Source: a virus
Length of the DNA stretch: 64,000 nt
IMG/VR virus record: IMGVR_UViG_3300032156_000001
Coordinates: 124,119 to 188,118 of that record
Direction: 5' to 3' (one strand)
Shown: piece by piece, positions 1-64,000 of the stretch
Position numbering within the stretch: position 1 is the stretch's first letter
Layout of the letters: every line of letters begins with the position of its first letter
Notes under the pieces: model-generated
The model's database searches: none
Told to the model about the DNA's origin: nothing
What the model saw: only the letters and a program-made list of their open reading frames with translations
Program-made: the position numbers and the translations under genes

Positions 1-17
1 GAAGGGGAGAAGAAGAA

Positions 18-911
18 ATGAGCCAGGATCTTGCTACCTTGAAGCTCGTCATGGAGACCGTGGCGGAGGTCCAGCGGCGCTGGGAGAAGCGGGGCTTCGT
101 CCCGCTCGATTCCTCCGGCATGATGGTGCAGCCGCAGCAGCAGATGGATCCCTCGATGGGCGGGATGCCCGGCGGGCAGCCGCCGGGAGCTCCTCCGGGG
201 CCCATGCCCCCCGGCGGCGCGCCCCCGCCCGGCGCGGGCGGAATGCCCCCGGGAGCGCCACCGGAAGCCGGTGGAATGCCGCCGGAAGCCGGCGGCGCTG
301 CTCCCGGTGGGGCTCCTCCCGGCCAGCCCGTCATGGTCAGCCTGAACGACCTGATCCAGCTGTTCCAGATGATCGTCCAGCAGCTCGGCGGCGCGGCTGC
401 CCCTGGCGGGGCGGCCGCCCCGGCGCAGGCCCCCGCGGAAGCGCCCAAGAAGGGCAAGGTCGCCGTGGAAGAACAGCTGGCGCAACTGAACGCGAAGCTC
501 GATCAGCTGCTCGGCGCGCTGGGCGGCGGCTCCGCTCCGGCTCCCGCTCCCACCGGGGGCCCTCCTGCTGCCGCCCCCGCCGAGCCGACGCAGGCCGGCC
601 CCGTCGCGCCCGCGGCGCCGATGCAGGTCCAGGCCAGCGCGATCGGCAAGCCGGAAGAGGACCCCGGCGAGCCGCCTTCGCTGTCCGACCCGATCAAGAC
701 GGCCGAGATCCCGACGAGCGGCCCGGCGAACCCCGCGCTTGGCGCGGCGACCCCGGCCGCCGCAGTTCCTCCGCCGGCGCTTCCCCCGCCGGCCTCGATG
801 CAGCCGCCCACCGCTGTCGCCATGCAGCAGCCGGCAGGTGGGCTGGCGGGTGCCAAGGCGCAGTCGATGGCCAAGAGGATAACCGAACTGAGAGGAGCGC
901 CCAAGAAGTGA
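18..911 (+). CDS. Pro/Gly/Ala-rich hypothetical protein, possibly head-associated
   Basis: Purine-rich SD-like sequence upstream (GAAGGGGAGAAG); GC3-biased codons; low-complexity GGAPPG repeats with short amphipathic helices; stop overlaps next start (GTGA). Confidence 0.6.
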   Translation: MSQDLATLKLVMETVAEVQRRWEKRGFVPLDSSGMMVQPQQQMDPSMGGMPGGQPPGAPPGPMPPGGAPPPGAGGMPPGAPPEAGGMPPEAGGAAPGGAPPGQPVMVSLNDLIQLFQMIVQQLGGAAAPGGAAAPAQAPAEAPKKGKVAVEEQLAQLNAKLDQLLGALGGGSAPAPAPTGGPPAAAPAEPTQAGPVAPAAPMQVQASAIGKPEEDPGEPPSLSDPIKTAEIPTSGPANPALGAATPAAAVPPPALPPPASMQPPTAVAMQQPAGGLAGAKAQSMAKRITELRGAPKK

Positions 912-1135
912 AGGTGCGCGTGCAGTCAGGCGACATGAGCTCCGTGGAGTTGGAGGACGCCCGCAGCGCGGTGGTCATAGACGACCACGGGCAGCCGATC
1001 GTGCTGGTGCAGTCGATGGCGCCTGGCCAAGTCCTGGTAGCGCGGGCGTCGGACCCGAACTTCAGGAAGCAGATCGAGGCGCTCGGCATAGGGTTGCGAG
1101 CCGATTTCGAGGTGCGAAAGGGCCATGCGAGCTGA
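908..1135 (+). CDS. Small hypothetical protein
   Basis: GTG start overlapping the previous stop; normal globular composition; overlaps the start of the next gene. Confidence 0.55.
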   Translation: MKVRVQSGDMSSVELEDARSAVVIDDHGQPIVLVQSMAPGQVLVARASDPNFRKQIEALGIGLRADFEVRKGHAS

Positions 1136-4100
1136 CTGGTTCACGGACGCCGTTTACGCCTCCGCGTTGCCGCCGGCTGTCAAGGAAGTGGCAGGGTGGG
1201 GCGGCGCCGGTCGGGCTTTCGGGGGGCGCACGTTCGCCGCCCCGGTCTTCGGGCGGCTCTTCGGACGGACGGCGGCGCCTGCGGCAGAACAGGCCGCTGC
1301 AGGCGCCGCTGCGCGCATCGTGCCGGTAGCAAAGGGGACCGCTGCGGCTGCCGGAACGGCCGCGCGGCCGGGCGCTTTGGCTGCACTCGGGCAACAGTTC
1401 CGGCCGGGCAACGTGGCGTCCCAGTTTTCCCGGCAGCTCGGCTTGGGCGGGTTGGGGACCGCCGCAAGAGGGGAACTGACGTCGCAATTGCGTTCCGGCG
1501 GGCGCATAGGGGAAGAACTGGTAAGGCAGTTCGGCCTTGGCAGCCCCGCGATGGCCGCGCTGGCGCCTGGCATAGCGACACGGCGCATGGCGGCGCAGCT
1601 GGCCCTTCGACCGCCGGTTCCCGCCTTGCAAGGCATCAAGTGGCAGGCGGGTGAAGCGGGTCCGCCCGGCTTGCGTTCCTTGGTGCCGTCGAGAATGCCG
1701 CACGAGCCGGGAGGGACAGTGGAACGCGCCGTCCCGGGGGAACAGTTGGGCGGCGTTCGCATCGGCGGGCGCACGCAGGCGTACGCGGAGTCTCCCTCCG
1801 GGACCGCCACCGTGCTTCCCATCCTGTATCGGCCGCGGCCTGCGCCCGTACCGGCGCCGGCGGCGTCGATGACTACGCACGTCACGCCCGCGCAGGCGGC
1901 ATCAGGCACGCCGGCAGCTGCGAAGACGCCCACGCCAGCGCAGGCCGCTTCGGGGACCATGACAACGTCGAGAAGCCGCGGCATGAGCATGGCACCGGCG
2001 CAAGGCGAGCAGCCGGCCGCGCCCGGCCAGCCGCCGGCAGGGACCCCGTTGACGCAGGAAGCGTTCATGAAAGGCATCGAGTCGATACGGCCGGAGACGG
2101 GCTTCATGGCCGGCGTCAAGGGCATGCTTCCGTGGATGGCGCTAAGCTACGGACCGCAGATGCTCTCGGGTCTTTATCGCGGATTCGTCAAGCCGGACGA
2201 GGAGGAAGGCCGCGCGCAGGAAGCGCAGGGCCCGCGCTATAGCCACGGCGTTTCGCCGTACGCTAGCCCAGTCGCCGAGTCGGAACGGTATCGGTACTGG
2301 CCGAAAGGCGCTGCGGACGTTTCCAAGGCCTTGGAAAAGTCGGCTAAGCGGACGTGGCGCTCGAAGTCCTTCCGCAAGTTCACGCTGCTGCACAGGTTCC
2401 CCGGCAAGACGAGGATGTCGGCCATGCGCAGGAAGACCGTCGCGCGCAGCATGCCGTTCGCTGCCAAGTCGGCCTTCTACTGCGGCTTGGCGAAGCGTTG
2501 CGCCGAGCTCGGCCTTGACAGGGACGACGGCAGGGCCGTCGTGGAAGCCCTGCAGAAGCTGGCCTTCGACGGGGAAAATCCACGGCCGGAAGAGGAGGAA
2601 ATAGACCCGCTGTACACTTATGCCCCGGCGGTTGGCGCCGCCGGCGCGGGTCTTCTTGCTGGCGCCGGGACTGGCGGAGGTCTGCTGGCTTCCGGCGTGG
2701 GCGGCACAATGGTTGGCGGCATGGCGCTCTCTCCATTTGAAAGGTTCGCCGAGGGGGTGCGGAGGAGCCACGCGACTGAAGGTTGGGGAAAGAATTGGCC
2801 GCTGCTGTATTCGACCGGTCAGGGCTTCAAGAACATGGTGACCGGCGAATACGGATCCGATCCCTACGGGTCCGCCCCCGCTTCGGCGGGGAAGGCGGGA
2901 AAGGGCGGCGTCGGCACCGACCCGATGGCACTCGACAAGGCAATAGGCACGCTTAAAGATCCGGAAGTGTATAAGCGGATGATTCGGGAGGAGAAAGAAA
3001 AGTTCGGGCCGATGAACGCGGAAAGATTGAAAGGTTTTCTCAATCTTGCGTATGAGCAAGCGCGAGTAGGCGGCGAGGTGTCCCCCGGCGAGGCCGCCGC
3101 GTCGGCCACCACGGGGATGATCCCCGGCATACGGGGGCTTGACCGCGCCCAAAAGAGCAAGATCCTTCGCAGGCTTCATCCCGAGTTGGACGCCGTGAAA
3201 ACATTGCCGGCATTCCAGACGCCGGGGATCGGCGCGGCGCCCGGGGTAGGAACAGCGCCCGGAGTTAGCAGGCCGTCTGGCGCTGTCGGGCCGCAGGGCA
3301 CAGCCGCTGCGCCCATGCCGGGTTCGCCGGCAGCTGCCCGAAGGCCCATGAGCGGCCAGAAGTCCACGCGCGACCAGGTCAGCCTGATAAGGCAGGAAGC
3401 AGCCACGCGGCAGGCGCCGGCCGCTCCGAAGGCCCCGGCGCCGACCGGCTCGCCCAGCGCCGCTGCGGCTCCGGCATCGACTGGTGCGGCACCGCGACCG
3501 TGGTCCGCCCGCGGCGGATTCGAGGGCGCTGAGGGGACCCGTTACGGCATGGCGCAGTCCGGCGGCGAATACGTGCCGCTCAGCGGCGGCGCCAACACGG
3601 AACCTGGCCAGACATACGGCGGCGCGGGGAGCTTCGACATAGACCGAAGGCGCGGCAGCATCGGACTGCCCGTGGCCGCGCGACAAGCAATGCAATCGTT
3701 CCGTCAACCGCCCAGCGGCGCTTACGCTGCCCCGGAAGGAGCGGTCTACGGCCGCGGGTCCGCAATGGGCGGTCCCGAGCGGTTCTCGTTCGACCCGTCG
3801 GAACGGCTTGTGGGGACTGCGCTGTCAGCGCTGACGGGAGCGGGCGGCGGACAACCCGCCCCGGCGGCCCAGGGCGTGCCGGCGGTTGCCGCGCCGCCGG
3901 TGCCGTCGCGCATGGCGCGGAGGATCGAGGACGTCGGGGGCGGCGATGAACCGTCCGGTGCCTCGGCCAGGCTCCGGGCTGGCAGCGTCGCTACCTCGGT
4001 GCCGCAGGGGGCAGTGGCCCCGTCATTCGGCGACGTGGCGTCGTCCGTCGGCAAGCCGGGATTCAGTAAGCACATCACGGGTCAGGTGCAGCCGACGCCG

Positions 4101-4223
4101 TCCAGGCCGCTGCCGGGCGCGCCACAGCTGCCGCCGCCCAATCCGGGCGGCCTGGAAGCGATAAGAAGGAGCCGGGAGCTGTTGAGCGCCCCGATACCGC
4201 CCACGGGCTACGCGACTCGGTGA
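1125..4223 (+). CDS. Large low-complexity Ala/Gly/Pro-rich protein, candidate internal head/ejection protein
   Basis: 1032-aa ORF filling the gap between coupled neighbours; glycine-rich hydrophobic stretch (AVGAAGAGLLAGAGTGGGLL); KSAFYCGLAKRC motif resembles the N-termini of other head-region ORFs. Confidence 0.6.
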   Translation: MRADWFTDAVYASALPPAVKEVAGWGGAGRAFGGRTFAAPVFGRLFGRTAAPAAEQAAAGAAARIVPVAKGTAAAAGTAARPGALAALGQQFRPGNVASQFSRQLGLGGLGTAARGELTSQLRSGGRIGEELVRQFGLGSPAMAALAPGIATRRMAAQLALRPPVPALQGIKWQAGEAGPPGLRSLVPSRMPHEPGGTVERAVPGEQLGGVRIGGRTQAYAESPSGTATVLPILYRPRPAPVPAPAASMTTHVTPAQAASGTPAAAKTPTPAQAASGTMTTSRSRGMSMAPAQGEQPAAPGQPPAGTPLTQEAFMKGIESIRPETGFMAGVKGMLPWMALSYGPQMLSGLYRGFVKPDEEEGRAQEAQGPRYSHGVSPYASPVAESERYRYWPKGAADVSKALEKSAKRTWRSKSFRKFTLLHRFPGKTRMSAMRRKTVARSMPFAAKSAFYCGLAKRCAELGLDRDDGRAVVEALQKLAFDGENPRPEEEEIDPLYTYAPAVGAAGAGLLAGAGTGGGLLASGVGGTMVGGMALSPFERFAEGVRRSHATEGWGKNWPLLYSTGQGFKNMVTGEYGSDPYGSAPASAGKAGKGGVGTDPMALDKAIGTLKDPEVYKRMIREEKEKFGPMNAERLKGFLNLAYEQARVGGEVSPGEAAASATTGMIPGIRGLDRAQKSKILRRLHPELDAVKTLPAFQTPGIGAAPGVGTAPGVSRPSGAVGPQGTAAAPMPGSPAAARRPMSGQKSTRDQVSLIRQEAATRQAPAAPKAPAPTGSPSAAAAPASTGAAPRPWSARGGFEGAEGTRYGMAQSGGEYVPLSGGANTEPGQTYGGAGSFDIDRRRGSIGLPVAARQAMQSFRQPPSGAYAAPEGAVYGRGSAMGGPERFSFDPSERLVGTALSALTGAGGGQPAPAAQGVPAVAAPPVPSRMARRIEDVGGGDEPSGASARLRAGSVATSVPQGAVAPSFGDVASSVGKPGFSKHITGQVQPTPSRPLPGAPQLPPPNPGGLEAIRRSRELLSAPIPPTGYATR
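2320..2337. promoter_or_regulatory. 18-bp perfect palindrome TTTCCAAGGCCTTGGAAA, copy 1 (intragenic)
   Basis: Exact self-complementary sequence, identical to copies at 23667, 36767 and 57414. Regulatory role is inferred. Confidence 0.6.
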
Positions 4224-4227
4224 CTGA

Positions 4228-6072
4228 ATGCTCACGACGGTCGGACAGCTTCTGGTCAACGAGGAGCTCCCCCCGGGGCTGCGCGACCATTCGCGCGTCC
4301 TCGACCAGGCCGGCGTGGCCAAGCTGTTCGGCGAGATAGAGAAGGCCGACAAGGGCAAGTTCGCCGACATCAACAGGCGGCTGCACGACATCGGCCAGCT
4401 GGTGTCCACCAGGCAGGGCCGCGAGACGAGCCTGTCGCTGGACGCCCTGCGCCCTTCCAAGGGCGTCGCCGACGAGCGCGCCAAGCTGGACCGCGAGGTG
4501 AAACTGATCCTGGCCGGCCCGGGCGACACGGCGGAGAAGCACAGGAAGATCGTCGAGGCCATCGCCGGCAAGGCCGACAGGATCACCGAGCTGAACTACC
4601 AGGAAGGCCTGAAGGACCGCAACCCGTTCGCGCTGCAAATCCTGTCGGGCAGCCGCGGCAACAAGGTACAGTTCAGGACGCTGCGCGCGGGCGACCTGTT
4701 GGTAACCGATCACAGGGATGAGCCCGTGCCGGTGCCAATGCTGTCGTCCTACGCTGAGGGGCTCGACCCGGTGCAGTATTGGGCGGGAGCGTATGGCGCC
4801 CGCCGAAGCGAGATTTTGAAAAAGTTCTCCACCCCGAAGGCCGGCTACCTCGGCAAGCAGCTCGCCATGGCGGCGCACAGGCTCGTCGTGACGGAGAAGG
4901 ACTGCGGCACTTCCACCGGCGTGCCGGCGACGGCCGACGATCCCGACAACGAGGGTGCCGTCCTGGCAACCGACGCGGCCGGCATCCGGGCCGGGACGGT
5001 GCTGACGCCGGACATCATGCGGAAGCTGGGGGACAAGAAGATCCTCGTCAGGTCGGCGCTGACCTGCCAGGCGGAGCGCGGCCTGTGCGGCAAGTGCGCT
5101 GGCGTACGCGAGACAGGCGCGCTGCCGTCGATCGGCTCGCATATCGGCATCGCGGCGGCGCACGCGCTTTCAGAGCCGTTGTCACAGGGGTCTCTGGGCG
5201 CGAAACATTTGGGCGGGACCGTCTCCTCCGGCCAGAGATCGAAGGACGACGCGCTCGACGTGGTCAACAGGCTGGTCCAAGTGCCGGAGGCGTTCCCCGG
5301 CGCGGCGGCGGTCGCTACCAACGACGGCCGCGTGGAGCGCGTCGAGGATGCGCCGCAGGGCGGCACGACGGTCGTCATAGGCGGCAAGGAGCACTGGGCG
5401 GCGCCGGGCCAGAAGATCATGGTGAAGAAGAACGACGAAGTCGAAGCTGGCGACGTCATCAGCGACGGCATGCCTAATCCCGCCGACATCGTGAAGCACA
5501 AGGGCATCGGCGAGGGCAGGCGCTACTTCACGGACCTGTTCAGGAAGACGCTGGCGCAGCACGGATTCAAGCAGAACAGGCGGAACGTGGAGCTGGTGGC
5601 CCGCGGCCTGATCAACCACGTGCGCATCACGGGGCTGCACGGGCCGAACCACACCGTCATGGACGACCTGGTGGAGTTCGACCCGCTCATGCGCGGCTAC
5701 GAGCCCAGGGAGGGCAGCGTTTCCGTCACGCCGAAGGAAGCCAGGGGTTTCTTTCTGGAAAGGCCCGTGCTACATTACTCGGTGGGCACGCGGATCACGC
5801 CGCGGATGGCGGCGGAGCTGCACGGGAACGGCGTCAAGAGCGTCACGGCGCACCGTGAGCCGCCGCCGTTCGAGCCGGAGATGGTGCGGGCGGTCGAAAC
5901 GATGGCGCACGCGGACGACTGGATGCTGCGGCTGGGAGGCCTGTACGGCATCCAGCGCAGCTTCTTGAAGTCCGTCCACCGCGGCGGCACCTCCGATCCG
6001 ACGGGGACGTCCTACATCCCGGCGCTGGCGGAGGGCACCGGCCTGCGGGGGTTGGAAGACGAGGAGGATTAG
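4228..6072 (+). CDS. rpoC: DNA-directed RNA polymerase beta-prime subunit, C-terminal half (split subunit)
   Basis: Colinear RpoC motifs: TTVGQLL, GSRGNKVQ (cf. GARGS), bridge helix YGARR...KAGYLGKQL, VVTEKDCG, Zn site VRSALTC...LCGKC, trigger loop EPLSQGSLGAKH, GDVISDG, terminal EGTG. Lacks the N-terminal half with the NADFDGD catalytic motif. Confidence 0.92.
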   Translation: MLTTVGQLLVNEELPPGLRDHSRVLDQAGVAKLFGEIEKADKGKFADINRRLHDIGQLVSTRQGRETSLSLDALRPSKGVADERAKLDREVKLILAGPGDTAEKHRKIVEAIAGKADRITELNYQEGLKDRNPFALQILSGSRGNKVQFRTLRAGDLLVTDHRDEPVPVPMLSSYAEGLDPVQYWAGAYGARRSEILKKFSTPKAGYLGKQLAMAAHRLVVTEKDCGTSTGVPATADDPDNEGAVLATDAAGIRAGTVLTPDIMRKLGDKKILVRSALTCQAERGLCGKCAGVRETGALPSIGSHIGIAAAHALSEPLSQGSLGAKHLGGTVSSGQRSKDDALDVVNRLVQVPEAFPGAAAVATNDGRVERVEDAPQGGTTVVIGGKEHWAAPGQKIMVKKNDEVEAGDVISDGMPNPADIVKHKGIGEGRRYFTDLFRKTLAQHGFKQNRRNVELVARGLINHVRITGLHGPNHTVMDDLVEFDPLMRGYEPREGSVSVTPKEARGFFLERPVLHYSVGTRITPRMAAELHGNGVKSVTAHREPPPFEPEMVRAVETMAHADDWMLRLGGLYGIQRSFLKSVHRGGTSDPTGTSYIPALAEGTGLRGLEDEED

Positions 6073-6074
6073 TA

Positions 6075-6710
6075 ATGCGTTCCGAACGGGCGTTCGCGTA
6101 CCGGCTTGGCCGCAAGATCGGCGAGTTGGCGAAGGAAGCGGCGGGGCCGGGCCTGCCTTCCAGCGCCACGGCCCGGCAAAGGGCGGCTTCCGCCGGTGGC
6201 GGCGGCCTGCTCGGCGCCGTCGGCGGCGCGGGCATGGGCCTGGCCGGCCTGTTCAGCCCCCGTGCGGAGAAGCGCATCACGGAGTGGGGCGGCCAAGGCA
6301 GGACCGGTCGGATAGGACAGGCGATGGCGGCCCGCCGCCTCGGCAAGTACATGCTCGGCGTGCCGGCCGCCGCGATGGTCCTGCCGGAACTGTACACGCA
6401 CGCGTTCGGCTCGCAGGGCCTCATTCATAAGCTGTTGGGTCAGGCCACCACCGATCCGCGGCTGGCGGTGCCGGATCCCTATGGCGGCATCGACATGTCG
6501 CGGATGGGCGGATTCGGCCCCAGCTACATGCAGGCCTGGAACGCCTACGCCAAGGCGCAGGCGGAGCGCAGGAAGCAGATGTGGGAGCTCGGCCAGGCGG
6601 ACCGCGTCGCGGCCGGCCTGCCGCCCATCCCGTACGAGGCCGGCTACGCCGGGCTCGGGCCCTCGGCCGGCGGCATGGGCTACGCGCCGTCGGCGTCGTA
6701 CTGGCGGTAG
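6075..6710 (+). CDS. Glycine-zipper-containing hypothetical protein (candidate internal/ejection protein)
   Basis: Coupled to the upstream stop (TAGTAATG); GGGLLGAVGGAGMGLAGLF hydrophobic GxxxG repeats; KEAA motif. Confidence 0.6.
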   Translation: MRSERAFAYRLGRKIGELAKEAAGPGLPSSATARQRAASAGGGGLLGAVGGAGMGLAGLFSPRAEKRITEWGGQGRTGRIGQAMAARRLGKYMLGVPAAAMVLPELYTHAFGSQGLIHKLLGQATTDPRLAVPDPYGGIDMSRMGGFGPSYMQAWNAYAKAQAERRKQMWELGQADRVAAGLPPIPYEAGYAGLGPSAGGMGYAPSASYWR

Positions 6711-6747
6711 GGCTGTCGGCCGTTTCACGTTTGCGAGGAGCTGAGCC

Positions 6748-9261
6748 ATGCCTGTGCCGCAGTCGACGGAGACGAACTTCGAGCGGGCGTTCTCCGACCT
6801 CGCCTTCGCGCGCCTGCGCGACAAGGCGCCCGCCCTGCTCGACCATCTCGTCGGCTTCCAGCTGATCGACAAGAACGACGAGGACACGCACGCCGTCGGC
6901 GTGTTCGGCTTCAAGCTCGGCCGGGAGTGGATCTTCGCCCCCGTGTTCTTCATCAACGGCGAGCTGAAGGGCCACGAGCTCCTGTACCTCAAGGACCGCG
7001 ACGCGTTCGTGCCGATGACGGAGGCCTGGGTCAACTACCTGCTCAACAGGAAGCCGCGGATCCTCGGCGAGGCCGAGCAGATCCCCAGGGACCAGATCGG
7101 GCTCAGGCAGCCCGACTTCAACATCTTCACCCGCTCCCCGCTCACCGGCGCCAAGTACGCCTCAGCGCGGCTCACCATCAACGAGGTCATCAGGCGGGCG
7201 AAGCCGGAGTTCGCCGCGTTCATCGACTCGGCGTTCCGCGTCGGGCCGAAGCACGCGAAGTATGCGTCGGTTGACAAGACCACCAGCCTGCCGATCGCGC
7301 TGCGCATCCTGGGCAAGCAGGCGCAGCGGAACCTCGAGATGACCATGCGGGCCGACCCGGCCTTCGCCGACGCGGTCTGCAAGTTCTACGACTGGCAGGA
7401 GCTCACCGGGGCCAAGGAAGCCAAGACGAAGCTGACCCGCGAGGAAGCCCGGTACATGGCGTCCGCCGCGGCCAACAAGTGCAAGGACTGCGACCACCAC
7501 GACGCCCCCAAGTGCGCCATAGTGGAAGGCGAGGTGGCCGGCAGCGGCGGCTGCGCGCACTTCAAGATGAACACGGTCCGCAACAGGATCGAGCCGGTCT
7601 CGGACAACCTGGCCCTGCCGCTCGCGGGCGCGAAGTCCGCCGTGGCGCTGGACCAGGCCGTGCAGAAGATGCGCGGCAAGAAGAAGAGCACGCTGCCGCG
7701 GCAGGTCGTGGTCATCCGCGACGACGACAACTCCAGCACGCTGTACCAGCTAACGGCGCAGGAGAAGGAGCAGCTGGCCCAGCACAAGTACGTCGTCCAC
7801 AGGGTCGTGGAGGACCCGCGCAAGGGCGAGACGGGCACCAAGGTGTTCCGCTCGCAACTGCAGCTGACCCTTCAGGTCCCCACGAAGACGGGCTTCTACG
7901 ACATCATGATGGCCGACGGCAGCGCGCGGAAGCTGCTCGTCCTGTGCGACCAGTTGCTGGTCGGCTGGAACGCCAAGAAGGACCCGCCGTCCGTCACCGT
8001 CATAGACACGGAGAAGAAGCAGTTCGGCGTCTACTCGCCGCACGAGATCCTGACCTCCAAGTGGTACGGCGACGACGAGCTGAAGGACTGGGCGAACAAG
8101 CTGCCCGACGCCGGCGAGCTGACGCCAGGCGCCTGCGCGATCCTCATCTCGCCCGCCGGCTCGGCCACCAACGTCTTCGAGGTCAACCGCAAGGACACGA
8201 CCGCCGACGGCTTGGCCACCCTGTCCGTGAGCAGCTACTGGGACGCCTCCAAGGACTCGATGCTCAGCGACAAGCGCACGTTCCTGTCGAAGAGCCGCGA
8301 ATACGCGTCCGACGACGTGGAGTCGATCACCCTCAGCGGCAAGGAAGGCGACAAGCCGGTGGTGCTGCACCGCAGCGCGTTCGTCCCCAAGGAGCTGAAG
8401 GCGTTCGTGCTTCACCGCAGGTCGCAAGCCCGACACGAGGCCCCGGCGACGCCCGACTCGTACGGGCCGTCCAGCATGGGTCCCGGCTCCCTGTCCAACA
8501 CGCTGCTGAAGGCGGCGCTGGACAAGGAGATCCACAAGGTCCAGGTCACCACCGACGGCATCGGCTACGTGGCCATCGAGGACGGCAAGCAGGGCCCGTA
8601 CCTCGGCAAGATCGCCATGCTGAAGCACCTCATCGAGGACCACGGCGCCGGCGAGCAGGATGCGCTCGCCATGCTGAAGGCGGCGTCGGGGGCCGACAGG
8701 GCCCCGGTCTTCCTGGTCAAGCACGGCGACTACTACGACGGCGCGTACTCCGCGATGCCGATGACGCCGTACTTCCCCGACCAGATGGTCGGCCAGGAGG
8801 ACGGGATCAAGGCGCCGGTGACGTACGACCAGACCGACGTGCTGCCGCTGACGAACATCGACAACTCCACGTCCAGGTCGGCGTACATGGACGACAGGTA
8901 CGTCGACGACCAGGCCAAGCGGTTCGCCACCTACGCCGCCAATCAGGGGCAAAAGGAGGTCCTGGACACGGCGGTCATCGGCGGGCTGGTCAAGACGATG
9001 GACTCCGACGCGCTGACCGACAGCTACATGAGCGACCTGCTGCTGGCGCTGGACCGGCTCGGCCGCATCCTGTTCATGTACTACTGGCACAACGACAAGT
9101 TCCGCGAGCGGTACGGCCAGCAGGACATGATCGAGCTCGAGGACAGCCTGCGGAACGTCTTCAAGCAGCTGGGCGAGCTGACGCTGTTCCTGAAGCAGAA
9201 GACGATAGAGCCGGAGGCGCCGGGCTCCGAGATCGAGCTGCCCAACGCCGTTCCCTCGTAG
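6748..9261 (+). CDS. Large head-region protein with an internal HiPIP-like 4-Cys motif
   Basis: GAGGAG SD; strong GC3 bias over 837 codons; CKDC-x7-C-x6-V-x3-GGC-x2-F motif at 7480-7563. Confidence 0.7.
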   Translation: MPVPQSTETNFERAFSDLAFARLRDKAPALLDHLVGFQLIDKNDEDTHAVGVFGFKLGREWIFAPVFFINGELKGHELLYLKDRDAFVPMTEAWVNYLLNRKPRILGEAEQIPRDQIGLRQPDFNIFTRSPLTGAKYASARLTINEVIRRAKPEFAAFIDSAFRVGPKHAKYASVDKTTSLPIALRILGKQAQRNLEMTMRADPAFADAVCKFYDWQELTGAKEAKTKLTREEARYMASAAANKCKDCDHHDAPKCAIVEGEVAGSGGCAHFKMNTVRNRIEPVSDNLALPLAGAKSAVALDQAVQKMRGKKKSTLPRQVVVIRDDDNSSTLYQLTAQEKEQLAQHKYVVHRVVEDPRKGETGTKVFRSQLQLTLQVPTKTGFYDIMMADGSARKLLVLCDQLLVGWNAKKDPPSVTVIDTEKKQFGVYSPHEILTSKWYGDDELKDWANKLPDAGELTPGACAILISPAGSATNVFEVNRKDTTADGLATLSVSSYWDASKDSMLSDKRTFLSKSREYASDDVESITLSGKEGDKPVVLHRSAFVPKELKAFVLHRRSQARHEAPATPDSYGPSSMGPGSLSNTLLKAALDKEIHKVQVTTDGIGYVAIEDGKQGPYLGKIAMLKHLIEDHGAGEQDALAMLKAASGADRAPVFLVKHGDYYDGAYSAMPMTPYFPDQMVGQEDGIKAPVTYDQTDVLPLTNIDNSTSRSAYMDDRYVDDQAKRFATYAANQGQKEVLDTAVIGGLVKTMDSDALTDSYMSDLLLALDRLGRILFMYYWHNDKFRERYGQQDMIELEDSLRNVFKQLGELTLFLKQKTIEPEAPGSEIELPNAVPS

Positions 9262-9269
9262 GGGCGACA

Positions 9270-10094
9270 ATGGCGTCCGAGCCCGACACCCTCAACGCGC
9301 CGGACTGGCGCTGGTCGATCGCCGGTGAGATGGTGCGCCGCAGCGATCCCCCCGACCGCGGTTCCGACAGGCTGCTGATCCAGGCATACCGCTTCCTGGT
9401 GCGGTTCAAGGATCCGGCGGCGACGGCGCGGTTGCGCCTGCGGAAGGACTACCCGGAGATATACGCCGCGCACGCGCTGTACCGCGACCCCCTCAGCGAG
9501 CGCTGGCTCATCGAGGCCGGCCTGCTGTCCGACGTGCCGTTCCAGGAGCTCGCCGAGTACGTGGCGCAGACGGCCAGGACCGTGGAGACGTACGGGGCCC
9601 TCTTCTTCGACGTGAAGGAGAAGATGAAGTCGCGCGGCTGGGTCATGACGCGCATCCTGATGCCGCCGCGGATGGCCAGCCAGCCGACGGACCTGGACTT
9701 CCTGCTGAAGGCGGTAGCCTACTTCGCCGGCTGGGGCGTCCTGCGCGAGTACCTGGAGGCCAAGCGGCTGAGCCCCGGCGCGCGCACGTACCTGACGGAG
9801 GACTACCGCGACCAGGTGTTGCGCCGCAGCTGGGAGGCGGCCCACAGGGTCGAGATCAACAAGTTCAACGTCGTCGAGGTCATGGAGATGCAGCTAAAGG
9901 CCATGGCGCTGGACCTGCAGCGCGGGGCCGTTTCGGAGCCCGAATTGGTCATCCGGTTGAACGCCGTGTTCGGCGGCTGTAGAATAGGCGTCGCGGCCCC
10001 GGTGCCGATGATAGACGAGCTTGGGCCGAAGGCGCTGGCGCTCCCGGTGCCCATCCGGGACGAGGAGAAAGCGGGAGATGGAAAAGCTCAGTGA
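9270..10094 (+). CDS. Hypothetical helical protein
   Basis: ATG at 9270 (the in-frame 3-prime part of track ORF 7479..10094) has typical codon bias; the upstream part of that ORF is a shadow of 6748..9261. Confidence 0.65.
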   Translation: MASEPDTLNAPDWRWSIAGEMVRRSDPPDRGSDRLLIQAYRFLVRFKDPAATARLRLRKDYPEIYAAHALYRDPLSERWLIEAGLLSDVPFQELAEYVAQTARTVETYGALFFDVKEKMKSRGWVMTRILMPPRMASQPTDLDFLLKAVAYFAGWGVLREYLEAKRLSPGARTYLTEDYRDQVLRRSWEAAHRVEINKFNVVEVMEMQLKAMALDLQRGAVSEPELVIRLNAVFGGCRIGVAAPVPMIDELGPKALALPVPIRDEEKAGDGKAQ

Positions 10095-11367
10095 GGCCGA
10101 CGAGCGGCGCATCCTGGCCGCCATGGAGCGGGTCATCGACGCCACCAACGGCGGCGCCGACCCCAGCGCCGCGATAGCCAAGGTGGCCGCCGACGAGAAG
10201 TTCGCCCCGCCGGTGGTGCAGCGGATGGTCGAGGCGTACAACGTGTCCAAGACCAACGCCTACATGAAGGAGGCCAGCGGCGAGGCCAGGGCCGCCTCCT
10301 TCCCGATAGCCGACGCGGCCAAGGTGCTGGGGGAGATGTACCCCGCCGTTCCTAAGGCCGCCCGCGCGCGGGAGCTGGAGGAGACGGAGGCCATCGCGGC
10401 CTTCTTCGCGCCGAAGGGCGAGTCCGTGGACTTCTTCAAGATCGCCGACGACGGCGGCATCGCGGGACAGGCGGGCGGCAGCGCCGAGGGCGGGCTGGTC
10501 ACTTCCGACCCTGAGAGGGCGGCGGCGCACCCGTTCGACCCCGCCGAGGCGCAGGCGAAGAAGATCAGGAAGCACAGGAAGCTGGAGAAGGACGCCGACG
10601 ACGCGCGCGTGAAGTACGCGGGCGCCTTCTCCGACTGGTTCGGGAAGATGGCCGAGGCCGTGGAATACTTCAAGCGGCCCGACCACATCTCGTTCGCCGA
10701 GGTGGAGAACCGCATCAGCTCCAACTTCGGCGCCCTCGGCAAGGCGGCCATGGACGCGATACACGTCCTGGCCGGCGGGCTGGCGAAGCGGGCAGAGGCG
10801 GCGCCGTACCCGCTGATGGTGGACATCGCCAAGGCGCCGTACAGGTCGATCGTCGAGGCCATGAGCGCCGCGAACGAGGTGGTCAAGTACGCCAGCGACG
10901 CCGCCGCGGCGGCCGTCGCGCTGGAGCAGTACGACCGCGAGAACGGCCTCACGCTGGTAAAGCCGGCGGCAGGCATCCTGGTCAGCACCAAGGACTTCAT
11001 GGAGGCGCTCGGTGTAGGCTCGGACCCTACGGCAACCCGGGCCAGGACCGCAGCGGAGGTCATGGCGCCGGGGCATGAGACGCAGATGCGGGCCGTGAAG
11101 GTCCAGGCGATGATCAACGACCTGGTCTCCAACGATCCCGTCCTGTCCGCGCACGACCCGAACGACGTGGCCGACGCGTACAACCAGATCGCGCAGCTGG
11201 TGCCGCACGTGGCCAGCCAGCCGGTGCTGATGCGCGGCCTGCTGCGGCGCGTGGTCCAGCAGGGCGGCGTGGTCGAGCCGCACGAGCTGAAGCAGGTGTC
11301 CGACCTGGAGAAGCAGAAGGAGCCCGCCCCGCTGCCGTTGGGCGAGCCGGCCAAGCCGAGGGCCTGA
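10078..11367 (+). CDS. Ala-rich coiled-coil protein, candidate internal head protein
   Basis: ATG at 10078 after GGAG; GC3-biased; several K-x-A motifs. Confidence 0.65.
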   Translation: MEKLSEADERRILAAMERVIDATNGGADPSAAIAKVAADEKFAPPVVQRMVEAYNVSKTNAYMKEASGEARAASFPIADAAKVLGEMYPAVPKAARARELEETEAIAAFFAPKGESVDFFKIADDGGIAGQAGGSAEGGLVTSDPERAAAHPFDPAEAQAKKIRKHRKLEKDADDARVKYAGAFSDWFGKMAEAVEYFKRPDHISFAEVENRISSNFGALGKAAMDAIHVLAGGLAKRAEAAPYPLMVDIAKAPYRSIVEAMSAANEVVKYASDAAAAAVALEQYDRENGLTLVKPAAGILVSTKDFMEALGVGSDPTATRARTAAEVMAPGHETQMRAVKVQAMINDLVSNDPVLSAHDPNDVADAYNQIAQLVPHVASQPVLMRGLLRRVVQQGGVVEPHELKQVSDLEKQKEPAPLPLGEPAKPRA

Positions 11368-11372
11368 TTCCG

Positions 11373-12293
11373 GTGGATTTCTGCGAGTCATTGGCCAGGA
11401 CGTGCATTGCGGCGCGGCAGAAGCGCGCCGAGGATCCGGATCCCGCGTCGTTGCGCTCCGAGTTCGAGCGCCTGTCGGCGCGCGAGCGCGTCCTGCGCGA
11501 GTCGGCGTCGGGCATGCAGGAGGAGGCCAAGCGCACGGCCGCCCGGCAGCGCGTGTCCGGCTCCGGCCCGATGGCCACGTTCCTGAAGCGCCTGTTCGTC
11601 CCGATTCCCCTCGGCGCCGGCGAGACCGCGCTGCGGGCCGGCGGGGCCGGCCTGGGCGGGTACTATGGGCACCGCGCCGCCAAGCCCGGCCTGACGCCGA
11701 AGGAGCTGGGCATGGTCATGCTGCCGCCCGAGCGCGGCGGCGGGCCGGCCGGGCCGATAGGCGCCGCTGAACACCTGGAGAACATCCTTAGGCCGATATA
11801 CCAGCAGGCGCAGCTGCCCGCTGGCGTGGAAGGGCCCGCACGTATGCCGTTGATCGACGTGACGAAGCTGCTGGCGGGCAGCCCGGAGAAGGACGTTCTG
11901 GCGGCCCTGGGCAAGCGCCCGCTCGGCTGGGTGCCCGGCATGGGCCTGTCGGAAAGCCAGCAGAAGATCCGGGAGGCCGTGACGGGCGCGTTCGGGCAGG
12001 GCGGGCCCGGCCAGGTCATCGGAAGGCTGGGTTCTGCGGCGGAACGGCTGAAGTCGAAGCAGCCCGCCGCGATGCCGAGGACCTCGTCGAGGCAGATGCT
12101 GGGGACGGTCCTTGGCGCGTACCTGGGTTCCGTGGCGGGCGGGCTGCCGTCCGCGCTGCGCGCCGCGTGGAAGGCCAGGAGCGGCGGCGAGGCTTCCGCC
12201 AATCTGGCCGCCAAGGCGCAGGCCGCGTTGCGGGAGGCCGACGAGGCCGCCGCGTCGCGCGACAGGCTGCTCACGATGCTGGGAGCCAAGTAA
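11373..12293 (+). CDS. Glycine-zipper hypothetical protein (candidate internal/ejection protein)
   Basis: GTG start; AGGAGLGGYYG and LGTVLGAYLGSVAGG segments; stop coupled to the next ATG (TAATG). Confidence 0.6.
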   Translation: MDFCESLARTCIAARQKRAEDPDPASLRSEFERLSARERVLRESASGMQEEAKRTAARQRVSGSGPMATFLKRLFVPIPLGAGETALRAGGAGLGGYYGHRAAKPGLTPKELGMVMLPPERGGGPAGPIGAAEHLENILRPIYQQAQLPAGVEGPARMPLIDVTKLLAGSPEKDVLAALGKRPLGWVPGMGLSESQQKIREAVTGAFGQGGPGQVIGRLGSAAERLKSKQPAAMPRTSSRQMLGTVLGAYLGSVAGGLPSALRAAWKARSGGEASANLAAKAQAALREADEAAASRDRLLTMLGAK

Positions 12294-13057
12294 TGATCAA
12301 GCCGGCGGCGGTGCTGCCATCGTTCCTGTCGCAGACGCTGGGCCACGCCGCGCTGGGCGGGCTGGCCGCCGGCGCGTTGAGCAGCCACGACCGGCTGGTC
12401 GCGGTGCTGCGCGGCGCGCTGACGGGCGCCGGCGGCGGGTTCCTGGGATCGGCGGCGGGGCTGGTCCCACTGGGCGCGGGCAGGCTCGCGACCGGCACCG
12501 TGGCGGAGCACATACCGTACATGCAGGCCGGCGGCCTGATAGGAAGCGTGGCCGGCGGCGCGTACGGCCGGTCGCGCAAGCCCGAGGAGGCCGCGGAGGA
12601 GAAGAAGGCCGGGATCGCTCCCGTGGCATTGGGTTTGGGCCTGGGCGGCATCCTTGGCGGGACGGCCGGTTACAGGGCGACCGGGCAGGATACCTGGAAC
12701 CGTTTGACGCCGAAGCAGAAACTGGCGGTGATCCTGCGCAGCAGCCTTCTCGGTGCCGCCGGCGCCGGCGCCTTGGGAGTCGCCGGCGCCGGCGCCGGCG
12801 GCCGAATAGGAACTTACAGGCTGCGCGGCGCGCTCGACACGCGCGTGAAGGAGCTGGAGAAGGCGCTCGACACGGGCGGGCCGCTGCCGCCCAAGCCCGA
12901 TGTAAGGGCGTTGGCCGGCCTGGTGCGCACCCCCGCGTTGATGGGAATGGCCGCCGGCGGGCTAACTGGAGGCGTCCTGGGCGGTCTGTTCGGCAGGGCG
13001 GGCGGCAAGGCGCGCGGCGGCAGGCGGCGCGCGATGGAGCAGGACGAAGATGTATAA
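12293..13057 (+). CDS. Multi-glycine-zipper protein, predicted membrane-interacting ejection protein
   Basis: ATG in the TAATG overlap; several GxxxGxxxG hydrophobic helices in two similar halves separated by EEKKAG. Confidence 0.65.
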   Translation: MIKPAAVLPSFLSQTLGHAALGGLAAGALSSHDRLVAVLRGALTGAGGGFLGSAAGLVPLGAGRLATGTVAEHIPYMQAGGLIGSVAGGAYGRSRKPEEAAEEKKAGIAPVALGLGLGGILGGTAGYRATGQDTWNRLTPKQKLAVILRSSLLGAAGAGALGVAGAGAGGRIGTYRLRGALDTRVKELEKALDTGGPLPPKPDVRALAGLVRTPALMGMAAGGLTGGVLGGLFGRAGGKARGGRRRAMEQDEDV

Positions 13058-14528
13058 GGTCATCCCGCACGGCTCGTTCGATTTCGGCATGCCGGCCGCC
13101 CGGCTGGTGGACCTGCACCGCGGCGGCGTGGACTCGGCGTGGCTGGAGAAGCGCGCGGCCGTCCTGACGCGGGAGATCGCCGAGCTGAGGCCGCGGCCGG
13201 GGCACAGCTACGTCCACCTGATCTCGCTGGGCTCCATGGAGCACTACGGCTGCAACAGGAACGGCGACGCGTTCCCGTACAAGAGCGCTACGTACGAGCT
13301 GCCCATGCCGAAGGGCGGTCAGAAGCTCATCAAGCTCGCCGACGGCCTGTCCAGGATGCACGCGACCTTCATGCAGGGGCACGTCTTCAAGCATCACCAG
13401 AACGACAACCCCGAGAAGTCGATCGGCAAGATCGCCGCCGAGGCGTACAACCCCGAGATGCACCGCGGCGAGCTGATCATCGAGGTGCCGCACGGGAAGG
13501 AGTGGGACGACGACCTGCAGAAACTGGCGAGCGGCCAGGACATCGCCTTCTCGATGAGTATGCGCGAGCCGCACGACACGTGCAGCGCATGCGGCAACCA
13601 GGCGACGTCGCGGGCGAGGTACTGCGACCACCTGCGCGACCACATGACGGAGATACTCAAGAGCGGCCACCAAGTGTTCGCCATCAACGACGTAGGCTCT
13701 TTTTTCGATATCAGCAAGGTGATGCGCCCCGCCGACAGGATCGCGTTCTCGCTGAGGAAGGTTGCCGAGCTGCTCGCGGTGGGCGGGGCCGCCCTTGCCG
13801 AGGAGCTCGGGATGATCGACGCCGCGGGCTCGCCCCGCAGCGTCCCAGCCGCAATGTCGCGGAAGGTCGCGGCGGCCGAAAAGCTGTCCGCGATGGAGAA
13901 GCGGGTCGGTGCCGCCGCGCGCGGAGAGGACAACACGGAGCTGTTGCAGCAGGCGCGCGGTTGCCCGTCGCGGGAGCTCAACGACGACGAGATTTCCGGG
14001 CTGAAGAGCGCGCGGCTCGGCCCGGTGCTCGGCGCGTTGGCCGACGCGAAGATCTGCCTCTCGGTCCGCGATTTCGCGCGGCTGGTGCAGGGGCCGAGTC
14101 GCGGCCCCTCGGACGGCGACATCGGCTTGGTCGAGCGGATGCTGCCGGACCTGCATTCCCGCCTGTCCGACGGGGATGCGCAAAGCTGCGCCGCTGACGG
14201 GTCGTACGACTCCGACGAGGGGTCGGCCGGTCCTCTCGGCGCCTCGATTCCGCGGCACGTGCGCGACTTGATCGGCCGGCTGATGGACGACCATTCGTTG
14301 GCCGAGGGCCCGGTCCGGCGGAGGATCACGATCGTCACGATCCGCGGCCTGAAGCCGGAGACGGCCCAGCCGGAAAAGTCGAAGGTTGCCGTGGACTCGA
14401 CTTCGGCATATACTCTCGCTCGGGAGTATGCGAAGTACCGGCTCGCCTTTCTGGCCAAGCAGGGAGCCGACGCTGAGCGATGTGCCTTGTTGACAGTCCT
14501 GCGCGGCTGCGTTAGATTCGTGCCGTGA
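13050..14528 (+). CDS. Prohead (capsid maturation) serine protease, HK97/assemblin-like, with a Cys/His Zn-ribbon insertion
   Basis: Motif order RNGDAF...FKHHQN (His)...GELII...FSMS (Ser)...DTCSACGN...YCDHL...FFDISKVMRPAD; lies upstream of scaffold and capsid genes. Confidence 0.8.
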   Translation: MYKVIPHGSFDFGMPAARLVDLHRGGVDSAWLEKRAAVLTREIAELRPRPGHSYVHLISLGSMEHYGCNRNGDAFPYKSATYELPMPKGGQKLIKLADGLSRMHATFMQGHVFKHHQNDNPEKSIGKIAAEAYNPEMHRGELIIEVPHGKEWDDDLQKLASGQDIAFSMSMREPHDTCSACGNQATSRARYCDHLRDHMTEILKSGHQVFAINDVGSFFDISKVMRPADRIAFSLRKVAELLAVGGAALAEELGMIDAAGSPRSVPAAMSRKVAAAEKLSAMEKRVGAAARGEDNTELLQQARGCPSRELNDDEISGLKSARLGPVLGALADAKICLSVRDFARLVQGPSRGPSDGDIGLVERMLPDLHSRLSDGDAQSCAADGSYDSDEGSAGPLGASIPRHVRDLIGRLMDDHSLAEGPVRRRITIVTIRGLKPETAQPEKSKVAVDSTSAYTLAREYAKYRLAFLAKQGADAERCALLTVLRGCVRFVP

Positions 14529-14574
14529 AGGGGCCTGGAGAGCTTGGCTTGACTGGGACCTGAGGAGGCTTGAC

Positions 14575-15903
14575 ATGGCAGACAAAGTCGGAAACGCCCT
14601 CGACCTGTGCGACAAGTTCCTGAAGCAGGCGCAGGAACAGCAGGCGAAGCTGGCCAGCGAGACGAAGAAGGCCGATCCCGGCTCCGATCAGATGGGAACG
14701 AGCACGTCGCATCCCTCCGGCAGCGCGCCGGACGGCACCCGCCCTGCGGCGACGGGCTCTCGCGCCGCCGAGAACGAGGCGGACGTGAAGAAGGCCATCG
14801 GCAGCACGGGCGTCACCGGGCAGCAGGACGCCAACTCGGTCGCCGGCAAGTCGACCGCGCCCGCGGTCAAGGACCACGTCGGCGCGTCCGACGAGGGGCT
14901 CAAGGGCACCACGCCCGCCCCGGCGGCGACCTTGCCGAAGCCGCCCGAGTCGCCCAGCCATCCCAGCAACGAGCCGTTCTCGATCAAGTATTCCTCGCTG
15001 ATTGCGGCGGGGAACGCCCTGGTCGAGAAGCTCGGCGAGCTGGCCAAGAAGTCCGACCCGGACCCCGACCCCGAACCCGATCCCGACCCCGGCAAGATGC
15101 CTCCTCAGCTCGCGGCCGCGAAGGCCAAGAAGGAAAAGAAGGAGGGGGATAAGGACACTGTCTCGGACCCTCCCAAGGCCGCGGCGGAGCGGGCTGAGCT
15201 CGCCAAGGAAGCCGACATGTACGTCGACGACCTCAAGGCCGGCCACCTGACCGCGGCAGCCCTCAAGGGCGAAGATGGCGCGCAGGAGAAGCTGGCGGAG
15301 TTCGCCGGCCAGATGGTCGAGAAGTACAGGGGCGAGGCCGAGGCCGGCGCGAAGGCGGCCGAGCAGGTGGTCGGGCTCACCAAGGAGCAGACGAAGGCTG
15401 CCGCCGACATGGCGGCGCAGATCATCAAGGCCGCCGAGGGCGACGCCGACATGTACGGGTCGTTCCTGGGCGGGATGGGCGAGGGCGGGCCCGATGCCGG
15501 CGCGGCTGCTGGCGCTAGCCCGGCAGGCCTCGGCGCCGGCCCGGAAGGCCCCGGAGGGGGCCAGGACGCCCAGATCGAGCAGCTGGCCGCGATGCTCGAC
15601 GAGATGGGCATCACCCCCGAGGAAGTGATCCAGGCGATCCAGAGCGGCGCGCTGTCGGGCGCCGGCGGAGAAGGCGGCGGGGCTCCCCCTGGCCCGCCGG
15701 CTGGCCCGCCGGCCGGTCCGTCGGTCCCGGCCGCCCCCGAGAAGGAAGAGAAGGGCGAGAAGGAAGAGAAGGGCGAGAAGGAAGAGAAGGAGGGCGCCGC
15801 AAGCCCTCTGGCGAAGATGGCCGCGTCGATCGTCGACAAGGTGGTCCAGCTTCGGCAGGCGAAGCAGGCGAAGCAGGGGAAGGCCGCGGCACCCGCGAAG
15901 TAG
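14575..15903 (+). CDS. Scaffolding-like protein
   Basis: GAGGAGG SD; charged, low-complexity, helical; lies between protease and decoration/capsid genes; rich in K-x-A motifs. Confidence 0.55.
   Translation: MADKVGNALDLCDKFLKQAQEQQAKLASETKKADPGSDQMGTSTSHPSGSAPDGTRPAATGSRAAENEADVKKAIGSTGVTGQQDANSVAGKSTAPAVKDHVGASDEGLKGTTPAPAATLPKPPESPSHPSNEPFSIKYSSLIAAGNALVEKLGELAKKSDPDPDPEPDPDPGKMPPQLAAAKAKKEKKEGDKDTVSDPPKAAAERAELAKEADMYVDDLKAGHLTAAALKGEDGAQEKLAEFAGQMVEKYRGEAEAGAKAAEQVVGLTKEQTKAAADMAAQIIKAAEGDADMYGSFLGGMGEGGPDAGAAAGASPAGLGAGPEGPGGGQDAQIEQLAAMLDEMGITPEEVIQAIQSGALSGAGGEGGGAPPGPPAGPPAGPSVPAAPEKEEKGEKEEKGEKEEKEGAASPLAKMAASIVDKVVQLRQAKQAKQGKAAAPAK
15739..15792 (+). repeat. 18-bp coding tandem repeat x3 (EKEEKG)
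   Basis: GAGAAGGAAGAGAAGGGC twice, plus a third copy ending GAG. Confidence 0.85.
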
Positions 15904-15952
15904 GCTTGCGACCGGCGTTGACGCCGTTGACGCTTGAGAAGGAGAAGGAAAG

Positions 15953-16339
15953 ATGAAACTGACCCCCGAACTGCTGAAGGGCGTGACGGACTACGTCAAG
16001 GGCGCCCAGGAGCTGGTTCAGGCGGAGGCCGCGGAGCGCCAGAAGATCGCCGAGGCCGCGCCCGCCGCGGTGGACGCCCTGATCAAGGCCGGCGCCGTGG
16101 ATCCCGCGGGCCGCGAGCTCGCGATCAAGCAGCTGACCGAGGAGCCCCACCGGGCCGTGGTCAGCCTCCAGAATATGGCGGAGCGCCAGATGAAGGCCGC
16201 CGGGGCCACCAAGCAGGCCTCGTTGGGCCAGCCGGCCGCTCCTGTAAACGCCGGCGCGCCCGATCCCGACTGGAAGGTCAAGAAGGGCGAGGCGGACCGG
16301 GTGTTCGCGGAGGCGTTCGGCTTCAGCACTGGGGCCTGA
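15953..16339 (+). CDS. Small Ala-rich head-region protein
   Basis: AAGGAGAAGG SD; GC3 bias; KQASLG motif. Confidence 0.7.
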   Translation: MKLTPELLKGVTDYVKGAQELVQAEAAERQKIAEAAPAAVDALIKAGAVDPAGRELAIKQLTEEPHRAVVSLQNMAERQMKAAGATKQASLGQPAAPVNAGAPDPDWKVKKGEADRVFAEAFGFSTGA

Positions 16340-16415
16340 ACCCTGGGACTACAAGGGCCGGCGGCGTGCCCGCGCAGCGGGTAGCAGCCCGGCGGACAAG
16401 TAAGGAGAGAGGCAA

Positions 16416-16928
16416 ATGACGACTCCTGCCCAGATGTACGACCACGAACTGAACGTGGTGAAGGGCTGGCCGGGCCCGAGCGCGCTCGACAAGACGAAGG
16501 TGATCAAGGTCGGCGAGACGATCCAGCGCGGGCGGGTCATGTCCATCGACCCCATCGCGGATCAGCTCGTCCTCGGCGCGCCCGACAACGCCATGCCCAT
16601 CTTCGCGTTCCCCAGCACGTCGGACTTCGACGTGTACAGCGACACGGGGAACATCTCCGGCGGGCACGGGATGGGGCTGGTCGCCACCGGCGGCTTCGAG
16701 GTGGAGACGACCGAGTTCCTCGGCGCGGACTTCCCGCCGAACACGCCGCTGACGCCGCACAACGGCGCCGACGCGGACAAGGGGAAGGTCGAGGCGACCG
16801 ACTTCAGCTACGTCGACATGCTCTGCGGGATCGTCTCGGACGCGGGGCCGCTCGCCAACGAGTTCCGCAAGTCGGTGCTGCGGTTCTGGACCCTCTACAT
16901 CCCGTTCATCGACAAGGGCGGCGGGTAG
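16416..16928 (+). CDS. Head decoration/cement-like protein, paralog 1
   Basis: TAAGGAG SD; beta-rich; lies just upstream of the capsid gene; near-identical N-terminus to the next gene. Confidence 0.55.
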   Translation: MTTPAQMYDHELNVVKGWPGPSALDKTKVIKVGETIQRGRVMSIDPIADQLVLGAPDNAMPIFAFPSTSDFDVYSDTGNISGGHGMGLVATGGFEVETTEFLGADFPPNTPLTPHNGADADKGKVEATDFSYVDMLCGIVSDAGPLANEFRKSVLRFWTLYIPFIDKGGG

Positions 16929-16981
16929 CAAGCGGGCGAAAAGCGGCTCCGGCGCGGGCCGGGCTGGTAAGGAGACAGGCG

Positions 16982-17614
16982 ATGACGACTCCTGCACAGA
17001 TGTTCGACCACGAGCTGAACCCGGTCAAGGGTTGGCCCGGGCCGGCTGCGCTGGACAAGACGAAGGCGATCGGGCCGGGCGAGTCGATCCAGCGCGGGCG
17101 GGTCATGTCCATCGGCCCGAACGACACGCTCATCCTGGGCGCGTACTTCAACGCGATGCCCATCTTCGCGTTCCCGAGCACCGACGACTTCGACGTCGCG
17201 AGCGACGTCGGCAACTTCTCTGGCGGGCATGGCATGGGCCTGGTGGCCACCGGGCACTTCGAGGTGGAAACCACCGAGTTCATGACCAGCTTCGAGGAGC
17301 TCAGGTTCACCTACCCGCCGAACACGCCAGTGGCGCCGTGGCTCTACTCGGCGAACGACGTCGGGAAGATCTTCCCGACCGGCTTCACGCTGTTCGACCG
17401 GATCTTCGACCAGATCTGCGGGATCGTCTCCGACGCGAGCCCGCTCACCAACGAGTTCCAGAAGCAGGTGGTCAGGTTCTGGACCACCTACATCCCGTAC
17501 ATCGACATCGGGGAATGGAAGAGCAAGGACAAGCTGCTGCCCCCCGGCAAGCGCTCGGAAGCGGAAGTGAGGAAGTTGGCGGCCGCATGGCGGGCGCGGG
17601 GAAAGGCGAAGTAG
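16982..17614 (+). CDS. Head decoration/cement-like protein, paralog 2 (basic C-terminal extension)
   Basis: MTTPAQMFDHELNPVKGWPGPAALDKTK vs MTTPAQMYDHELNVVKGWPGPSALDKTK; same SD context. Confidence 0.55.
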   Translation: MTTPAQMFDHELNPVKGWPGPAALDKTKAIGPGESIQRGRVMSIGPNDTLILGAYFNAMPIFAFPSTDDFDVASDVGNFSGGHGMGLVATGHFEVETTEFMTSFEELRFTYPPNTPVAPWLYSANDVGKIFPTGFTLFDRIFDQICGIVSDASPLTNEFQKQVVRFWTTYIPYIDIGEWKSKDKLLPPGKRSEAEVRKLAAAWRARGKAK

Positions 17615-17683
17615 GAAACTGGCGCCGGTCCAGCCACCAAGGGCGGCCCGGCTTGGGAAGGCTTGGAAGAGAGGGTCACTGAG

Positions 17684-18613
17684 ATGGAACCGACCACGGA
17701 ACTGCTGAATCGGGCCGTCATAGACCGGCTCACCTCGGACGATCCCGGGATGGTGAAGGAAGCCGTCACGGCGATCAACGAGTACACGCGGGTGAAGCTG
17801 CGCGAAGACGGCTTCCTGAGGCGGGTGCTCCCGCCCCTGACGATCACGGAGTTCGACCGGCAGGTCGACACCGACAAGCCGGTCAAGGTCGTGGACAAGG
17901 AACCGGACTCCCCGGCCGCGATCAGCGTGCCGTTCGGCTCCTCGCCCATGAACCGGTACATCCGCGGGCCCCGCTACCGCGTGATGTTCGACCGGATCCT
18001 CACGCCGAAGTTCACCAAGGACGTCGTCGAGCTGATGACCTGGCACATGGACATCCGCCAGATCCTCAGCGACAACGCCATCAAGGACATGATGGCCGAG
18101 GAGGACAACAAGTTCCTCCTGGCGGTCAACACCGTCCTGGTGGCCCCCGGCAGCGTCCTGCCCGACACGGGCATCGCGCAGTGGGTCACGCTCAGCGGCG
18201 GAGTGACCAGGGACACGCTGGCTGCGGCCATGCAGGTCCTCCCGGGCAGCTTCCAGCGCTTGGTCGCGGCCACGGTGCTGGTCAACCAGATCACCATCTG
18301 GGAGTTCGTGAAGTGGGGCCGCGACGAGGTCGGCGGCGACGACGCGCAGGCCACGCTGCGCCAGGGCTTCCAGGAACGCGAGCTCATGGGGGTCCGCTTC
18401 ATCGTCACGATCAAGTGGGACCTGGTCCCGACGAACACGATCTTCCTGTTCGCCGAGCCGAAGTTCCTCGGCAAGCTGTACATGATCGAGGACGTCACGA
18501 TGTACGTGAACAAGCGGGCGTTCATGCTCGAGTTCTTCGCGTACGAGTGCCTCGGCGGGGCGATCGGGAACGTGGCCGCGGTCGGCCGCGTGGACTTCAC
18601 GACCGAGACGTAG
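17684..18613 (+). CDS. Major capsid protein (HK97 fold)
   Basis: About 309 aa with very strong codon bias. HK97-type layout: EDGFLRRVLPP, PKFTKDVVEL, DIRQIL...IKDMMAEEDNKFL backbone helix, FFAYECLGGAIGN P-domain end. Followed by a hairpin. Confidence 0.85.
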   Translation: MEPTTELLNRAVIDRLTSDDPGMVKEAVTAINEYTRVKLREDGFLRRVLPPLTITEFDRQVDTDKPVKVVDKEPDSPAAISVPFGSSPMNRYIRGPRYRVMFDRILTPKFTKDVVELMTWHMDIRQILSDNAIKDMMAEEDNKFLLAVNTVLVAPGSVLPDTGIAQWVTLSGGVTRDTLAAAMQVLPGSFQRLVAATVLVNQITIWEFVKWGRDEVGGDDAQATLRQGFQERELMGVRFIVTIKWDLVPTNTIFLFAEPKFLGKLYMIEDVTMYVNKRAFMLEFFAYECLGGAIGNVAAVGRVDFTTET

Positions 18614-18625
18614 CCTTCCGCAGGC

Positions 18626-18666
18626 CCGGCGGGCCCGGCGCAGGGTCCGGGCCCGCCGGTTGTGCT
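18626..18666 (+). terminator. GC-rich stem-loop after the capsid gene (terminator or mRNA-stabilising hairpin)
   Basis: 13-bp perfect stem CCGGCGGGCCCGG / CCGGGCCCGCCGG with an 8-nt loop, followed by TTGTGCT (weak U-tract). Confidence 0.6.
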
Positions 18667-18704
18667 GGCTGTGGCATTGGCAAACGGACGGAGAGGACTT
18701 CGCG

Positions 18705-19040
18705 ATGAACCTGGCACAGATGACGCCGGCGCAGCGGGAAGTGGCGGCCAAGCTGTACGTGCCCGCCTTCCTGTCGAAGATGGCGGAGCTCGGCCGGCCG
18801 ATCCAGACCGCCGAGCAGCTGGACGACGCGCTGGAGACCGTGGCGCTGCTGAAGGCCGCGCAGCTCCAGGCACAGGCCGCGCCGGACATGCACAAGACGG
18901 CCAATGCGCGCCTGAAGGCGGCGCTGGGCATGCAGCCCGGCGTCGACGAGCCGCTCCGCAAGATGGCGGAAAGGCTCGTGGCCGAGGATCCGCAGCTGGC
19001 GGCGGCGCTGCTGACGGCGCCCGAAGCGCCGGCGAAGTAG
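18705..19040 (+). CDS. Small helical head-associated hypothetical protein
   Basis: GAGAGGA SD before the ATG at 18705; KMAE, KAAQ and KTAN motifs. Confidence 0.65.
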   Translation: MNLAQMTPAQREVAAKLYVPAFLSKMAELGRPIQTAEQLDDALETVALLKAAQLQAQAAPDMHKTANARLKAALGMQPGVDEPLRKMAERLVAEDPQLAAALLTAPEAPAK

Positions 19041-19063
19041 CATAGGGGATCCAGAGGGCGACG

Positions 19064-19612
19064 ATGCCTGGCCAGCGGTCACCTGACATAGCGGACTACG
19101 TCACGCCGCGCAAGGACTACCGTTCCTGCATAGGAGCGGCGGACGACACCGTCCTCGGTCCGTTGAGCCCGGCCATACCCGTCCTGAACACGGCGCTGCC
19201 GCCCGACCTGAACATGGGCGTGCGCACGAACGCCTGCAGCCAGTACGGCAGGAACGCACAGATCAACTTCGCCATAATCAAGAGCGGCAGCTGCGACGTG
19301 TGCATGGCGCTGTACCTTCTCGCGGAAGTGGAGGCCAAGACGGTGCTGCCCCCGCCTTCGCCGACGCCGTCGTCGTCTTCGTCTTCGCCGTCATCGTCAT
19401 CGTCTCCGTCGTCTTCGCCGTCATCGTCTTCATCGTCTCCGGCGCAGTGCGGGGACGGGCTGTACGGCGAGTGGGTGCAGGTGGCGTCGTTCCACACGGA
19501 AGTCCCGGTGCTTTGGGTGGTGAAGGACATACCGCCCGGCAAGTACAAGGTGGTCGTGACGAATTTTCCCGCTGGCGAGAAGATCACGATACGCGAGCAG
19601 CATGCTGCGTAG
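19064..19612 (+). CDS. Hypothetical virion protein with an internal Ser/Pro tract
   Basis: Two small beta-rich regions joined by SPTPSSSSSSPSSSSSPSSSPSSSSSSP. Confidence 0.6.
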   Translation: MPGQRSPDIADYVTPRKDYRSCIGAADDTVLGPLSPAIPVLNTALPPDLNMGVRTNACSQYGRNAQINFAIIKSGSCDVCMALYLLAEVEAKTVLPPPSPTPSSSSSSPSSSSSPSSSPSSSSSSPAQCGDGLYGEWVQVASFHTEVPVLWVVKDIPPGKYKVVVTNFPAGEKITIREQHAA

Positions 19613-19623
19613 GAGGAACGGAA

Positions 19624-19899
19624 ATGCGCACATTGGTCTTCAACAACCTGTACCGCTCCCAGTTCTTCGGGTACATCCCGCCGCACGGGGCGGCCATTCC
19701 CGGCCGGCGCTCGGTGCTCGTGGACGGCGACCTCCGGTCCGTGCTGGCCAGCGGGCGCGCCAGGTACTCGCGGAAGCGCGAGATCGCGGCGCTGAACCAC
19801 GACCAGGACGCCTGCATCGTCACGCTGAGCGAGGTGCCGGAGCCGAGCTGCTCGTCCAGCTCCAGCTCGATGTCCAGCTCCAGCTCGCCGGCGATGTAG
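19624..19899 (+). CDS. Stand-alone GYxPPHG/DGDLR module with a Ser-rich tail
   Basis: AGGAGG SD; ATG at 19624; homologous to the N-termini of 19939, 21028 and 37509. Confidence 0.7.
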   Translation: MRTLVFNNLYRSQFFGYIPPHGAAIPGRRSVLVDGDLRSVLASGRARYSRKREIAALNHDQDACIVTLSEVPEPSCSSSSSSMSSSSSPAM

Positions 19900-19938
19900 C
19901 CGAAATACGTCGGGGGTTGCGGCCAGGAGGACCTACCG

Positions 19939-21009
19939 GTGCGAACGTTGATAGAGAACCCCGGCCACAGGCGGCTGTTCGGCTACGTGCCGCCACACGG
20001 CGTTTTCCTTGCGAGGCACGGGCACGTCGTCATAGACGGGGACCTGCGGACGGTGTTGGCCGGCGGCAAGCGCTATTCGCGCGGCCGCGAGTTGGCCGCG
20101 CTGCGCGGCGATGAGGAAGCCGGGCAGGTCCGGTTGGACAAGGAACCGGATCCCAGCACGTCGTCTTCGTCTTCGCCGTCCTTCAGCCCGCGCGACCTGC
20201 CGGGGATAGTGGCATGGTACGACGCCCTGCAGCTGACCAGGGGCCGTGGGTCGCCGCCATCGGAATCCTCGAGCTCCAGCCCCAGCTCGTCCGAGAGCTC
20301 CGGCTCCAGCGAAGAGCCGGTCTACGTACCTGTTTGGCCTGAGTTGATCCACGGGCGCGACGCCGAAGCCCCGATGGATCTTTCGCATCAGCCGATCTAC
20401 GTGCCGGACGGGATCAATGGGCAGCCCGTCATCGCGTTCTCGAACGACCGCTGGTTCACGGTGCCGTACGCGGCCGCGCTGAATCCCGCCGCGCTCAGTC
20501 TGTTCGCCGTGGTGAAGAAGACGCGGGGCGGCGACACGTGGGACGTCTGGTACAGCGAGAACAGCGGCGGCTATGACCTGTTCATCGACTATCCAAGGGC
20601 GATAAAGGCGAGGCAGCTGAAGCGTGGCCGCGTGAGGCACCGCGACAGGAAGCCGCCGACGGAGAGGCTCCCGTCTGCGCCGTCCGTTTGCGCCCAAGTG
20701 CGCGTGGGCGACGAATGGATAGAAATGTCATACGAAACGATCGAGACCGACCCGACCGTCATCGGCATGACCATCGACGCCGTCAATCCCATGGTGATCA
20801 TCTGGGCGAAGTACCACGGATTGTCCTTCCTGCTCGACGCGCCGTACACGCCCAACGACAGCGACGACGTGTGGATCGGCGGATACGGCAACTCCGGCGA
20901 CCCGGGCTTGTACATCGGCGAGATCGTCCTCACGGAAGGCGTCATGGCGCCCGCCGACCGCGCCAACCTGCACGAATACTTCAAGGCGAAGTGGGGGCTG
21001 GTCTGGTAA
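19939..21009 (+). CDS. GYxPPHG module fused to a LamG/concanavalin-A-like domain
   Basis: AGGAGG SD and GTG start; FSPRDLPGIVAWYDA...GINGQPVIAF...IGEIVL...LHEYFKAKWG pattern; two Ser tracts. Confidence 0.65.
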   Translation: MRTLIENPGHRRLFGYVPPHGVFLARHGHVVIDGDLRTVLAGGKRYSRGRELAALRGDEEAGQVRLDKEPDPSTSSSSSPSFSPRDLPGIVAWYDALQLTRGRGSPPSESSSSSPSSSESSGSSEEPVYVPVWPELIHGRDAEAPMDLSHQPIYVPDGINGQPVIAFSNDRWFTVPYAAALNPAALSLFAVVKKTRGGDTWDVWYSENSGGYDLFIDYPRAIKARQLKRGRVRHRDRKPPTERLPSAPSVCAQVRVGDEWIEMSYETIETDPTVIGMTIDAVNPMVIIWAKYHGLSFLLDAPYTPNDSDDVWIGGYGNSGDPGLYIGEIVLTEGVMAPADRANLHEYFKAKWGLVW

Positions 21010-21027
21010 GACGACCCGGGAGACTGC

Positions 21028-22035
21028 GTGAAAACCCAGTTCGCCAATCTTACCGGTCACAGCAGGTTCTTCGGTTACGTGGGGCCGCACGGCGGCACTG
21101 TGCCGCGCCGCAGGCGCAGGGAGCTTGACGGCGACCTGCGAACGGTGCTGGCCGGCGGCATGGGCAAGCGCTTCTCCAGGCAGCGTGAAATGGCCGCCAT
21201 GACCGCCGCGGACGACGCCGGCCAGATCGGGCTGGTCGAGACGACCGATTACAGGTTCAGCCCGCGACACCTGACGGGGATAAGGGCGTGGTTCGACGCG
21301 ACGCAGATGGGTCCCGTCAGTCCCGGCACGATCTACAGGTGGCCCGATCTGATAGCCAACAACGACGCCGTCGCCTTCGAGAGGGATCTGGCGCCGGCTT
21401 ACGAACCGGCCGGGATCAACGGGTTGCCGGTCGTGGCGTTCGCGGGGGACGAGGGCCTCGTCATACCGTACTCAGCGTTCACGGATCCCGGCGTCTTGAG
21501 CCTGTTCATAGTAGTGAAGATCGAGGATCTCAACGACGCCTGGGCTTTGTGGTACAGCGAGGGCTTCGACGGCGGGTACTACTTGCAGATCAACAACCCC
21601 AGGAGCATGAAGGGCCGCGCGCCGGAACGGGGGCCGCGCAGCAGGCAAACGGAAGACAACCTGGGGCCAAGGCCGAGAGGAGCCGGCGGCTGCGTCAAGA
21701 CCCAACTCTTCGTCGGTTCCACCTGGGTCGGGAACTCCAACTGGGGCGTCACGGCGCCGCCGGTGAACCTGGTCGCGCTGACGATAGGCCCCGTCGACGG
21801 CGGCAGGACGCCGTGGTCCCTCAAGGTCAACAACGAAACCGTGTCGGGCACGCCCAGCGGCGCGTACGTGTCGGCGGGCGCCGGCGGCGACATCTGGCTG
21901 GCTGGCTGGGGCTCTCCGGCCGATCCGCTGCACAAGCTGAGGATCGGCGAGATGGTGCTCGTAGGCGGCATCCTTAGCGACGACGATCTCGCCGCGCTCC
22001 GCGCGTATTTCAGCGCGAAATGGGGCACCGTCTGA
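21028..22035 (+). CDS. GYxPPHG module fused to a LamG/concanavalin-A-like domain (paralog)
   Basis: FSPRHLTGIRAWFDA...GINGLPVVAF...IGEMVL...LRAYFSAKWG, colinear with 19939. Confidence 0.65.
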   Translation: MKTQFANLTGHSRFFGYVGPHGGTVPRRRRRELDGDLRTVLAGGMGKRFSRQREMAAMTAADDAGQIGLVETTDYRFSPRHLTGIRAWFDATQMGPVSPGTIYRWPDLIANNDAVAFERDLAPAYEPAGINGLPVVAFAGDEGLVIPYSAFTDPGVLSLFIVVKIEDLNDAWALWYSEGFDGGYYLQINNPRSMKGRAPERGPRSRQTEDNLGPRPRGAGGCVKTQLFVGSTWVGNSNWGVTAPPVNLVALTIGPVDGGRTPWSLKVNNETVSGTPSGAYVSAGAGGDIWLAGWGSPADPLHKLRIGEMVLVGGILSDDDLAALRAYFSAKWGTV

Positions 22036-22047
22036 CGAAAGGCAAGC

Positions 22048-22383
22048 GTGAGAACGCGGCTTACTAATCTCGCCAGGCAAGCCACTGCTTCGCCTCTGGG
22101 AACCGCGCCGCTGGTAGTCGGGTTCACTTTCGGCGCTCCCTCCATGTCGGCCTGGCTGAACTATGTTCCTGCCTCGGACGCCGCAGAGTCGTACTCGCAG
22201 GGGTCGGACCACGACACCGTCATTTGCGGCGACGGATATGCGGCCTTGACGGAGCGATTCCGCATCAGCGAGATCGTATTCGTCGGCAATGTGCTTGACG
22301 CTTCCGATCGCACCAAGCTGCTGAATTATCTGTGCGACAAGTGGGCCCTTGATACTTCCAGTAGTTCTAGCCCGTCCGCCTGA
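22048..22383 (+). pseudogene. Internally deleted or eroded third copy of the LamG-like gene
   Basis: Keeps an MRTRLTNL-type start and the C-terminal ISEIVFVGNVL...LLNYLCDKW; lacks the core; atypical codon usage. Confidence 0.5.
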
Positions 22384-22450
22384 AAGCAGCCTTCGGTTGC
22401 GCCGGCGTGCGCCGTGTCGTATCGTATACTGGGACGCGGAGGAAGCGCCG

Positions 22451-23362
22451 ATGCCGTTAGCCAACGACTGCCTTGACCACATCAGCTCCTGTGCCAACAG
22501 GCTGTGGTCGCTGACCGTCGGCCAGCAGACCAACGACGAGTTCCCGATCATGCTCAAGGACCCGCTGACTGGCGACGCGGTGGACCTGACGAAGTACGAC
22601 ATCCCGCCCGAATCGTCGTCCTCCTCGTCCTCGTCTTCTTCATCCTCCGGGGCGGCAGGCAAGCACGGCGTGGAGATCACCGTCTGCGGCAACGTGAAGT
22701 TCCGCCTGCCGCCGTTCTACCACCAGAAGATGGCCGTCGTGCACGGCCGCGAGGAGGCGGAACAGGGGAAGGTCTGGCTGGAGGTGGACGGCAATTTCTC
22801 CGACTACGCCGGGATCTGGTACGCCCAGGCGACCGTCTACCAGCGCGGCGTCAGCCGCAAGCTGCTGCCGTTCTACTACGAGGTGATGACGAACATCGCG
22901 GTGCGGCCGCCGCCCAACCAGCCGAACGACCCGGTCACGTCGGTGGAGATCAGGACCAAGATGCGCGACATGTGCCCGGAGATGAACTTCCTGATCGACA
23001 GGCAGGAGATCGCCCAGGAAGAGATCATGTGGGCGATCCTGCACAACGTCGAGATATGGAACGAGGCGCTGCCCCCGGTGGCGCAGTACATGAACGCGCT
23101 GATCTTCCCGTTCAAGGGCCAGCTGTCGGAGGGCGTCGTGGGCGAGCTGATGATGCTCGTGGCGCGGTGGATGCGGCGCAACGACCTCGACTACGCGGCG
23201 GCGGGGCTGGAAGTGGGCGACACGAAGAAGTGGCCGGCGTACATGCAGATCGGCGGCCAGATGCACGCCGACTGGAAGAAGTTCATCACCGAGAAGAAGA
23301 AGCAGATCAACCTCGAGGGGGCCTACGGCCGCATAGGCGGCTGGCCGAGCTGGTGGTTCTAG
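22451..23362 (+). CDS. Neck/head-tail adaptor-like protein with an N-terminal extra domain and poly-Ser
   Basis: GGAGG SD; C-terminal helical region RRNDLDYAAAG...EKKKQINLEGAYG; first gene of the neck block. Confidence 0.55.
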   Translation: MPLANDCLDHISSCANRLWSLTVGQQTNDEFPIMLKDPLTGDAVDLTKYDIPPESSSSSSSSSSSSGAAGKHGVEITVCGNVKFRLPPFYHQKMAVVHGREEAEQGKVWLEVDGNFSDYAGIWYAQATVYQRGVSRKLLPFYYEVMTNIAVRPPPNQPNDPVTSVEIRTKMRDMCPEMNFLIDRQEIAQEEIMWAILHNVEIWNEALPPVAQYMNALIFPFKGQLSEGVVGELMMLVARWMRRNDLDYAAAGLEVGDTKKWPAYMQIGGQMHADWKKFITEKKKQINLEGAYGRIGGWPSWWF

Positions 23363-23370
23363 GAGGACGG

Positions 23371-23664
23371 ATGGAACCGCTGGAATTCCTGGTGGGCCAG
23401 GCGACGAAGCGGGCCGCGATGGTGCTGCAACGGTCGCTGACGCCGGCAGGCGTGACCGGCTGGCGCCCACCGCCGAAGCCGATCGCGCCGCCGTCGTTCC
23501 TGGGCGGGCAGCTGCGACGGACGCGGTTCGGGCCGGCCGCGATGGCGGGCCTGGGCCTGGGCGGGCTGGGCATCGCGCTGCCGACGATCCTGCAGGGGAT
23601 CAGGGGCTTCAAGGACATGCTTGAGGGCCGGCGGTCGCTGGACCAGGCGTCGGCGGGCCGCTGA
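23371..23664 (+). CDS. Small glycine-zipper protein
   Basis: AGGAGG SD and ATG at 23371; AAMAGLGLGGLGIALP hydrophobic segment; KRAA motif. Confidence 0.6.
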   Translation: MEPLEFLVGQATKRAAMVLQRSLTPAGVTGWRPPPKPIAPPSFLGGQLRRTRFGPAAMAGLGLGGLGIALPTILQGIRGFKDMLEGRRSLDQASAGR

Positions 23665-23666
23665 GT

Positions 23667-23684
23667 TTTCCAAGGCCTTGGAAA
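23667..23684. promoter_or_regulatory. 18-bp palindrome TTTCCAAGGCCTTGGAAA, copy 2 (intergenic)
   Basis: Begins 3 nt after a stop codon and ends 12 nt before the ATG of 23697. Confidence 0.65.
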
Positions 23685-23696
23685 CTGGAGCTTCGG

Positions 23697-24701
23697 ATGG
23701 CAAACCCGGCGATGCTTCCCGCCACGACGCCGAGCGCCATCTTCGACCCCAGGGACGCCCGGAAGCTGGACTGCACGTGCTTCAAGCGCGTGCAGATCCT
23801 GGCGCAGCCGCTGGGAGGCCATCTGGCCGCCTGGGAGCTCCAGACCGGCTTCCGCGGCAAGGGCGCGTTCCACTTCTACGTCGACTTCGGCAGGCCGGGC
23901 ACCAACGAATGGGAGTGCCTGAACACGGTCCCCATCGTGGACAGCTGCCTGTTCATGGACCCGCTTCAGCGTCACTGGGACCACCTGGCCGATTGGTACT
24001 ACAGGGTCAGGCTGGCGCTGCCGGAGGACGTCGACCCGGCGACGGGCCAATGCAGGCTGTACGCCTCGCAGCCGCAGCAGGCCAACGGCATCCTGAACAA
24101 GAAGGACTGGCTGCTGGCCAGGGAGATCTGCCGGAAGGAGTACCTGTACCAGCGCAAGCGCGTGAACATGACGGCGGTGGGCTGGCTGCTCAAGCGGAAG
24201 CGGTGGGGGACGGGCTGCCCGCAGTGCCTCGACTACGACAGCGGCGAGGTCAAGAGCGTCGACTGCCCGGTCTGCTACGGGACCGGCTTCGTGGGCGGGT
24301 ACTTCCCGGCGGTGGACTTCATCTTCACGCTCGTGAACGCGCCGTGGCCGCGGGAGTTCAAGTGGGACGAAACGGTCTCGCGCAAGAACGACATCGCGAG
24401 GCAGGGGCGGGCCGTGGCGTACCCGTACCTCGACACCAACGACGTCTACGTCCGCCAGGACACCGGCGAGCGCTTCTTCGTGAACCAGATACAGACCGCC
24501 GCCGAGGTGGGCGGCGTCCCCGTCGTGGTGCTGGCGGAGCTGCGGCTGGCGCCCGTGACGCATGTCATCTACAAGATACCGCTGGCGGCGCCGAGCTCGT
24601 CCAGCTCGTCGAAGAGCGGCCCGAGCTCCAGCCCCAGTTCCAGCAGCGTCCCGCCGTGCGACTGGCGGGTCGGCCTGAACGGCGACGAGGAGAACTGGTA
24701 G
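23697..24701 (+). CDS. Head-closure/neck protein with a CxxC...CxxC zinc finger
   Basis: RWGTGCPQC...DCPVCYGTGFVGGYF; beta-barrel-like C-terminus; Ser-rich tail; lies between adaptor and terminator. Confidence 0.55.
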   Translation: MANPAMLPATTPSAIFDPRDARKLDCTCFKRVQILAQPLGGHLAAWELQTGFRGKGAFHFYVDFGRPGTNEWECLNTVPIVDSCLFMDPLQRHWDHLADWYYRVRLALPEDVDPATGQCRLYASQPQQANGILNKKDWLLAREICRKEYLYQRKRVNMTAVGWLLKRKRWGTGCPQCLDYDSGEVKSVDCPVCYGTGFVGGYFPAVDFIFTLVNAPWPREFKWDETVSRKNDIARQGRAVAYPYLDTNDVYVRQDTGERFFVNQIQTAAEVGGVPVVVLAELRLAPVTHVIYKIPLAAPSSSSSSKSGPSSSPSSSSVPPCDWRVGLNGDEENW

Positions 24702-24810
24702 ATGGACATGAAACCGCCAGCCGGGTATAAGGAACGGAGTCCCGTGCCGGCCAAGCTGGTAGGCAGGCTCAACATGCGGACTTGGGAGCCCGATTTCGAG
24801 GACGTGGTGC

Positions 24811-25524
24811 ATGGCATTGCCCCCCGTCGACAACAGAACGACGGCCGTCGGCCTGGAGCCGGCCAGCAGCCTTTGCAGCACCGGCCCGTTCGCTAACGTC
24901 CTCACGGGGGCGTTCCTGCGGACCCTCCAGGAGCACTTCTCCGACGCGAGCAATCTCGCCTACAACGGCGAGAACATGGATCTTGTCTCCTCGCGCGGGC
25001 AGGAGACGCCGGGCAGGCAGCTTCAGGAGTACATCTGGAAGCCCGACAACACGGAGACGAAGATCCAGATCCAGCCGGTCTGGAAGTACAACACCGAGGA
25101 CGTCCAGCGCAGGCCCGCGTTCTACGTGAAGCGCAACAAATGGCAGGTCGCCCCGCAGGAGGCGATCGACTACGGCATGACCACCAGCGCCGCGAAGACC
25201 GGGGCGATCGTGCAGGGGCAGTTCCAGACCCACGCCATGATAGGCAGCCATTCCATCTTCGCCGTCGGACAAAGCGGGGCGGAGGTTGAGCTTCTGGCCT
25301 CCGAGGCGTATGATCTGTTCATGAGCTTCCGGTCGGCCATACGGGAGGACCTGAAGCTGCACAAGTTCGCCGTCCTGGAAGTGGAGGCGGCGCAGTTGCT
25401 GGACGAGCACGTGGAGGCGTGGGTGGTGCCGGTGGTGCTCGGCTACGCCTTCTACAGGGCTTGGCGCGTGGACAGGGTCGCGCCGTGGTTGAAGGGCGCG
25501 TCCATCGACTTGAGATCGGGATGA
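24811..25524 (+). CDS. Tail terminator/completion-like protein
   Basis: Lies directly before the sheath gene; RRPAFYVKRN motif; alpha/beta pattern. Confidence 0.5.
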   Translation: MALPPVDNRTTAVGLEPASSLCSTGPFANVLTGAFLRTLQEHFSDASNLAYNGENMDLVSSRGQETPGRQLQEYIWKPDNTETKIQIQPVWKYNTEDVQRRPAFYVKRNKWQVAPQEAIDYGMTTSAAKTGAIVQGQFQTHAMIGSHSIFAVGQSGAEVELLASEAYDLFMSFRSAIREDLKLHKFAVLEVEAAQLLDEHVEAWVVPVVLGYAFYRAWRVDRVAPWLKGASIDLRSG

Positions 25525-25537
25525 AGGAGAACGGGCG

Positions 25538-28345
25538 ATGACTTACGTGCTTCCGCAGGTCCTGGTCCATCAGGAGTTCGCCGCCGCCCCCGCCGCGCTG
25601 GTCCAGCCGCTCAACGCGTGCATCATCGGGCCGCAGTACGACCTGCACCGGTACGCCGACGCGGACGAGAAGGCGCTCATCAAGGTGACGGACCAGTACG
25701 ACCCGCTGAGCGACACCTGCTTCCCCTGGCCGGGCAGGCCGGCGGGCGGCGTGGTGGACCCGGACTACACGCGGGTCTTCATGGACGACGCCTGGCTGGA
25801 GATGTACCACGAACCGGCCGGCGGCCCCGGCGGGCCCGTCCTGGCCGTCTCCGGGTACAGGAACAGGATCCGCGCGGAGAACATCGTCTTCGCCACGGCG
25901 AACGGATACGCCAGGTCGGCCGGTCTCCTCAGGGACATCCGGGCCGGCGACGGCGTCAAGGTGTTCGCGAACGCCTGCGGCGGCGTGTACGAGCTCAGGA
26001 CCACGGTCCTCGGCCTCGTCGCCGACGTGGTCCCCGCGGTCATCGGAACGGCCGAGGCTGACGACGGCAACCACGACGCCACCATCGTCGGCGTCACGAT
26101 CGCCAACGCCGGCCAGCCAATCTCCGGCACGGTCAACAACGTGCTGCTGTCGGCCGGCGACGCGTCGAGCTACGACGGGATGGCCGACGGTAATCCCGAT
26201 GAGACGTACGACATCGAGGTCCTGGTGGCCGGCGGCGAGAACGAGGCCGTCTTCCGCGTCACCTCCGCTTCCGGCAACGACGACGACGCCTCCGTGGCGT
26301 TCAACGTGGCGTTCGGCGCCCCGATCGCCGTCGGCGCCCGCGGCTTGACCTGCACCTTCATCACGCGCGGGCCGGACGAGTTCGTCGTCGGCCAGGTGTT
26401 CAGGATCCAGGCGCGGCAGAACTTCACCCCGGCGACGTACGCGTCGGGCGGCACGTACACCGGCGAGTACGACACCACCTATATCGTCAGGGTGTCGCTC
26501 GGCGGCGCCTTCACTGACCCGGTCCAGCCGCAGATCACCGTGACGACCACGACGGGCGTGGACGTGTCCGGCCCGACGACCGTGACGGCCAGCGGCCTGG
26601 CGGTGCCGGTGGGCAACTACGGCGCGACCATCGCGTTCACGGGGCTGGCGCTGTGCAAGGGCGACCAGTACACGATCGTCGTGACGGCGGTCGCCGACGG
26701 CCCGGTCAAGACGCTCGTGCTGGCCAACAACCTGCCCGACGAGCTGCGGGGGATATGCGGGACCCGCGGCATCAGGGGGCCGTCCTCCTCGTCTTCATCC
26801 TCGAGCAGCTCCAGCAGCTCGGGCGCGCCGCCCGACCTGGACCTGACGCTGTACATGATCAAGGACATCGAGGTCCCGCAGGCCAAGTCGCCCGGCGCGC
26901 AGAACTGGACGCAGAGCGCGACCGAGATCTGCCTCAAGGCCGGCATCCAGGGCTACGACGCGGAGTGGGTCAGCGGCGGCGTCATGCAGGCCATGGACGT
27001 GGAGTACGGCGTGGTCTACGTGCAGCACCGCGACCAGCTGCCGACATGGTGCGCCACGGTGGGCACGGTGTCGGACGTGTCCGAGGTCCCGGCCGCCCTG
27101 GGCACCGTGGATCCCGACAACCCCCTGGCGTTCGGCGTGTACAAGGCGCTCGAGAACGCCGCCGGCGAGGACGTGAAGTACGTCGCCATCTGCGGCGACC
27201 CGGCGGACGTGAACAGCTGGCTGCCGGCGCTGGAGCTGCTGGTGGGCCGCGACGACGTGTACGGCCTGGTGCCGCTGACCCAGCAGAAGGACATCATGGA
27301 TGCGGTCCTGGCGCACTGCCTGGCCGAGTCCACCCCGGAGGCGGGCCGCTGGCGGATCTGCTGGCTGAACATGCTGGCCGAGCAGCCGAAGCCCGTCTAC
27401 GCGTACGAGTACGGCACGGCCGACCCGCTCCTGGCCACGATCACCGACGACCCGGACACCTCGGGCACCCAGTACACGCTGGTCGACATAGACGGCGGCA
27501 AGCTGGTGACGAAGGGCGTCCGGGCCGGCGACATCCTGCGGGCCGGGTACACCAGCGACGGGTTCGGCAACATCGTCTACGCGGAGTACGTCATCGACGC
27601 GATCCTCAGCGAGGAGTCGTGCCGGCTCGTGTCCGGCCCGGCCGTCGCCGTCACCGTCCCCAGCAAGATAGAGATCTGGCGCACGCTGAGCTCGACGGAG
27701 CTGTCCGCCGAGTTGGCGGCCTACCCCGGCCTGTTCGGCAGCCGGCGCGCCTACCTGGTCTGGCCGGACGAGTGCGGGAACTCGGGCGACCGGTTCCCCG
27801 GCTACTTCCTCTGCGCGGCGCTGGCCGGCCTGCGGTCGGGCGTGCTGCCGCACCAGGGGCTCACGAACGTCGAGCTCATCGGCTTCGACGACATGACGGG
27901 CTCGATCGGCGACCTGACCGCGGTGCAGATGAGCGTGATGGCTGCGACGGGCTACTGGATCGTCGTCAAGGACCCGAACTCCGGCGCGATCTACACGCGC
28001 CATCAGCTCAGCTGCGGCGACCAGAGCGACGTGAACCAGAAGGAGCAGAACATCACGACCAACCTGGACGACATCTCCTACCTAGCGCTCGACAGGTTCT
28101 CGCCGTTCATCGGCCGCGGCAACGTGACGCCGACGATGATAGACATCGTCCGCGGCGAGTTCATCGCGCTGATGGAGCAGCTGACCAACACGATCGTGAG
28201 CAACCAGCTGGGGCCGCAGATCGTCAGCTACACGATCAAGGAGCTGCGGCAGGACCCGACGTACAAGGACAGGATCGTGGCGCGCGCGGAGCTGGTGCTG
28301 CCGGCCCCGTTTAACGTCCTCGATCTATTTTTGATCGTGAGCTAG
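25538..28345 (+). CDS. Contractile tail sheath protein with insertion domains and poly-Ser
   Basis: 935 aa; AAGGAG SD; C-terminal sheath pattern AGLRSGVLPHQGLTN...HQLS...DDISY...DRIVARAELVLPAPFNVLDLFL; followed by a tube-sized gene. Confidence 0.85.
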   Translation: MTYVLPQVLVHQEFAAAPAALVQPLNACIIGPQYDLHRYADADEKALIKVTDQYDPLSDTCFPWPGRPAGGVVDPDYTRVFMDDAWLEMYHEPAGGPGGPVLAVSGYRNRIRAENIVFATANGYARSAGLLRDIRAGDGVKVFANACGGVYELRTTVLGLVADVVPAVIGTAEADDGNHDATIVGVTIANAGQPISGTVNNVLLSAGDASSYDGMADGNPDETYDIEVLVAGGENEAVFRVTSASGNDDDASVAFNVAFGAPIAVGARGLTCTFITRGPDEFVVGQVFRIQARQNFTPATYASGGTYTGEYDTTYIVRVSLGGAFTDPVQPQITVTTTTGVDVSGPTTVTASGLAVPVGNYGATIAFTGLALCKGDQYTIVVTAVADGPVKTLVLANNLPDELRGICGTRGIRGPSSSSSSSSSSSSSGAPPDLDLTLYMIKDIEVPQAKSPGAQNWTQSATEICLKAGIQGYDAEWVSGGVMQAMDVEYGVVYVQHRDQLPTWCATVGTVSDVSEVPAALGTVDPDNPLAFGVYKALENAAGEDVKYVAICGDPADVNSWLPALELLVGRDDVYGLVPLTQQKDIMDAVLAHCLAESTPEAGRWRICWLNMLAEQPKPVYAYEYGTADPLLATITDDPDTSGTQYTLVDIDGGKLVTKGVRAGDILRAGYTSDGFGNIVYAEYVIDAILSEESCRLVSGPAVAVTVPSKIEIWRTLSSTELSAELAAYPGLFGSRRAYLVWPDECGNSGDRFPGYFLCAALAGLRSGVLPHQGLTNVELIGFDDMTGSIGDLTAVQMSVMAATGYWIVVKDPNSGAIYTRHQLSCGDQSDVNQKEQNITTNLDDISYLALDRFSPFIGRGNVTPTMIDIVRGEFIALMEQLTNTIVSNQLGPQIVSYTIKELRQDPTYKDRIVARAELVLPAPFNVLDLFLIVS

Positions 28346-28347
28346 GA

Positions 28348-28367
28348 CAAGGAGTTATGACTCCTTG
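28348..28367 (+). other. Intergenic stem-loop between sheath and tube genes
   Basis: CAAGGAGT-TATG-ACTCCTTG, 8-bp perfect stem. Confidence 0.5.
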
Positions 28368-28406
28368 ACTAGTTGAGAACGGAAACAGAAACAGGGAGGA
28401 CGACAC

Positions 28407-28856
28407 ATGGCCCGAGACATCTACAACCGCGAGGTGCAGCTGGGCACCCCGATCGCGGCCGACGCGGTCCGCATGCTGATCCCTGCCATCGGCAACGAGG
28501 ATTTCCTCATTCAGAGAGCGCAGATCCAATATAATCAAAACATTTCCCGGTTCTGGGAGGTGGGCTCCCCGAACGTGTACTTCTTCGCGGGGCGCACGCT
28601 CGGCGCGGCGCAGTTCGACCGCGTCGTCGGCGGGAAGGGCATCTCCGGCCAGTTCGTCAAGCAGTTCGGCGACGTGTGCAACATCGCGGGGAACCACCTC
28701 ACGCTGAACATGATGGCCGGCTGCGCCCCGCCGGAGGACAAGGGCAAGCTCCAGGTGTCCGGCGCGGTAATCAACTCGCTGGCCTACAGCATCGCCGCGG
28801 AGGAGATGGTGATCCACGAGACGGTCGGCATGATGTTCGCCCGCCTCAACATCTAG
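28407..28856 (+). CDS. Tail tube protein
   Basis: 149 aa, beta-rich, directly after the sheath; GGAGG SD; RFWEVGS..VYFFAGR motif. Confidence 0.75.
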   Translation: MARDIYNREVQLGTPIAADAVRMLIPAIGNEDFLIQRAQIQYNQNISRFWEVGSPNVYFFAGRTLGAAQFDRVVGGKGISGQFVKQFGDVCNIAGNHLTLNMMAGCAPPEDKGKLQVSGAVINSLAYSIAAEEMVIHETVGMMFARLNI

Positions 28857-28914
28857 CCGCGGTGCCGCGACGGGCCGGGCAGCGCCCGGCCGGCGAGGGT
28901 AGCAGGAGCAGGCC

Positions 28915-31524
28915 ATGGCTGAAGGCTCGAGGATCTTCGGATCCGTCTCGTACAGGCAGCAACTTCCCGGGGAGTCGGACCCGTTCGCGTCCGGCTCCCT
29001 GTTCTTTTTCTTCGCGACCATAGACGACGCCTTTGCGCACGTCGGCGCCTACTCGCTGCGGCTGCCCGCCGGGCCGCTGATACCTGCCCAGGACCTCTAC
29101 CATCTCGGCTCGATCCCTTTCGGCGCGCGCCCGCTCGGCGGATACCCGGTCAAGTCGCGCGTGCTGGCGGCCTACAGTCCGCGGTTCAACACCGCCGTCA
29201 TCCTGGGCGCCGCGCCGCTCGGCCACGCCGACCCGCGCTTCGTGATCCCTGACTCGCTCGTCATGCGCCCGCGTGCGGGCCTGTGGGAGGACGCGGCGCA
29301 CAGCCTGCCGTTCAACGACCCGAACTGCGGCTTCGTGAACTCCAGCCTCGGCAGGCCCACGGACACGCTGCCCGGCGACTGGGGTTCCATCAATGACCTC
29401 GGCGTGGCGGTCGGCCTCGGCAGGTTCATGGCGTTCCTGAAGGCCAGCGACCTGGCCAAGGTGGAAGCGTTCTGGGGCGACGACCTGCTGCGCATCGTGG
29501 GCTACAACTACGAGCGGTTCACCGCCGGCGTGCACGAGCACGGCTGCAACGATGAGGGCGAGTACAGCGAGGTGATGCGGTCGACGCCGTACCCGTGGGA
29601 GGGGATGGGCGTCAAGGCCAAGGATTCCGACGCCGCCAAGGACGAGGACGACAGCGGCCTGAAGGCCGGCTCGGAGAAGGCCGCCAGGGAGCCGAAGGAG
29701 GACGACCAGCTTATCGTGCCGCGGCGGTTCCGCGCGCGCGGCTTCCTCGGCGACGTCGACCGCGACTGGGTCTGCCTGCCCGAGGACGACCTGGACGTGG
29801 AGAAGTACGACCGGCGGACCAAGTATTACGGCCTCCTGGAGGTCCACAGGGGGATCAACGGCTCGTATTCCGTGCGGTCGGCGAAGGAGATCACCCTCGA
29901 GAAGGTCATCCTCATCCCGGTGCCGAAGGAGCTGAAGGCGCCGGAGGACCCGACGGGCGATTCCGAGAAGAGCGGCTACGTCAACGCCGGCTGGGACGAG
30001 GACGTGCCGGAGTTCGAGTGGGGCGACGACACGCCCGACATCCGCGCGGCGCAGCTCTACGACTATCAGGCCTGGCTGATGGGCCGGTACACGTGCGTGG
30101 GCCTCTACAAGCACGAGAAGGACTGGTACTACCCGAACCCGTCCGAGCTGGACGGCATGGCCGACAGGGAGCTCATCGACCCGTCGAAGCTCCAGATGGA
30201 GTACAGGTTCCTGACCGACCTGCCCGCCTACGTCGAGAAGACCATCGATGGCAGGCCCGGCCACACGGTCCGCTACTACAAGTCCCGCTCCTGCATCAAG
30301 CAGCTCGACGACGGCGGGGTCCTGCTGGAGGACGGCTACGGCAGCCAGCTGCTCATGACGGGTGGCTCGATCTTCCTGAAGTGCGCCGGCGACGTGTGGC
30401 AGCTGCCCGGCCGCAACGCCGTGACGTGGGCCCCGCACGACGCCGTCCTGCGCGCCGGCAACAGCGCGGACATCTCGGCGGCGAAGAAGGACGTGCGGAT
30501 CAAGGCCGAGAAGAACCTCCACATGCTGGGCGGCAACAGCGGCAATGAGGGCGGCATCCTGCTGGAGAGCCGGTCGATCGGCAGCAACTCGCCCTCCGAC
30601 TTCGAGGCCGCGATCGGCGAGAAGGTGGTCAGCTACGGCATCGTCCTGATGTCGCGGAAGTCCGAGATAGACCTGATAGCGAAGGACATGTACCTGGGCC
30701 TGGCAACCGAGAACCCCGGCACGCTGGTGCTCGACTCCGACAAGGGGCAGTTCTACGGCCGCGGCTCCCGGATGGCGTTCAACGTGCAGGACCAATTCAC
30801 TGTCGCCGCCGGCGATCCCAAGCCCGAGAACGTCCTGATCCTGACGCCGGAGAACCTGATGGTCACTACGCCGGCGCAGTTCGGCGGGGCCGTCCTCATA
30901 GCGCCGGTGGACAACAACACGGCGTCGCTGGTCGTCGGCGGCCCGATGAGGGTGCATGAGATCCTGGAAGTCGGCGGCTCGGTCGTCACTAACACCGGGT
31001 TCGTGCAGCACGGCACCGACAATCACGTGTCGCCGATGCAGGATCCCGTCGACCTGGGCGAATCGCCGCAGGACATGGCCGCCGAACTGGAGACGTACCG
31101 CACGCAGGAGAAGGACGACATCGATACGCTGGAGCAGGACGTCAAGACCGACACGGAGAAGCCCGGCAACGAGCGCTTCCAGAAGAAGGTCGGCTTCTCG
31201 TGCCGCGACACCGTCGAGGACATCCGGCTGGACGAGGAGACGTTCAGGCTTTTCGAGGCGCGGTGGCAGCAGCTGCTGCGCCTTGGCGGGGGCGGCACCA
31301 AGACGTGGGACGAGCCGGTCGTGGAGGCCCCCACCGGCAAGCAGACGAGACCCCACCCCGGCCAGGAGGCCTGGGAGGACTGGTCGGCGTTCAAGACGGT
31401 CGAGAACGTGAACTACGATGTCGGCGGCGGGAAGCCCGACGACCGCGACGGCATGACGAAGGCGGGCCAGGCGCCCGACGGGAAGACGTTGAAGGCGGGG
31501 TACGCGATAACCGCCCAGGAGTGA
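28915..31524 (+). CDS. Baseplate hub/central spike (VgrG/gp5-like) protein
   Basis: 869 aa; OB-like N-terminus (VKSRVL); repetitive short beta strands (LLEDGYGSQLLMTGGSIFLKCAGDVW..., DVRIKAEKNLHM) typical of spike beta-helices. Confidence 0.55.
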   Translation: MAEGSRIFGSVSYRQQLPGESDPFASGSLFFFFATIDDAFAHVGAYSLRLPAGPLIPAQDLYHLGSIPFGARPLGGYPVKSRVLAAYSPRFNTAVILGAAPLGHADPRFVIPDSLVMRPRAGLWEDAAHSLPFNDPNCGFVNSSLGRPTDTLPGDWGSINDLGVAVGLGRFMAFLKASDLAKVEAFWGDDLLRIVGYNYERFTAGVHEHGCNDEGEYSEVMRSTPYPWEGMGVKAKDSDAAKDEDDSGLKAGSEKAAREPKEDDQLIVPRRFRARGFLGDVDRDWVCLPEDDLDVEKYDRRTKYYGLLEVHRGINGSYSVRSAKEITLEKVILIPVPKELKAPEDPTGDSEKSGYVNAGWDEDVPEFEWGDDTPDIRAAQLYDYQAWLMGRYTCVGLYKHEKDWYYPNPSELDGMADRELIDPSKLQMEYRFLTDLPAYVEKTIDGRPGHTVRYYKSRSCIKQLDDGGVLLEDGYGSQLLMTGGSIFLKCAGDVWQLPGRNAVTWAPHDAVLRAGNSADISAAKKDVRIKAEKNLHMLGGNSGNEGGILLESRSIGSNSPSDFEAAIGEKVVSYGIVLMSRKSEIDLIAKDMYLGLATENPGTLVLDSDKGQFYGRGSRMAFNVQDQFTVAAGDPKPENVLILTPENLMVTTPAQFGGAVLIAPVDNNTASLVVGGPMRVHEILEVGGSVVTNTGFVQHGTDNHVSPMQDPVDLGESPQDMAAELETYRTQEKDDIDTLEQDVKTDTEKPGNERFQKKVGFSCRDTVEDIRLDEETFRLFEARWQQLLRLGGGGTKTWDEPVVEAPTGKQTRPHPGQEAWEDWSAFKTVENVNYDVGGGKPDDRDGMTKAGQAPDGKTLKAGYAITAQE

Positions 31525-31548
31525 AAACAGTAACAGGGAGGATCAACG

Positions 31549-32178
31549 ATGGCACAGGGATTCACGCAGCCGGCGGCGGCGCCGCCGAAGATCGGGCCGA
31601 CTTTGGCGCCCGCGCAGGTCGATCCTGAGAAGAGGCGGGAGATCGAGGAGCTCGACGCGGTGGCGAAGGAGCTGAAGCAGCCCATCGAGGGCATCGGCGA
31701 CGCGCCCTCGCTGCCGCCGCAGGGGGGAACGGCGTATTCGGAGGAGGACAAGAAGTCCTTCGTGCGCGCCATCCTGGGCAGCCAGCCGTTCGCGAAGCCG
31801 TACACCCTGTTCGGCGGCATCAGGGTGACGTTCGTGGACGCGCCGGCGGAGGCGTACGGGATGCTGCCGACCGTCATTAAAGCCGACATGACCGCCGGGC
31901 TCGCGCCGAAGCTGGGGCAGGACGACGACGCGAACGAACTGGTCGCGCGCTACCTGGCGGCGCTGACCGTGCGCGACATCCTCGGCCCCAACGCCAAGCC
32001 GATCAAGGCGTTCAAGGAGCCCGACCTGACGAAGCTGAACGAGCGCGTCAAGGAGCTGCTGGAGCTGCCGCGCCCGCTGTTCCTGGCCGTCGTGAACGCG
32101 GCGATGGACTTCGACTCGCTCATAAACGGACTGGTCGAGCGGGCGGCCGTCGCAAATTTCTGGCAGACCGGTGGGTAG
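31549..32178 (+). CDS. Tail assembly chaperone (gpG-like)
   Basis: GGAGG SD; lies after tube/spike; ends just past an in-frame A AAT TTC slippery heptamer. Confidence 0.6.
   Translation: MAQGFTQPAAAPPKIGPTLAPAQVDPEKRREIEELDAVAKELKQPIEGIGDAPSLPPQGGTAYSEEDKKSFVRAILGSQPFAKPYTLFGGIRVTFVDAPAEAYGMLPTVIKADMTAGLAPKLGQDDDANELVARYLAALTVRDILGPNAKPIKAFKEPDLTKLNERVKELLELPRPLFLAVVNAAMDFDSLINGLVERAAVANFWQTGG
32154..32160 (+). other. Programmed -1 ribosomal frameshift heptamer A AAT TTC
   Basis: X XXY YYZ pattern in the correct phase, 5 sense codons before the TAG of 31549..32178; the -1 frame is open to 32684. Confidence 0.75.
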
Positions 32179-32684
32179 GCCTGGCGGTCGAGGCGGCCGC
32201 CAACGGCCGGCTTGATTTCTCCGCCGCCCGCCGGGACGATTGGGGTTGGGAGCTGAAGGAAGCGCTGGTCCTCGAGCGCGTAGACGCGGAGATATCGGCG
32301 CGCCTGGCCGAGGCGACGCACAGGTGGTACTGCGCGGCCGCGCAGCTGACGGGCTGGGATCCCGGCGAGGCGCAGTACGACCAGTACGCCGAACGCGCGG
32401 GGCAGACCTATCTCCGCCTGGGCCGCATCCTGGCCCCGTGGCGGGGCTGGCTCGGCAAGCGCGGCGGCCTGGCGGAACAGTGGCGTCTGTTCAAGGAGGC
32501 CGAGAAGGACCCGAAATATGCGGCCTGGCTGCGCGAGGAGCGCGCGCGGCTGCGGGAACTGGCCGCCGAGGCGGAAGCGAACAGGAAGAGCGAGGCGGAG
32601 TTCGTGAAGCGGCGGGCGGAGTGGCTGCTGAAGCGGGCTGAGCGAGACCGGGATAGGAGACGGCGGCATGGCGTCGGGTCCTGA
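32154..32684 (+). CDS. Frameshift extension (gpT part of a gpGT-like chaperone); not in the ORF track
   Basis: Manual translation of the -1 frame: KFLADRWVGLAVEAAANGRLDFS...AAWLREERARLRELAAEAE...RHGVGS*, 176 codons with GC3 bias and no evident own SD/start. Confidence 0.75.
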   Translation, partial: KFLADRWVGLAVEAAANGRLDFSAARRDDWGWELKEALVLERVDAEISARLAEATHRWYCAAAQLTGWDPGEAQYDQYAERAGQTYLRLGRILAPWRGWLGKRGGLAEQWRLFKEAEKDPKYAAWLREERARLRELAAEAEANRKSEAEFVKRRAEWLLKRAERDRDRRRRHGVGS

Positions 32685-33861
32685 CGTGCTGCGGAACAGG
32701 AAGGCGGCGCTGCAGCGCCAGGCGGCGGATGAGCCGGAAAGCCGCGTGGCCACGGCGCGCGCGCGCACGGTGCATCACAACCCCTTCGAGCAGATGCGCC
32801 AGATGACCCACGAGCTGGGCAGCTCCATAGACATCATGCGGAAGCTGCTCGGCAAGGACTGGGCCGGCGGCAAGCCGTCCCCGCCCCTGCACAGTGACAA
32901 ATCGACAGACCGTGTCATAACGACAAGACTGGGCCGTGGGCGCGTCGCGGCGGGCGTAACGCCCCAAGGGTTGGAGTCTCCTTACAGCGGCCTCGCCCGA
33001 GGCCGCCAGGGCCGCCAGGACGGGCTGATGAGGGACCGGCCTACCAGAGAGGCCTTCGCCACTTTGCTCGCGCCAGAGGCCTCAGAATCGAGTTCCGGCG
33101 TAGAGCGGCTGGTGACCGTGAGAGGCGCCGTACCGCACACGGAACTGCGTAAGGAGCCCGTTCCTGCACAACGAGCAGAACTGCCGACGGCCGCACGGGT
33201 GCAGCAGGTCATGAACGCCGACCTTCTGGCAAGGGGCACCTCGCCCACAGCGGCTAAGCTGGCCGGGCTGGTGAAGGAAGGCAAGCGGGAAGCGGTGGCT
33301 TCGATGCCGGCCAGCCAGACAGTTGCCAGGATCAAGGCGGAGCTGGGGCCGACGGCCGACAGGGCCTTGAAAGCGCCCAATGTGCAGCGCCTGGCCGCCG
33401 CGCGCGACTCACACCGTGACGCCATCCAGAGCCTGCTGACCGGGGCGGCGCGGAGCGGCAGGCTGAGGCTCGACGGCATGCCGTCTCCAGGGCCCGGTCG
33501 CCAGCCGGGGCCGGGCATTGAAACCGCCCTTGAACAACCCGGCGCGGAGGCCACGTCGGCGCTGCGCGGCAACGACGAGACGCACCTGGAAACGGCCAAG
33601 GCCGAACTGATGGAAAGGAGCGCGCCGTCGGGCCGGGCGTCGCTCAGGGAGCACACGGTGGCGACGGCGCGGGCGCAGCCGAAGGAAACGCCTGTGGAGG
33701 CGCCGGAGACGGAGCTGGCGCCCAACCGCGTCACGGCGTCGGCGGCCGCGCTGGCTAAACCGGAGCAGCGCAGGCGGGACGACGGGCCGGGTAAGATGAC
33801 CATAACGATTCGCAATCAGAACGGCCGGCAGCTGCTGACCGGCGACGCGGAGATGAGCTGA
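32668..33861 (+). CDS. Short tape-measure-like protein (by position)
   Basis: Directly follows the G/GT pair; TAGGAG SD; Ala/Arg-rich and helical with a terminal beta segment (GKMTITIRNQNG). Confidence 0.4.
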   Translation: MASGPDVLRNRKAALQRQAADEPESRVATARARTVHHNPFEQMRQMTHELGSSIDIMRKLLGKDWAGGKPSPPLHSDKSTDRVITTRLGRGRVAAGVTPQGLESPYSGLARGRQGRQDGLMRDRPTREAFATLLAPEASESSSGVERLVTVRGAVPHTELRKEPVPAQRAELPTAARVQQVMNADLLARGTSPTAAKLAGLVKEGKREAVASMPASQTVARIKAELGPTADRALKAPNVQRLAAARDSHRDAIQSLLTGAARSGRLRLDGMPSPGPGRQPGPGIETALEQPGAEATSALRGNDETHLETAKAELMERSAPSGRASLREHTVATARAQPKETPVEAPETELAPNRVTASAAALAKPEQRRRDDGPGKMTITIRNQNGRQLLTGDAEMS

Positions 33862-34328
33862 TGGCCGACATCTTCAATTCCGTGCCTGGCGTGATCGCCG
33901 TGCTGGAGGACGAGTTCATCATCCCCGGCCGCGTCCACGTCGAGGGTTTCGAGCCGGAGATGGCGCTCATCTCGGGCATCGACTACTCCCAGTTGACGGA
34001 CCATCAGTTCCAGACGTCGCTGGAGCGCAAAGTTTACATCTACGTGTTCGGCGACGCCATGGGGGAGGTCAGGGTCCACGGCTTGGCGTTCCCGGCGTTG
34101 TGCGACAATATCGGCGGCACGAACGGGCTGATCGAGGTTCTGGACTACTACAAGAACAACCGCGCGTCGGCGCAGCCGACGCCGGTCCAGGTGTTCATCG
34201 GCTCGGACGAGGAGGTCATAACCGGCTACCTGACCGCCGTGCAGATCAGGACGAAGGCGATAGCGGACGATCCTTCGTCCTTCTTCAGCGCGTGGACGAT
34301 GATGATCAACGCACTGCCGAGGACGTGA
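33861..34328 (+). CDS. Tube-like baseplate hub/tube initiator protein
   Basis: 155 aa; QFQTSLERKVYIYVFGD resembles the tube motif; TGATG coupling. Confidence 0.5.
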   Translation: MADIFNSVPGVIAVLEDEFIIPGRVHVEGFEPEMALISGIDYSQLTDHQFQTSLERKVYIYVFGDAMGEVRVHGLAFPALCDNIGGTNGLIEVLDYYKNNRASAQPTPVQVFIGSDEEVITGYLTAVQIRTKAIADDPSSFFSAWTMMINALPRT

Positions 34329-34329
34329 C

Positions 34330-35127
34330 ATGATAAACCACGGCCGGACGCTCCTTCTCAACCGTGACGGTGCCACCAGGCCGCCGCTAACGTTCTTCCT
34401 GGAGGAATACGTGCCGGCGGACTTCGGCGCGGTGGCGCTTCCGGGCGGGCTGGCGCTGGTGCACGGCCGGCTCATGCCGCCCGGCGCCGACGACGCTTTC
34501 GCCAACCTGATGATGCGCCTTTACATGCAGCTGCTCCATTCCAACGAGCTGGCGGACGACCTCCTGGCCCTGGACCCGAGGATCACCTACGACCTGAAGC
34601 GCACCGTCGTGGCGACCCGATCGCAGACGGCGTTCTGCCCGCTGACCGCCTCGGCGCGGCCGTACGAGCTGGACTTCGTCGGCGGCGTGGAGGCGTCGCT
34701 GCAGGCGCCGCAGCTGCGGACCGAGTGGATCCTGACGGCGGTCGGCGCGGACCGGGTGAAGGCGGTCCGCGTGTCCACCGGCGAGACCGCCTATACCGAC
34801 GTGACGATAACGGACGGCGAGACCAGCCCGATAGACCTGCCCGGCCAGCGCAACTACAAGGCCCGCGTCGGCGGGCTGCCGGGCGCGCTGCCGGTCGGCG
34901 CCGAGTGGTCTGCGCAGACGTTCGTCATCCCGCATATCGACGCCAGCGGCGTGCTGACGCGGCTGGACACGATGGGCAACGAGGCCCTCATCGACCTGTT
35001 CCCCAACCGTGAGCCGTACATCACTTACAAGAAGCTGTGGACCGACCACGTCTACGCCGAGTACAGGCTCGGCGGCGTCCTGCTCGCCTTCGTCTACCGC
35101 GCGGAGGAGGAGCGAACCGGTGGGTGA
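34330..35127 (+). CDS. Baseplate-region hypothetical protein
   Basis: Codon bias and position within the operon. Confidence 0.6.
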   Translation: MINHGRTLLLNRDGATRPPLTFFLEEYVPADFGAVALPGGLALVHGRLMPPGADDAFANLMMRLYMQLLHSNELADDLLALDPRITYDLKRTVVATRSQTAFCPLTASARPYELDFVGGVEASLQAPQLRTEWILTAVGADRVKAVRVSTGETAYTDVTITDGETSPIDLPGQRNYKARVGGLPGALPVGAEWSAQTFVIPHIDASGVLTRLDTMGNEALIDLFPNREPYITYKKLWTDHVYAEYRLGGVLLAFVYRAEEERTGG

Positions 35128-36763
35128 CCCGGTCCAGGCCTTCTACACGCGGGTCCGCGCGCGGGCTTATGTCGGCGGCGAGAAGATCCCAATCACCGGG
35201 TTCCAGGCATCGTACGTGCTGAACTCGGTGCCGGAGGTGACCGTCACCGTGCCGATCGGTAGGACCGGCGACGACTTCTCCGTGTCGGAGGCGGAGAACC
35301 TGGTTTCCGGGCTGTCGCCGTACACCACGCTCCGTGTCGAGCTGGAGGCGACGCCGGACCCGAACACCGGTTCCGCGCCGAGCGGCAAGGATCCCGGGTT
35401 TCCCAGCGGCGTCGTTGACGTGTTCGACGGCTTCATCTCCGAGGCGTCGTACACGCGCGACAGGGTAGCAAAGTCGGTCTCCGTCACGCTGCGCGGCTTC
35501 GGCAAGCTGGGCGCGCTGGGCGGCGCCACGCGCTTCGTGGACGGCCTGATGATAGGCGGCCAGCACAACGGCGAGGAGGTCCTCAACTCGAACATAGCGA
35601 AGCAGAGCATCGGCTTCGTGATATTCAAAACGCTGATGGCCAAGATGGAGTCCATACCGGAGGCCGTCTGGGAGAACGGGCTCAAGCCGCTGTTCAGCGA
35701 AATCATCGAGAAGGCCGCCGACGTCTTCTCGTCGTCCTTCGGGTTCAGGACGGGCGGCGGCGCCAGCTTCGCCAGGCAGGCGCTGGAGATGATCGACGCG
35801 GGCAACAACCGCTTCGACACCGACATGACCCTGCGGGCCGAGTACAACAGCCTGCCGGGCATAGAGAAGAGCATGGTCAGGCAGATGGCGCAGCACTTCT
35901 ACGGCTGGGTGTCGCGCGGCTACGGCGGCGATTCCAGCCTGCTGTCCTTCCTGTTCGAGGCGGCGCGCGCGTACCAGTTCGTGATAGTGCCGTGCGTGAA
36001 GGATGCAGCCACGGTGCCGCTCTTCTTCAACCTCGACGCCGAGCCGCCGGCCAGCCAAGTCATAGACCCGGACGAATACTGGACCGTCGAGTCGGAACCG
36101 GCGCCCGGCGGCCGGTCGCTGTTCTCGCCGGATTTCTGGGCCTTCGTCACGACGGTGGTGCTGACGTCTCCGTTCGACTTCAGCGAGGAGCGGATAGACA
36201 GCCCGATCGTCTGCAGGCCGGTGGGCGTCGGCACCGTGAACGGCAGGGGCCCGCTGATGGGCTACACCGGCCGGCTGATAGCCGAGCCGGCGCCGGCGTG
36301 GGTGCTGCCGTACTCGCCGGCGCCGGGGGGCACGGTCCTGCCGGGCATACCGGAAATGGGCGCGCTGAAACAGGGCATTCCGCCCGTGGATTCCCCTGGG
36401 GATGCCCTGAAGAGATTCTGGCGGTCGGGCCTTGGCGATGCCGTGGCGGACACGATGCTGCACTCCATCCTGTTCGAGCGGCGCGTGCGGCAGGTGACCG
36501 GCAGGCTGCGCCTGGACCTGGCCCCGGGCAGCCTCGTGAAGCTGAACACGGCGGGCGAGCTGTTCACCGGGATCACGAACACTTTCTACGGCATCGTCGG
36601 CGCCGTCAGCATCTCCGTCGTGGAGCACGGCGACCACGGCGTGGCGAACACCACACTCCTCCTGACGCACCTTCGTACGGAGGACGAGCACAAGGAACTG
36701 ACAATGCCGAGCCATCCGCTATATACTGGCGAATGGCTGGGCGGGAAGCTGATAGACTACTGA
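35120..36763 (+). CDS. Baseplate hub protein (gp27/gpD-like)
   Basis: GTG at 35120 after GGAGGAG; N-terminal beta barrel; C-terminal VTGRLRLDLAPGSLVKL motif typical of hub proteins. Confidence 0.55.
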   Translation: MGDPVQAFYTRVRARAYVGGEKIPITGFQASYVLNSVPEVTVTVPIGRTGDDFSVSEAENLVSGLSPYTTLRVELEATPDPNTGSAPSGKDPGFPSGVVDVFDGFISEASYTRDRVAKSVSVTLRGFGKLGALGGATRFVDGLMIGGQHNGEEVLNSNIAKQSIGFVIFKTLMAKMESIPEAVWENGLKPLFSEIIEKAADVFSSSFGFRTGGGASFARQALEMIDAGNNRFDTDMTLRAEYNSLPGIEKSMVRQMAQHFYGWVSRGYGGDSSLLSFLFEAARAYQFVIVPCVKDAATVPLFFNLDAEPPASQVIDPDEYWTVESEPAPGGRSLFSPDFWAFVTTVVLTSPFDFSEERIDSPIVCRPVGVGTVNGRGPLMGYTGRLIAEPAPAWVLPYSPAPGGTVLPGIPEMGALKQGIPPVDSPGDALKRFWRSGLGDAVADTMLHSILFERRVRQVTGRLRLDLAPGSLVKLNTAGELFTGITNTFYGIVGAVSISVVEHGDHGVANTTLLLTHLRTEDEHKELTMPSHPLYTGEWLGGKLIDY

Positions 36764-36764
36764 A

Positions 36765-36786
36765 GGTTTCCAAGGCCTTGGAAACC
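36765..36786. promoter_or_regulatory. Palindrome copy 3, extended to 22 bp (GGTTTCCAAGGCCTTGGAAACC), upstream of the sigma gene
   Basis: Intergenic; begins 2 nt after a stop codon; the 18-bp core ends 13 nt before ATG 36798. Confidence 0.65.
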
Positions 36787-36797
36787 CGGGGGACGCG

Positions 36798-37499
36798 ATG
36801 GAGCAGGCTTACGAGAAGTGGCGGAAGGCCCCGACGCAGGAGAACATGGCCGCGCTGCTGGACGCGGCCGACCCCGTCGTCGATTCGGCGCTGTCCGCGT
36901 ACGCGCGCGGGGACAAGGCGCTCAAGTCGCGCGCCAGGATCCTCGCCGCCGGCGCGTTCAAGACCTACGACCCGCAGAAGGGCACCAAGCTGCGGACCCA
37001 CGTCATGACGCAGCTGCAGCCCCTGTCGCGGGCGCACAGGGAGCGGACGGCGGTCGTCAGGACGCCGGAGCGGGTGGCTGCCGACTCGTACCGGCTGAGC
37101 CAGGCGCAGCAGGAGTTCGCGGACAGGCACGGCCGGGAGCCCAGCACCGCCGAGCTGGCCGACGCCTCCAACCTGTCGCTGAAGCGGATAGCGCACGTGC
37201 GCGGCTTCAAGGGCCCGCTGGCCGAGTCGTCGCTGACCGAGATGGAGGAGGACTCGCCGGCCACGTTCTACCCCGGCGTCCACAAGGAGGACCCGAGGAA
37301 GATCTGGCAGGAGTACGTCTACCACGACCTGGACCCGATCAACCAACAGATCCTGGAACGGAAGGCGGGCATGCATGGCAAGCCGGCGCTGTCGAACAAC
37401 GAGATCGCGGCCAAGCTGGGCGTGACGCCAGGCGCAGTGTCGCAGCGCAGCGCGGCCATAGCGGCCAAGCTGGCACAGGGCGAGGGCGTGGAGCTATAG
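36798..37499 (+). CDS. Sigma70-family (FliA/SigB-like) RNA polymerase sigma factor
   Basis: Region 2 YDPQKGTKLRTH..VVRTP; region 3 GREPSTAELADASNLSLKRI; region 4 HTH LSNNEIAAKLGVTPGAVSQ. No region 1. Confidence 0.82.
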   Translation: MEQAYEKWRKAPTQENMAALLDAADPVVDSALSAYARGDKALKSRARILAAGAFKTYDPQKGTKLRTHVMTQLQPLSRAHRERTAVVRTPERVAADSYRLSQAQQEFADRHGREPSTAELADASNLSLKRIAHVRGFKGPLAESSLTEMEEDSPATFYPGVHKEDPRKIWQEYVYHDLDPINQQILERKAGMHGKPALSNNEIAAKLGVTPGAVSQRSAAIAAKLAQGEGVEL

Positions 37500-37508
37500 G
37501 AGTCGCGG

Positions 37509-38432
37509 ATGAAGACCAAGATCCAGAACGCCACCCACGGCGCGTTGAACCTCGGGTTCGTCCCGCCGCACGGCGTCAGGCTGCCGCGCGGCGGCTCGCG
37601 CACGTTCGACGGCGGCCTGCGGACCGTCCTGGCTTCCGGCCTGAAACGGTATTCGCGGCAGAGGGAGCTGCGCGTCATGACCGAGGTCGAGGAGACGGGC
37701 ACCGTCGTGCTGACGGTCTGGCGCGGGAGCGAGGACCCGATCCTGATCCGGGACGGCTATTTCGTGATCGACGGCGGCCGGCTCGGCGGCCCCGCGTACG
37801 AATGGGACGACATCGAGGCGGCGGGCCTTCACGTGCCGGGATTCGACGACGACGAGGATTACGACGACGATACGTCGGACCTCATCGCCATGCCGTTCCC
37901 CTTCGACTTCTTCGGCTGGTCCTGCAGCGGGTTCAGGGTGTGCAGCAACGGGTTCATAGAGTTCGACAACGACGACGACGATTGCTGCAGCCAGTACCAG
38001 CTGCCTGACGTGTACTGCCCGCTGAACATGGCCGCGGCCTTCTTCGCCGACCTGTACCTGCGCGCCAACGTGTCCAAGGTGCGGTACAAAGTGCTCGGCA
38101 CGGCGCCGAACCGGAGGCTCGTCGTCACCTTTTTCAACGTGATCGGCTACTTCAAGACCGCCGACGACTTCACCTTCCAGATCACCGTGTACGAGGGCCC
38201 CTCCGGCGCCGTCCGCTGCCAGTACAAGAGGATGGCGCTCGGCCCCGTCGAAAGCCGCATCGATACCGGCCTGGTCATCGGGCTGAACAGCCAGACCGGG
38301 CTAGAGGGCATAACTTATCAGTTCATAAGCGAAGACGACGTGCAAAAGCTGGCCGATCTCGGATTGGACGAGGTGGTGGTCGGGTTCAGGAAGGTCGACC
38401 AGGTGTCGCCGTGGCCCAGGAAGGAGGGATGA
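37509..38432 (+). CDS. GYxPPHG module fused to an acidic nidogen(NIDO)-like extracellular domain
   Basis: N-terminus LGFVPPHG...DGGLRTVLASG.KRYSRQRE; C-terminus PFPFDFFG...VCSNGFIEF...AAFFADL...GTAPNRRLVV...FTFQITVYE. Confidence 0.6.
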   Translation: MKTKIQNATHGALNLGFVPPHGVRLPRGGSRTFDGGLRTVLASGLKRYSRQRELRVMTEVEETGTVVLTVWRGSEDPILIRDGYFVIDGGRLGGPAYEWDDIEAAGLHVPGFDDDEDYDDDTSDLIAMPFPFDFFGWSCSGFRVCSNGFIEFDNDDDDCCSQYQLPDVYCPLNMAAAFFADLYLRANVSKVRYKVLGTAPNRRLVVTFFNVIGYFKTADDFTFQITVYEGPSGAVRCQYKRMALGPVESRIDTGLVIGLNSQTGLEGITYQFISEDDVQKLADLGLDEVVVGFRKVDQVSPWPRKEG

Positions 38433-38433
38433 G

Positions 38434-38856
38434 GTGCCCGTAGACCCGCAGCTTGAGAAAGTCGTCGGCTACCTCGTCGCGACCGAGGAGAAGATCGCCG
38501 ACGGCACGTTCGCCAAAGGGCGGCGGCCGTGGCTGGACTTCGAGCCGGTGAAGAAGGCCGGCAAGTTCGACCTGGCCGCGCAGCATGAGATCTTCGACCG
38601 CTCGGCGTCGAACGACGCCTACGCCAACGCGCGGACGCAGCCGGACGCCAAGCTGAAGCAGGCGCAGACGGCGAAGCTGAGCATCGACCTTCTGGCCGGG
38701 ATGGAGCGCGACCACAAGATGCGGATCCGCAGCCGGGTGCGCATGCTGGTCCACGGCGGGGTGCGGGCGACGCACCACGGCGACGACGCCGGCCCTATCA
38801 GGCGGAACATGATCGACTGGCAGAGCAGGATCCTGAGCGAGCAGAAGGGGACGTAG
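38434..38856 (+). CDS. Hypothetical protein
   Basis: GTG start after GGAGGG; codon bias; position within the operon. Confidence 0.55.
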   Translation: MPVDPQLEKVVGYLVATEEKIADGTFAKGRRPWLDFEPVKKAGKFDLAAQHEIFDRSASNDAYANARTQPDAKLKQAQTAKLSIDLLAGMERDHKMRIRSRVRMLVHGGVRATHHGDDAGPIRRNMIDWQSRILSEQKGT

Positions 38857-38857
38857 C

Positions 38858-39331
38858 GTGGCCACTTCCGTGAACTACAGCGGCAGGAAGGTCGACATCC
38901 TGATCTTCCAGGGCGCGCAGCCGGCGGGGATGGTGCCGGTGACCCTCGGCTTCGGCGAGGCCGGCTTCCTCACCACGGGGATACAGAAGGTCGCGCAGAC
39001 GTTCGCCGTGTTCTTCCTGAACGACAAGGGGTCCGTGCCGGCGCAGCCGGACTACGGCACGTCGTTCATGCAGCAGTTCCGCCAGGGCTACCTGCAGGAC
39101 GAGTCGTCGGTGAAGTCGGCCTTCGCGTTCGCGTCGGACTCCGCCGTGCGCGCCATGCGGGCGCAGGCGGCAGCGGCGGACCTGCCGGCCGATGAGACGA
39201 TAAAGTCGGCGAGGCTGCTGGGTTACAGCCTCGACAAGGCGACCGGGAACTTGCAGTTGAGGGTGCAGCTGACGTCGGAGGCCGGGGCGACGAGGACGGT
39301 GTTCCTCCCCGTCCCGGTCACGATCAAGTAG
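38858..39331 (+). CDS. Baseplate wedge/sheath initiator (gp25/gpW-like)
   Basis: GIQKVAQTFAVFFLNDKGSVPAQPDYGTSF motif; 157 aa; precedes the baseplate J-like gene. Confidence 0.7.
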   Translation: MATSVNYSGRKVDILIFQGAQPAGMVPVTLGFGEAGFLTTGIQKVAQTFAVFFLNDKGSVPAQPDYGTSFMQQFRQGYLQDESSVKSAFAFASDSAVRAMRAQAAAADLPADETIKSARLLGYSLDKATGNLQLRVQLTSEAGATRTVFLPVPVTIK

Positions 39332-39339
39332 GAGCACGC

Positions 39340-40986
39340 ATGTCCACGGAACTGAATCCGGCGGATCTCGACCAGGAGGCCGTCGCGCAGGCGGAGGAGA
39401 CGCTTGCGTCCTGGCTGCAGACCGAGTACCCCTCCATGGACCTCACGCAGGGGCGCGTCCTGCGCGACCTCCTGATACGCCCGGCCGCCATCTTCCACGT
39501 CATGAACCAGACGGACGTCAACAGGCTGCGCCAGTCGATGTCGCTGCTGGCGATCGAGCAGGACCCGACGCTGGCCGACGACACTATCGTCGACGGCATC
39601 ATGTCGAACTACGGCATCGCCCGCGACCCTGGCTCGAAGGCCGCCGGGCAGGCCGTGATAGTGATACCCAACCTTCTCACCACGTACGTCGCGCCGGGGA
39701 CGGTGTTCGCGTACGGCTCCCTCAACTTCGTGACGGCGGGCCCGTTCGTCGGCGTCACGACGGTGGACGCGGTGATCGACCCGGCCGTGCAGCGGCTCAT
39801 CACGCTGCGCAGGGACCGGACGTACATGTTCGTCGTGGACGTCGTGGCGCAGGGGACGGGCTCGGAATACTGGGTGCGCAAGGACACCGCCTTCGACTCC
39901 GTGTCGCCGACGCCGACGGGCCTTGTCACCGCGTACGCCTACGCCGACTTCTCCGCCGGCACCGACGCGCAGACGAACGAGGACCTGGTCAACGAGGTCA
40001 AGAACGGCGTGGCCGCCAAGGTGTTCAGCGGCAGGGCGCAGATAGAGGCGCTGCTGCTGAAGACCCTGCCGGCGATAGCGGCGATCAGCATCATAGGGTT
40101 CGGCGACGCGGAGATGGTCCGCGACAGGCACAACATCTTCGCCATCAGCACCGGCGGCAAAGCTGACCTGTACGTGCGGACCCAGGCCGTGCCGCAGACG
40201 GTGCGGCTGGTCAAGACGGCCGTGCTGGTGGACCTGCCGACGAAGACGTGGCAAGTGACACTGGCCCGCGACGATGCGCCGGGCTTCTACGACATCGACT
40301 CGATCCTGCCCACGGACGCCCCCGAGGGCACCGGCAGCCTGGAGATCGGCTCCGAGACGCGCGGGCTGGACCTGTCGGCGCCGAACGATGAGTTCGTGCC
40401 TGACATAGACAGCCTGACCGAGGGCGGGTTCTCCCGCTACCAGACCGACGTCGTCAGGTTCGTCGATCCCGACACGGACGGCAGCGTGGCGGCGAAGGAT
40501 TACGCCGTCTACGTGCGGTACATGCCGAACCTGGTGGCGCTGCAGGACCTGGCGGTCAGCCGCGACAACCGGAACCCGCAGGCCGACTACCTGGTCCGCG
40601 CGCCGGTCCCGGGGTTCTGCACCATGAACATCACGGTGAGGCACCTGCCGTCGGTGGAGGCCCCCGACGGGGACGACATCAAGCTGGCCGTGGCCGACAG
40701 GGTCAACAGGCTGGGCTTCGGGCTCGGCAAGGTGTCGGCGTCGGTGGTCTTCGACGCCATCTACGACATCATCGGGCATGGGCCGTCCGTGATGGCCGTC
40801 TCGCCGCTGGACATGTTCTGCCGGATCGTGAAGCCGGCGGGCGGCGTGATCGACCTCCGGTCGGCGAACGAGCTGGTCGCGCCGTTCCTGCCGGCGGAGG
40901 GCGTGACCTCGAGGACGGTGGCGTTCTACCTGGACCCCGACGACGTGGACGTCGTCGTGGAGCAGGTCGACTCGCTGCCGGTGTGA
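39340..40986 (+). CDS. Baseplate J-like wedge protein (gp6/gpJ-like)
   Basis: DLTQGRVLRDLLIRP, GIARDPGSKAAGQAVI, GTDAQTNEDL, GGKADLYVR; follows the gp25-like gene. Confidence 0.75.
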   Translation: MSTELNPADLDQEAVAQAEETLASWLQTEYPSMDLTQGRVLRDLLIRPAAIFHVMNQTDVNRLRQSMSLLAIEQDPTLADDTIVDGIMSNYGIARDPGSKAAGQAVIVIPNLLTTYVAPGTVFAYGSLNFVTAGPFVGVTTVDAVIDPAVQRLITLRRDRTYMFVVDVVAQGTGSEYWVRKDTAFDSVSPTPTGLVTAYAYADFSAGTDAQTNEDLVNEVKNGVAAKVFSGRAQIEALLLKTLPAIAAISIIGFGDAEMVRDRHNIFAISTGGKADLYVRTQAVPQTVRLVKTAVLVDLPTKTWQVTLARDDAPGFYDIDSILPTDAPEGTGSLEIGSETRGLDLSAPNDEFVPDIDSLTEGGFSRYQTDVVRFVDPDTDGSVAAKDYAVYVRYMPNLVALQDLAVSRDNRNPQADYLVRAPVPGFCTMNITVRHLPSVEAPDGDDIKLAVADRVNRLGFGLGKVSASVVFDAIYDIIGHGPSVMAVSPLDMFCRIVKPAGGVIDLRSANELVAPFLPAEGVTSRTVAFYLDPDDVDVVVEQVDSLPV

Positions 40987-40993
40987 GGCGCGG

Positions 40994-41554
40994 ATGGGCA
41001 ATCCGATCAAGTGCTTTATGGTCGAGCGAACCCGCACGGTACGGATCTCGCTGCGACGCTACAAGGGCAGCGCGACGGGGGAGAAGTGCCCCGGCAAGTA
41101 CGGCTACCACGACGCCAGCAAGGTCGTGCGCGACGAGCCGTACGACAAGAACAACGAGGGCTACGGCGACCGGCCGGGCGGTCCGTTCCCGAAGGGCCAT
41201 CCCGACTGGCCGAAGAAGTGCGACTGGTGCCCGTACGAGTTCGCCGACGGCGATTCATGGCAGCTGGGCGGCGAGCGCCTGTATAAGAATTCGGAGACGG
41301 GCGAGCTGTTCACGCTGCGCAAGGCGCCCGTCGGCGCCATGTGGGACGCCTACTGGATGAGCCGTCGCGGCCCCGACGGCATCTGCCTGGTGGTGCAGAC
41401 GCCGGGCGGCGACTGGATGATAGACTACCCGGCGCGCGGCGTCGGCCAGCCGTGGCACCGAACGGGCGTCCCGCCAAAGGTGACGGCGGTTCCGTCGATC
41501 ATGATAGGCTCGTACCACGGCTGGCTGAGGGACGGTTTCCTGGTGGAGGCCTGA
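40994..41554 (+). CDS. Cys/His/Trp-rich small protein (C-terminus resembles DUF6527-type proteins)
   Basis: CPG..YH, KCDWC, WHRTGVPPKVTAVPSIMIGSYHGWLRDG. Confidence 0.5.
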   Translation: MGNPIKCFMVERTRTVRISLRRYKGSATGEKCPGKYGYHDASKVVRDEPYDKNNEGYGDRPGGPFPKGHPDWPKKCDWCPYEFADGDSWQLGGERLYKNSETGELFTLRKAPVGAMWDAYWMSRRGPDGICLVVQTPGGDWMIDYPARGVGQPWHRTGVPPKVTAVPSIMIGSYHGWLRDGFLVEA

Positions 41555-43032
41555 TGGCACAGTACCCGCCGGAAGACTTCGATCGCGGCCGGACGATGAT
41601 GCAGCAGCTCGGCTCGTTCTGGAACCTGATCTTCCAGGACGCCGACAGGCTGCAGGCGCACGTCCGTTCGTCCGGCAACGAACACGGCCAGACGTACCTC
41701 GACTTCCTCGAGGCCGTGGCCTGCGTGTCGCGTTTCAACGTGCCGGTCTTCCATGCGGAGAACTGGTACTTGCTGACGATCCGCAGGAGCGACACCAAGG
41801 CGGTCATGTCGATCTACCAGCCGGACGACCTCGTCTACGGGCCGCAGCCGGGCGGCGGCGCTCGCCCGGAGGGCTTCACCCAGGTGTACGGCGGCGAGGA
41901 CTGGCCCGGCTTCGTGCAGGCGGCGCTGCCGGACGATATGGTCGACGCGCCATACGCGCTACACAATCTGGTCGTCAACCCCAGCCTGACGCTGGCATAC
42001 GGCGTGGATTACGACGTGGACGGCGGGAAGAAGGCTATCCGGTTCCGCGACGACCCGTTCAACAACGCGCTGATCCCCAGCCGCGACATCGTCGATTCGG
42101 CCGGCAACGTGGTGGATACCGAGATAGCGCTGTGGGCCTACAAGGGCCAGTTCGACTTGGACTACGTCTACATGCAGTTCGGGTACGCGTTGGGCCTGAA
42201 GCTGGCCAGCAGCCAAGGCTACAAGGACCTGCTCAACGCCTTTTGGGACATGTACATGCAGGGCCCGTCGGTGGCCCTGCTGGGAGCGTTCCTGTCGGCC
42301 GTGTCCGGCACGCCAACGTGCCTCGAGGCGGCCGAGACGGTGGAGTTGGTGACGGCGAATGAGATCGAGAGGATCGTGGCGACCGACCAGCACGTCTACA
42401 GGTTCCCGCTGGGGGCGACGATCCTGGTGGCGGCTGGCGACGTCATCCATGCCGGGGAGGCCATTTCGGACGCTTTTCAGGTGAAGGAGCTCAGCGGCGC
42501 CGACTTCGACCTGAGCCTTCTTTCCGAGCTGGTCGTCTCGGGCAACATGGCTTCCGGCAACTTCGTGGCCCCGCTCGTGTTTGAGAACCGCGACGCCGCG
42601 CTGAACTACGTCGGCCTGGACCCCGACGGCAAGGCTATAGTGACCTTTGAGACATCCGGCATCCCGGCCGACGTGGCGACGTTCTGGGCGGCCGTTCACG
42701 CGCGCGGGAAGGCGGCCGGCAAGACCCTGGCGGAGTATCTGGACATCCGCGCCGACCCTGTCGGCGAGCCCGGCCCGGCCAGCCTGCCGGCCACGGTGAA
42801 CCCGGCGGAGTTCCTCATAGAAAACCTCATGCGGTCGAATCTTTTTATCCTCGTGCTGAGGGAATCGTCCTTCGGGCCGGGCGCGGTGGGCGCCGATTTG
42901 TGCCGTTTGTTGAGAGAGGTGTTGCCGCCGCATACGGCATACGTGACAATCCTGGAGCCGGTGTCGAGCTCGTCGTCAAGTTCGTCGTCGGGTAGCCCGA
43001 GCGGTTCGAGTTCCAGCGGCGGGCCGCTGTAA
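41554..43032 (+). CDS. Baseplate wedge protein (gpI/gp7-like) with a Ser-rich tail
   Basis: ATG at 41554 (TGATG); GPSVALLGAFLSAVSG...LLREVLPPHT pattern; lies after the J-like gene. Confidence 0.55.
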   Translation: MAQYPPEDFDRGRTMMQQLGSFWNLIFQDADRLQAHVRSSGNEHGQTYLDFLEAVACVSRFNVPVFHAENWYLLTIRRSDTKAVMSIYQPDDLVYGPQPGGGARPEGFTQVYGGEDWPGFVQAALPDDMVDAPYALHNLVVNPSLTLAYGVDYDVDGGKKAIRFRDDPFNNALIPSRDIVDSAGNVVDTEIALWAYKGQFDLDYVYMQFGYALGLKLASSQGYKDLLNAFWDMYMQGPSVALLGAFLSAVSGTPTCLEAAETVELVTANEIERIVATDQHVYRFPLGATILVAAGDVIHAGEAISDAFQVKELSGADFDLSLLSELVVSGNMASGNFVAPLVFENRDAALNYVGLDPDGKAIVTFETSGIPADVATFWAAVHARGKAAGKTLAEYLDIRADPVGEPGPASLPATVNPAEFLIENLMRSNLFILVLRESSFGPGAVGADLCRLLREVLPPHTAYVTILEPVSSSSSSSSSGSPSGSSSSGGPL

Positions 43033-43062
43033 GGCCGCAGCCGCGCTTGATGGAGTGAGAGA

Positions 43063-44919
43063 ATGGGCGGAATCACGCCGTGGCGGGGCACAGTGCACAA
43101 CGTCAGGGACGGCGAGCAGGTCCGGGCGTCGATAACGAACAGGCCCACCGGCGACCTGACGCAGCGGACCCAGCACCTGAAGGACCGGCTCGACCAGATG
43201 CAGGCCGGCGAGGCGGTGTTCGACCACGACGCGCCGATGGCCGCGTCCGTGCTGGTCGGCCAGCCGGTGTACTGGAACGCCGCCACGGGGCAGTACGAGC
43301 AGGCCTTCGCCGCCGTCGTGTACGACCCCGACCTCGACGCCTTCGTGCACGCGCCGAGCGCCTACGTGGCGGGCGTGTGCTTCGACAAGGCCGTCGCCAC
43401 CCGCGGCGACGTCTGCCTCAACGGCATGGCGCACGACATCGACTGGACCGATGCGATCGGCTCGCCTGGCACCACGGCCGCCGAGGCCGGCGCGTACTTC
43501 CTGTCGGGAACCGAGCCCGGCAAGATGGTCCGGGCGCGCCCGGGCATCGGCGTCCTGGTCGGATACCTCTACGGGCAGGCCGATGGCGAGTTCCGCGTCA
43601 ACCCGACGCCCAGCGACGTGCTCGACTCGCACGTCCACTACATCGTCAGGCTCTTCGCCCAGCCGTCCGGCCGCCTGGAATGCGTCGGCCATCGCGAGCA
43701 CTACGAATTCATCGAGGTCGACCCGGACATGCCGGGCTGGCTGCCCGTGGCGTACTTCGACCCCGCCATCGTCCCGCCGGGCGCGAAGTACGGCTACAAC
43801 CTCGCCGCCCACCCGGAGCTGCTGCGGGTCTGGCCGCCCATGCCGCCCACCGCGGGCGTGATAGAGACCGACGGGGTCGGCGTGCCGTCCAGCCGGTACA
43901 GCCTAGATAGCAACGGGCTGTGGTGGTACGAGGACTGCCAGGGTCTCGCTCCCTGGCCGGCCGATCCCAGGCCGTGCGGTTCGTCCTCCAGCTCGTCGAG
44001 CCCGTCCAGCTCGTCCAGCTCGTCCAGCGAGTCGTCCTCCTCGTCGCTGTGCGAGGAGCGCGCCGAGCTGGAGGAGCTCGGCTACGTGCGCCATCCGTCC
44101 CACGAGATGGAGATGGTGCTGTATTTCACGAAGATGCTGTTCGAGACCGACAACGCCGTGGTGACCAGCCTGCAGCCCGCCGACGGCTCGCCGATTACCG
44201 TCACGAACCTCGACGGCGAAGTGGCAACCAGGGGCGACCTGCAGCTCGACCTGGACCTGGCGCTCACCGTCGTGGAGGGCGACGATTCGTACAAGGCCCT
44301 CAAGGGCGTCAGCGGAATGGAGTTCGGCCGCGGCTACGTCGTGACGGCCCTGCGGCTGGGCCCGGGGCTGGTGTTCTCGCCGACCGCCGGAAAGGGCACG
44401 CGGCTGCCGGACGGCAGGTACGTCGGCGAGCTCACCGCCGGCGTCGATCCGACGCTCGGCGGGGCCGGCGGCGCGGAGCTGGTGGCGCTCAACGGCGTCA
44501 GGGAGGACTCGTACCAGGACGTCTTCTATCTCGGCATGCCGCAGAACGTCGTCTCGTCCATGCGCGTCAGGCTCGATATCTCCAACGTCGGCGTGCCTTC
44601 CGTCATGTACATCCGGCTGTGGACGTGGCTGCTGGCGCGGGTGGCGGGCACGCTGCCCGACCTGGCCATCACCGGGCGGGTGCTGCCCAACCCGTCGGAC
44701 ATCTGCGTCGCGGAGGCCCTGCCGGTCACCGACGATATCTCGCTGGAGTTGGCCGCCAGCGGCTGCGGTTCGCTGGATCCCAACGAGTACGTCAAGGTGG
44801 AGACGGTGCCGTTCGAGGTCCACCCCGGCGAAACGGTGTTCCTGACCGTCCAGCGCAGCTCCCCCGACGGGTTCAACGGCGACGTGGGGGTCCTGAGGCT
44901 CGGCTTTAGCGCGGAGTAG
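43063..44919 (+). CDS. Baseplate/tail-fibre attachment protein with internal poly-Ser
   Basis: VRDGEQVRASITNRPTGDLTQRTQHLK N-terminus typical of fibre-base proteins; 618 aa. Confidence 0.55.
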   Translation: MGGITPWRGTVHNVRDGEQVRASITNRPTGDLTQRTQHLKDRLDQMQAGEAVFDHDAPMAASVLVGQPVYWNAATGQYEQAFAAVVYDPDLDAFVHAPSAYVAGVCFDKAVATRGDVCLNGMAHDIDWTDAIGSPGTTAAEAGAYFLSGTEPGKMVRARPGIGVLVGYLYGQADGEFRVNPTPSDVLDSHVHYIVRLFAQPSGRLECVGHREHYEFIEVDPDMPGWLPVAYFDPAIVPPGAKYGYNLAAHPELLRVWPPMPPTAGVIETDGVGVPSSRYSLDSNGLWWYEDCQGLAPWPADPRPCGSSSSSSSPSSSSSSSSESSSSSLCEERAELEELGYVRHPSHEMEMVLYFTKMLFETDNAVVTSLQPADGSPITVTNLDGEVATRGDLQLDLDLALTVVEGDDSYKALKGVSGMEFGRGYVVTALRLGPGLVFSPTAGKGTRLPDGRYVGELTAGVDPTLGGAGGAELVALNGVREDSYQDVFYLGMPQNVVSSMRVRLDISNVGVPSVMYIRLWTWLLARVAGTLPDLAITGRVLPNPSDICVAEALPVTDDISLELAASGCGSLDPNEYVKVETVPFEVHPGETVFLTVQRSSPDGFNGDVGVLRLGFSAE

Positions 44920-44922
44920 ACC

Positions 44923-45840
44923 ATGCCGACTTACGGCGGCCTCTGGGACGTCGATTGGCTCAGCGCCAACTCGCAGCGGAGGTATCCCTTCCACGACGAG
45001 GCTAGCCTCCGCGACGCTTCCGACAGCGTCACGCTGCCTAACGACTTCGTCGTGGACCTGGTCTGGCCGGTCCACTACGACGTCGGCCTCGACCCGACGC
45101 TGTTCCACCTGCTGTCCATAAGCGTCTTCGGCACCGGCGTGACGGTGACGCTCGGCTACGACGGCGCCGCGGTCGGCAGCGTCACGATCGACTTCGCCAC
45201 CTTCGTCAGGTTCGGCACGTACGTCGTCGCCGGCACGGGAATCTGCTTCGACACCGTCGGCAAGATAACGATAGGCTCGATAGACAACGCCAGGCTGCTG
45301 GCCGGGACGTACTCGTTCTCCGTCGCCAACGGCAGGCTGGTCCCCGCGGCGGTCAGGCCGGACATACGCGGCGTCAGCTCCATCGTGCTCCAGAACGGCG
45401 AGGACCTGAGCGACCCCCTGCAGGGCAACGTGATCCTGAGGGCGGGGCGCAACATAGAGCTGAACATGGTGCCGGGCGCGGGCCCGTTCGACCCCAGCAT
45501 CATCTACATCAGCGCCATCTCCGGCGCGGGCCTCAACGTCGGCTGCGACTGCGGCGAGGCCGCCGACCTGCCGTGCATAAAGACGATCAACGGCGAGGGG
45601 CCCGACGAGTACGGGAACTTCGACCTGCTGGAGAGCGAGTGCCTGAAGCTGACGGCCATAGCGAACGGGCTCCAGCTGACGGACGACTGCTCGCACCCGT
45701 GCTGCGGCTGCGACGAGCTGAACGTGGTGCTGCAGGCCGCCGAGACCATGAAGGCGCAGATCAACAGTCTTGAGCAGCTGGCGAACCGCATCGAGATCGC
45801 CATGGGCACGCTCAGCTTCAACCTGTTGGCGTCGAGGTGA
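44923..45840 (+). CDS. Baseplate/fibre paralog family, member 1
   Basis: DWLSANSQRRYPF start; IKTINGEGPDEYGNF; DDCSHPCCGC followed by coiled coil. Confidence 0.6.
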   Translation: MPTYGGLWDVDWLSANSQRRYPFHDEASLRDASDSVTLPNDFVVDLVWPVHYDVGLDPTLFHLLSISVFGTGVTVTLGYDGAAVGSVTIDFATFVRFGTYVVAGTGICFDTVGKITIGSIDNARLLAGTYSFSVANGRLVPAAVRPDIRGVSSIVLQNGEDLSDPLQGNVILRAGRNIELNMVPGAGPFDPSIIYISAISGAGLNVGCDCGEAADLPCIKTINGEGPDEYGNFDLLESECLKLTAIANGLQLTDDCSHPCCGCDELNVVLQAAETMKAQINSLEQLANRIEIAMGTLSFNLLASR

Positions 45841-45843
45841 TGG

Positions 45844-47229
45844 GTGCCTGAATTTGAATACTACGCATCCAACGCCAAGGTCGCGTACCCGTTCCTGGGA
45901 CCGCTCGCCGGGGACGCGCACAAGGCCTTCGTGGACGCCGCCGTCTGCCACAGCGGCGAGCGGGCCAACGCCGGCCGGCTGCGGATAGACACGCTCGACC
46001 TGGGCACCGGCGAACTCAAGCTGGTCTTCGAGGACGGCACGACCCTGTGCGACATCGTCGGCACGTCCGGCGTGCACGACTTCGGCTCCTACCGCATCTT
46101 TGAATGGCGGCACGTCGACGACGGCGCGGTGCCTTACGTCGGCGCTGAGGTCCTGGCCCGGCTCGTGATGCGCATCGATGCCATCGGAACGTTCCCCGTG
46201 CCGTGGACGCCCGCCGGCGCATGGCTGGTCCCCTCCACGGTCGTGCCGCGGGTGGGCAGGTTGCGCCAGTTCGGCGTCGGCATCCCCGCCGGCATAGTGG
46301 TGCACGACAGGAAGTTCGTCCTGGCCGCCGACCACAACATCAAGCTGTCCGCCGCCGTGCAGGCGGGCGGGCGCGACACCACCGTCGTCACGATCGAGGC
46401 GGTGGCCGGCGAGGGCACTGGAAAGTATTCGGAGTGCATGGAAGGCGACGACATCAAGACCATCAACAACGTCGGTCCCGACGTCAAGGGCTATTTCCGG
46501 TTCGAGGGCGAGCGCTGCACGTGGATGGAACGGCCGCTGTTCGGCGACAGGGATTGGGCGCACCCGCATCACACTTTGTTCCCGCCGGTCCATCCGGGCA
46601 CCGACTACCTGTCGCGCCTGGAGCCGAACTGCCTGCGGCTGCACTCCGACTGCAAGGTGTGCTGCGACTGCGACGACTACAAGGAGGCCTACGAGGCGCT
46701 GTACCGGCTGTGGACGCGGGCGCTCGCCGCGAGTCGCAGGATCGAGCTGATCCGCCGGCGCTACCAGGAGCTTGCCGCCGAGGCCTGGCACAAGGTCGGC
46801 GGATTCGCGAAGGAGGTGGTGCTTACCGTCAAGTTGGTCTCGCGGCCTGGCTACAACGTCGGCGTGGCTGTGGCGGTCACGAACCGGTCGCGGTTCGACT
46901 TCACCTCCACGTCTCTGCAGTTCATCCTTCTGCCCGCCGACTGGAAGGTCACCGACGATTCCGGCATCATGGAACTGACCGCCATCACGACGGGCACGTT
47001 CCACGCGGTCCAGCGGGTCAGGCCCAGCGTCGTGGGCAACCTGGCGTACGTGAACATACCGTACATGCCTAGCGGATCGACGGCGAACTATTCGTTCGAG
47101 ATATACTGGGAGCGCGGCGCGCCGCGGGTCGGCAGCATGGTGTCGGCCACGGCGCGGGTGTTCTCGCGCTCGGGGATAGAGGTGGCGCAGGACAGCATAG
47201 AGATGAAGGCGCCGGCGAAGAAAACGTGA
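45844..47229 (+). CDS. Baseplate/fibre paralog family, member 2
   Basis: EYYASNAKVAYPF; IKTINNVGPDVKG; DCKVCCDC followed by coiled coil. Confidence 0.6.
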   Translation: MPEFEYYASNAKVAYPFLGPLAGDAHKAFVDAAVCHSGERANAGRLRIDTLDLGTGELKLVFEDGTTLCDIVGTSGVHDFGSYRIFEWRHVDDGAVPYVGAEVLARLVMRIDAIGTFPVPWTPAGAWLVPSTVVPRVGRLRQFGVGIPAGIVVHDRKFVLAADHNIKLSAAVQAGGRDTTVVTIEAVAGEGTGKYSECMEGDDIKTINNVGPDVKGYFRFEGERCTWMERPLFGDRDWAHPHHTLFPPVHPGTDYLSRLEPNCLRLHSDCKVCCDCDDYKEAYEALYRLWTRALAASRRIELIRRRYQELAAEAWHKVGGFAKEVVLTVKLVSRPGYNVGVAVAVTNRSRFDFTSTSLQFILLPADWKVTDDSGIMELTAITTGTFHAVQRVRPSVVGNLAYVNIPYMPSGSTANYSFEIYWERGAPRVGSMVSATARVFSRSGIEVAQDSIEMKAPAKKT

Positions 47230-47230
47230 C

Positions 47231-48928
47231 ATGGACACGATCTACGCGGAATGGCTGAACGCCAACGAGAACAGGGCCTACCCGGTCCACGAGGCGGCCA
47301 GCCGCGTCGCCGACTCGGGCGTCCGCCTGCCGGACGGCGTCCTCGCCGACGCGCATATCTGGATGCCACGGTCGCTAGGCACCAGGGTTTGCGTCAGCTC
47401 GGTCGGCATCACGCCGCGCCTCGTCACGGTCACGTTCGCCGCCGACAACGGCGGCGCCATGACGCCGATAGCCGCCGTGGCGGTACGAAGGCCGGTGACG
47501 CGGTTCAAGAATTACCGGCTGGACGCCGTGGCGGACGGCGCGGCCGGCTGGGTGGCGTTCGGCCAGGGGGCGGTGGAGCTGACCGCGCTGACGCTGCTGT
47601 TCAGCGACCCCGATGCGGCCTACCTGGCTGATCGGGTCGTGCGCGCCTATCCTGACCTGCCGGTGCGCAGCCTGGGGAAGGACGGCAGGGCGGACGCGCT
47701 TACGGGCGTCGTGGGCCTCAGCGGGGTCGCCGGCTCGGTCGTGACGCGGAAGGGGACCAGGATAGTCGACGGCGAGGAGACCGACGTCCTGCTGGTCGGC
47801 CTCGACCTCGGCGACGACGCCGTCAAGGCGCTGCTGGACTACATCGGCCCGTGCGGGCCGCGCCCGGACTCCAGGACGTGCGACCCGCCGGCGATCCTCA
47901 GCGTGAACGGCGTGACGCCCGACGCCAACGGCAACATCGACATCGTCTTCGAGGCCGGCGTCATTGTCGGCGACGCGGAGATAGGCCTGATCCTGGACTC
48001 GCCGCTGGGCCTCCACAACGTGTGCCCCGGCAGCCCTTTCAGGGGCTTCGACCCGGAGACCAGCACGGTGTGCGGCGAGATCCGCTGGAGCTGGAGCTCC
48101 ACGGCGCCGCCGCCCTCGTCGGGCTGGAGCTCCATGTCGAGCTCGTCGCAGAGCTCGTACTCGTCCGGGTCGGCGCCGGGGCCGGACCGCTACTGCGAGG
48201 ACTTCCTGGATCCCGAACACACGGAGCTGGAGATCGTCAGCGGCTACTTCGAGCGTAACGTCGGCGAGCTCAAGACGAACGTGCTGTACAGGACCGACTG
48301 GCAGGAGAACATAGCGGAGGACCCGTACCGGTACGAGGACATGGAGGACGGCTTTCGCCTCACCGCCATCATCCACCCGTACGGGAACGAGGGGGCCGGC
48401 AACGGCCACGCCATCTTCGGCTACAGGTCCTGGCGGGACTTCTTCTGCGTCGGCGTGTCGCTGCACACGACCAAGTACGGCCGCGGGGCGATCTACATCG
48501 CGCAGCGCACGCGGGGCGTCGTGCCGGCGGGGGCCATGTTCGGCGATCTCGGCTGGCAGGACATCGAACTGCGCACTCAGTATTACGAGCTGCTCTACGC
48601 GTGGACGCCGCCGTCCGGCGGGCCGGACCCGAACGCGAACTTCCTGCCGGAGACGGACTACTACCTCGACGCGACGGTGTGGCGCGCGCTAGGGGACATG
48701 AACGTCCGCTTCGCGCTGGCGTGGTATTATGACGGCGTGCTGTACACCACGGGGCCGGTGCCGCTGCTGTTCAGCACGGCGATAACCGCCCAATACAGGC
48801 AGCGGCCCGTCGGCCTGGGCGACGTGTCGGCGACGACGGGCTTCAAGTGGTTCGGCGTCAACTGCCCGGGCAGCAGCTCGAGCAGCAGCAGTTCGAGCAG
48901 CAGTTCGGAAGAACCGCCGCCGCCTTAG
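47231..48928 (+). CDS. Baseplate/fibre paralog family, member 3, with a lectin-like C-terminal region and Ser tracts
   Basis: EWLNANENRAYPV; ILSVNGVTPDANGNI; Ser tracts near 48088-48171 and 48874-48907. Confidence 0.6.
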   Translation: MDTIYAEWLNANENRAYPVHEAASRVADSGVRLPDGVLADAHIWMPRSLGTRVCVSSVGITPRLVTVTFAADNGGAMTPIAAVAVRRPVTRFKNYRLDAVADGAAGWVAFGQGAVELTALTLLFSDPDAAYLADRVVRAYPDLPVRSLGKDGRADALTGVVGLSGVAGSVVTRKGTRIVDGEETDVLLVGLDLGDDAVKALLDYIGPCGPRPDSRTCDPPAILSVNGVTPDANGNIDIVFEAGVIVGDAEIGLILDSPLGLHNVCPGSPFRGFDPETSTVCGEIRWSWSSTAPPPSSGWSSMSSSSQSSYSSGSAPGPDRYCEDFLDPEHTELEIVSGYFERNVGELKTNVLYRTDWQENIAEDPYRYEDMEDGFRLTAIIHPYGNEGAGNGHAIFGYRSWRDFFCVGVSLHTTKYGRGAIYIAQRTRGVVPAGAMFGDLGWQDIELRTQYYELLYAWTPPSGGPDPNANFLPETDYYLDATVWRALGDMNVRFALAWYYDGVLYTTGPVPLLFSTAITAQYRQRPVGLGDVSATTGFKWFGVNCPGSSSSSSSSSSSSEEPPPP

Positions 48929-48936
48929 GAGCGAGC

Positions 48937-49719
48937 ATGGAAGTCAAATTCCCGGAGTGGCGTGACGGCAACGCCCGCATAAAGTACCCGTTCTCCGACC
49001 TGGCCACGCTGGTCAACGGCGGCGGCGTCGCGATCGACAGGGACGTGTTCGTCGACGCCAGGCTGTATCCGCTGGGCGGGACCGAGGAGCTGTACCTCAG
49101 CCGGGTCAGCGTGGCTTCCGACTACCCGTCCGCCGTCACCGTCTACGTCGGCACGCCCGAGACGCCGCTTCTCGCGTGGGCGGCGTACGATCCGGCGGCC
49201 CCGCCGACGAACGGCGAGTTGCGCCTTGCCGACGCCGCGGGCAGGACGGCCGGCGTGCTGGTGTCCGACGCGGACAGGCTCCTGGCGTTCGCGCAGGCCA
49301 TGCCGGTGGGGGACACCGACTTCGACCAGGACCAGACGCCGTTCGCGCCGACGGCCATAGTGCCTATGCCGGCTTACGGCGTACGGAGCATCGTGGCCGA
49401 CGACGGCGGGGCCGTCAGCGGACGCGCCGTCCTGGTGGGGACCGACGGAATAGTGCTGTGGGACGACGGCGACGGCAAGATCAGGATCGACGTCGTGGGC
49501 GACCCCTACGCACTTGTGAACAGGTGCCTTGCGGACGGCACGCCGGTGCCGAGGTTCTGCGGGTTGCGCACGATCAACGGCGTCGGCCCGAACGACCAGG
49601 GCGACTTCGTCCTGTCGGCGGGCCGCAACGAGGCTTACGACAACGTCTTCCGCATCGTGTGGTCGGGCGACAAGCTGGAGATACGCGCCGAGGGCCTGAT
49701 GGGGCTCACAGATGGCTGA
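48937..49719 (+). CDS. Baseplate/fibre paralog family, member 4
   Basis: TAGGAG SD and ATG at 48937; EWRDGNARIKYPF; LRTINGVGPNDQGDF. Confidence 0.6.
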   Translation: MEVKFPEWRDGNARIKYPFSDLATLVNGGGVAIDRDVFVDARLYPLGGTEELYLSRVSVASDYPSAVTVYVGTPETPLLAWAAYDPAAPPTNGELRLADAAGRTAGVLVSDADRLLAFAQAMPVGDTDFDQDQTPFAPTAIVPMPAYGVRSIVADDGGAVSGRAVLVGTDGIVLWDDGDGKIRIDVVGDPYALVNRCLADGTPVPRFCGLRTINGVGPNDQGDFVLSAGRNEAYDNVFRIVWSGDKLEIRAEGLMGLTDG

Positions 49720-50854
49720 GAACGGTTTCTACAACGTCGCGGACTTCATCTCGTACCCGCTGGTGGCGGGCGGGGACCGCGCGTTCCTGCCCGCCGGGCC
49801 GGACCTGCCGCGGCGCGGCATAGCAGGCGGCTGGTTCATGTTGGGCGTCAGCAGCGGCTTCACCGTCGCGACGCACGCGGTCACGCTGCATTCGGTGGAA
49901 GTGACGGCGTCAAAGGTGAGGTTCGATTTCCGTGCCGACTCGCCGGGCTTCGCGGGCTACCGGTGGTGGTTCGAGTTCGATGTTGCCGACCTGTTCGGGA
50001 CGATGAAGGACGCGACGGCGGAGACGATCATCGGGGCCGCGCCGGACGAGGATGTGGGCTGGGCGGAACTGGTCATGGGCGACCTGGCGGAACTGATCGC
50101 GCTCGGCATCGGCGTGCACGCCCTGCGCACGCCGGTCCCCGTCGAGCCGGCCCTGATCCAGAGTTTGGCCGACTCGTACGTGAAACAGATCGACCTTGCC
50201 AACGACGGCCGGTCCTGCCCGGTGGAGTGCTCGGACAGCTCATCGTCGTCGTCCTCGCCGCCATCGTCGTCGTCCTCGCCGCCATCGTCGTCGTCCTCGC
50301 CGCCATCGTCGTCGTCCTCGCCGCCATCGTCGTCGTCCTCGCCGCCATCGTCGTCGTCCTCGCCGCCATCGTCGTCGTCCTCGCCGCCATCGTCGTCGTC
50401 CTCGCCGCCATCGTCGTCGTCCTCGCCGCCATCGTCGTCTTCTTCAGAGGAGCCAAAGGAACTAGAGAGAACAAAAGTGCCTCCTTCGAGCCCGCCGGCA
50501 TACGTCCAGGCGCGCGGCCTGGTCGGCGACGTCAAGGTGAAGGAAGGGTACAACATCCAGCTCCTGGTCAGCGTCGCGAACAACGCGCTGCGCATCAAGG
50601 CCGTCAAGGGGGCAGGGGCTGGCGAGACGTGCGTGGACTACCTGATCGGGCCCGGCGGCTTCGTGATAGACCCCGGCGACGCGTGCCGCAGCTGCACGGA
50701 GTTCATCCGGCGCATCAACGGCATGGCGACGAGGGACGGACGACTGACGATAAGCGGCGGGCCCGGCGTCGACATCTTCCCGGACCCGGTGATACCGCAC
50801 AGGCTGGTAGTGAGGCCCAGGATCGAACGGGCCTCCTGCAGTGCGAACCCGTGA
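49712..50854 (+). CDS. Baseplate/fibre paralog family, member 5, with an (SSSSSPP)n repeat
   Basis: FYNVADFISYPL; IRRINGMATRDG; internal tandem repeat. Confidence 0.6.
   Translation: MAENGFYNVADFISYPLVAGGDRAFLPAGPDLPRRGIAGGWFMLGVSSGFTVATHAVTLHSVEVTASKVRFDFRADSPGFAGYRWWFEFDVADLFGTMKDATAETIIGAAPDEDVGWAELVMGDLAELIALGIGVHALRTPVPVEPALIQSLADSYVKQIDLANDGRSCPVECSDSSSSSSSPPSSSSSPPSSSSSPPSSSSSPPSSSSSPPSSSSSPPSSSSSPPSSSSSPPSSSSSPPSSSSSEEPKELERTKVPPSSPPAYVQARGLVGDVKVKEGYNIQLLVSVANNALRIKAVKGAGAGETCVDYLIGPGGFVIDPGDACRSCTEFIRRINGMATRDGRLTISGGPGVDIFPDPVIPHRLVVRPRIERASCSANP
50241..50439 (+). repeat. Perfect 21-bp tandem repeat (CATCGTCGTCGTCCTCGCCGC) x9 plus a partial copy
   Basis: Counted directly; encodes (SSSSSPP)9. 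Confidence 0.95.
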
Positions 50855-50862
50855 GGTGAGGT

Positions 50863-51969
50863 GTGGCGAACCCGTTCCACCCGCGGCCCGACTGCCCGGT
50901 CCCCTCGACCCCTTCGATCGAGGGGAGCCTGGTCAGCTCGTGCGAGGTCCGGCAGCCGCCGCAGTTCCCGTGGCTGATGGCCCCGCCGCCGCCCATCTTC
51001 CCGCCCGGCTTCGAGTTCGGCTGCTACAAGCCCAGCGTCGAGGTCAGGACGACCATCCGCTCGCTCGGCAGCAGCGAATCCAGCCTGCCGGGGGAGCTGA
51101 CCGCTAGCATAGACTTCCCGCGCAGCAGCGAGACCGGCTGGTGCGAGCCGCGGATCATCCTGGACTTCTCGCCCGGCGTCTCATGCCCGCCGAAGCCCGA
51201 AGGTTCGGCCAGCATGAAGATGAAGTTTGAGGCGGGTGCGATGATGTCGGCCGTCATGATGGACAGCCGGAAATGCGAATGGGCGGTGAGATGGAAGGGC
51301 AGCGCCGCCTGCCCGACCTTCGTGCCGGCAGGTGATGGGACTCCTGCCAACCCGACGGTTCAGATCTCCCAGATTTACGGTCAAAACTCGATCTGGGGGG
51401 ATATTTTCATCCTGCTTGACGATGAGGCCTATGAGGAAGCCGACGAGCTGATCTGCCCGTACACGTACGGCGGCGCCATGTTCATAGATGGGCCGCCCGA
51501 TTTCAGCGTTCTGAACACGCCCACGGGCGTCGATTCCCCCGCGTGCTGCACCGATGAGATAACCGTGGTGGGCATCCTGGAAGACGTGGGTCCGATTCAG
51601 CTGCTGCTGCATGACAGCAAGGCCGGCGACCCGCCTGAAGGCGATCCGTTCGGCGTCCAATACGAGCTGCGATACAACCTCGTGAAGTTCAGACTGCCGA
51701 AGTTGGATACGGACGAAGCCACGCCGCTGACTATAACGCTGACGAACGGTCCAGGCGTCTTCAACGGATTCGACTCCTTGAGCGACCGGGGGGACTGCGG
51801 TCCGTGCGGCCAGACGATTTGGACGTGCCCGGTCACGATCGATACCGGCGGCACGAGCCGCGACATCGTCGTCGTGACCGGCGGCGAATGCGACAACTAC
51901 TCGCCGTATCTGCACCTCACGACTATCACGCTGCACTTTGACAACGGCATCTTCATAGGGGCCGATTGA
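50863..51969 (+). CDS. Cys/Pro-rich tail-tip/fibre hypothetical protein
   Basis: GAGGTGAGG SD and GTG start; many Cys; codon usage less GC3-biased in the 3-prime half. Confidence 0.55.
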   Translation: MANPFHPRPDCPVPSTPSIEGSLVSSCEVRQPPQFPWLMAPPPPIFPPGFEFGCYKPSVEVRTTIRSLGSSESSLPGELTASIDFPRSSETGWCEPRIILDFSPGVSCPPKPEGSASMKMKFEAGAMMSAVMMDSRKCEWAVRWKGSAACPTFVPAGDGTPANPTVQISQIYGQNSIWGDIFILLDDEAYEEADELICPYTYGGAMFIDGPPDFSVLNTPTGVDSPACCTDEITVVGILEDVGPIQLLLHDSKAGDPPEGDPFGVQYELRYNLVKFRLPKLDTDEATPLTITLTNGPGVFNGFDSLSDRGDCGPCGQTIWTCPVTIDTGGTSRDIVVVTGGECDNYSPYLHLTTITLHFDNGIFIGAD

Positions 51970-52985
51970 TGGGCACTATTGATATCCTTTGCCCCGTCTG
52001 CTGTCCTGACGGCTGCATTGAAGGCCACGTGTACGACAAGCTCGGCGTCGGCGTCAACGGCGCGACGGTGCAGGCCGTTTGGACGGTGGGACCGCTCAAC
52101 TACCCGGCTGCCGGGCCGGTCGTCACGAACGCCGCCGGCTACTACGTCATATCGCCGGTCCCGCGTGGGGCGTTCACGGTGAGCGTCACCAGCGCCACGC
52201 CGAACCCGCCGTCGCATTGGGAACCCGATCCGTGCAGCACTACGGTGGTCGCGCACATACCGACTTGCGTGACATGCGACTTCCACGAGATCCCCGACGT
52301 GACGACCGGCTGCATCGACGGCCACGTCTACGATTGCTGGGGAGATCCCGCCGTCGGCTACGAAGTGAACGCCACCAAGGGCGGCGTCACGGTATCCGAT
52401 GTCACGGATAAGTTTGGGTATTACTGCATCGACGCGCTGGCTTTCGGCTCTTACGAAATGTCGATAACCGAGATCACGCCCAATGGCGGCGCGTGGCAGT
52501 TCGATCTTCAGCCTACTGCCGTTGTCGCGATTGGAAGTTGCGCCACCACGGGCTGCGTCCACGATGACGCCAACGAGGTGGCCGTCGGCGACTGCTACGA
52601 CTGCGAAACGCGGCCGTGCCATGCCGTAGATCCCATTACGATATACATTGATGCTCTCGGAATGTGCCCGGACTGCAGCGTCCTCGGTGCCGGTAATTGG
52701 GACGTGCCGTGGTTCGCCGACTGTGACTGGTGGGGCACATGGGAAATCGATGGAAACTTCATCAGCATCCGCTTCTGGTGCGACGAGAACCAATGGAAAT
52801 TCAGGGTGGAAATCAACATGACTCAATGCATCATCGACTCCACCTTTGCGGAGAGCTACGGCATGAACCGAGTCTTCTGCTCCGCCAGCGGGGTGTCGAG
52901 TTGCGGATGGGCGGAGAGCGTCGCCGGCCACGATCATTGGATGATGATGTGCGGCTACGCCATGGTGGTGCTCGGAGGGCTGTAG
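51969..52985 (+). CDS. Cys-rich protein with two carboxypeptidase-regulatory/Cna-B-like beta-sandwich repeats (candidate adhesin)
   Basis: GCIEGHVYD..G.GV.GATV...VTNAAGYYVISPVPRGAFTVSV and GCIDGHVYD..G.PAVGYEV...VTDKFGYYCIDALAFGSYEMSI. Confidence 0.6.
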   Translation: MGTIDILCPVCCPDGCIEGHVYDKLGVGVNGATVQAVWTVGPLNYPAAGPVVTNAAGYYVISPVPRGAFTVSVTSATPNPPSHWEPDPCSTTVVAHIPTCVTCDFHEIPDVTTGCIDGHVYDCWGDPAVGYEVNATKGGVTVSDVTDKFGYYCIDALAFGSYEMSITEITPNGGAWQFDLQPTAVVAIGSCATTGCVHDDANEVAVGDCYDCETRPCHAVDPITIYIDALGMCPDCSVLGAGNWDVPWFADCDWWGTWEIDGNFISIRFWCDENQWKFRVEINMTQCIIDSTFAESYGMNRVFCSASGVSSCGWAESVAGHDHWMMMCGYAMVVLGGL

Positions 52986-52987
52986 CG

Positions 52988-53428
52988 ATGGGCTGCTGCG
53001 GCGACAAGCGGGCCAGGATGGCCAAGGCGTTGGAGGAGAAGAATCTCGGCATCGTCTCGCTTGCCAAGGCCATGATCGGTCCGCCGGCTGCGCCGCGGCT
53101 GGTGACGGAACGGCTCAACCGGTGCAGGGCGTGCGTGGAAATCGACAGCCGCGGCGAACGGCTGTACCGGCAAATCGGCGACGTCTTCTACTGTGGCCAG
53201 CCGCGCCTGGAGAACATCTATCGCGACGAGAGGAAGGACGGCTGTGGCTGCGAACTGGGCTTGAAGGCGTCGAGGCGCGACGTGGGATGCCCGCGCAACC
53301 ATTGGGCCATTCTGATGCTGCAGGCGCCTGCCGGCTTGGTAACGCATACCGGCGCGATGCGGCCAGACGCGAAAACGAATCCTGGGGCCAATATCAAGCC
53401 GATAGATAATTCTCCCAAGAACTCTTGA
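52988..53428 (+). CDS. Small Cys-rich (putative Zn-binding) protein of the RxxxCxxC...CGC...K...CP..W type
   Basis: RLNRCRAC...DGCGCELGLKASRRDVGCPRNHW; GGAGG SD and ATG at 52988. Confidence 0.6.
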   Translation: MGCCGDKRARMAKALEEKNLGIVSLAKAMIGPPAAPRLVTERLNRCRACVEIDSRGERLYRQIGDVFYCGQPRLENIYRDERKDGCGCELGLKASRRDVGCPRNHWAILMLQAPAGLVTHTGAMRPDAKTNPGANIKPIDNSPKNS

Positions 53429-53454
53429 CCGATCACCCGATCTTGCGGTACAGT
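53425..53454 (+). promoter_or_regulatory. Host sigma70-like promoter
   Basis: TTGACC-N18-TACAGT, followed by an AAAGGAGG SD and ATG 53476. Confidence 0.5.
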
Positions 53455-53475
53455 CTCCGCAAAGGAGGGCGCGAC

Positions 53476-53814
53476 ATGTTTGGCGAATACGCCGTCTGGG
53501 CGGAATCCGGCGGGGAGATGCGGCGTGTGTGCAAGGAGGCCGAGCACGTCGTGGTGCTCTACCATGACGGCATGCGCTGGCAGCTGACCGCCGTGGGGCC
53601 GCTCGACCACGTCGAGGAGGCGCTGGCATGTCTGGCAGCCTTGCGACCCGGGCCGCCGAAGCCGGCGGTCGGCTCCACGTCGATCCCGGTGAGCCAGATG
53701 GTCCCCGGCGTGGGCGACAAGGGCCAGCGGGTGCTCCGCGTACCGATGACGGGCTCGGTGCAGCAGGCCGTGCAGGAAGCGTTGGCCCCGCCCGCGAAGC
53801 CGGCGATAGAGTAG
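53476..53814 (+). CDS. Hypothetical protein
   Basis: Strong SD AAAGGAGG; ATG at 53476. Confidence 0.6.
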   Translation: MFGEYAVWAESGGEMRRVCKEAEHVVVLYHDGMRWQLTAVGPLDHVEEALACLAALRPGPPKPAVGSTSIPVSQMVPGVGDKGQRVLRVPMTGSVQQAVQEALAPPAKPAIE

Positions 53815-53817
53815 CGC

Positions 53818-54597
53818 ATGGCTACGTGCCACATACTGAGCGAACTATCAGACGTGACGGACCGCCTGCAGCGTGAGCGCGGCGCGGCGGCCGTATTCGA
53901 GCGCCTGGGATTCAAGGTCAAGCTGTGGGACCGGTCGATTTGCGACGCCGTGCGTGCCGAGCACATGCCGGTCCAGCATCCCAACTTCGCCGCCGCGCTC
54001 AGCGGCTGGCAGGCCGACTTCGCCGATCAGGTCGCCGCGAAGCTGGAGCCCGAGGCCGGCGATGTGATTGTGGCCGCGGCGGCGTGGCACGCGGCCATCT
54101 TCAAGGGCCTGCTGCGCCAGTCGGGCGGCCGGCATAAAGGCGCGCCCGTCCTTGAGCTGTTCGTCGACTACGCGGACTCGTTCGCCGTCTGGCGCGCGTT
54201 CACCAGCTACTACGCGATGGGCCTCGCGGCCGCCGCGGAGCGCTGTGGGTGGGATGAACGGTGGGTCGTTGCCGACCCGTGCGTCCTCGAGCTGCCGAAT
54301 CCCGAGTCCGCGGCCATCATCTATGATGCCAACGCCTCCGCGCCGATGGATGCGGCTTACCTGGTGCACATGGTCAGGGGCTCCCTCGTGATAGCCCCCG
54401 ACTTCGGCTCGTGGCACGAGCTGGTCGACCAGGGCATAACGGGCCTGCTGTACCGGACGGAGGTCGGCCACGCGAAGTGCCTCGACTTCGCGCCGCGGAT
54501 CAACCGCCGGCGCGTGCAGGAGGAGGCGGCGCGCCGGTTCGGGGTCGACGCCGCCGCCCTGGCGATCAGGCCCTGGCTGGAGCGCGCCCTTGCCTGA
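53818..54597 (+). CDS. Divergent GT-B (GT4-like) glycosyltransferase
   Basis: C-terminal IAPDFGSWHELVDQGITGLLY resembles the GT-B nucleotide-sugar-binding motif; adjacent to a second GT. Confidence 0.55.
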   Translation: MATCHILSELSDVTDRLQRERGAAAVFERLGFKVKLWDRSICDAVRAEHMPVQHPNFAAALSGWQADFADQVAAKLEPEAGDVIVAAAAWHAAIFKGLLRQSGGRHKGAPVLELFVDYADSFAVWRAFTSYYAMGLAAAAERCGWDERWVVADPCVLELPNPESAAIIYDANASAPMDAAYLVHMVRGSLVIAPDFGSWHELVDQGITGLLYRTEVGHAKCLDFAPRINRRRVQEEAARRFGVDAAALAIRPWLERALA

Positions 54598-56212
54598 ACG
54601 CGTCGTCATACGCAACACGCAGAGCCCCGGCGACATAGTGATCCTCAGCGCTGCCGTCCGCGACCTGTGCCGCGCGCACCCGCGCCGGTTCGCGTTCTCC
54701 ATGGACCTGAGCTGCCCGGCGGTCTTCCACAGCAACCCCAACGTCGTCGGCTTCAGCAAGGGCGCCGGGCGGTGCGTCGTGGCGCAATATCCCGGCATCC
54801 ACAGGTCCAACCAGCGGCGCGACCACTTCATCTGGTCGTTCATAGACGACCTGAACGGCAAGCTGAAGGCGTCGGCGGTCCTGACTGAGTTCAAGCCCGA
54901 CCTGCACCTGACGTCGCAGGAGCAGCGCGATCCCATCGTGCCGCCGCCGTACTGGGTCTTCCTCAGCGGCGGCAAGCGGGACTACACGGCGAAATGGTGG
55001 GTGCCTCAATACTGGCAGAAGGTCGTCGACATGATGTCGCCGTGGACGAAGATGGTGCAGCTGGGCGCGTCGGCGCACGTGCACCCGAAGATAACCGGCA
55101 CGCACGACATGGTCGGCAAGACGTCGCTGCGGGAGATGATGCGGATCGTCTATCATTCCGAGGGCGTGATCTGCGTGGTTACCGCTGCCATGACGATGGC
55201 GGCCGCCTTCAACAAGCCGTGCGTGGTCATATCCGGCGGCAGGGAGCCGTGGTGGTGGCAGGCGTTCACGCAGGAGAACCGGCTGGTGCAGATGCGCCGC
55301 GGCATCCCCGACTGGAAGCCGCCCGACCCCGACAACTTCGTGCCGCACCAGTTTCTCCACACGATCGGCGCGCTCGACTGCTGCAAGGCCGGCGGCTGCT
55401 GGCGCTCCCGCATAGAGAAGTCGGGCAACCAATGCCGGAAGCCCGTGCAGGTCGGCGGCGTGACGGTGCCGGAATGCCTGCGGCGCATCACGCCGGAGCA
55501 CGTCGTCCAGGCGGCGCAGTGGTACTACGACCAGGGGATCCTCAGCCACGGCAAGCCGATAGCCAAGATGATTTCCGTGCCGGTCCTCAATCCAACGCCG
55601 GCCCCCGCGCCGGCGGTATCGGCGGCGCGCGCCAGGCCGCTGCCGCCCCCGGAACCGGAGCCAATCGCGCCGGAAGCGCGGCCCGTCCTGTACTGGGTCG
55701 TCGCCGACCTGGCGGCCGGACTGGACGCGCTTGTCCGCGTCGGCGGCGTGGCCGTGGTGCGCGGGGCGGAGGCGAAGGCGGCCTGCGAGGCGCGAAAGAT
55801 CCCGTTCGTGGAGGCCCAGCCCGGCCTGCGCGGGTTCGTAGAGGCCGCGCGCGGCCATGACGCCCCCGGTGTGCCTGTCCTGGCCGGCGTGCCGGACTGC
55901 CCGCCGCACGAGATCATCGACGCCTTCCAGGCCGCGGCGCTGGCCATGCGAGGCACGGAGCGCTGGGCGCTGGGAAGGGTAGACTGGGACTGGTCGGAGG
56001 CGCCGGAAGCGGAATCGCATCCGTACCTGCCGCAGCGGCGGATACTGTATTCGCTGTGGCCGCATCTGTTCATGGCCCCGCGCGCGGTCCTGGCGGAGCT
56101 TGTGCGCGAGCCGGGCGAGCTGGATACTGTCGAGCTGGCGCTGCGCCTGCGCAGATGCGGGGCCAAGCTGCGGGACGCGGGCATCGTGATGGAGTGGCCA
56201 TGCCGAGGCTGA
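54590..56212 (+). CDS. GT9 (heptosyltransferase-like) glycosyltransferase with a C-terminal extra domain
   Basis: SPGDIVILSAAVRDL..AHP, KWW..QYWQKVV, GKTSLREMMRIVYHSEGVIC..TAAMTMAAAFNKPCVVISG, CLRRITPEHV. Confidence 0.72.
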   Translation: MPERVVIRNTQSPGDIVILSAAVRDLCRAHPRRFAFSMDLSCPAVFHSNPNVVGFSKGAGRCVVAQYPGIHRSNQRRDHFIWSFIDDLNGKLKASAVLTEFKPDLHLTSQEQRDPIVPPPYWVFLSGGKRDYTAKWWVPQYWQKVVDMMSPWTKMVQLGASAHVHPKITGTHDMVGKTSLREMMRIVYHSEGVICVVTAAMTMAAAFNKPCVVISGGREPWWWQAFTQENRLVQMRRGIPDWKPPDPDNFVPHQFLHTIGALDCCKAGGCWRSRIEKSGNQCRKPVQVGGVTVPECLRRITPEHVVQAAQWYYDQGILSHGKPIAKMISVPVLNPTPAPAPAVSAARARPLPPPEPEPIAPEARPVLYWVVADLAAGLDALVRVGGVAVVRGAEAKAACEARKIPFVEAQPGLRGFVEAARGHDAPGVPVLAGVPDCPPHEIIDAFQAAALAMRGTERWALGRVDWDWSEAPEAESHPYLPQRRILYSLWPHLFMAPRAVLAELVREPGELDTVELALRLRRCGAKLRDAGIVMEWPCRG

Positions 56213-56583
56213 ACATCGAACAGATAGTCAAGATCGTCGGCGATCCTGTTGCCTATGACGTGCTGCCGTTCCTGAGGCCCATGAAGGACAGCGCGCTGTC
56301 GGCGCTGTCGAAGATGCGGCGCGGCTGCCGCGGGTGCGCCGCCGCGCGCAAGCAGGCGGCGTTCAAGGCCATGGCGAACGCCTTCGCCCGGCTGGTGTGG
56401 GAGGAGTCGAAGAAGCCGGGCGCCCCCCTGGACGGGCTGGCGGTTGCGTGCGGACGGATGTTCGGCCCCAGCAAGGACGGCTGGTTCGTTAGCGTGTGGC
56501 TGCCGCCGGATGGCAGGCAGGTGGACATCCGGTTCGGCGCGCCGCCGGCCCCGGCAATTGAACCCCCGAAGCCTCCGGTGTAG
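56200..56583 (+). CDS. Small CxxC-containing hypothetical protein
   Basis: ATG at 56200 after GGAG; GCRGC motif. Confidence 0.55.
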   Translation: MPRLNIEQIVKIVGDPVAYDVLPFLRPMKDSALSALSKMRRGCRGCAAARKQAAFKAMANAFARLVWEESKKPGAPLDGLAVACGRMFGPSKDGWFVSVWLPPDGRQVDIRFGAPPAPAIEPPKPPV

Positions 56584-56603
56584 ACTGCGTTTGGAGGTGC
56601 CCG

Positions 56604-57404
56604 ATGCCCATGAATCTCGCGGAGGAGATCGCCCTCATCCTGTCACAGGTGGACTGGGACGTCTCCGAACGGTACGGCATATCGCTCAAGGTGCACGCGC
56701 AGGAGAAGTACATCAGCGGGCGTACGCAGGGCTACCGCCTGTACGTCGAGGCGGAGAACCCGCGGCACATGAGCAGGAAGATCTTCGTTTACCAGCTCAA
56801 GCCGGGGGTGGACGATGAGGGACGGCCGATCACGGAGTTCACGAACGTGGCGTCGCCGGCGGACTTGGAAGAGTACCCGCCGGACAACTCGGTCGGCGTC
56901 AGCAGCCCCTTCTTCAGACTGGCGTATATCGACCTCGTCTTCAGAAATCCCGAGCTGCTTCTTGAGGCGTTTCAGGGGCTCGTCAGCGACGTAGTGGAGC
57001 TGGTCCTCAGCCTCGACTACATGGACGACATCGCCCTGGCCGGCACGATCGACATCGGCAATCCCTCGAAGTCGAGCAGCTCGTCCAGCTCGTCCTCACC
57101 GTCAGTGTCGTCCTCCTCGTCGTCGTGGCCGCACGACAATGTCATGCACGTCCATTTCGCGGACAGTTGCGGCGGCGGGACGGCGTACCTCGGCCGGACG
57201 TTCCGCGCGCGCGGGCAGCGCACGGCGTTCCTGATCCGCGAGACCATCGTGGCGCAGGACATGGACTTCCACCTGCCCGCCGACGAATATGAGGTCTACA
57301 TCGAGGAGGTCCACCCGGATTCGGGCTGCCAGTGGCCGCGGTTGCACCCGACCGTGCCGCCGGCAGTGCCGGTCTATCTGGCGTACGACAGCGGGCCCGC
57401 ATGA
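56604..57404 (+). CDS. Hypothetical (probably virion) protein with a Ser tract
   Basis: GGAGGT SD; globular N-terminal domain, SKSSSSSSSSSPSVSSSSSS linker, small C-terminal beta domain. Confidence 0.6.
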   Translation: MPMNLAEEIALILSQVDWDVSERYGISLKVHAQEKYISGRTQGYRLYVEAENPRHMSRKIFVYQLKPGVDDEGRPITEFTNVASPADLEEYPPDNSVGVSSPFFRLAYIDLVFRNPELLLEAFQGLVSDVVELVLSLDYMDDIALAGTIDIGNPSKSSSSSSSSSPSVSSSSSSWPHDNVMHVHFADSCGGGTAYLGRTFRARGQRTAFLIRETIVAQDMDFHLPADEYEVYIEEVHPDSGCQWPRLHPTVPPAVPVYLAYDSGPA

Positions 57405-57730
57405 GCGTCAACCTTTCCAAGGCCTTGGAAACGCGGGTAGCCGGCGCAAGGACCATCATCCTCACCGACGGCGCGCTGCTGGCTGTGGCGGGGCGTGGCG
57501 ACATCCTCAAGGAGTTCCCGTTCTTCCGCGCCCCCGCCGCCAACGCCGTCCGCACGTGTTGCGGCAGGCGCGCGGACCGCAACCTGCTGGCCACTCATTG
57601 CCGGATCGTGCGGGAGGCGCTCATCCGCCTGCCGGCCGACCGGAAGCAGGTCCTGAAGCGGTTGCTCGGCGCCGGCAAGGTCGTCCTGTTCGTGCGCGGC
57701 GCGCGCGGCGTCGAGCAGCACGAGTTGTAG
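57401..57730 (+). CDS. Small Cys-containing hypothetical protein
   Basis: ATGA overlap with the previous stop; contains palindrome copy 4 in its first codons. Confidence 0.55.
   Translation: MSVNLSKALETRVAGARTIILTDGALLAVAGRGDILKEFPFFRAPAANAVRTCCGRRADRNLLATHCRIVREALIRLPADRKQVLKRLLGAGKVVLFVRGARGVEQHEL
57414..57431. promoter_or_regulatory. 18-bp palindrome TTTCCAAGGCCTTGGAAA, copy 4
   Basis: Exact match; begins 13 nt after the A of the ATG at 57401. Confidence 0.6.
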
Positions 57731-57759
57731 TTGACACTAATCAGCGGCATTGATACTAT
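57731..57759 (+). promoter_or_regulatory. Near-consensus host sigma70 promoter with an extended -10
   Basis: TTGACA-N17-TACTAT with TGn before the -10, followed by a GGAGGAG SD and ATG 57788. Confidence 0.75.
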
Positions 57760-57787
57760 TCGCAAGGACTCTTTTGGAGGAGCGAAC

Positions 57788-58183
57788 ATGCCTGACGACA
57801 ACAATTTCTTCGTGGCGGACAGGAAGGCACCCACGTCGACGGCGCCGGTGCCGCTCAACAAAGTCCCGGAGCCGCCCGTGGCCGGCGAGCCCGTGGCGGC
57901 CGGGCCGAAGGAGCCGACGGATCCGGAGCTGGCCACGTTCCGGGTCCACGAGGCGAAGGTGGCCGGCAAGGAGATGTACCTGACCGTGGAGGCCGACAAC
58001 GGCAGCTGGCTGATGAACGTCGACGCGAAGAAGTTCGCGTACGACCAGCGGGCCAAATACCCCGGGTTCCACGACGCGGGCATCGAGTTCTACGGCGGGC
58101 CGACCGCGCACACCGTGCCGGGCAACGGCGGCGAGACCAGGCTCGTGTGGCGCAGGACGTTCAAGCTCACGCAGGGCGTCTGA
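57788..58183 (+). CDS. Hypothetical protein
   Basis: GGAGGAG SD; codon bias. Confidence 0.65.
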   Translation: MPDDNNFFVADRKAPTSTAPVPLNKVPEPPVAGEPVAAGPKEPTDPELATFRVHEAKVAGKEMYLTVEADNGSWLMNVDAKKFAYDQRAKYPGFHDAGIEFYGGPTAHTVPGNGGETRLVWRRTFKLTQGV

Positions 58184-58680
58184 TGCACTACGACCCGAAG
58201 CGCATCGCAGAGCACCTTGGCGTGCCGGAGGACCGCCTCCGGTACGCCCGCTCCGTCGTCCTGCGCAGGGACGCCGCGAAGCCGATCGAGGAACCGGAGC
58301 TGCTCCTTCTCCTGCTGTACGACCTCCTGACCCGGTACATGCCCGTCGATCGCGCCAACACGGCCATGATGTGGTTGGGCGGCTGCCTGGACGGATACGC
58401 CGCCGAGCTGCCCGCGATGCTGGACACGAAGGAGGTCAAGCTCCTCGTCGTGCAGGTCTTCGATTCCAGGTTCATCGGGTTGGGGCCGATGCGCGATAAC
58501 GTGTACGACCTCACAGAATTCCGGGAAGTGCCGAAGGCTCCAATGCCCGCGACGAGCCTTGCGATTGTCCTGCCTGAGCTCTTTCGACGCTTTCTCGAAG
58601 CCGAAGGAGGACTTCCCGGTTCCCGTAGCGAAGGGGAAGGTCCGCCAGGATCCGAGCCGTCTGCTCCAGCCGCGCCATGA
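58183..58680 (+). CDS. Protein with an N-terminal MerR/excisionase-like HTH
   Basis: YDPKRIAEHLGVPEDRLRY; TGATG coupling. Confidence 0.5.
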   Translation: MHYDPKRIAEHLGVPEDRLRYARSVVLRRDAAKPIEEPELLLLLLYDLLTRYMPVDRANTAMMWLGGCLDGYAAELPAMLDTKEVKLLVVQVFDSRFIGLGPMRDNVYDLTEFREVPKAPMPATSLAIVLPELFRRFLEAEGGLPGSRSEGEGPPGSEPSAPAAP

Positions 58681-59245
58681 TGTCCTGGTTGAGCTCCCGT
58701 TCCTTCTCCGCCTGCGTCTTCCAATAGGCCTGGATGTCGCCCCCCTGGTCCGTCATGGCGTCGTTGATGGTCATGTCCTGCGCGTCCTGCCACGGCCCCG
58801 TGATCCGCTGGAGCATCGCGGGCGCCTTGTTCCAGCCCTCCAGCTTCAGCCGCTCCCTCGCGTAGTCGGCGATGTCCTGGGCGAACTTGTCGGGCGCCTC
58901 GTCGAGCAGATGGGTCTCTGTGACGGCCCAGCACATCTCGTGGATGCTGGGGAAGTCGCTGTGCTGCGGGTCAGCACCTCTACCGTACAGGGCGGTGCAT
59001 ACCGCCACGAAGGCGTCCAGGCTGGCGAAGAACTGGTTGGTGGTCAGCACGGTGGCCAGCGCGTTGATCTTGTCGCAGGCCTCCCGCGGCGGCTTGGCCC
59101 GCCACGTCGCCTCTATCTCCATCCACAGCGTTTCCGGCTCCCACTCCAGGCACTCGGTGCCGAACTCGTCGATGAGCGCCATGACGAGCGCCGTGCCGGG
59201 GACCTCGGGGTCGGAGAAGAGCGAGCGCAGCCGTTCGTCAGCCAT
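58511..59245 (-). CDS. Helical hypothetical protein
   Basis: ATG at 59245 with a GGAGG SD; GC3 bias on the minus strand. Confidence 0.65.
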   Translation of the reverse strand: MADERLRSLFSDPEVPGTALVMALIDEFGTECLEWEPETLWMEIEATWRAKPPREACDKINALATVLTTNQFFASLDAFVAVCTALYGRGADPQHSDFPSIHEMCWAVTETHLLDEAPDKFAQDIADYARERLKLEGWNKAPAMLQRITGPWQDAQDMTINDAMTDQGGDIQAYWKTQAEKERELNQDIMARLEQTARILADLPLRYGNREVLLRLRESVERAQAGQSQGSSRALEPSALPGIL

Positions 59246-59267
59246 CTGAGGGCCTCCGTTCCCGTGC

Positions 59268-59296
59268 ATGGTATCCTGTGCGGTCCCCCTCGGCAA
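59268..59296 (-). promoter_or_regulatory. Host sigma70-like promoter for 58511..59245
   Basis: Minus strand TTGCCG-N17-TACCAT, just downstream of a terminator. Confidence 0.5.
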
Positions 59297-59305
59297 CGGA
59301 TAGCT

Positions 59306-59334
59306 AAAAAAACCGCGCCGTCTCTGGCGCGGTT
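59306..59334 (-). terminator. Rho-independent terminator of 59349..60044
   Basis: Minus strand AACCGCGCC-AGAGAC-GGCGCGGTT followed by TTTTT. Confidence 0.8.
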
Positions 59335-59348
59335 GCCACCACGAGGCA

Positions 59349-60044
59349 CTAACGGAGGTGCAGGTTCAGCGTACCTTCGCTGGCGTCGGGAAAGTTGACG
59401 AGAATGGTCCACTCTTCTTTGTTGTCCGCTTTCAAGATCGCCTGGTCGGGCATGACCGCCTTGCCGAATATGTTCGATGACAGCTTTCGCTTGCCGGTCA
59501 TGGTTTTGGTCAAGTTGATCTTGATCCGCTGCGACGTGTTGCCGTTCCATTCCAGCTGTTTTCTCCCGCCCGGGCCCACCAGCTGAAAGCTGACGCGTTC
59601 GGGTTTGGGCCCCCGTTGGCTCTCGAACCAGACACCCTGCTTCGTGATATGGATCGTGTACATCCCGGCGGCCGGACAGGACATGCTGAGGTCGTCCACT
59701 GGCCTGCCCATGTTGATTTCATCGCCCTCTTTCTCATCCTTCGGATCTGCCTTAGGTTCGGCCTTCGCTTCCTTCATGGAACCCGCGACGGCTTTCCGTT
59801 CGATAGCGATCTCCCGCAGCTCGTCCTCATCCTTAGTCGCCTTCGCGACGGCGTCCAGCTTCTTGATGTAGGCGGCCTTGGCCGCGTCCACCTTCTTGGC
59901 GGCGTCGTCGTAAGCCGCCGTGACGGCGCCCTCGAACTCCGCCTTGGCGGCTGTCGCCGCGGCGGACTTCATCCTTCCGCGGTCCTCGCCGGCGAATGCG
60001 CTGGCCGCCAGCACGAGCACGATGTAGAACATTGCCTTTCGCAT
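59349..60044 (-). CDS. Secreted/periplasmic protein with a Sec signal peptide (moron-like)
   Basis: MRKAMFYIVLVLAASAFAG (n/h/c regions, AFA cleavage); AAGGAGG SD; own terminator; different codon usage. Confidence 0.7.
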   Translation of the reverse strand: MRKAMFYIVLVLAASAFAGEDRGRMKSAAATAAKAEFEGAVTAAYDDAAKKVDAAKAAYIKKLDAVAKATKDEDELREIAIERKAVAGSMKEAKAEPKADPKDEKEGDEINMGRPVDDLSMSCPAAGMYTIHITKQGVWFESQRGPKPERVSFQLVGPGGRKQLEWNGNTSQRIKINLTKTMTGKRKLSSNIFGKAVMPDQAILKADNKEEWTILVNFPDASEGTLNLHLR

Positions 60045-60144
60045 GGCATCCTCCTTTCCCGAGTGGCGGTCATTCCGCCCCGATTTTCGGCGACAGCACG
60101 GCTGTCGTCATCTCAAGATATGATACCGCGAATCGGGGGCTATT

Positions 60145-60399
60145 TTAGGGGGGCGGCGACGATGAGGAGGAACTGGATCCCGACGGTCGATCGCCCTTGA
60201 TCTGTGCGGCCCAGGCGTCGATGGCCGAGTCGTCCATGCTGAGGGCTATTCTGGACCGGCTCAGCTGCTGCATCGCCTGCGCGAGCAGCGCCTTGACGAG
60301 GGCGGCTTCCGTCTTGCCGTGCTGGTCGCAGTCGAACTCGACGGTCACGGAGCCGCGCTTGGTCTCGTCGTCGTAGAACCAGTTAACCGTTTCGGCCAC
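60145..60399 (-). CDS. Small hypothetical protein with a Ser/Pro tail
   Basis: GAGGA SD and GTG start; ends SGSSSSSSPPP. Confidence 0.55.
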   Translation of the reverse strand: MAETVNWFYDDETKRGSVTVEFDCDQHGKTEAALVKALLAQAMQQLSRSRIALSMDDSAIDAWAAQIKGDRPSGSSSSSSSPPP

Positions 60400-60409
60400 G
60401 GTGTCCTCG

Positions 60410-61690
60410 TCAGATGGTCAGGCCGGCCGGGGTTTGGATCGGCTGGCTGCCGTCGTCCTGGGAGAAATCGGCGACCTTGTAACCGCGGTCCTTCAGGTAC
60501 TTGGCCCACTTCTCCCTGTCGAAGTCGGCGGCGTCGAAGCTGACGCCCGCCCGCTTCTCTATCTCGCCGAGGGCCTGCTCGACCAGGGCGGCGTCGTCGC
60601 GCGGCAGGGACTGGACGACGGCGGCGAACTTCACCGGGTCGACGTCGATGCCGTCGCCCTGCACCGACTTCGTGAACTCCTCGCCCAGGAGCGCCGCGAA
60701 CTTGCTCATGGGCAGGCTGAGCAGCGCCTCCAGGGGGACCACCTTGCCGGTCTGCAGCCGGACGTAGCCGGCCATCACGGCTGCGGCCTCCTTGGTCAGC
60801 ACCTGGTAGCAGACCTCCTCGGGCATGTCGACGCCGTCGTGGTAATGCCTATCGATGCCGGCGGCGCGGTCGGCCGCGTCGAGCAGCGCGGCGAGCTTCA
60901 CGGCGTTCTCGCCGTCCAGCACGTCCAGCTTGCTGACCGTTATGGCCACTTCGGCCAGCTTGTTCCGCATCGCCTCGTTCCCGCCGCACAGGATGGCGCG
61001 CTGGGCGATCTTCTCCGCCGCCCAGCGGGGGTGCGTCGCGCCCAGGCCGGCCGCTTTCTCCATGTACGCCAGCGCCGCGGGCTCGAACTGGTAGATGCCG
61101 AAGCGCGTGCCGGGGAATTCCACGCTGCCCTTCTTGGCCATCTCGTCGAACTTCATGGCTGCCTTCAGGATGTTCCTGGCCGCGGCCCTGCGGAGCGCGT
61201 ACGGGTAGCTGGCGCGGTTCGCGTACAGGAACTCGCTGGCCGCCTTGACCGATGACGGGCTGGTCAGCGGCATCCTGCGGATCTTCTTGCCGTCCATCTC
61301 GGCCACGAGCGCGTAGGCGTCGTCGGGCAGCTCGGGCGCGCCGTAGCCGGCCACCTTGCGCCAGGCGGCGTCGAACTGGTCGAGCAGGCCGCGGATGCCG
61401 AAGTGGTTGGCGAACTTGTGGAGCCGCGCCTTGACGGTCTCGGCCTCCTTGCCGGCGTACGAGTCCCTGCACTGGTTGAAGTAGGCGTTGCTGAGCCAGG
61501 TGGCCGCCTTGGTGTGGCAGGGGAACTTGCGCCGCACCGCGTCGGCGAACGTCGAGGCGGGCAGCTCGCCGACCTTCTTCGGGTCGTCCAGAACCGCCTC
61601 CTTGACAAACTGGGGGGTTCCCACCAGTTTATCAATGGAGTACAATTTCTGGTGGTTGACGTCGTCAACGTGATCGGCGGGGGCGCCCAT
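60410..61690 (-). CDS. Hypothetical protein rich in K-x-A motifs (possible head protein)
   Basis: GAGGAGGAGG SD; strong GC3 bias; FADAVRRKFPCHTKAATWLSNAYF segment. Confidence 0.7.
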   Translation of the reverse strand: MGAPADHVDDVNHQKLYSIDKLVGTPQFVKEAVLDDPKKVGELPASTFADAVRRKFPCHTKAATWLSNAYFNQCRDSYAGKEAETVKARLHKFANHFGIRGLLDQFDAAWRKVAGYGAPELPDDAYALVAEMDGKKIRRMPLTSPSSVKAASEFLYANRASYPYALRRAAARNILKAAMKFDEMAKKGSVEFPGTRFGIYQFEPAALAYMEKAAGLGATHPRWAAEKIAQRAILCGGNEAMRNKLAEVAITVSKLDVLDGENAVKLAALLDAADRAAGIDRHYHDGVDMPEEVCYQVLTKEAAAVMAGYVRLQTGKVVPLEALLSLPMSKFAALLGEEFTKSVQGDGIDVDPVKFAAVVQSLPRDDAALVEQALGEIEKRAGVSFDAADFDREKWAKYLKDRGYKVADFSQDDGSQPIQTPAGLTI

Positions 61691-64000
61691 GCCCAGTCCT
61701 CCTCCTCGTGATGCAGGCCAGTACCTCGACTACGTAGGTATCCTAGCCTCCGTGGGAGTAAGCGTCAAGGACGTGGTCCCGACGGTCACGTCGTGCCCGC
61801 TCTGCAACCAGGACGGGCTGGCGATCTACCTGGACCCGATCAGCGGCGGGCACAACAGGTGGCTGCGCTGCCCGAAGTGCGGTTTCGCCGGCGACGTGGC
61901 CGACCTGCTGGAGCGGGTCTACGACGTGGACGACCTGCGTGCCGCCCTCCGCATGGCCGTCGACCGCGGCCATTGCACGGCGCCCGATACGGAGAAGGAC
62001 GCCGAGGAAATCTACAACGTCCTCATCACGGCGCGGAAGTCGCGCCGCGCGGCCGCGGACGCGTGGGAGTGGCTGCGCGCCGGCTGCGACAAGGACATCT
62101 CGCAGGAGGTGCTCGCGCTGCTCCGGCGGGAGAATCTGTGGCCGGGCCTCAAGACCTCCGCGATGAAGCGGTACTTCCAATACCTCGGCGGCGGCACCAA
62201 GACGTACGTGAACAAGATCCTGCCGGAGCTGTCCGCGTCGGGGCCCGTCCTGCTGCCGGCGATAGGCTTTTCGGCGGCGATGGCGCTGAGCTACCAGGAC
62301 GTGCCGGGCCGCATCTGCGCGGTCGAGTTCTTCGGCCCCAGCGGCGAGCGGTTCCTGAAGACGGTCGGCAGGGAGGAGACGGCGGAGGGCGGCCTGGCCA
62401 TGCTGGACGCGCTGGAGCCGTTCGAGAACAGCGTCCTGGCCAGCGGCGACCCCAAGCTGGCGCTCCACCTCCAGCGTCTGCAGGCCATCGACGACGACAG
62501 CCCCGTCAAGGTGGTGGCGTACAACGACAGGACCGCCAAGGCGTGGACGTCCGTGTCCGTGCGCCGGGTGTACTTCCACACGCGCGTCGTCGACCGCTGG
62601 CTGTTCGAGCACGTCAGGCGGGTCGGCTGCGGGCTGATCGCGTCGGAGCCGCGGATCCGCGGCGACGGCGACCTGACGGACGTCATCCGCAAGTACAGCC
62701 TGCCGGAGATAATGGCCGAGATAGAGGGCTCCGCGCGCGACTGGCGGGCCTTCCTGGTGGAGTGGGCGACGGACCCCGCCAACGGCAACGCCGCGCCGCA
62801 GCTGGTGGCCAGGCTCAACCTGTGCGCGCGCGAGCGCAAGGAGGTCCTCAGCCCCGAGCACTGCCCGCTGCATCGCCGGCCCATGATGGAGCAGCTGCTC
62901 GGCGAGGTGTACGCCGTCCAGTCGTTCATAACCAACGGCGCCGTCGTGGTGGAGAACCGCGACGGCTGGTACGCCGACCACAAGACCGGGCTGGAACTGA
63001 TCAGCGACGCCGTCATCCACCCGAAGCAGGAGATCGTCGACGCCGACACCGGCGAGGTGGAATGGCGCGGCGAGGTGATCTTCCGCGGCACGGCGGTGCC
63101 GTTCCAGGCGCCCGTGTCGCAGATAGAGATCAACCCGGTCCGCTGGCTGTCGCAGCTGCTTGCCAATGCCGGGCTGGGCGCGCCGCACGTGCACCCGCGC
63201 TGGCCGTCGTTCATGACGTACATGGCGCGCTGCTCGTCGGCCATCTCCGCCGTCAGCAAGTCGGTGCAGCCGGGCCTGCAGGCCGACGGCAGCCTGGAGT
63301 TCCCGCGCTTCCGCATCGCGGGCGGCAAGGTCTCGCCCAAGGACGGGCCGCCGCCGGACGCCGGCAGGCCGGCCGCGGTCATCCCCGTCCCCGCGCGCCG
63401 CGCGCGGGACGCCCGCGACGAGCCGTCGCCGGAACGCAAGGCGTGGCTGGGCCTCTCCCTGGCGTACCTGCACAACCTGCTGGCGCCGGCGCTCAAGAGC
63501 ACGGCCGCGCCGATCGCCGCGGTGGGCAGCGAGGGCTCCGTGGTGGCCTATACCGTGTCGGCGTTCGCCGAGGCGATAGGGCCGAAGGTGGTGGAGTTCG
63601 CCGCCGGGCATAGGCCCATCCAGATCGCGACGAAGGCCGATTACAGGTACACGATCCTGTTGCGGTACAGCCCGCACGACCACAACCACCACAGATACAA
63701 GCTGCGCCAGGGCGAGAACGCGCTCCTGATGGCCAGCCCCGTCGAGGCGCACGCGCTGGGGACCGAGCTGCCGTGCCTGTATGTGGAGGTGGCCGGCCAG
63801 TCGAAGGGAAGGGTGCGGCTGCCGCCCGTGGACGACCTGATGCTGTATGCACAGGAGTTGCAAAGCAGGGACTACTCGCTGCCGGAGGACAAGGCGCCGC
63901 TGACCGCGTTGGCCCTCGACTTCTGCCACTGGTATGCCTACTACCTGAAGCTGCCCCCGGCCAAGCTGCTGGAGGAGCTGAAGGGCGTCGTGCGGGTGTC
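61689..64000 (+). CDS. Primase-type zinc-finger protein, large, truncated by the window end; not in the ORF track
   Basis: Manual translation is open from 61689 to the end (>770 codons); CPLC...RCPKCGFAGDV zinc ribbon; later ISDAVIHPKQEI..DTGEVEWRGEV segment reminiscent of primase-helicase linkers. Confidence 0.6.
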   Translation, partial: MPSPPPRDAGQYLDYVGILASVGVSVKDVVPTVTSCPLCNQDGLAIYLDPISGGHNRWLRCPKCGFAGDVADLLERVYDVDDLRAALRMAVDRGHCTAPDTEKDAEEIYNVLITARKSRRAAADAWEWLRAGCDKDISQEVLALLRRENLWPGLKTSAMKRYFQYLGGGTKTYVNKILPELSASGPVLLPAIGFSAAMALSYQDVPGRICAVEFFGPSGERFLKTVGREETAEGGLAMLDALEPFENSVLASGDPKLALHLQRLQAIDDDSPVKVVAYNDRTAKAWTSVSVRRVYFHTRVVDRWLFEHVRRVGCGLIASEPRIRGDGDLTDVIRKYSLPEIMAEIEGSARDWRAFLVEWATDPANGNAAPQLVARLNLCARERKEVLSPEHCPLHRRPMMEQLLGEVYAVQSFITNGAVVVENRDGWYADHKTGLELISDAVIHPKQEIVDADTGEVEWRGEVIFRGTAVPFQAPVSQIEINPVRWLSQLLANAGLGAPHVHPRWPSFMTYMARCSSAISAVSKSVQPGLQADGSLEFPRFRIAGGKVSPKDGPPPDAGRPAAVIPVPARRARDARDEPSPERKAWLGLSLAYLHNLLAPALKSTAAPIAAVGSEGSVVAYTVSAFAEAIGPKVVEFAAGHRPIQIATKADYRYTILLRYSPHDHNHHRYKLRQGENALLMASPVEAHALGTELPCLYVEVAGQSKGRVRLPPVDDLMLYAQELQSRDYSLPEDKAPLTALALDFCHWYAYYLKLPPAKLLEELKGVVRV

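What the first reader, a model, noticed from the sequence alone, without database searches (positions are those of the whole stretch)
4228..6072. Phage-encoded, bacterial-like RNA polymerase beta-prime half-subunit embedded among head genes
Seen: the motifs are colinear with bacterial RpoC from about the TTVGR motif to the C-terminal GTG. They include the bridge helix, all four Zn cysteines and the trigger-loop Gln and His; the trigger-loop Arg is replaced and there is no SI3 insertion. The catalytic NADFDGD half is absent. Established: cyanobacteria and plastids split rpoC near this region, and some Caudoviricetes encode deeply branching multisubunit RNAPs. Inference: an independent phage split, with beta and N-terminal beta-prime encoded outside the window. 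Its position among head-protein genes raises the possibility of a virion-packaged enzyme.
Basis: partly seen in the sequence, partly recalled or inferred. Interest (0 to 1): 0.8.

Follow-up and report, generated by a model that had tools for sequence, protein, structure and literature searches.

The report
Phage RNA polymerase beta-prime C-terminal subunit
This gene really is the back half of a bacterial-type RNA polymerase beta-prime subunit made by a ~188-kb phage; its front half sits 4 kb upstream, fused to beta, and the same layout occurs in Salmonella phage Arash and hundreds of uncultured phages, so it is a new member of a barely studied kind.

Summary
Observation confirmed. Window 4228-6072 (+) encodes a 614-aa protein equivalent to E. 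coli beta' 570-~1342. It has the rim helices, bridge helix, four Zn cysteines, a trigger loop with Gln and His but Gly for Arg933, and no SI3. Only the C-terminal 'GTG' is doubtful, because relatives do not keep it.

The partner exists. A 2124-aa gene ending at window position 21 fuses beta, which carries an intein and a 2H-phosphoesterase insert, to beta' N with GADFDGD. The genome has one polymerase gene set, no alpha or omega homologue, and three sigma-70-like genes, one at window 36798.

The split lies 10-17 residues upstream of the cyanobacterial rpoC1/rpoC2 split. All relatives found share it: over 230 metagenomic proteins at 42-70% identity, Salmonella phage Arash gp216 and Vibrio phages D181, D148 and D69. 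On a small tree this group is separate from four bacterial beta'.

Virion packaging is plausible but unproven. The genes head the structural module, and the Arash beta, beta' and sigma were found in particle preparations, but so were many metabolic enzymes.

The scan had already noted this architecture on the partner gene (e1-5801531, e1-5801542). Verdict: new member of a known, little-characterised kind; moderate interest.

The parts
1..21 (+). Last codons of the 2124-aa beta::beta'N fusion gene (genome 117765-124139). It is the partner subunit with both double-psi beta-barrels and GADFDGD.
   Evidence: Rpb2_6 gives 9.5e-48 and Rpb1_2 gives 5.6e-24. The match to rpoC_TIGR covers positions 155-532. 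The protein ends at about E. coli beta' 558.
18..911 (+). 297-aa Pro/Ala/Gly-rich ORF lying between the two beta' halves.
   Evidence: GC3 is highest in this frame; no Pfam family. Only a weak match to the relative L010.
908..1135 (+). Conserved 75-aa ORF lying between the two beta' halves.
   Evidence: tblastn finds 41% identity to the 76-aa and 86-aa genes at the same position in L012 and L010.
1125..4223 (+). 1032-aa low-complexity ORF immediately upstream of beta'C. Its stop lies 4 nt before the beta'C start codon. It shares a short motif, C-x-E-x-G-(F/L)-D-x-x-D, with the genes at the same position in relatives.
   Evidence: No Pfam or PHROG family. The Atlas holds a mostly disordered model of the L012 counterpart.
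4228..6072 (+). beta' C-terminal subunit (614 aa), equivalent to E. coli beta' 570-~1342.
4768..4875 (+). Bridge helix (residues about 181-216).
   Evidence: Alignment to Salmonella, Staphylococcus and other beta'. Modelled as helix H181-216. Y189, G190, A191, R192, K199, G206, K210 and Q211 are conserved across the clade.
4903..5097 (+). Zn-binding segment with C226, C280, C287 and C290, corresponding to E. coli C814, C888, C895 and C898.
   Evidence: All four cysteines are invariant in the 54-sequence clade alignment.
5143..5280 (+). Trigger loop (residues about 306-351). Q320 and H327 are kept, Gly stands for Arg933, Lys stands for Phe935, and there is no SI3 insertion.
   Evidence: Modelled as helices H306-328 and H340-351.
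6075..6710 (+). 211-aa Gly-rich ORF with a hydrophobic Gly-zipper-like segment. It starts 3 nt after the beta'C stop, behind a GAGGAGG ribosome-binding site.
   Evidence: The relative L012 has a similar 233-aa gene at the same position.
6748..9261 (+). 837-aa homologue of the Arash gp218 'structural protein'. It is the first gene of the head module downstream.
   Evidence: tblastn. Arash annotation.
13050..14528 (+). Homologue of Arash gp222, with weak similarity to a head maturation protease.
17663..18613 (+). Major capsid protein candidate.
   Evidence: phrog_2522 (major head protein), E 1e-5.
36798..37499 (+). Sigma-70-family factor (233 aa), orthologue of Arash gp10.
   Evidence: phrog_351 gives 7.7e-16. 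Sigma70_r3 gives 3.5e-9 and r4 gives 0.0024. tblastn to Arash gp10 gives 2e-16.

Best explanation
The ORF encodes the C-terminal module of the beta' subunit of the phage's own bacterial-type multisubunit RNA polymerase. It supplies the secondary-channel rim helices, bridge helix, Zn site, a minimal trigger loop without SI3, the SBHM/jaw region and the C-terminal clamp segment.

It is inactive on its own. It must assemble with the 2124-aa beta::beta'N fusion encoded 4.2 kb upstream, which carries both double-psi barrels and the Mg-binding GADFDGD. Together they would form a two-polypeptide catalytic core with no alpha or omega homologue. Promoter choice is probably given by the phage's own sigma-70-family factors. 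There are three such genes, and the one at window 36798 is orthologous to Arash gp10.

The polymerase genes open the late structural operon. They are tightly packed, have no terminator between them and are probably translationally coupled to their neighbours. The enzyme is most likely made late, packaged into the particle and delivered with the DNA to start early transcription independently of the host polymerase.

Shown here: homology, fold, conserved catalytic-support residues, the partner gene, conservation across the clade and synteny. Inferred: assembly of the two chains, activity, use of sigma, and packaging with injection. The confidence given (0.6) is for the whole statement including packaging; identity as a functional beta' C-terminal subunit of a phage RNAP alone is above 0.95.
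For: - Homology and fold.
- Functional residues are invariant or nearly so in 54 relatives at 47-71% identity: the Zn cysteines, Q320, H327 and bridge-helix residues.
- Partner subunit.
- There is a single RNAP gene set and no alpha or omega.
- There are three sigma-like genes.
- The gene order beta::beta'N, then 3-5 small genes, then beta'C, then head genes is conserved in L009, L010, L012, Arash and D181.
- Inteins are inserted at the bridge helix and trigger loop in relatives, as is typical of essential conserved sites.
- No promoter-like or convincing terminator-like site lies between the genes, and the gene junctions are tight.
- In Arash, gp206, gp216 and sigma gp10 were found in particle preparations at 2.3, 2.0 and 2.0 spectra per residue, against 1.5 for portal and 0.87 for RNR alpha (my arithmetic on the table in PMC10585845).
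- Relatives fuse NUDIX+SNF2 or kinase-like cargo domains to the C-terminus of beta'C. This fits an injected protein.
Against: - There are no proteomic or transcription data for this phage or any close relative.
- Arash is only 29% identical. Its mass spectrometry listed 116 of 272 proteins as 'in particles', including RNR, NAMPT and RNA ligases, and its methods do not mention CsCl. Carry-over of abundant late proteins cannot be excluded, as its authors themselves say.
- Trigger-loop Arg933 is Gly and Met932 is Leu, so catalytic details may differ from the bacterial enzyme.
- Assembly without alpha or omega is assumed, not shown.
- The sigma factors could act on the host polymerase instead.
- No co-fold of the subunits could be run.
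Confidence: 0.6

Rival explanations
1. The enzyme is a non-virion polymerase. It is made in the infected cell and used only for middle or late transcription. Host RNAP, redirected by phage sigma factors, transcribes the early genes. On this view its place beside the head genes is only operon organisation.
For: - The Arash particle preparation clearly contained non-structural enzymes.
- The phage has three sigma genes in different genome regions, which could serve host RNAP.
- There is only one RNAP set, unlike the two sets of phiKZ and AR9.
Against: - The Arash RNAP subunits and sigma have higher spectra per residue than portal and far more unique peptides than RNR (128, 40 and 24 against 11).
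- The placement in the structural module is conserved across relatives as distant as 29% identity.
- Cargo-like domains are fused to or inserted in the subunits in relatives.
Confidence: 0.3
2. The ORF is a recently captured or decaying fragment of a host rpoC gene with no function of its own.
For: It is only half a beta'. The best structural matches are bacterial beta'.
Against: - It is 21-30% identical to any bacterial beta' and scores 172 bits against the 963.5-bit equivalog cut-off.
- More than 230 phage-clade relatives conserve the functional residues.
- Its codon usage is native to the genome.
- The matching partner gene is present.
- It is separate from the bacterial sequences on the tree.
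Confidence: 0.02
3. The split is inherited from a common ancestor with the other split phage msRNAPs (RP13, YerA41 or phiKZ type) rather than being independent to the Arash-like lineage.
For: Several phage lineages split beta' in the same broad zone after the catalytic barrel, at E. coli about 515-675. The tree does not resolve how the Arash-like group, the other phages and the bacteria are related.
Against: The exact break points differ by tens of residues. Some of the other phage lineages are unsplit. Beta is fused to beta'N only in the Arash-like group.
Confidence: 0.15

Closest known systems
Salmonella phage Arash gp216 (beta'C) with gp206 (beta::beta'N) and sigma gp10 (OQ632216; PMC10585845); also Vibrio phages D181, D148 and D69
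   Same: - A protein of about 606-614 aa that starts at the TTVG-equivalent position.
- The partner is a beta-beta'N fusion upstream on the same strand.
- Homologues of gp218, gp222, gp234 and gp236 and the sigma follow in the same order.
- It lies on the same side of a tree branch with SH-aLRT 99.
   Different: - Only 29% identical.
- In the window's phage the portal is not adjacent.
- Beta carries an intein and a 2H insert.
- The genes between the two halves are co-oriented low-complexity ORFs, not small genes on the opposite strand.
- GC content is 68%.
- There are no proteomic data.
Cyanobacterial and plastid RpoC2 (beta''), the C-terminal product of the rpoC1/rpoC2 split
   Same: It is a separately encoded C-terminal module of beta', broken in the same linker after the catalytic barrel. 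The AF2 model aligns with Synechococcus and Synechocystis RpoC2 at Z about 26.5-26.9.
   Different: - The break is 10-17 residues further upstream, so TTVG lies on the C-piece here.
- There is no SI3, which is very large in cyanobacteria.
- The N-piece is fused to beta.
- It scores 83 bits against the 467-bit TIGR02388 cut-off.
Bacterial RpoC (beta'), for example E. coli, T. thermophilus or B. subtilis
   Same: The fold and order of elements match from E. coli residue 570 to about 1342. The bridge helix, the four Zn cysteines and trigger-loop Gln and His are kept.
   Different: - It is only half a subunit.
- Identity is 21-30%.
- Arg933 is Gly, Met932 is Leu and Phe935 is Lys.
- No alpha or omega partner is encoded.
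phiKZ/AR9-type jumbo-phage multisubunit RNAPs (virion and non-virion sets)
   Same: They are phage-encoded beta/beta'-like enzymes with beta' split after the catalytic barrel. One set is packaged in the virion (reviews PMC7598289, PMC7824862, PMC13282480).
   Different: - Here there is one set, not two.
- Beta is fused rather than split.
- Canonical sigma-70-family genes are present, whereas those reviews state that the known jumbo-phage RNAPs have no sigma homologue.
- The sequence matches bacterial beta' more strongly than the RP13, YerA41 or Va2 subunits (E 5e-31 against 2e-13 to 7e-11).
Helicobacter/Wolbachia-type rpoB-rpoC fusions (NCBIfam PRK09603, PRK14844)
   Same: Beta is covalently joined to beta'. 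The best NCBIfam hit of the partner gene is PRK09603 at 337.6 bits.
   Different: There the whole beta' is fused. Here only the N-terminal part is fused and the C-half, this ORF, is a separate gene. The scores are far below the cut-offs.

Membership tests
Bacterial RpoC (TIGR02386 equivalog) | Whole-protein score above the curated cut-off, as a full-length beta' in one chain | tested here: not met
   172.1 bits against a cut-off of 963.5. Only model positions 549-1060 of 1147 are covered.
Bacterial RpoC (TIGR02386 equivalog) | Bridge helix, four Zn cysteines and trigger-loop Gln and His, in bacterial order | tested here: met
Bacterial RpoC (TIGR02386 equivalog) | Catalytic NADFDGD in the same polypeptide | tested here: not met
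   GADFDGD lies in the separate 2124-aa gene.
Cyanobacterial/plastid RpoC2 (TIGR02388) | Score above the cut-off and the same break point | tested here: not met
   83.4 bits against a cut-off of 467.4. RpoC2 residue 1 corresponds to window residues about 11-18.
Cyanobacterial/plastid RpoC2 (TIGR02388) | Large SI3 insertion in the trigger loop | tested here: not met
   Only 14 window residues lie opposite E. coli 940-1135.
Arash-like phage RNAP beta'C (gp216 type) | A protein of about 610 aa beginning at the TTVG-equivalent and grouping with Arash gp216 and D181 | tested here: met
   The tree branch has SH-aLRT 99.
Arash-like phage RNAP beta'C (gp216 type) | Partner beta::beta'N fusion gene upstream on the same strand, within the structural module | tested here: met
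Arash-like phage RNAP beta'C (gp216 type) | Sigma-70-family gene orthologous to gp10 among the tail and baseplate genes | tested here: met
Arash-like phage RNAP beta'C (gp216 type) | Protein present in virions | not testable with these tools
   There is only the Arash mass spectrometry, on a preparation that also held many enzymes.
phiKZ/AR9-type jumbo-phage msRNAP | Two paralogous sets (virion and non-virion) of split beta and beta' genes | tested here: not met
   The 188-kb record has a single locus for each of Rpb2_6, Rpb1_2 and Rpb1_5. Beta is fused, not split. Caveat: Pfam may miss very divergent copies, and the record is about 90% complete.
phiKZ/AR9-type jumbo-phage msRNAP | No sigma-70-family factor encoded | tested here: not met
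   Three sigma-like genes were found.

The most novel reading that the evidence does not exclude
This lineage may carry a virion-delivered RNA polymerase that depends on canonical sigma-70 factors and is built from only two chains (beta::beta'N plus beta'C) without alpha or omega. Its subunits may also serve as a chassis for injected cargo. Three observations point that way. A 2H phosphoesterase is inserted in beta. NUDIX+SNF2 or kinase-like domains are fused to the C-terminus of beta'C in a sister subclade. Disordered, Gly-zipper proteins are translationally coupled on either side of beta'C. That would be a third, more bacterial-like type of phage multisubunit RNAP, not covered by the 2020-2026 reviews that were read.
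Probability: 0.4. Interest if true: 0.7.

Novelty: new member of a known kind. Interest (0 to 1): 0.45.

Why it matters
Reviews of phage multisubunit RNA polymerases (PMC7598289, PMC7824862, PMC13282480) describe enzymes that lack sigma, alpha and omega homologues and come in two split sets.

The Arash-like lineage, to which this gene belongs, differs in four ways. It has one set. Beta is fused to the front of beta'. The back of beta' is a separate gene. It also has bona fide sigma-70-family factors.

The lineage is widespread in metagenomes, with hundreds of proteins on contigs of about 100-235 kb across 51-68% GC. Its only cultured, published representative has been described only in outline.

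It offers a natural minimal bacterial-type core for asking how RNAP assembles without alpha and omega, how a split at E. coli 558|570 is tolerated, and whether a sigma-dependent holoenzyme can be packaged and injected. For this window alone the gain is annotation, not a new principle.

Tried and rejected
- Peptidase_M23 (E 5e-4) and biotin-lipoyl hits at residues 357-412 were read as the sandwich-barrel hybrid motif normal in beta', not as a peptidase. Both are below the cut-offs, and the region aligns with bacterial beta'.
- I looked for an unsplit form or one fused at the N-terminus. None of the 120 listed 'longer' relatives has anything upstream of the TTVG start. The extra length is a C-terminal extension or inteins.
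- I tested whether those C-terminal extensions are homologous to the window's low-complexity ORFs (18-911, 1125-4223, 6075-6710). BLAST found no hit with or without SEG filtering, and the short shared motif is absent from them.
- An Atlas search for the counterpart of the 1032-aa ORF gave a disordered model and no credible hit.
- PHROG and Pfam scans of about 35 window ORFs gave mostly no family.
- A 40-aa N-terminal peptide searched against PDB gave nothing useful.
- A mixed MAFFT alignment of fragments misplaced the fragment ends, so I used the profile, BLAST and structural ranges instead.
- The tree has only four bacterial sequences from two phyla and a quick LG+G4 search. It shows separation from those sequences, not the deep position of the lineage.
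- Co-folding with the partner and sigma could not be run, because only single-chain prediction is available.
Full report
**What is there**

The window is the last 64 kb (124119-188118) of a 188,118-bp virus record that CheckV rates about 90% complete. At 4228-6072 (+) there is a 614-aa ORF. Its codon-position GC (0.67/0.46/0.91) is typical of the genome's genes. An in-frame TGA at 4225-4227 fixes the start at MLTTVGQ, and relatives start at the same point.

Several independent searches identify the protein as the C-terminal part of bacterial-type beta':
- phmmer against PDB gives E 5e-36, with only beta' chains listed.
- A profile of 54 relatives gives E 4.6e-65.
- Pfam Rpb1_5 gives 4e-18.
- NCBIfam rpoC_TIGR matches positions 549-1060 of 1147, at 172 bits against a cut-off of 963.5.

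An AlphaFold2 model built on the clade alignment has mean pLDDT 82. Its 50 best Foldseek matches are all bacterial beta'. VIA-align places model residues 1-588 on E. coli beta' 570-1342 at Z about 26 with 522-534 residues aligned.

**Motifs**

I aligned the protein with Salmonella beta', which was picked up from a bacterial contig in the 'phages' collection. The map in E. coli numbering is as follows:
- TTVGQ corresponds to 572-576.
- The bridge helix is at window residues about 181-216.
- C226, C280, C287 and C290 correspond to C814, C888, C895 and C898.
- In the trigger loop, Q320 = Q929, L323 = M932, G324 = R933, K326 = F935 and H327 = H936.
- Fourteen window residues lie opposite E. coli 940-1135, so there is no SI3.

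The four cysteines and H327 are invariant in 54 relatives at 47-71% identity. Q320 and much of the bridge helix are at least 90% conserved.

The exception is the C-terminal 'GTG'. The conserved motif there is SFIPALAxGxEFG, and it shares only (F/L)IPA with the bacterial IPAGTG. The tail from residue 584 to 614 is modelled with low confidence.

**The partner**

A 2124-aa gene lies at genome 117765-124139 and ends at window position 21. It contains:
- Rpb2_6 (9.5e-48), Rpb1_1 and Rpb1_2 (5.6e-24);
- a 2H-SAK phosphoesterase insert;
- a segment of about 352 aa (residues about 702-1053) that starts with Cys, holds a LADG motif, ends in GN|S and is absent from the relative L010, so it is an intein;
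- the catalytic loop, written GADFDGD.

Its beta' part matches rpoC_TIGR positions 155-532 and E. coli 179-549, and it ends at about E. coli 558. Nothing of beta' is missing except about 12 residues of a variable loop.

Each of Rpb2_6, Rpb1_2 and Rpb1_5 occurs at only one locus in the record. No alpha (PF01000, PF01193) or omega (PF01192) homologue was found, although the same searches hit all 14 control genomes.

Three sigma-70-like genes exist:
- genome 50489-51280, with regions 2 and 4;
- genome 87808-88545, with region 4;
- window 36798-37499, with regions 3 and 4.

**The split compared with other splits**

The phage break is at E. coli about 558|570. Cyanobacterial RpoC2 begins at window residues about 11-18 by both profile and structure. 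The cyanobacterial break is therefore 10-17 residues downstream, and TTVG lies on the other piece there.

Other phage polymerases differ from this arrangement:
- RP13 breaks at about 515|600.
- YerA41 breaks at about 592|675.
- The C-piece of IME392 starts at about 537.
- Va2, Carin-5 and RHph_TM21B have unsplit beta'.

The zone after the catalytic barrel is evidently permissive and has been broken at several different points.

**Relatives**

More than 110 metagenomic proteins of 600-625 aa are 47-70% identical to this one, on contigs of up to 211 kb.

A further 120 'longer' proteins (1076-2022 aa) are 42-54% identical. All of them carry the beta'C module at their N-terminus. Their extra length comes from two sources:
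- inteins at about residue 200 (bridge helix) and about 323 (trigger loop);
- a C-terminal low-complexity, Gly-rich hydrophobic extension that sometimes holds NUDIX+SNF2 or acylphosphatase+AAA_18+DUF5661 domains.

This long-form subclade is monophyletic. At least P0124 in it has lost all four Zn cysteines.

Three long contigs show the same gene order of beta::beta'N, then 3-5 small genes, then beta'C, then head genes. They are L010 (NCBI, 204 kb), L012 (JGI, 192 kb) and L009 (IMG/VR, 103 kb), with GC of 51-59%.

Among cultured phages the closest are Salmonella phage Arash and Vibrio phages D181, D148 and D69, at 29-30% identity. In Arash, gp206 (1525 aa) corresponds to the beta::beta'N fusion and gp216 (606 aa) to beta'C. 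Arash and D181 have syntenic homologues of terminase, portal, gp217 helicase, gp218, gp222, gp234, gp236 and sigma gp10.

On a 27-row tree (quick search, LG+G4), the window, its relatives, Arash and D181 lie on one side of a branch with SH-aLRT 99. The four bacterial beta' (two Gammaproteobacteria and two Firmicutes) form their own group with support 100. Together with the 172-bit rpoC score, this excludes a recent host capture. The deep position of the lineage is not resolved.

**Surroundings**

Between the two beta' halves lie three co-oriented ORFs:
- a 297-aa Pro/Ala/Gly-rich ORF at 18-911;
- a conserved 75-aa ORF at 908-1135;
- a 1032-aa low-complexity ORF at 1125-4223, whose GC3 is highest in that frame though weaker than usual.

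The genes at the same position as the 1032-aa ORF in L012 and L010 share only a short C-x-E-x-G-(F/L)-D-x-x-D motif with it.

The stop of the 1032-aa ORF lies 4 nt before the beta'C start. In L012 the corresponding genes overlap by one base. A 211-aa Gly-zipper-like ORF starts 3 nt after the beta'C stop, behind a GAGGAGG site.

No sigma-70-like promoter or convincing terminator lies within 1-9900.

Downstream come the gp218 homologue (6748), a protease-like gp222 homologue (13050), the major capsid protein candidate (17663, phrog_2522) and, later, a baseplate wedge gene (39340). 'Embedded among head genes' is therefore a fair description.

**How it probably works**

The two chains should form the catalytic core. 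Beta::beta'N brings both barrels and the Mg site. This ORF brings the bridge helix, the trigger loop, the secondary channel and the rest of the clamp. The covalent beta-beta'N link may stand in for the assembly role of alpha and omega; this is an inference.

Sigma factors probably give promoter specificity. The one in the structural module is the orthologue of the Arash sigma.

For packaging, the only experimental evidence is the Arash particle proteome. There gp206 had the most spectra (3516), followed among others by gp216 (1210) and sigma gp10 (467). Per residue, these come to 2.3, 2.0 and 2.0, compared with 4.3 for the major capsid protein, 1.5 for portal and 0.87 for RNR alpha (my arithmetic).

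That same list holds 116 of 272 proteins, including RNR, NAMPT and RNA ligases. The paper does not mention CsCl, and its authors allow for carry-over. I therefore put packaging at about 0.6, and the identity and role as a polymerase subunit at above 0.95.

**Novelty**

Reviews from 2020, 2021 and 2026 describe phage multisubunit RNAPs as lacking sigma, alpha and omega and as occurring in two split sets. They describe sigma-encoding phages as lacking an RNAP. The Arash-like layout is not discussed in those I read. The Arash paper annotates the genes without analysing the architecture, and no other paper in the library cites its accession.

The kind is nevertheless already in GenBank and in one publication. 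The same scan also noted the architecture on the partner gene (e1-5801531, e1-5801542). This finding is therefore a new member of a known, little-studied kind.

Noticed in passing
genome 117765-124139 (L004:7765-14139); ends at window position 21: The beta::beta'N gene carries a segment of about 352 aa (residues about 702-1053) that looks like an intein. It starts with Cys, holds a LADG motif and ends in GN|S. It is inserted after GEGGMS and is absent from the relative L010. L012 has Intein_splicing and LAGLIDADG_3 domains at the same gene. A 2H-SAK phosphoesterase insert lies at residues 434-531.
   Followed up: partly
relatives P0124-P0243: A monophyletic sister subclade has beta'C fused at its C-terminus to extensions of 500-1400 aa. 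These are low-complexity and Gly-rich hydrophobic, and some hold NUDIX+SNF2 helicase or acylphosphatase+AAA_18+DUF5661 domains. At least P0124 in this subclade has lost all four Zn cysteines.
   Followed up: partly
relatives P0031, P0070, P0101, P0150, P0184 and others: Inteins (LAGLIDADG_3, Hom_end_hint, Hint) are inserted in beta'C at two recurrent sites: about residue 200 in the bridge helix and about residue 323 in the trigger loop.
   Followed up: partly
genome 50489-51280 and 87808-88545 (L025:1327-2118, L027:1108-1845): There are two further sigma-70-like genes besides the one at window 36798. One has regions 2 and 4 and the other has region 4. This suggests a sigma cascade.
   Followed up: partly
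window 1125-4223, with L012:8337-10001 and L010:8796-9992: The gene just upstream of beta'C is a fast-evolving, mostly disordered protein of 398-1032 aa. Only a short C-x-E-x-G-(F/L)-D-x-x-D motif is conserved. Its stop abuts or overlaps the beta'C start, which suggests translational coupling.
   Followed up: partly
window 6075-6710 and L012:11882-12583: The gene just downstream of beta'C is a Gly-rich protein with a hydrophobic Gly-zipper-like segment and a Gly/Met-rich tail. It resembles the end of the C-terminal extensions of the long-form beta'C proteins in composition, but not detectably in sequence.
   Followed up: partly
L023 (Cobetia phage Carin-5), L024 (Rhizobium phage RHph_TM21B), L015 (Vibrio phage Va2): Other cultured phages encode an unsplit beta' of 1083-1192 aa. 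In Carin-5 a sigma factor gene and a beta gene are adjacent to it. Phage RNAPs accompanied by sigma are therefore not limited to the Arash-like group.
   Followed up: no
'phages' collection records OR844998, OR846602, OR847295, CAKLQH020000005 and AFYI01000006: Several records labelled as phages carry ordinary full-length bacterial rpoB and rpoC genes (Staphylococcus, Enterococcus, Listeria, Acinetobacter, Salmonella). They are host contigs or contamination in that collection.
   Followed up: partly

Follow-up and report, generated by a model that had tools for sequence, protein, structure and literature searches.

A capsid-gene-linked family of small phage proteins, its variable fusions, and a candidate role as a virion anchor

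The window analysed here, a stretch of 64,000 nucleotides of viral DNA, contains several genes that begin with the same module of about 70 amino acids (Table 1; genes are named by their first position in the window). As the earlier note had claimed, the module opens four ORFs, 19624, 19939, 21028 and 37509. Their alignment has 21 invariant columns, the other copies are 38-52% identical to the first (19624), and pairwise BLAST comparisons of the N-termini give E values of 2.5e-13 and 4.8e-13. The signature of the module reads T-x3-N-x-S-G ... F-G-[FY]-x-P-P-H-G ... G-D-L; its N, H, G and G do not vary in any of 125 sequences, and the invariant polar residues are N7, H21 and D36.

Table 1. Module genes and their neighbours in the window.
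Feature	Position	Strand	Basis and layout
Major capsid protein gene	17663..18613	+	phrog_2522 at E 1e-5
Conserved ~126-aa gene between capsid and module genes	18660..19040	+	tblastn matches in L007-L009
182-aa two-part protein with 26-residue Ser/Pro linker	19064..19612	+	GC-rich subclade only; immediately upstream of module gene
Stand-alone module protein, 91 aa	19624..19899	+	Translation; module = residues 1-71 (19624-19836), then EPSC and poly-Ser tail, stop codon
Module + putative LamG-like fusion, 356 aa	19939..21009	+	Module residues 1-68, two Ser-rich linkers, putative concanavalin-A/LamG-like cargo ~125-356
Module + putative LamG-like fusion, 335 aa	21028..22035	+	Module residues 1-72, directly followed by paralogous putative LamG-like cargo
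Internally deleted paralogue	22048..22383	+	First ~10 residues of module, last ~85 residues of LamG-like cargo, short Ser tail
First conserved downstream gene	22349..23362	+	In relatives, 0-9 kb variable region separates module gene from it
Dispersed module copy, 307 aa	37509..38432	+	Module residues 1-70, acidic linker, beta-rich, possibly NIDO-like domain

GC-rich DNA yields many long spurious ORFs, and a 170-aa ORF (19602-20114) overlaps two of the module genes, so that the repeated N-termini could be read as a chance resemblance or an overlapping-ORF artefact. We give this reading practically no weight, as it is refuted by E values around 1e-13, by GC3 values of 0.86-0.98, which are usual for coding DNA here, by more than 80 independent homologues, and by synteny in 52 of 55 loci. 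Each copy is also preceded individually by an RBS-like GGAG stretch.

Gene 19624, which has an RBS and a GC3 of 0.98, corresponds by orthology to the core gene that accompanies the capsid gene across the clade, with syntenic orthologues in L007-L009; its translation ends in a stop codon, in agreement with the proposal that it encodes the module alone with a Ser tail. Almost all long poly-Ser tracts in this genome fall within the virion gene block. The proteins of 21028 and 19939 are 37% identical over their full length. In 22048, the module match is limited to MRTRLTNLARQ, and residues 19-101 match residues 270-354 of the 19939 protein (31% identity, E 6e-7, BLASTP). Because this gene keeps the module start joined to the cargo end, it is an internal-deletion remnant rather than the eroded fifth copy of the earlier note, and with a GC3 of only 0.70 it is probably decaying. 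The true fifth copy is divergent and lies outside the window (G000:C1:98858-99421; E 1.1e-8 to the family profile). Copy 37509 is placed between a sigma-factor gene (36798, Sigma70_r3) and baseplate wedge genes (39340, phrog_6), and other copies are scattered. DNA similarity in the module cores, which had been pointed out before, is present and modest, with 55-65% identity between copies and a longest exact run of 13 nt. Since the copies are so diverged and their exact runs so short, the suggestion that conserved DNA lets the copies exchange cargo by homologous recombination today is unsupported.

A profile of the family yielded 84 matches, about 82 of them true, in a set of 1.84 billion representatives, which corresponds to about 82 clusters at 50% identity. 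No named family was found in Pfam, PHROGs or NCBIfam, and there was no match among PDB sequences; the family is real and previously unnamed, as had been surmised. The AF2 model of the stand-alone 19624 protein has a pLDDT of 87.5, and the module inside the 335-aa fusion (21028) reaches values above 90. The model is a compact alpha/beta domain of five strands and two helices in the order b1-b2-b3-b4-a1-a2-b5, and the module is accordingly predicted to fold as an independent domain. Comparison of the model with solved folds gave a best Z of 3.8 and no informative relative. About three quarters of the family are small proteins without cargo, and it is this stand-alone protein, rather than the fusion, that is ancestral and predominates, with 75-140 aa comprising the module and a short flexible or fibrous tail. 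The module is mostly N-terminal; in four proteins it is C-terminal, following Ig-like domains.

The cargo domains of the window had been described as LamG-like (19939, 21028) and nidogen-like (37509), and both labels must be taken as weak. For the 19939 protein, an ESM Atlas model can be superposed on Laminin_G_3/ConA-like clusters at TM 0.71-0.76 over about 195 residues (feature score 0.97), and the protein has a weak PHROG match (phrog_10356, 'virion structural protein', E 3e-4); it is these models and this match that suggest the LamG-like label. Pfam gave no match to the cargo of 19939 or 21028 at E up to 0.1, and PF13385 (Laminin_G_3) gave none across the whole genome at E up to 10, its gathering score not being reached. 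The cargo of 21028 was modelled by AF2 with a pLDDT below 50, too low to judge its fold. The nidogen-like label comes solely from P0015, an orthologue of 37509 (56% identical), which matches NIDO (PF06119) over 49 of 186 profile positions at 20.7 bits (E 4.4e-4), below the cut-off of 25; the 37509 protein itself gives no match.

Cataloguing of fused domains across the family, as the earlier note had proposed, revealed Collagen repeats (E 4.6e-13), an 825-aa repeat fibre, IPT/TIG (E 3e-14), RCC1 and LamG-like fusions. P0014 and P0040 (162-163 aa) consist of the module of about 70 aa, a linker and an IPT/TIG Ig-like domain. Judged by these sequence matches, the cargo is of virion-surface type, that is, fibre and adhesion modules. 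The tails of the core proteins differ as well, being poly-Ser, short collagen-like (GXY), SASVSD-repeat or acidic. In the tree, 19624, 19939 and 21028 cluster together (support 89/89), and 37509 joins two proteins, one a fusion of NIDO type and the other Ser-tailed and free of cargo (support 100/95), groupings from which it follows that cargo was gained or lost repeatedly.

Homologues of the capsid protein, at 53-72% identity, occur in 69 loci. As a control for linkage, loci were fetched by the capsid protein alone, independently of the module, and 55 of them could be evaluated. In 52 the module gene lies on the strand of the capsid gene, 440-1615 bp past the capsid stop; L022 and L027 are clearly without it, which fits the expectation for an accessory part, and in L025 it was not found within the 6 kb covered. 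The variable DNA follows the module gene on the side away from the capsid gene and does not separate the two. Look-alike ORFs of about 113-154 aa occupy the slot of 18660 in L010-L017, L022 and L027, and the 18660 product itself has no Pfam or PHROG match. The core module gene precedes three conserved genes, which in turn precede the sheath gene, at the head-neck boundary, and a prohead protease gene is also near. The phages of this clade are uncultured, have genomes of 100-235 kb and encode an RNA polymerase of their own. The module was found in no cultured phage; the nearest cultured relatives, with 28-29% capsid protein identity, are Arash, which has no match, and Vibrio phages. In the Ser-tailed subclade, no glycosyltransferase block adjoins the module gene. 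Two genes past the baseplate block, 44923 and 45844, are 34% identical to each other over 91 residues.

On these grounds we think that the module is probably a virion anchor domain of accessory surface proteins or fibres, with the capsid shell as its most likely docking site, and trimeric binding is suggested by the short tails of collagen type and by the fusions to collagen repeats. Gene position speaks for this circumstantially, given that the core gene stands at the head-neck boundary, that the 37509 copy is found among baseplate genes and that other copies are dispersed. The proposal of a reusable docking module with interchangeable adhesion cargo is borne out as far as varied cargo, placement at either end, repeated gain or loss, and capsid linkage are concerned; virion location, docking site, oligomeric state and adhesive function are inferences. 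A possible but distinctly less likely alternative is that the module anchors to the neck/collar or to the baseplate, in which case the small form would serve as a short whisker or would fill sites left vacant. Models for such anchoring are offered by T4 fibritin with its N-terminal domain and by the N-terminal particle-binding domains that are shared among tailspikes and among eCIS tail fibres. The core gene does have the head genes on one side and, on the other, the three conserved genes before the sheath gene, the 37509 copy lies directly before baseplate wedge genes, and long collagen-repeat and repeat fibres of relatives start with the module, an architecture to be expected of whiskers or tail fibres. 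Conserved N-terminal anchors with variable tips are moreover the rule for tail fibres (PMC12923769). However, the linkage is tight on the capsid side (0.4-1.6 kb), with up to 9 kb of variable DNA toward the neck and sheath genes, and a single anchor shared by at least five paralogues would leave these competing for 6-12 neck or baseplate sites; the resemblance between 44923 and 45844 also speaks against it.

We consider it improbable, more so than a neck or baseplate anchor, that the module is a targeting or assembly signal, such as a prohead loading tag of the kind of the T4 capsid-targeting sequence, or a small domain that binds a ligand or metal or acts in regulation, its fusions being incidental. 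The module is N-terminal in most members, prohead protease and capsid genes are close by, one copy comes after a sigma-factor gene, and N, H, G and G are invariant; the invariant polar residues N7, H21 and D36 might belong to a site for a ligand or metal and not to an interface. Yet the cargo consists of extracellular-type adhesion and fibre modules on flexible Ser linkers, not of enzymes or DNA-binding proteins, and is absent from most members, while the module is predicted to be a folded 70-aa domain instead of a short cleavable peptide and also occurs C-terminally, behind Ig-like domains.

The ancestral protein was the stand-alone module, an anchor in the preferred reading, with a short tail, and was encoded just past the major capsid gene. 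Duplication of this gene in the present phage left one copy small with its poly-Ser tail, while two tandem copies gained putative ConA/LamG-like domains and one tandem copy (22048) later lost its middle; a paralogue of older origin, close to the baseplate genes, carries the possibly NIDO-like domain, and a divergent copy lies elsewhere in the genome. As all copies keep the conserved anchor residues, they would be expected to dock on one kind of repeated particle site, and with a common docking site the virion would display mixed adhesion domains on flexible Ser-rich linkers. A more speculative extension, which we regard as doubtful, is that the module is a self-sufficient capsid-docking tag of new fold, usable at either terminus, and the base of mini-fibres throughout the family whose poly-Ser, collagen-like or repeat tails are substrates of glycosylation or another modification; the heads of this clade would then be coated with a tunable layer of glycans and adhesins, and in this phage a single shell would carry five distinct proteins anchored in this way.

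The family is a near-universal capsid-linked gene of a large clade of uncultured, RNA-polymerase-encoding phages, and our analysis gives it a testable role as a portable particle anchor with exchangeable fibres and adhesins. If confirmed, this role would allow about a hundred 'hypothetical' proteins to be annotated, would indicate surface diversification by anchor duplication and cargo addition, and would make a small tag of 70 residues available for phage display.

The closest parallels are the decoration proteins of the Hoc and pb10 type, whose two-part build, with an independent binding-type module and variable domains, is present here with Ser-rich linkers. Hoc combines a capsid-binding domain with variable Ig-like or other domains, and the binder is reused with other cargo at either end, as seen with phage PG7, where a GDSL lipase is the cargo (PMC10385173). 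Normally the Hoc binder is C-terminal and a monomer at hexamer centres, and the protein is a non-essential accessory (PMC10385173). The likeness thus lies in a small conserved particle-binding domain with variable displayed domains, and some of the phages have two paralogues with different cargo. In contrast to Hoc, the module is mostly N-terminal and mostly without cargo, and its collagen-like tails hint at trimers; capsid binding has been shown for Hoc and is only inferred for the module. The pb10 protein of T5 has a 76-aa N-terminal capsid-binding domain followed by a linker and an Ig-like domain (PMC5292684), a layout and size that resemble P0014 and P0040. However, the pb10 N-terminal domain is all-helical, with five helices (PMC5292684), whereas the module is modelled with five strands and two helices, and going by the models the two would be analogous, not homologous. 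No relation to Hoc in sequence or fold was detected, and when homology to the Hoc C-terminal or the pb10 N-terminal domain was looked for, the module had no sequence match in Pfam or the PDB and no fold match above Z 3.8.

A second parallel is found in tail fibres and tailspikes, where the P22-type head-binding domain serves as an N-terminal anchor of the tailspike. Conserved N-terminal domains are likewise described for eCIS tail fibres (PMC12923769). Shared with the module are a single N-terminal attachment domain, exchangeable fibres or tips, and several paralogues per genome, and no homology between the module and these anchors was detected. Tail-fibre and tailspike domains anchor to the tail or baseplate and are encoded among tail genes, whereas the core module gene is capsid-linked and its product usually lacks a tip; the 37509 copy, however, does lie just before the wedge genes. 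Since Hoc, pb10 and tail-fibre anchors already embody the principle, what the module family adds is a new instance of it, not a new concept.

The same ~70 residues begin four ORFs of this 188,118 bp record, which is linear, about 90% complete and 67% G+C, the window forming its final 64 kb. Translation and alignment of the four modules (21 invariant columns, 38-52% identity to the first copy), together with BLASTP of the N-termini of the fused proteins against each other (E 2.5e-13 and 4.8e-13), confirm the claim of the earlier note that a single module heads all four. Each module gene is preceded by a GGAG-type ribosome-binding site and has a GC3 of 0.86-0.98 in the claimed frame; an overlapping 170-aa ORF at 19602-20114 was discarded as a spurious GC-rich frame. 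A fifth, divergent copy, located outside the window, was recovered with a deeper family profile (E 1.1e-8). It reads VAFVPPSG...VDGLLEELL, and it is related to the N-terminal part of two proteins of the closest relatives, an 825-aa repeat fibre (at locus L020, from a related phage record) and a 156-aa protein (locus L021).

Features of the module-bearing genome (window positions unless stated otherwise)
Feature	Position	Length	Remarks
Core gene (stand-alone module)	19624-19899	91 aa	module first
Fused module protein	19939-21009	356 aa	module first
Fused module protein	21028-22035	335 aa	module first
Fused module protein	37509-38432	307 aa	module first
Divergent module copy	G000:C1:98858-99421 (whole record; L005 1486-2049)	187 aa	outside the window
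RNA polymerase beta-prime subunit, C-terminal half	4228
Prohead-protease-like gene	13050		virion block
Tandem paralogue upstream of capsid gene	16416-16928	170 aa
Tandem paralogue upstream of capsid gene	16982-17614	210 aa
Major capsid protein	17663		phrog_2522
Presumed tail sheath	25538-28345	935 aa	judged from size and position only
Sigma70-family gene	36798
Baseplate wedge gene	39340		phrog_6

The ORF at 22048 had been taken for an eroded module copy, a view we do not retain. Its resemblance to the module is limited to the first ~10 residues, its residues 19-101 align with the final 85 residues of the 19939 cargo (31% identity, E 6e-7), and its GC3 is lower, at 0.70. On these alignments it is an internally deleted paralogue, probably in decay. 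Nor did the suggestion hold that conserved module DNA permits cargo swapping by recombination. At the DNA level the four modules share 55-65% identity and no exact run longer than 13 nt, values too small for present-day homologous recombination between the copies, which we therefore reject; as far as these comparisons go, the similarity is at the level expected from old conservation of the protein.

When 1.84 billion cluster representatives were searched with a profile built from the four N-termini, 84 proteins were retrieved at E up to 1e-3, 29 of them at E up to 1e-10; P0053 and P0065 (P numbers denote these database homologues) were rejected as zinc-finger or low-complexity false positives. 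About three quarters of the family are small proteins, 32 of them no longer than 100 aa (18 of these with a terminal poly-Ser run) and 30 of 101-140 aa, while about 20 members are longer fusions. Across 125 distinct sequences, with the consensus t.v.N.sg....fgflppHG..l.........Gdl, the residues N7, H21, G22 and G35 are invariant at 90% or more. Two members are of unusual build: P0047 (271 aa) carries an insertion of a ~125-residue repeat domain between the PPHG and GDL halves of the module, and P0048 (303 aa), in which half a module runs into a portion of an S49 peptidase, probably represents an ORF that is chimeric or frameshifted.

That the module belongs to no named family was borne out, since scans of Pfam, PHROGs and NCBIfam with window proteins or family members (sets of 56 or 12) gave no meaningful family, and sequence searches of the PDB with the module and cargo profiles no meaningful relative. 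An AF2 model of the module, built from a 56-sequence alignment, has a mean pLDDT of 87.5, with predicted strands at residues 2-7, 13-15, 23-25, 30-34 and 66-71, helices at 37-43 and 50-62, and a disordered Ser tail; the same fold is predicted inside the 335-aa fusion with pLDDT above 90. Four fold searches with the module model (Foldseek on PDB and BFVD, VIA-align in a wide search and a second look) returned noise only, the best reaching Z 3.8 and none bettering a Foldseek E of 0.02, and ESM Atlas, searched with the module, gave nothing informative. The phage proteins YqbF (Z 3.4) and lambda gpFI (Z 2.7) score within this noise and were set aside as fold relatives. So weak a result assigns the module to no known fold and is not proof that the fold is new.

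What is attached to the module varies widely. Additional copies in the nearest relatives stand at the start of three proteins, one of 476 aa that contains two blocks of collagen repeats (Pfam Collagen, E 4.6e-13), the 825-aa protein with repeats of the SGSIASGQ[IV]G..HLASG type, and the 156-aa protein, in which a Gly linker leads to a small C-terminal domain. Other members carry IPT/TIG (E 3e-14), RCC1 (E 2e-11) or several unassigned domains, and in four proteins the module is C-terminal, preceded by an Ig-like domain. The tails of the core proteins also differ by phage, being a ~40-residue extension to DPCW, acidic, 8-10 GXY collagen-like triplets, SASVSD repeats or poly-Ser. Directly after the module a short motif with a conserved Cys, [ED]-P-x(0,1)-C, recurs in both subtypes (window 19837-19899; P0009, P0017-P0019, P0032, P0073; L012-L017), as EPSC, CC or PC before a Ser tail, or as the DPCW that ends the 40-residue extension.

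For the putative LamG-like cargo of the window no Pfam match was found, and the 19939 protein, searched at full length, returned only itself; its ESM Atlas model aligns to Laminin_G_3/ConA-like clusters at TM 0.71-0.76 over ~195 residues, and the protein matches phrog_10356 'virion structural protein' at E 3e-4. An AF2 model of the whole 21028 protein gave no confident fold for its cargo. The nidogen-like label of the 37509 cargo is tentative and comes from a sub-threshold NIDO match of the orthologue P0015. Loci encoding orthologues of 37509 came neither from three pattern scans of viral and metagenome collections nor from five related genomes.

Nearly all genes of the region lie on the + strand and together form a virion-gene block. 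The eleven IMG/VR loci fetched via the module, from phage records of 100-205 kb except for one 8.6-kb fragment, share with the window the order protease, capsid gene, ~130-aa gene, module gene, homologues of 22349, 23697 and 24811, and 935-aa gene. As this set had been selected via the module, the test was repeated with loci fetched through the capsid protein alone, a control independent of the module. This search gave 58 loci at 53-67% identity, of which 55 extend far enough downstream for evaluation. In 52 of these 55 a module gene has the orientation of the capsid gene and begins 440-1615 bp downstream of it. L022 and L027 clearly lack it, with other small genes occupying the slot, and L025 has an insertion after the capsid gene and no module gene within the 6 kb examined. 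L022, without the module, has the closest capsid protein among these loci; the 157-aa protein in its slot (L022 7850-8323), which by eye has a basic N-terminus and an Ig-like-looking repeat region, may have replaced the module gene without being homologous to it. In two relatives, ORFs of a Cys-rich, zinc-ribbon or HNH-like kind are inserted between the capsid and module genes (L014 6241-9201, L025 7052-9774) and are probably mobile nuclease genes. Capsid protein identity to the nearest phages in culture, Salmonella phage Arash and three Vibrio phages, is only 28-29%; a DNA search of the cultured-phage collection gave no match, and Arash has no module copy. The tandem paralogues directly upstream of the capsid gene (66% identity), which were assigned to no family, occupy a slot that is single-copy in every related locus examined.

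The variable DNA lies on the far side of the module gene, where 0 to 9 kb precede the 22349-type gene in relatives; encoded there are glycosyltransferases (GT2 at E 6e-6, GT1 at E 1e-16) and a protein with collagen repeats (E 2.5e-30), beside genes of no known kind. The two LamG-type paralogues of the window and the remnant 22048 sit in this same slot. In most genomes the module is single or forms a tandem pair. With only 76 columns to draw on, a maximum-likelihood tree of 44 module sequences has poor overall resolution; it nevertheless groups 19624, 19939 and 21028 (support 89/89), pointing to a local duplication of the core gene. The 37509 module groups with those of the NIDO-type P0015 and the cargo-less, Ser-tailed P0010 (support 100/95). 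Fused and stand-alone members are also mixed in another well-supported group, so that gain or loss of cargo has happened repeatedly.

Long poly-Ser tracts are almost confined in this genome to the virion block, where they form linkers or tails at the ends of proteins. Tracts of poly-Ser or Ser/Pro, from 9 to about 70 residues long, are present in the presumed sheath protein (internal, at residue ~415) and in 22349, 23697, 41341, 43063, 47231, 49712 (ten SSSSSPP repeats) and 56604, several of them as C-terminal tails. Only the subclade that lacks Ser tails has GT2 and GT1 genes beside the module gene, and Ser-tailed phages have 0-1 GT2 genes, none nearby, so that, from gene position, glycosylation of the tails is neither supported nor excluded. 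In lower-GC relatives (L015 10665-16518; also L010, L014, L016 and L017) GT2, the collagen-repeat protein, with a weak BppL_N match, and GT1 directly follow the module gene, an arrangement that looks like a variable surface-modification island beside the head genes.

The simplest account is that accessory proteins would be fastened to the particle by the module, and we think it reasonably likely, from these sequence comparisons, that it serves as a virion anchor for displayed domains. The module appears to fold autonomously and tolerates any cargo at either end, the cargo is always of fibre or adhesin type and on flexible linkers, and the core gene, which nearly every relative has but which can be dispensed with, stays linked to the capsid gene. 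As to where such an anchor would dock, the neck, collar or baseplate is a serious rival site, to which we give a clearly smaller chance. We favour the capsid because the core gene is linked to the capsid gene, because a number of paralogues share one anchor, and because the baseplate block is followed by separate paralogues of its own (one pair compared, 34% identity over 91 residues). The collagen-like module tails suggest trimers, and a trimeric module on the capsid would fit local three-fold positions of the shell.

A close parallel is Hoc, in which a conserved capsid-binding domain is combined with variable Ig domains, a second paralogue carries other cargo, and the binder may stand at either end (PMC10385173); the module would likewise be a conserved binding domain at either end of proteins with variable displayed domains, and it too has paralogues with other cargo. 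T5 pb10, with a 76-aa N-terminal capsid binder followed by an Ig domain (PMC5292684), works on the same principle, but its binder is all-helical, and the resemblance to the module is therefore one of analogy only.
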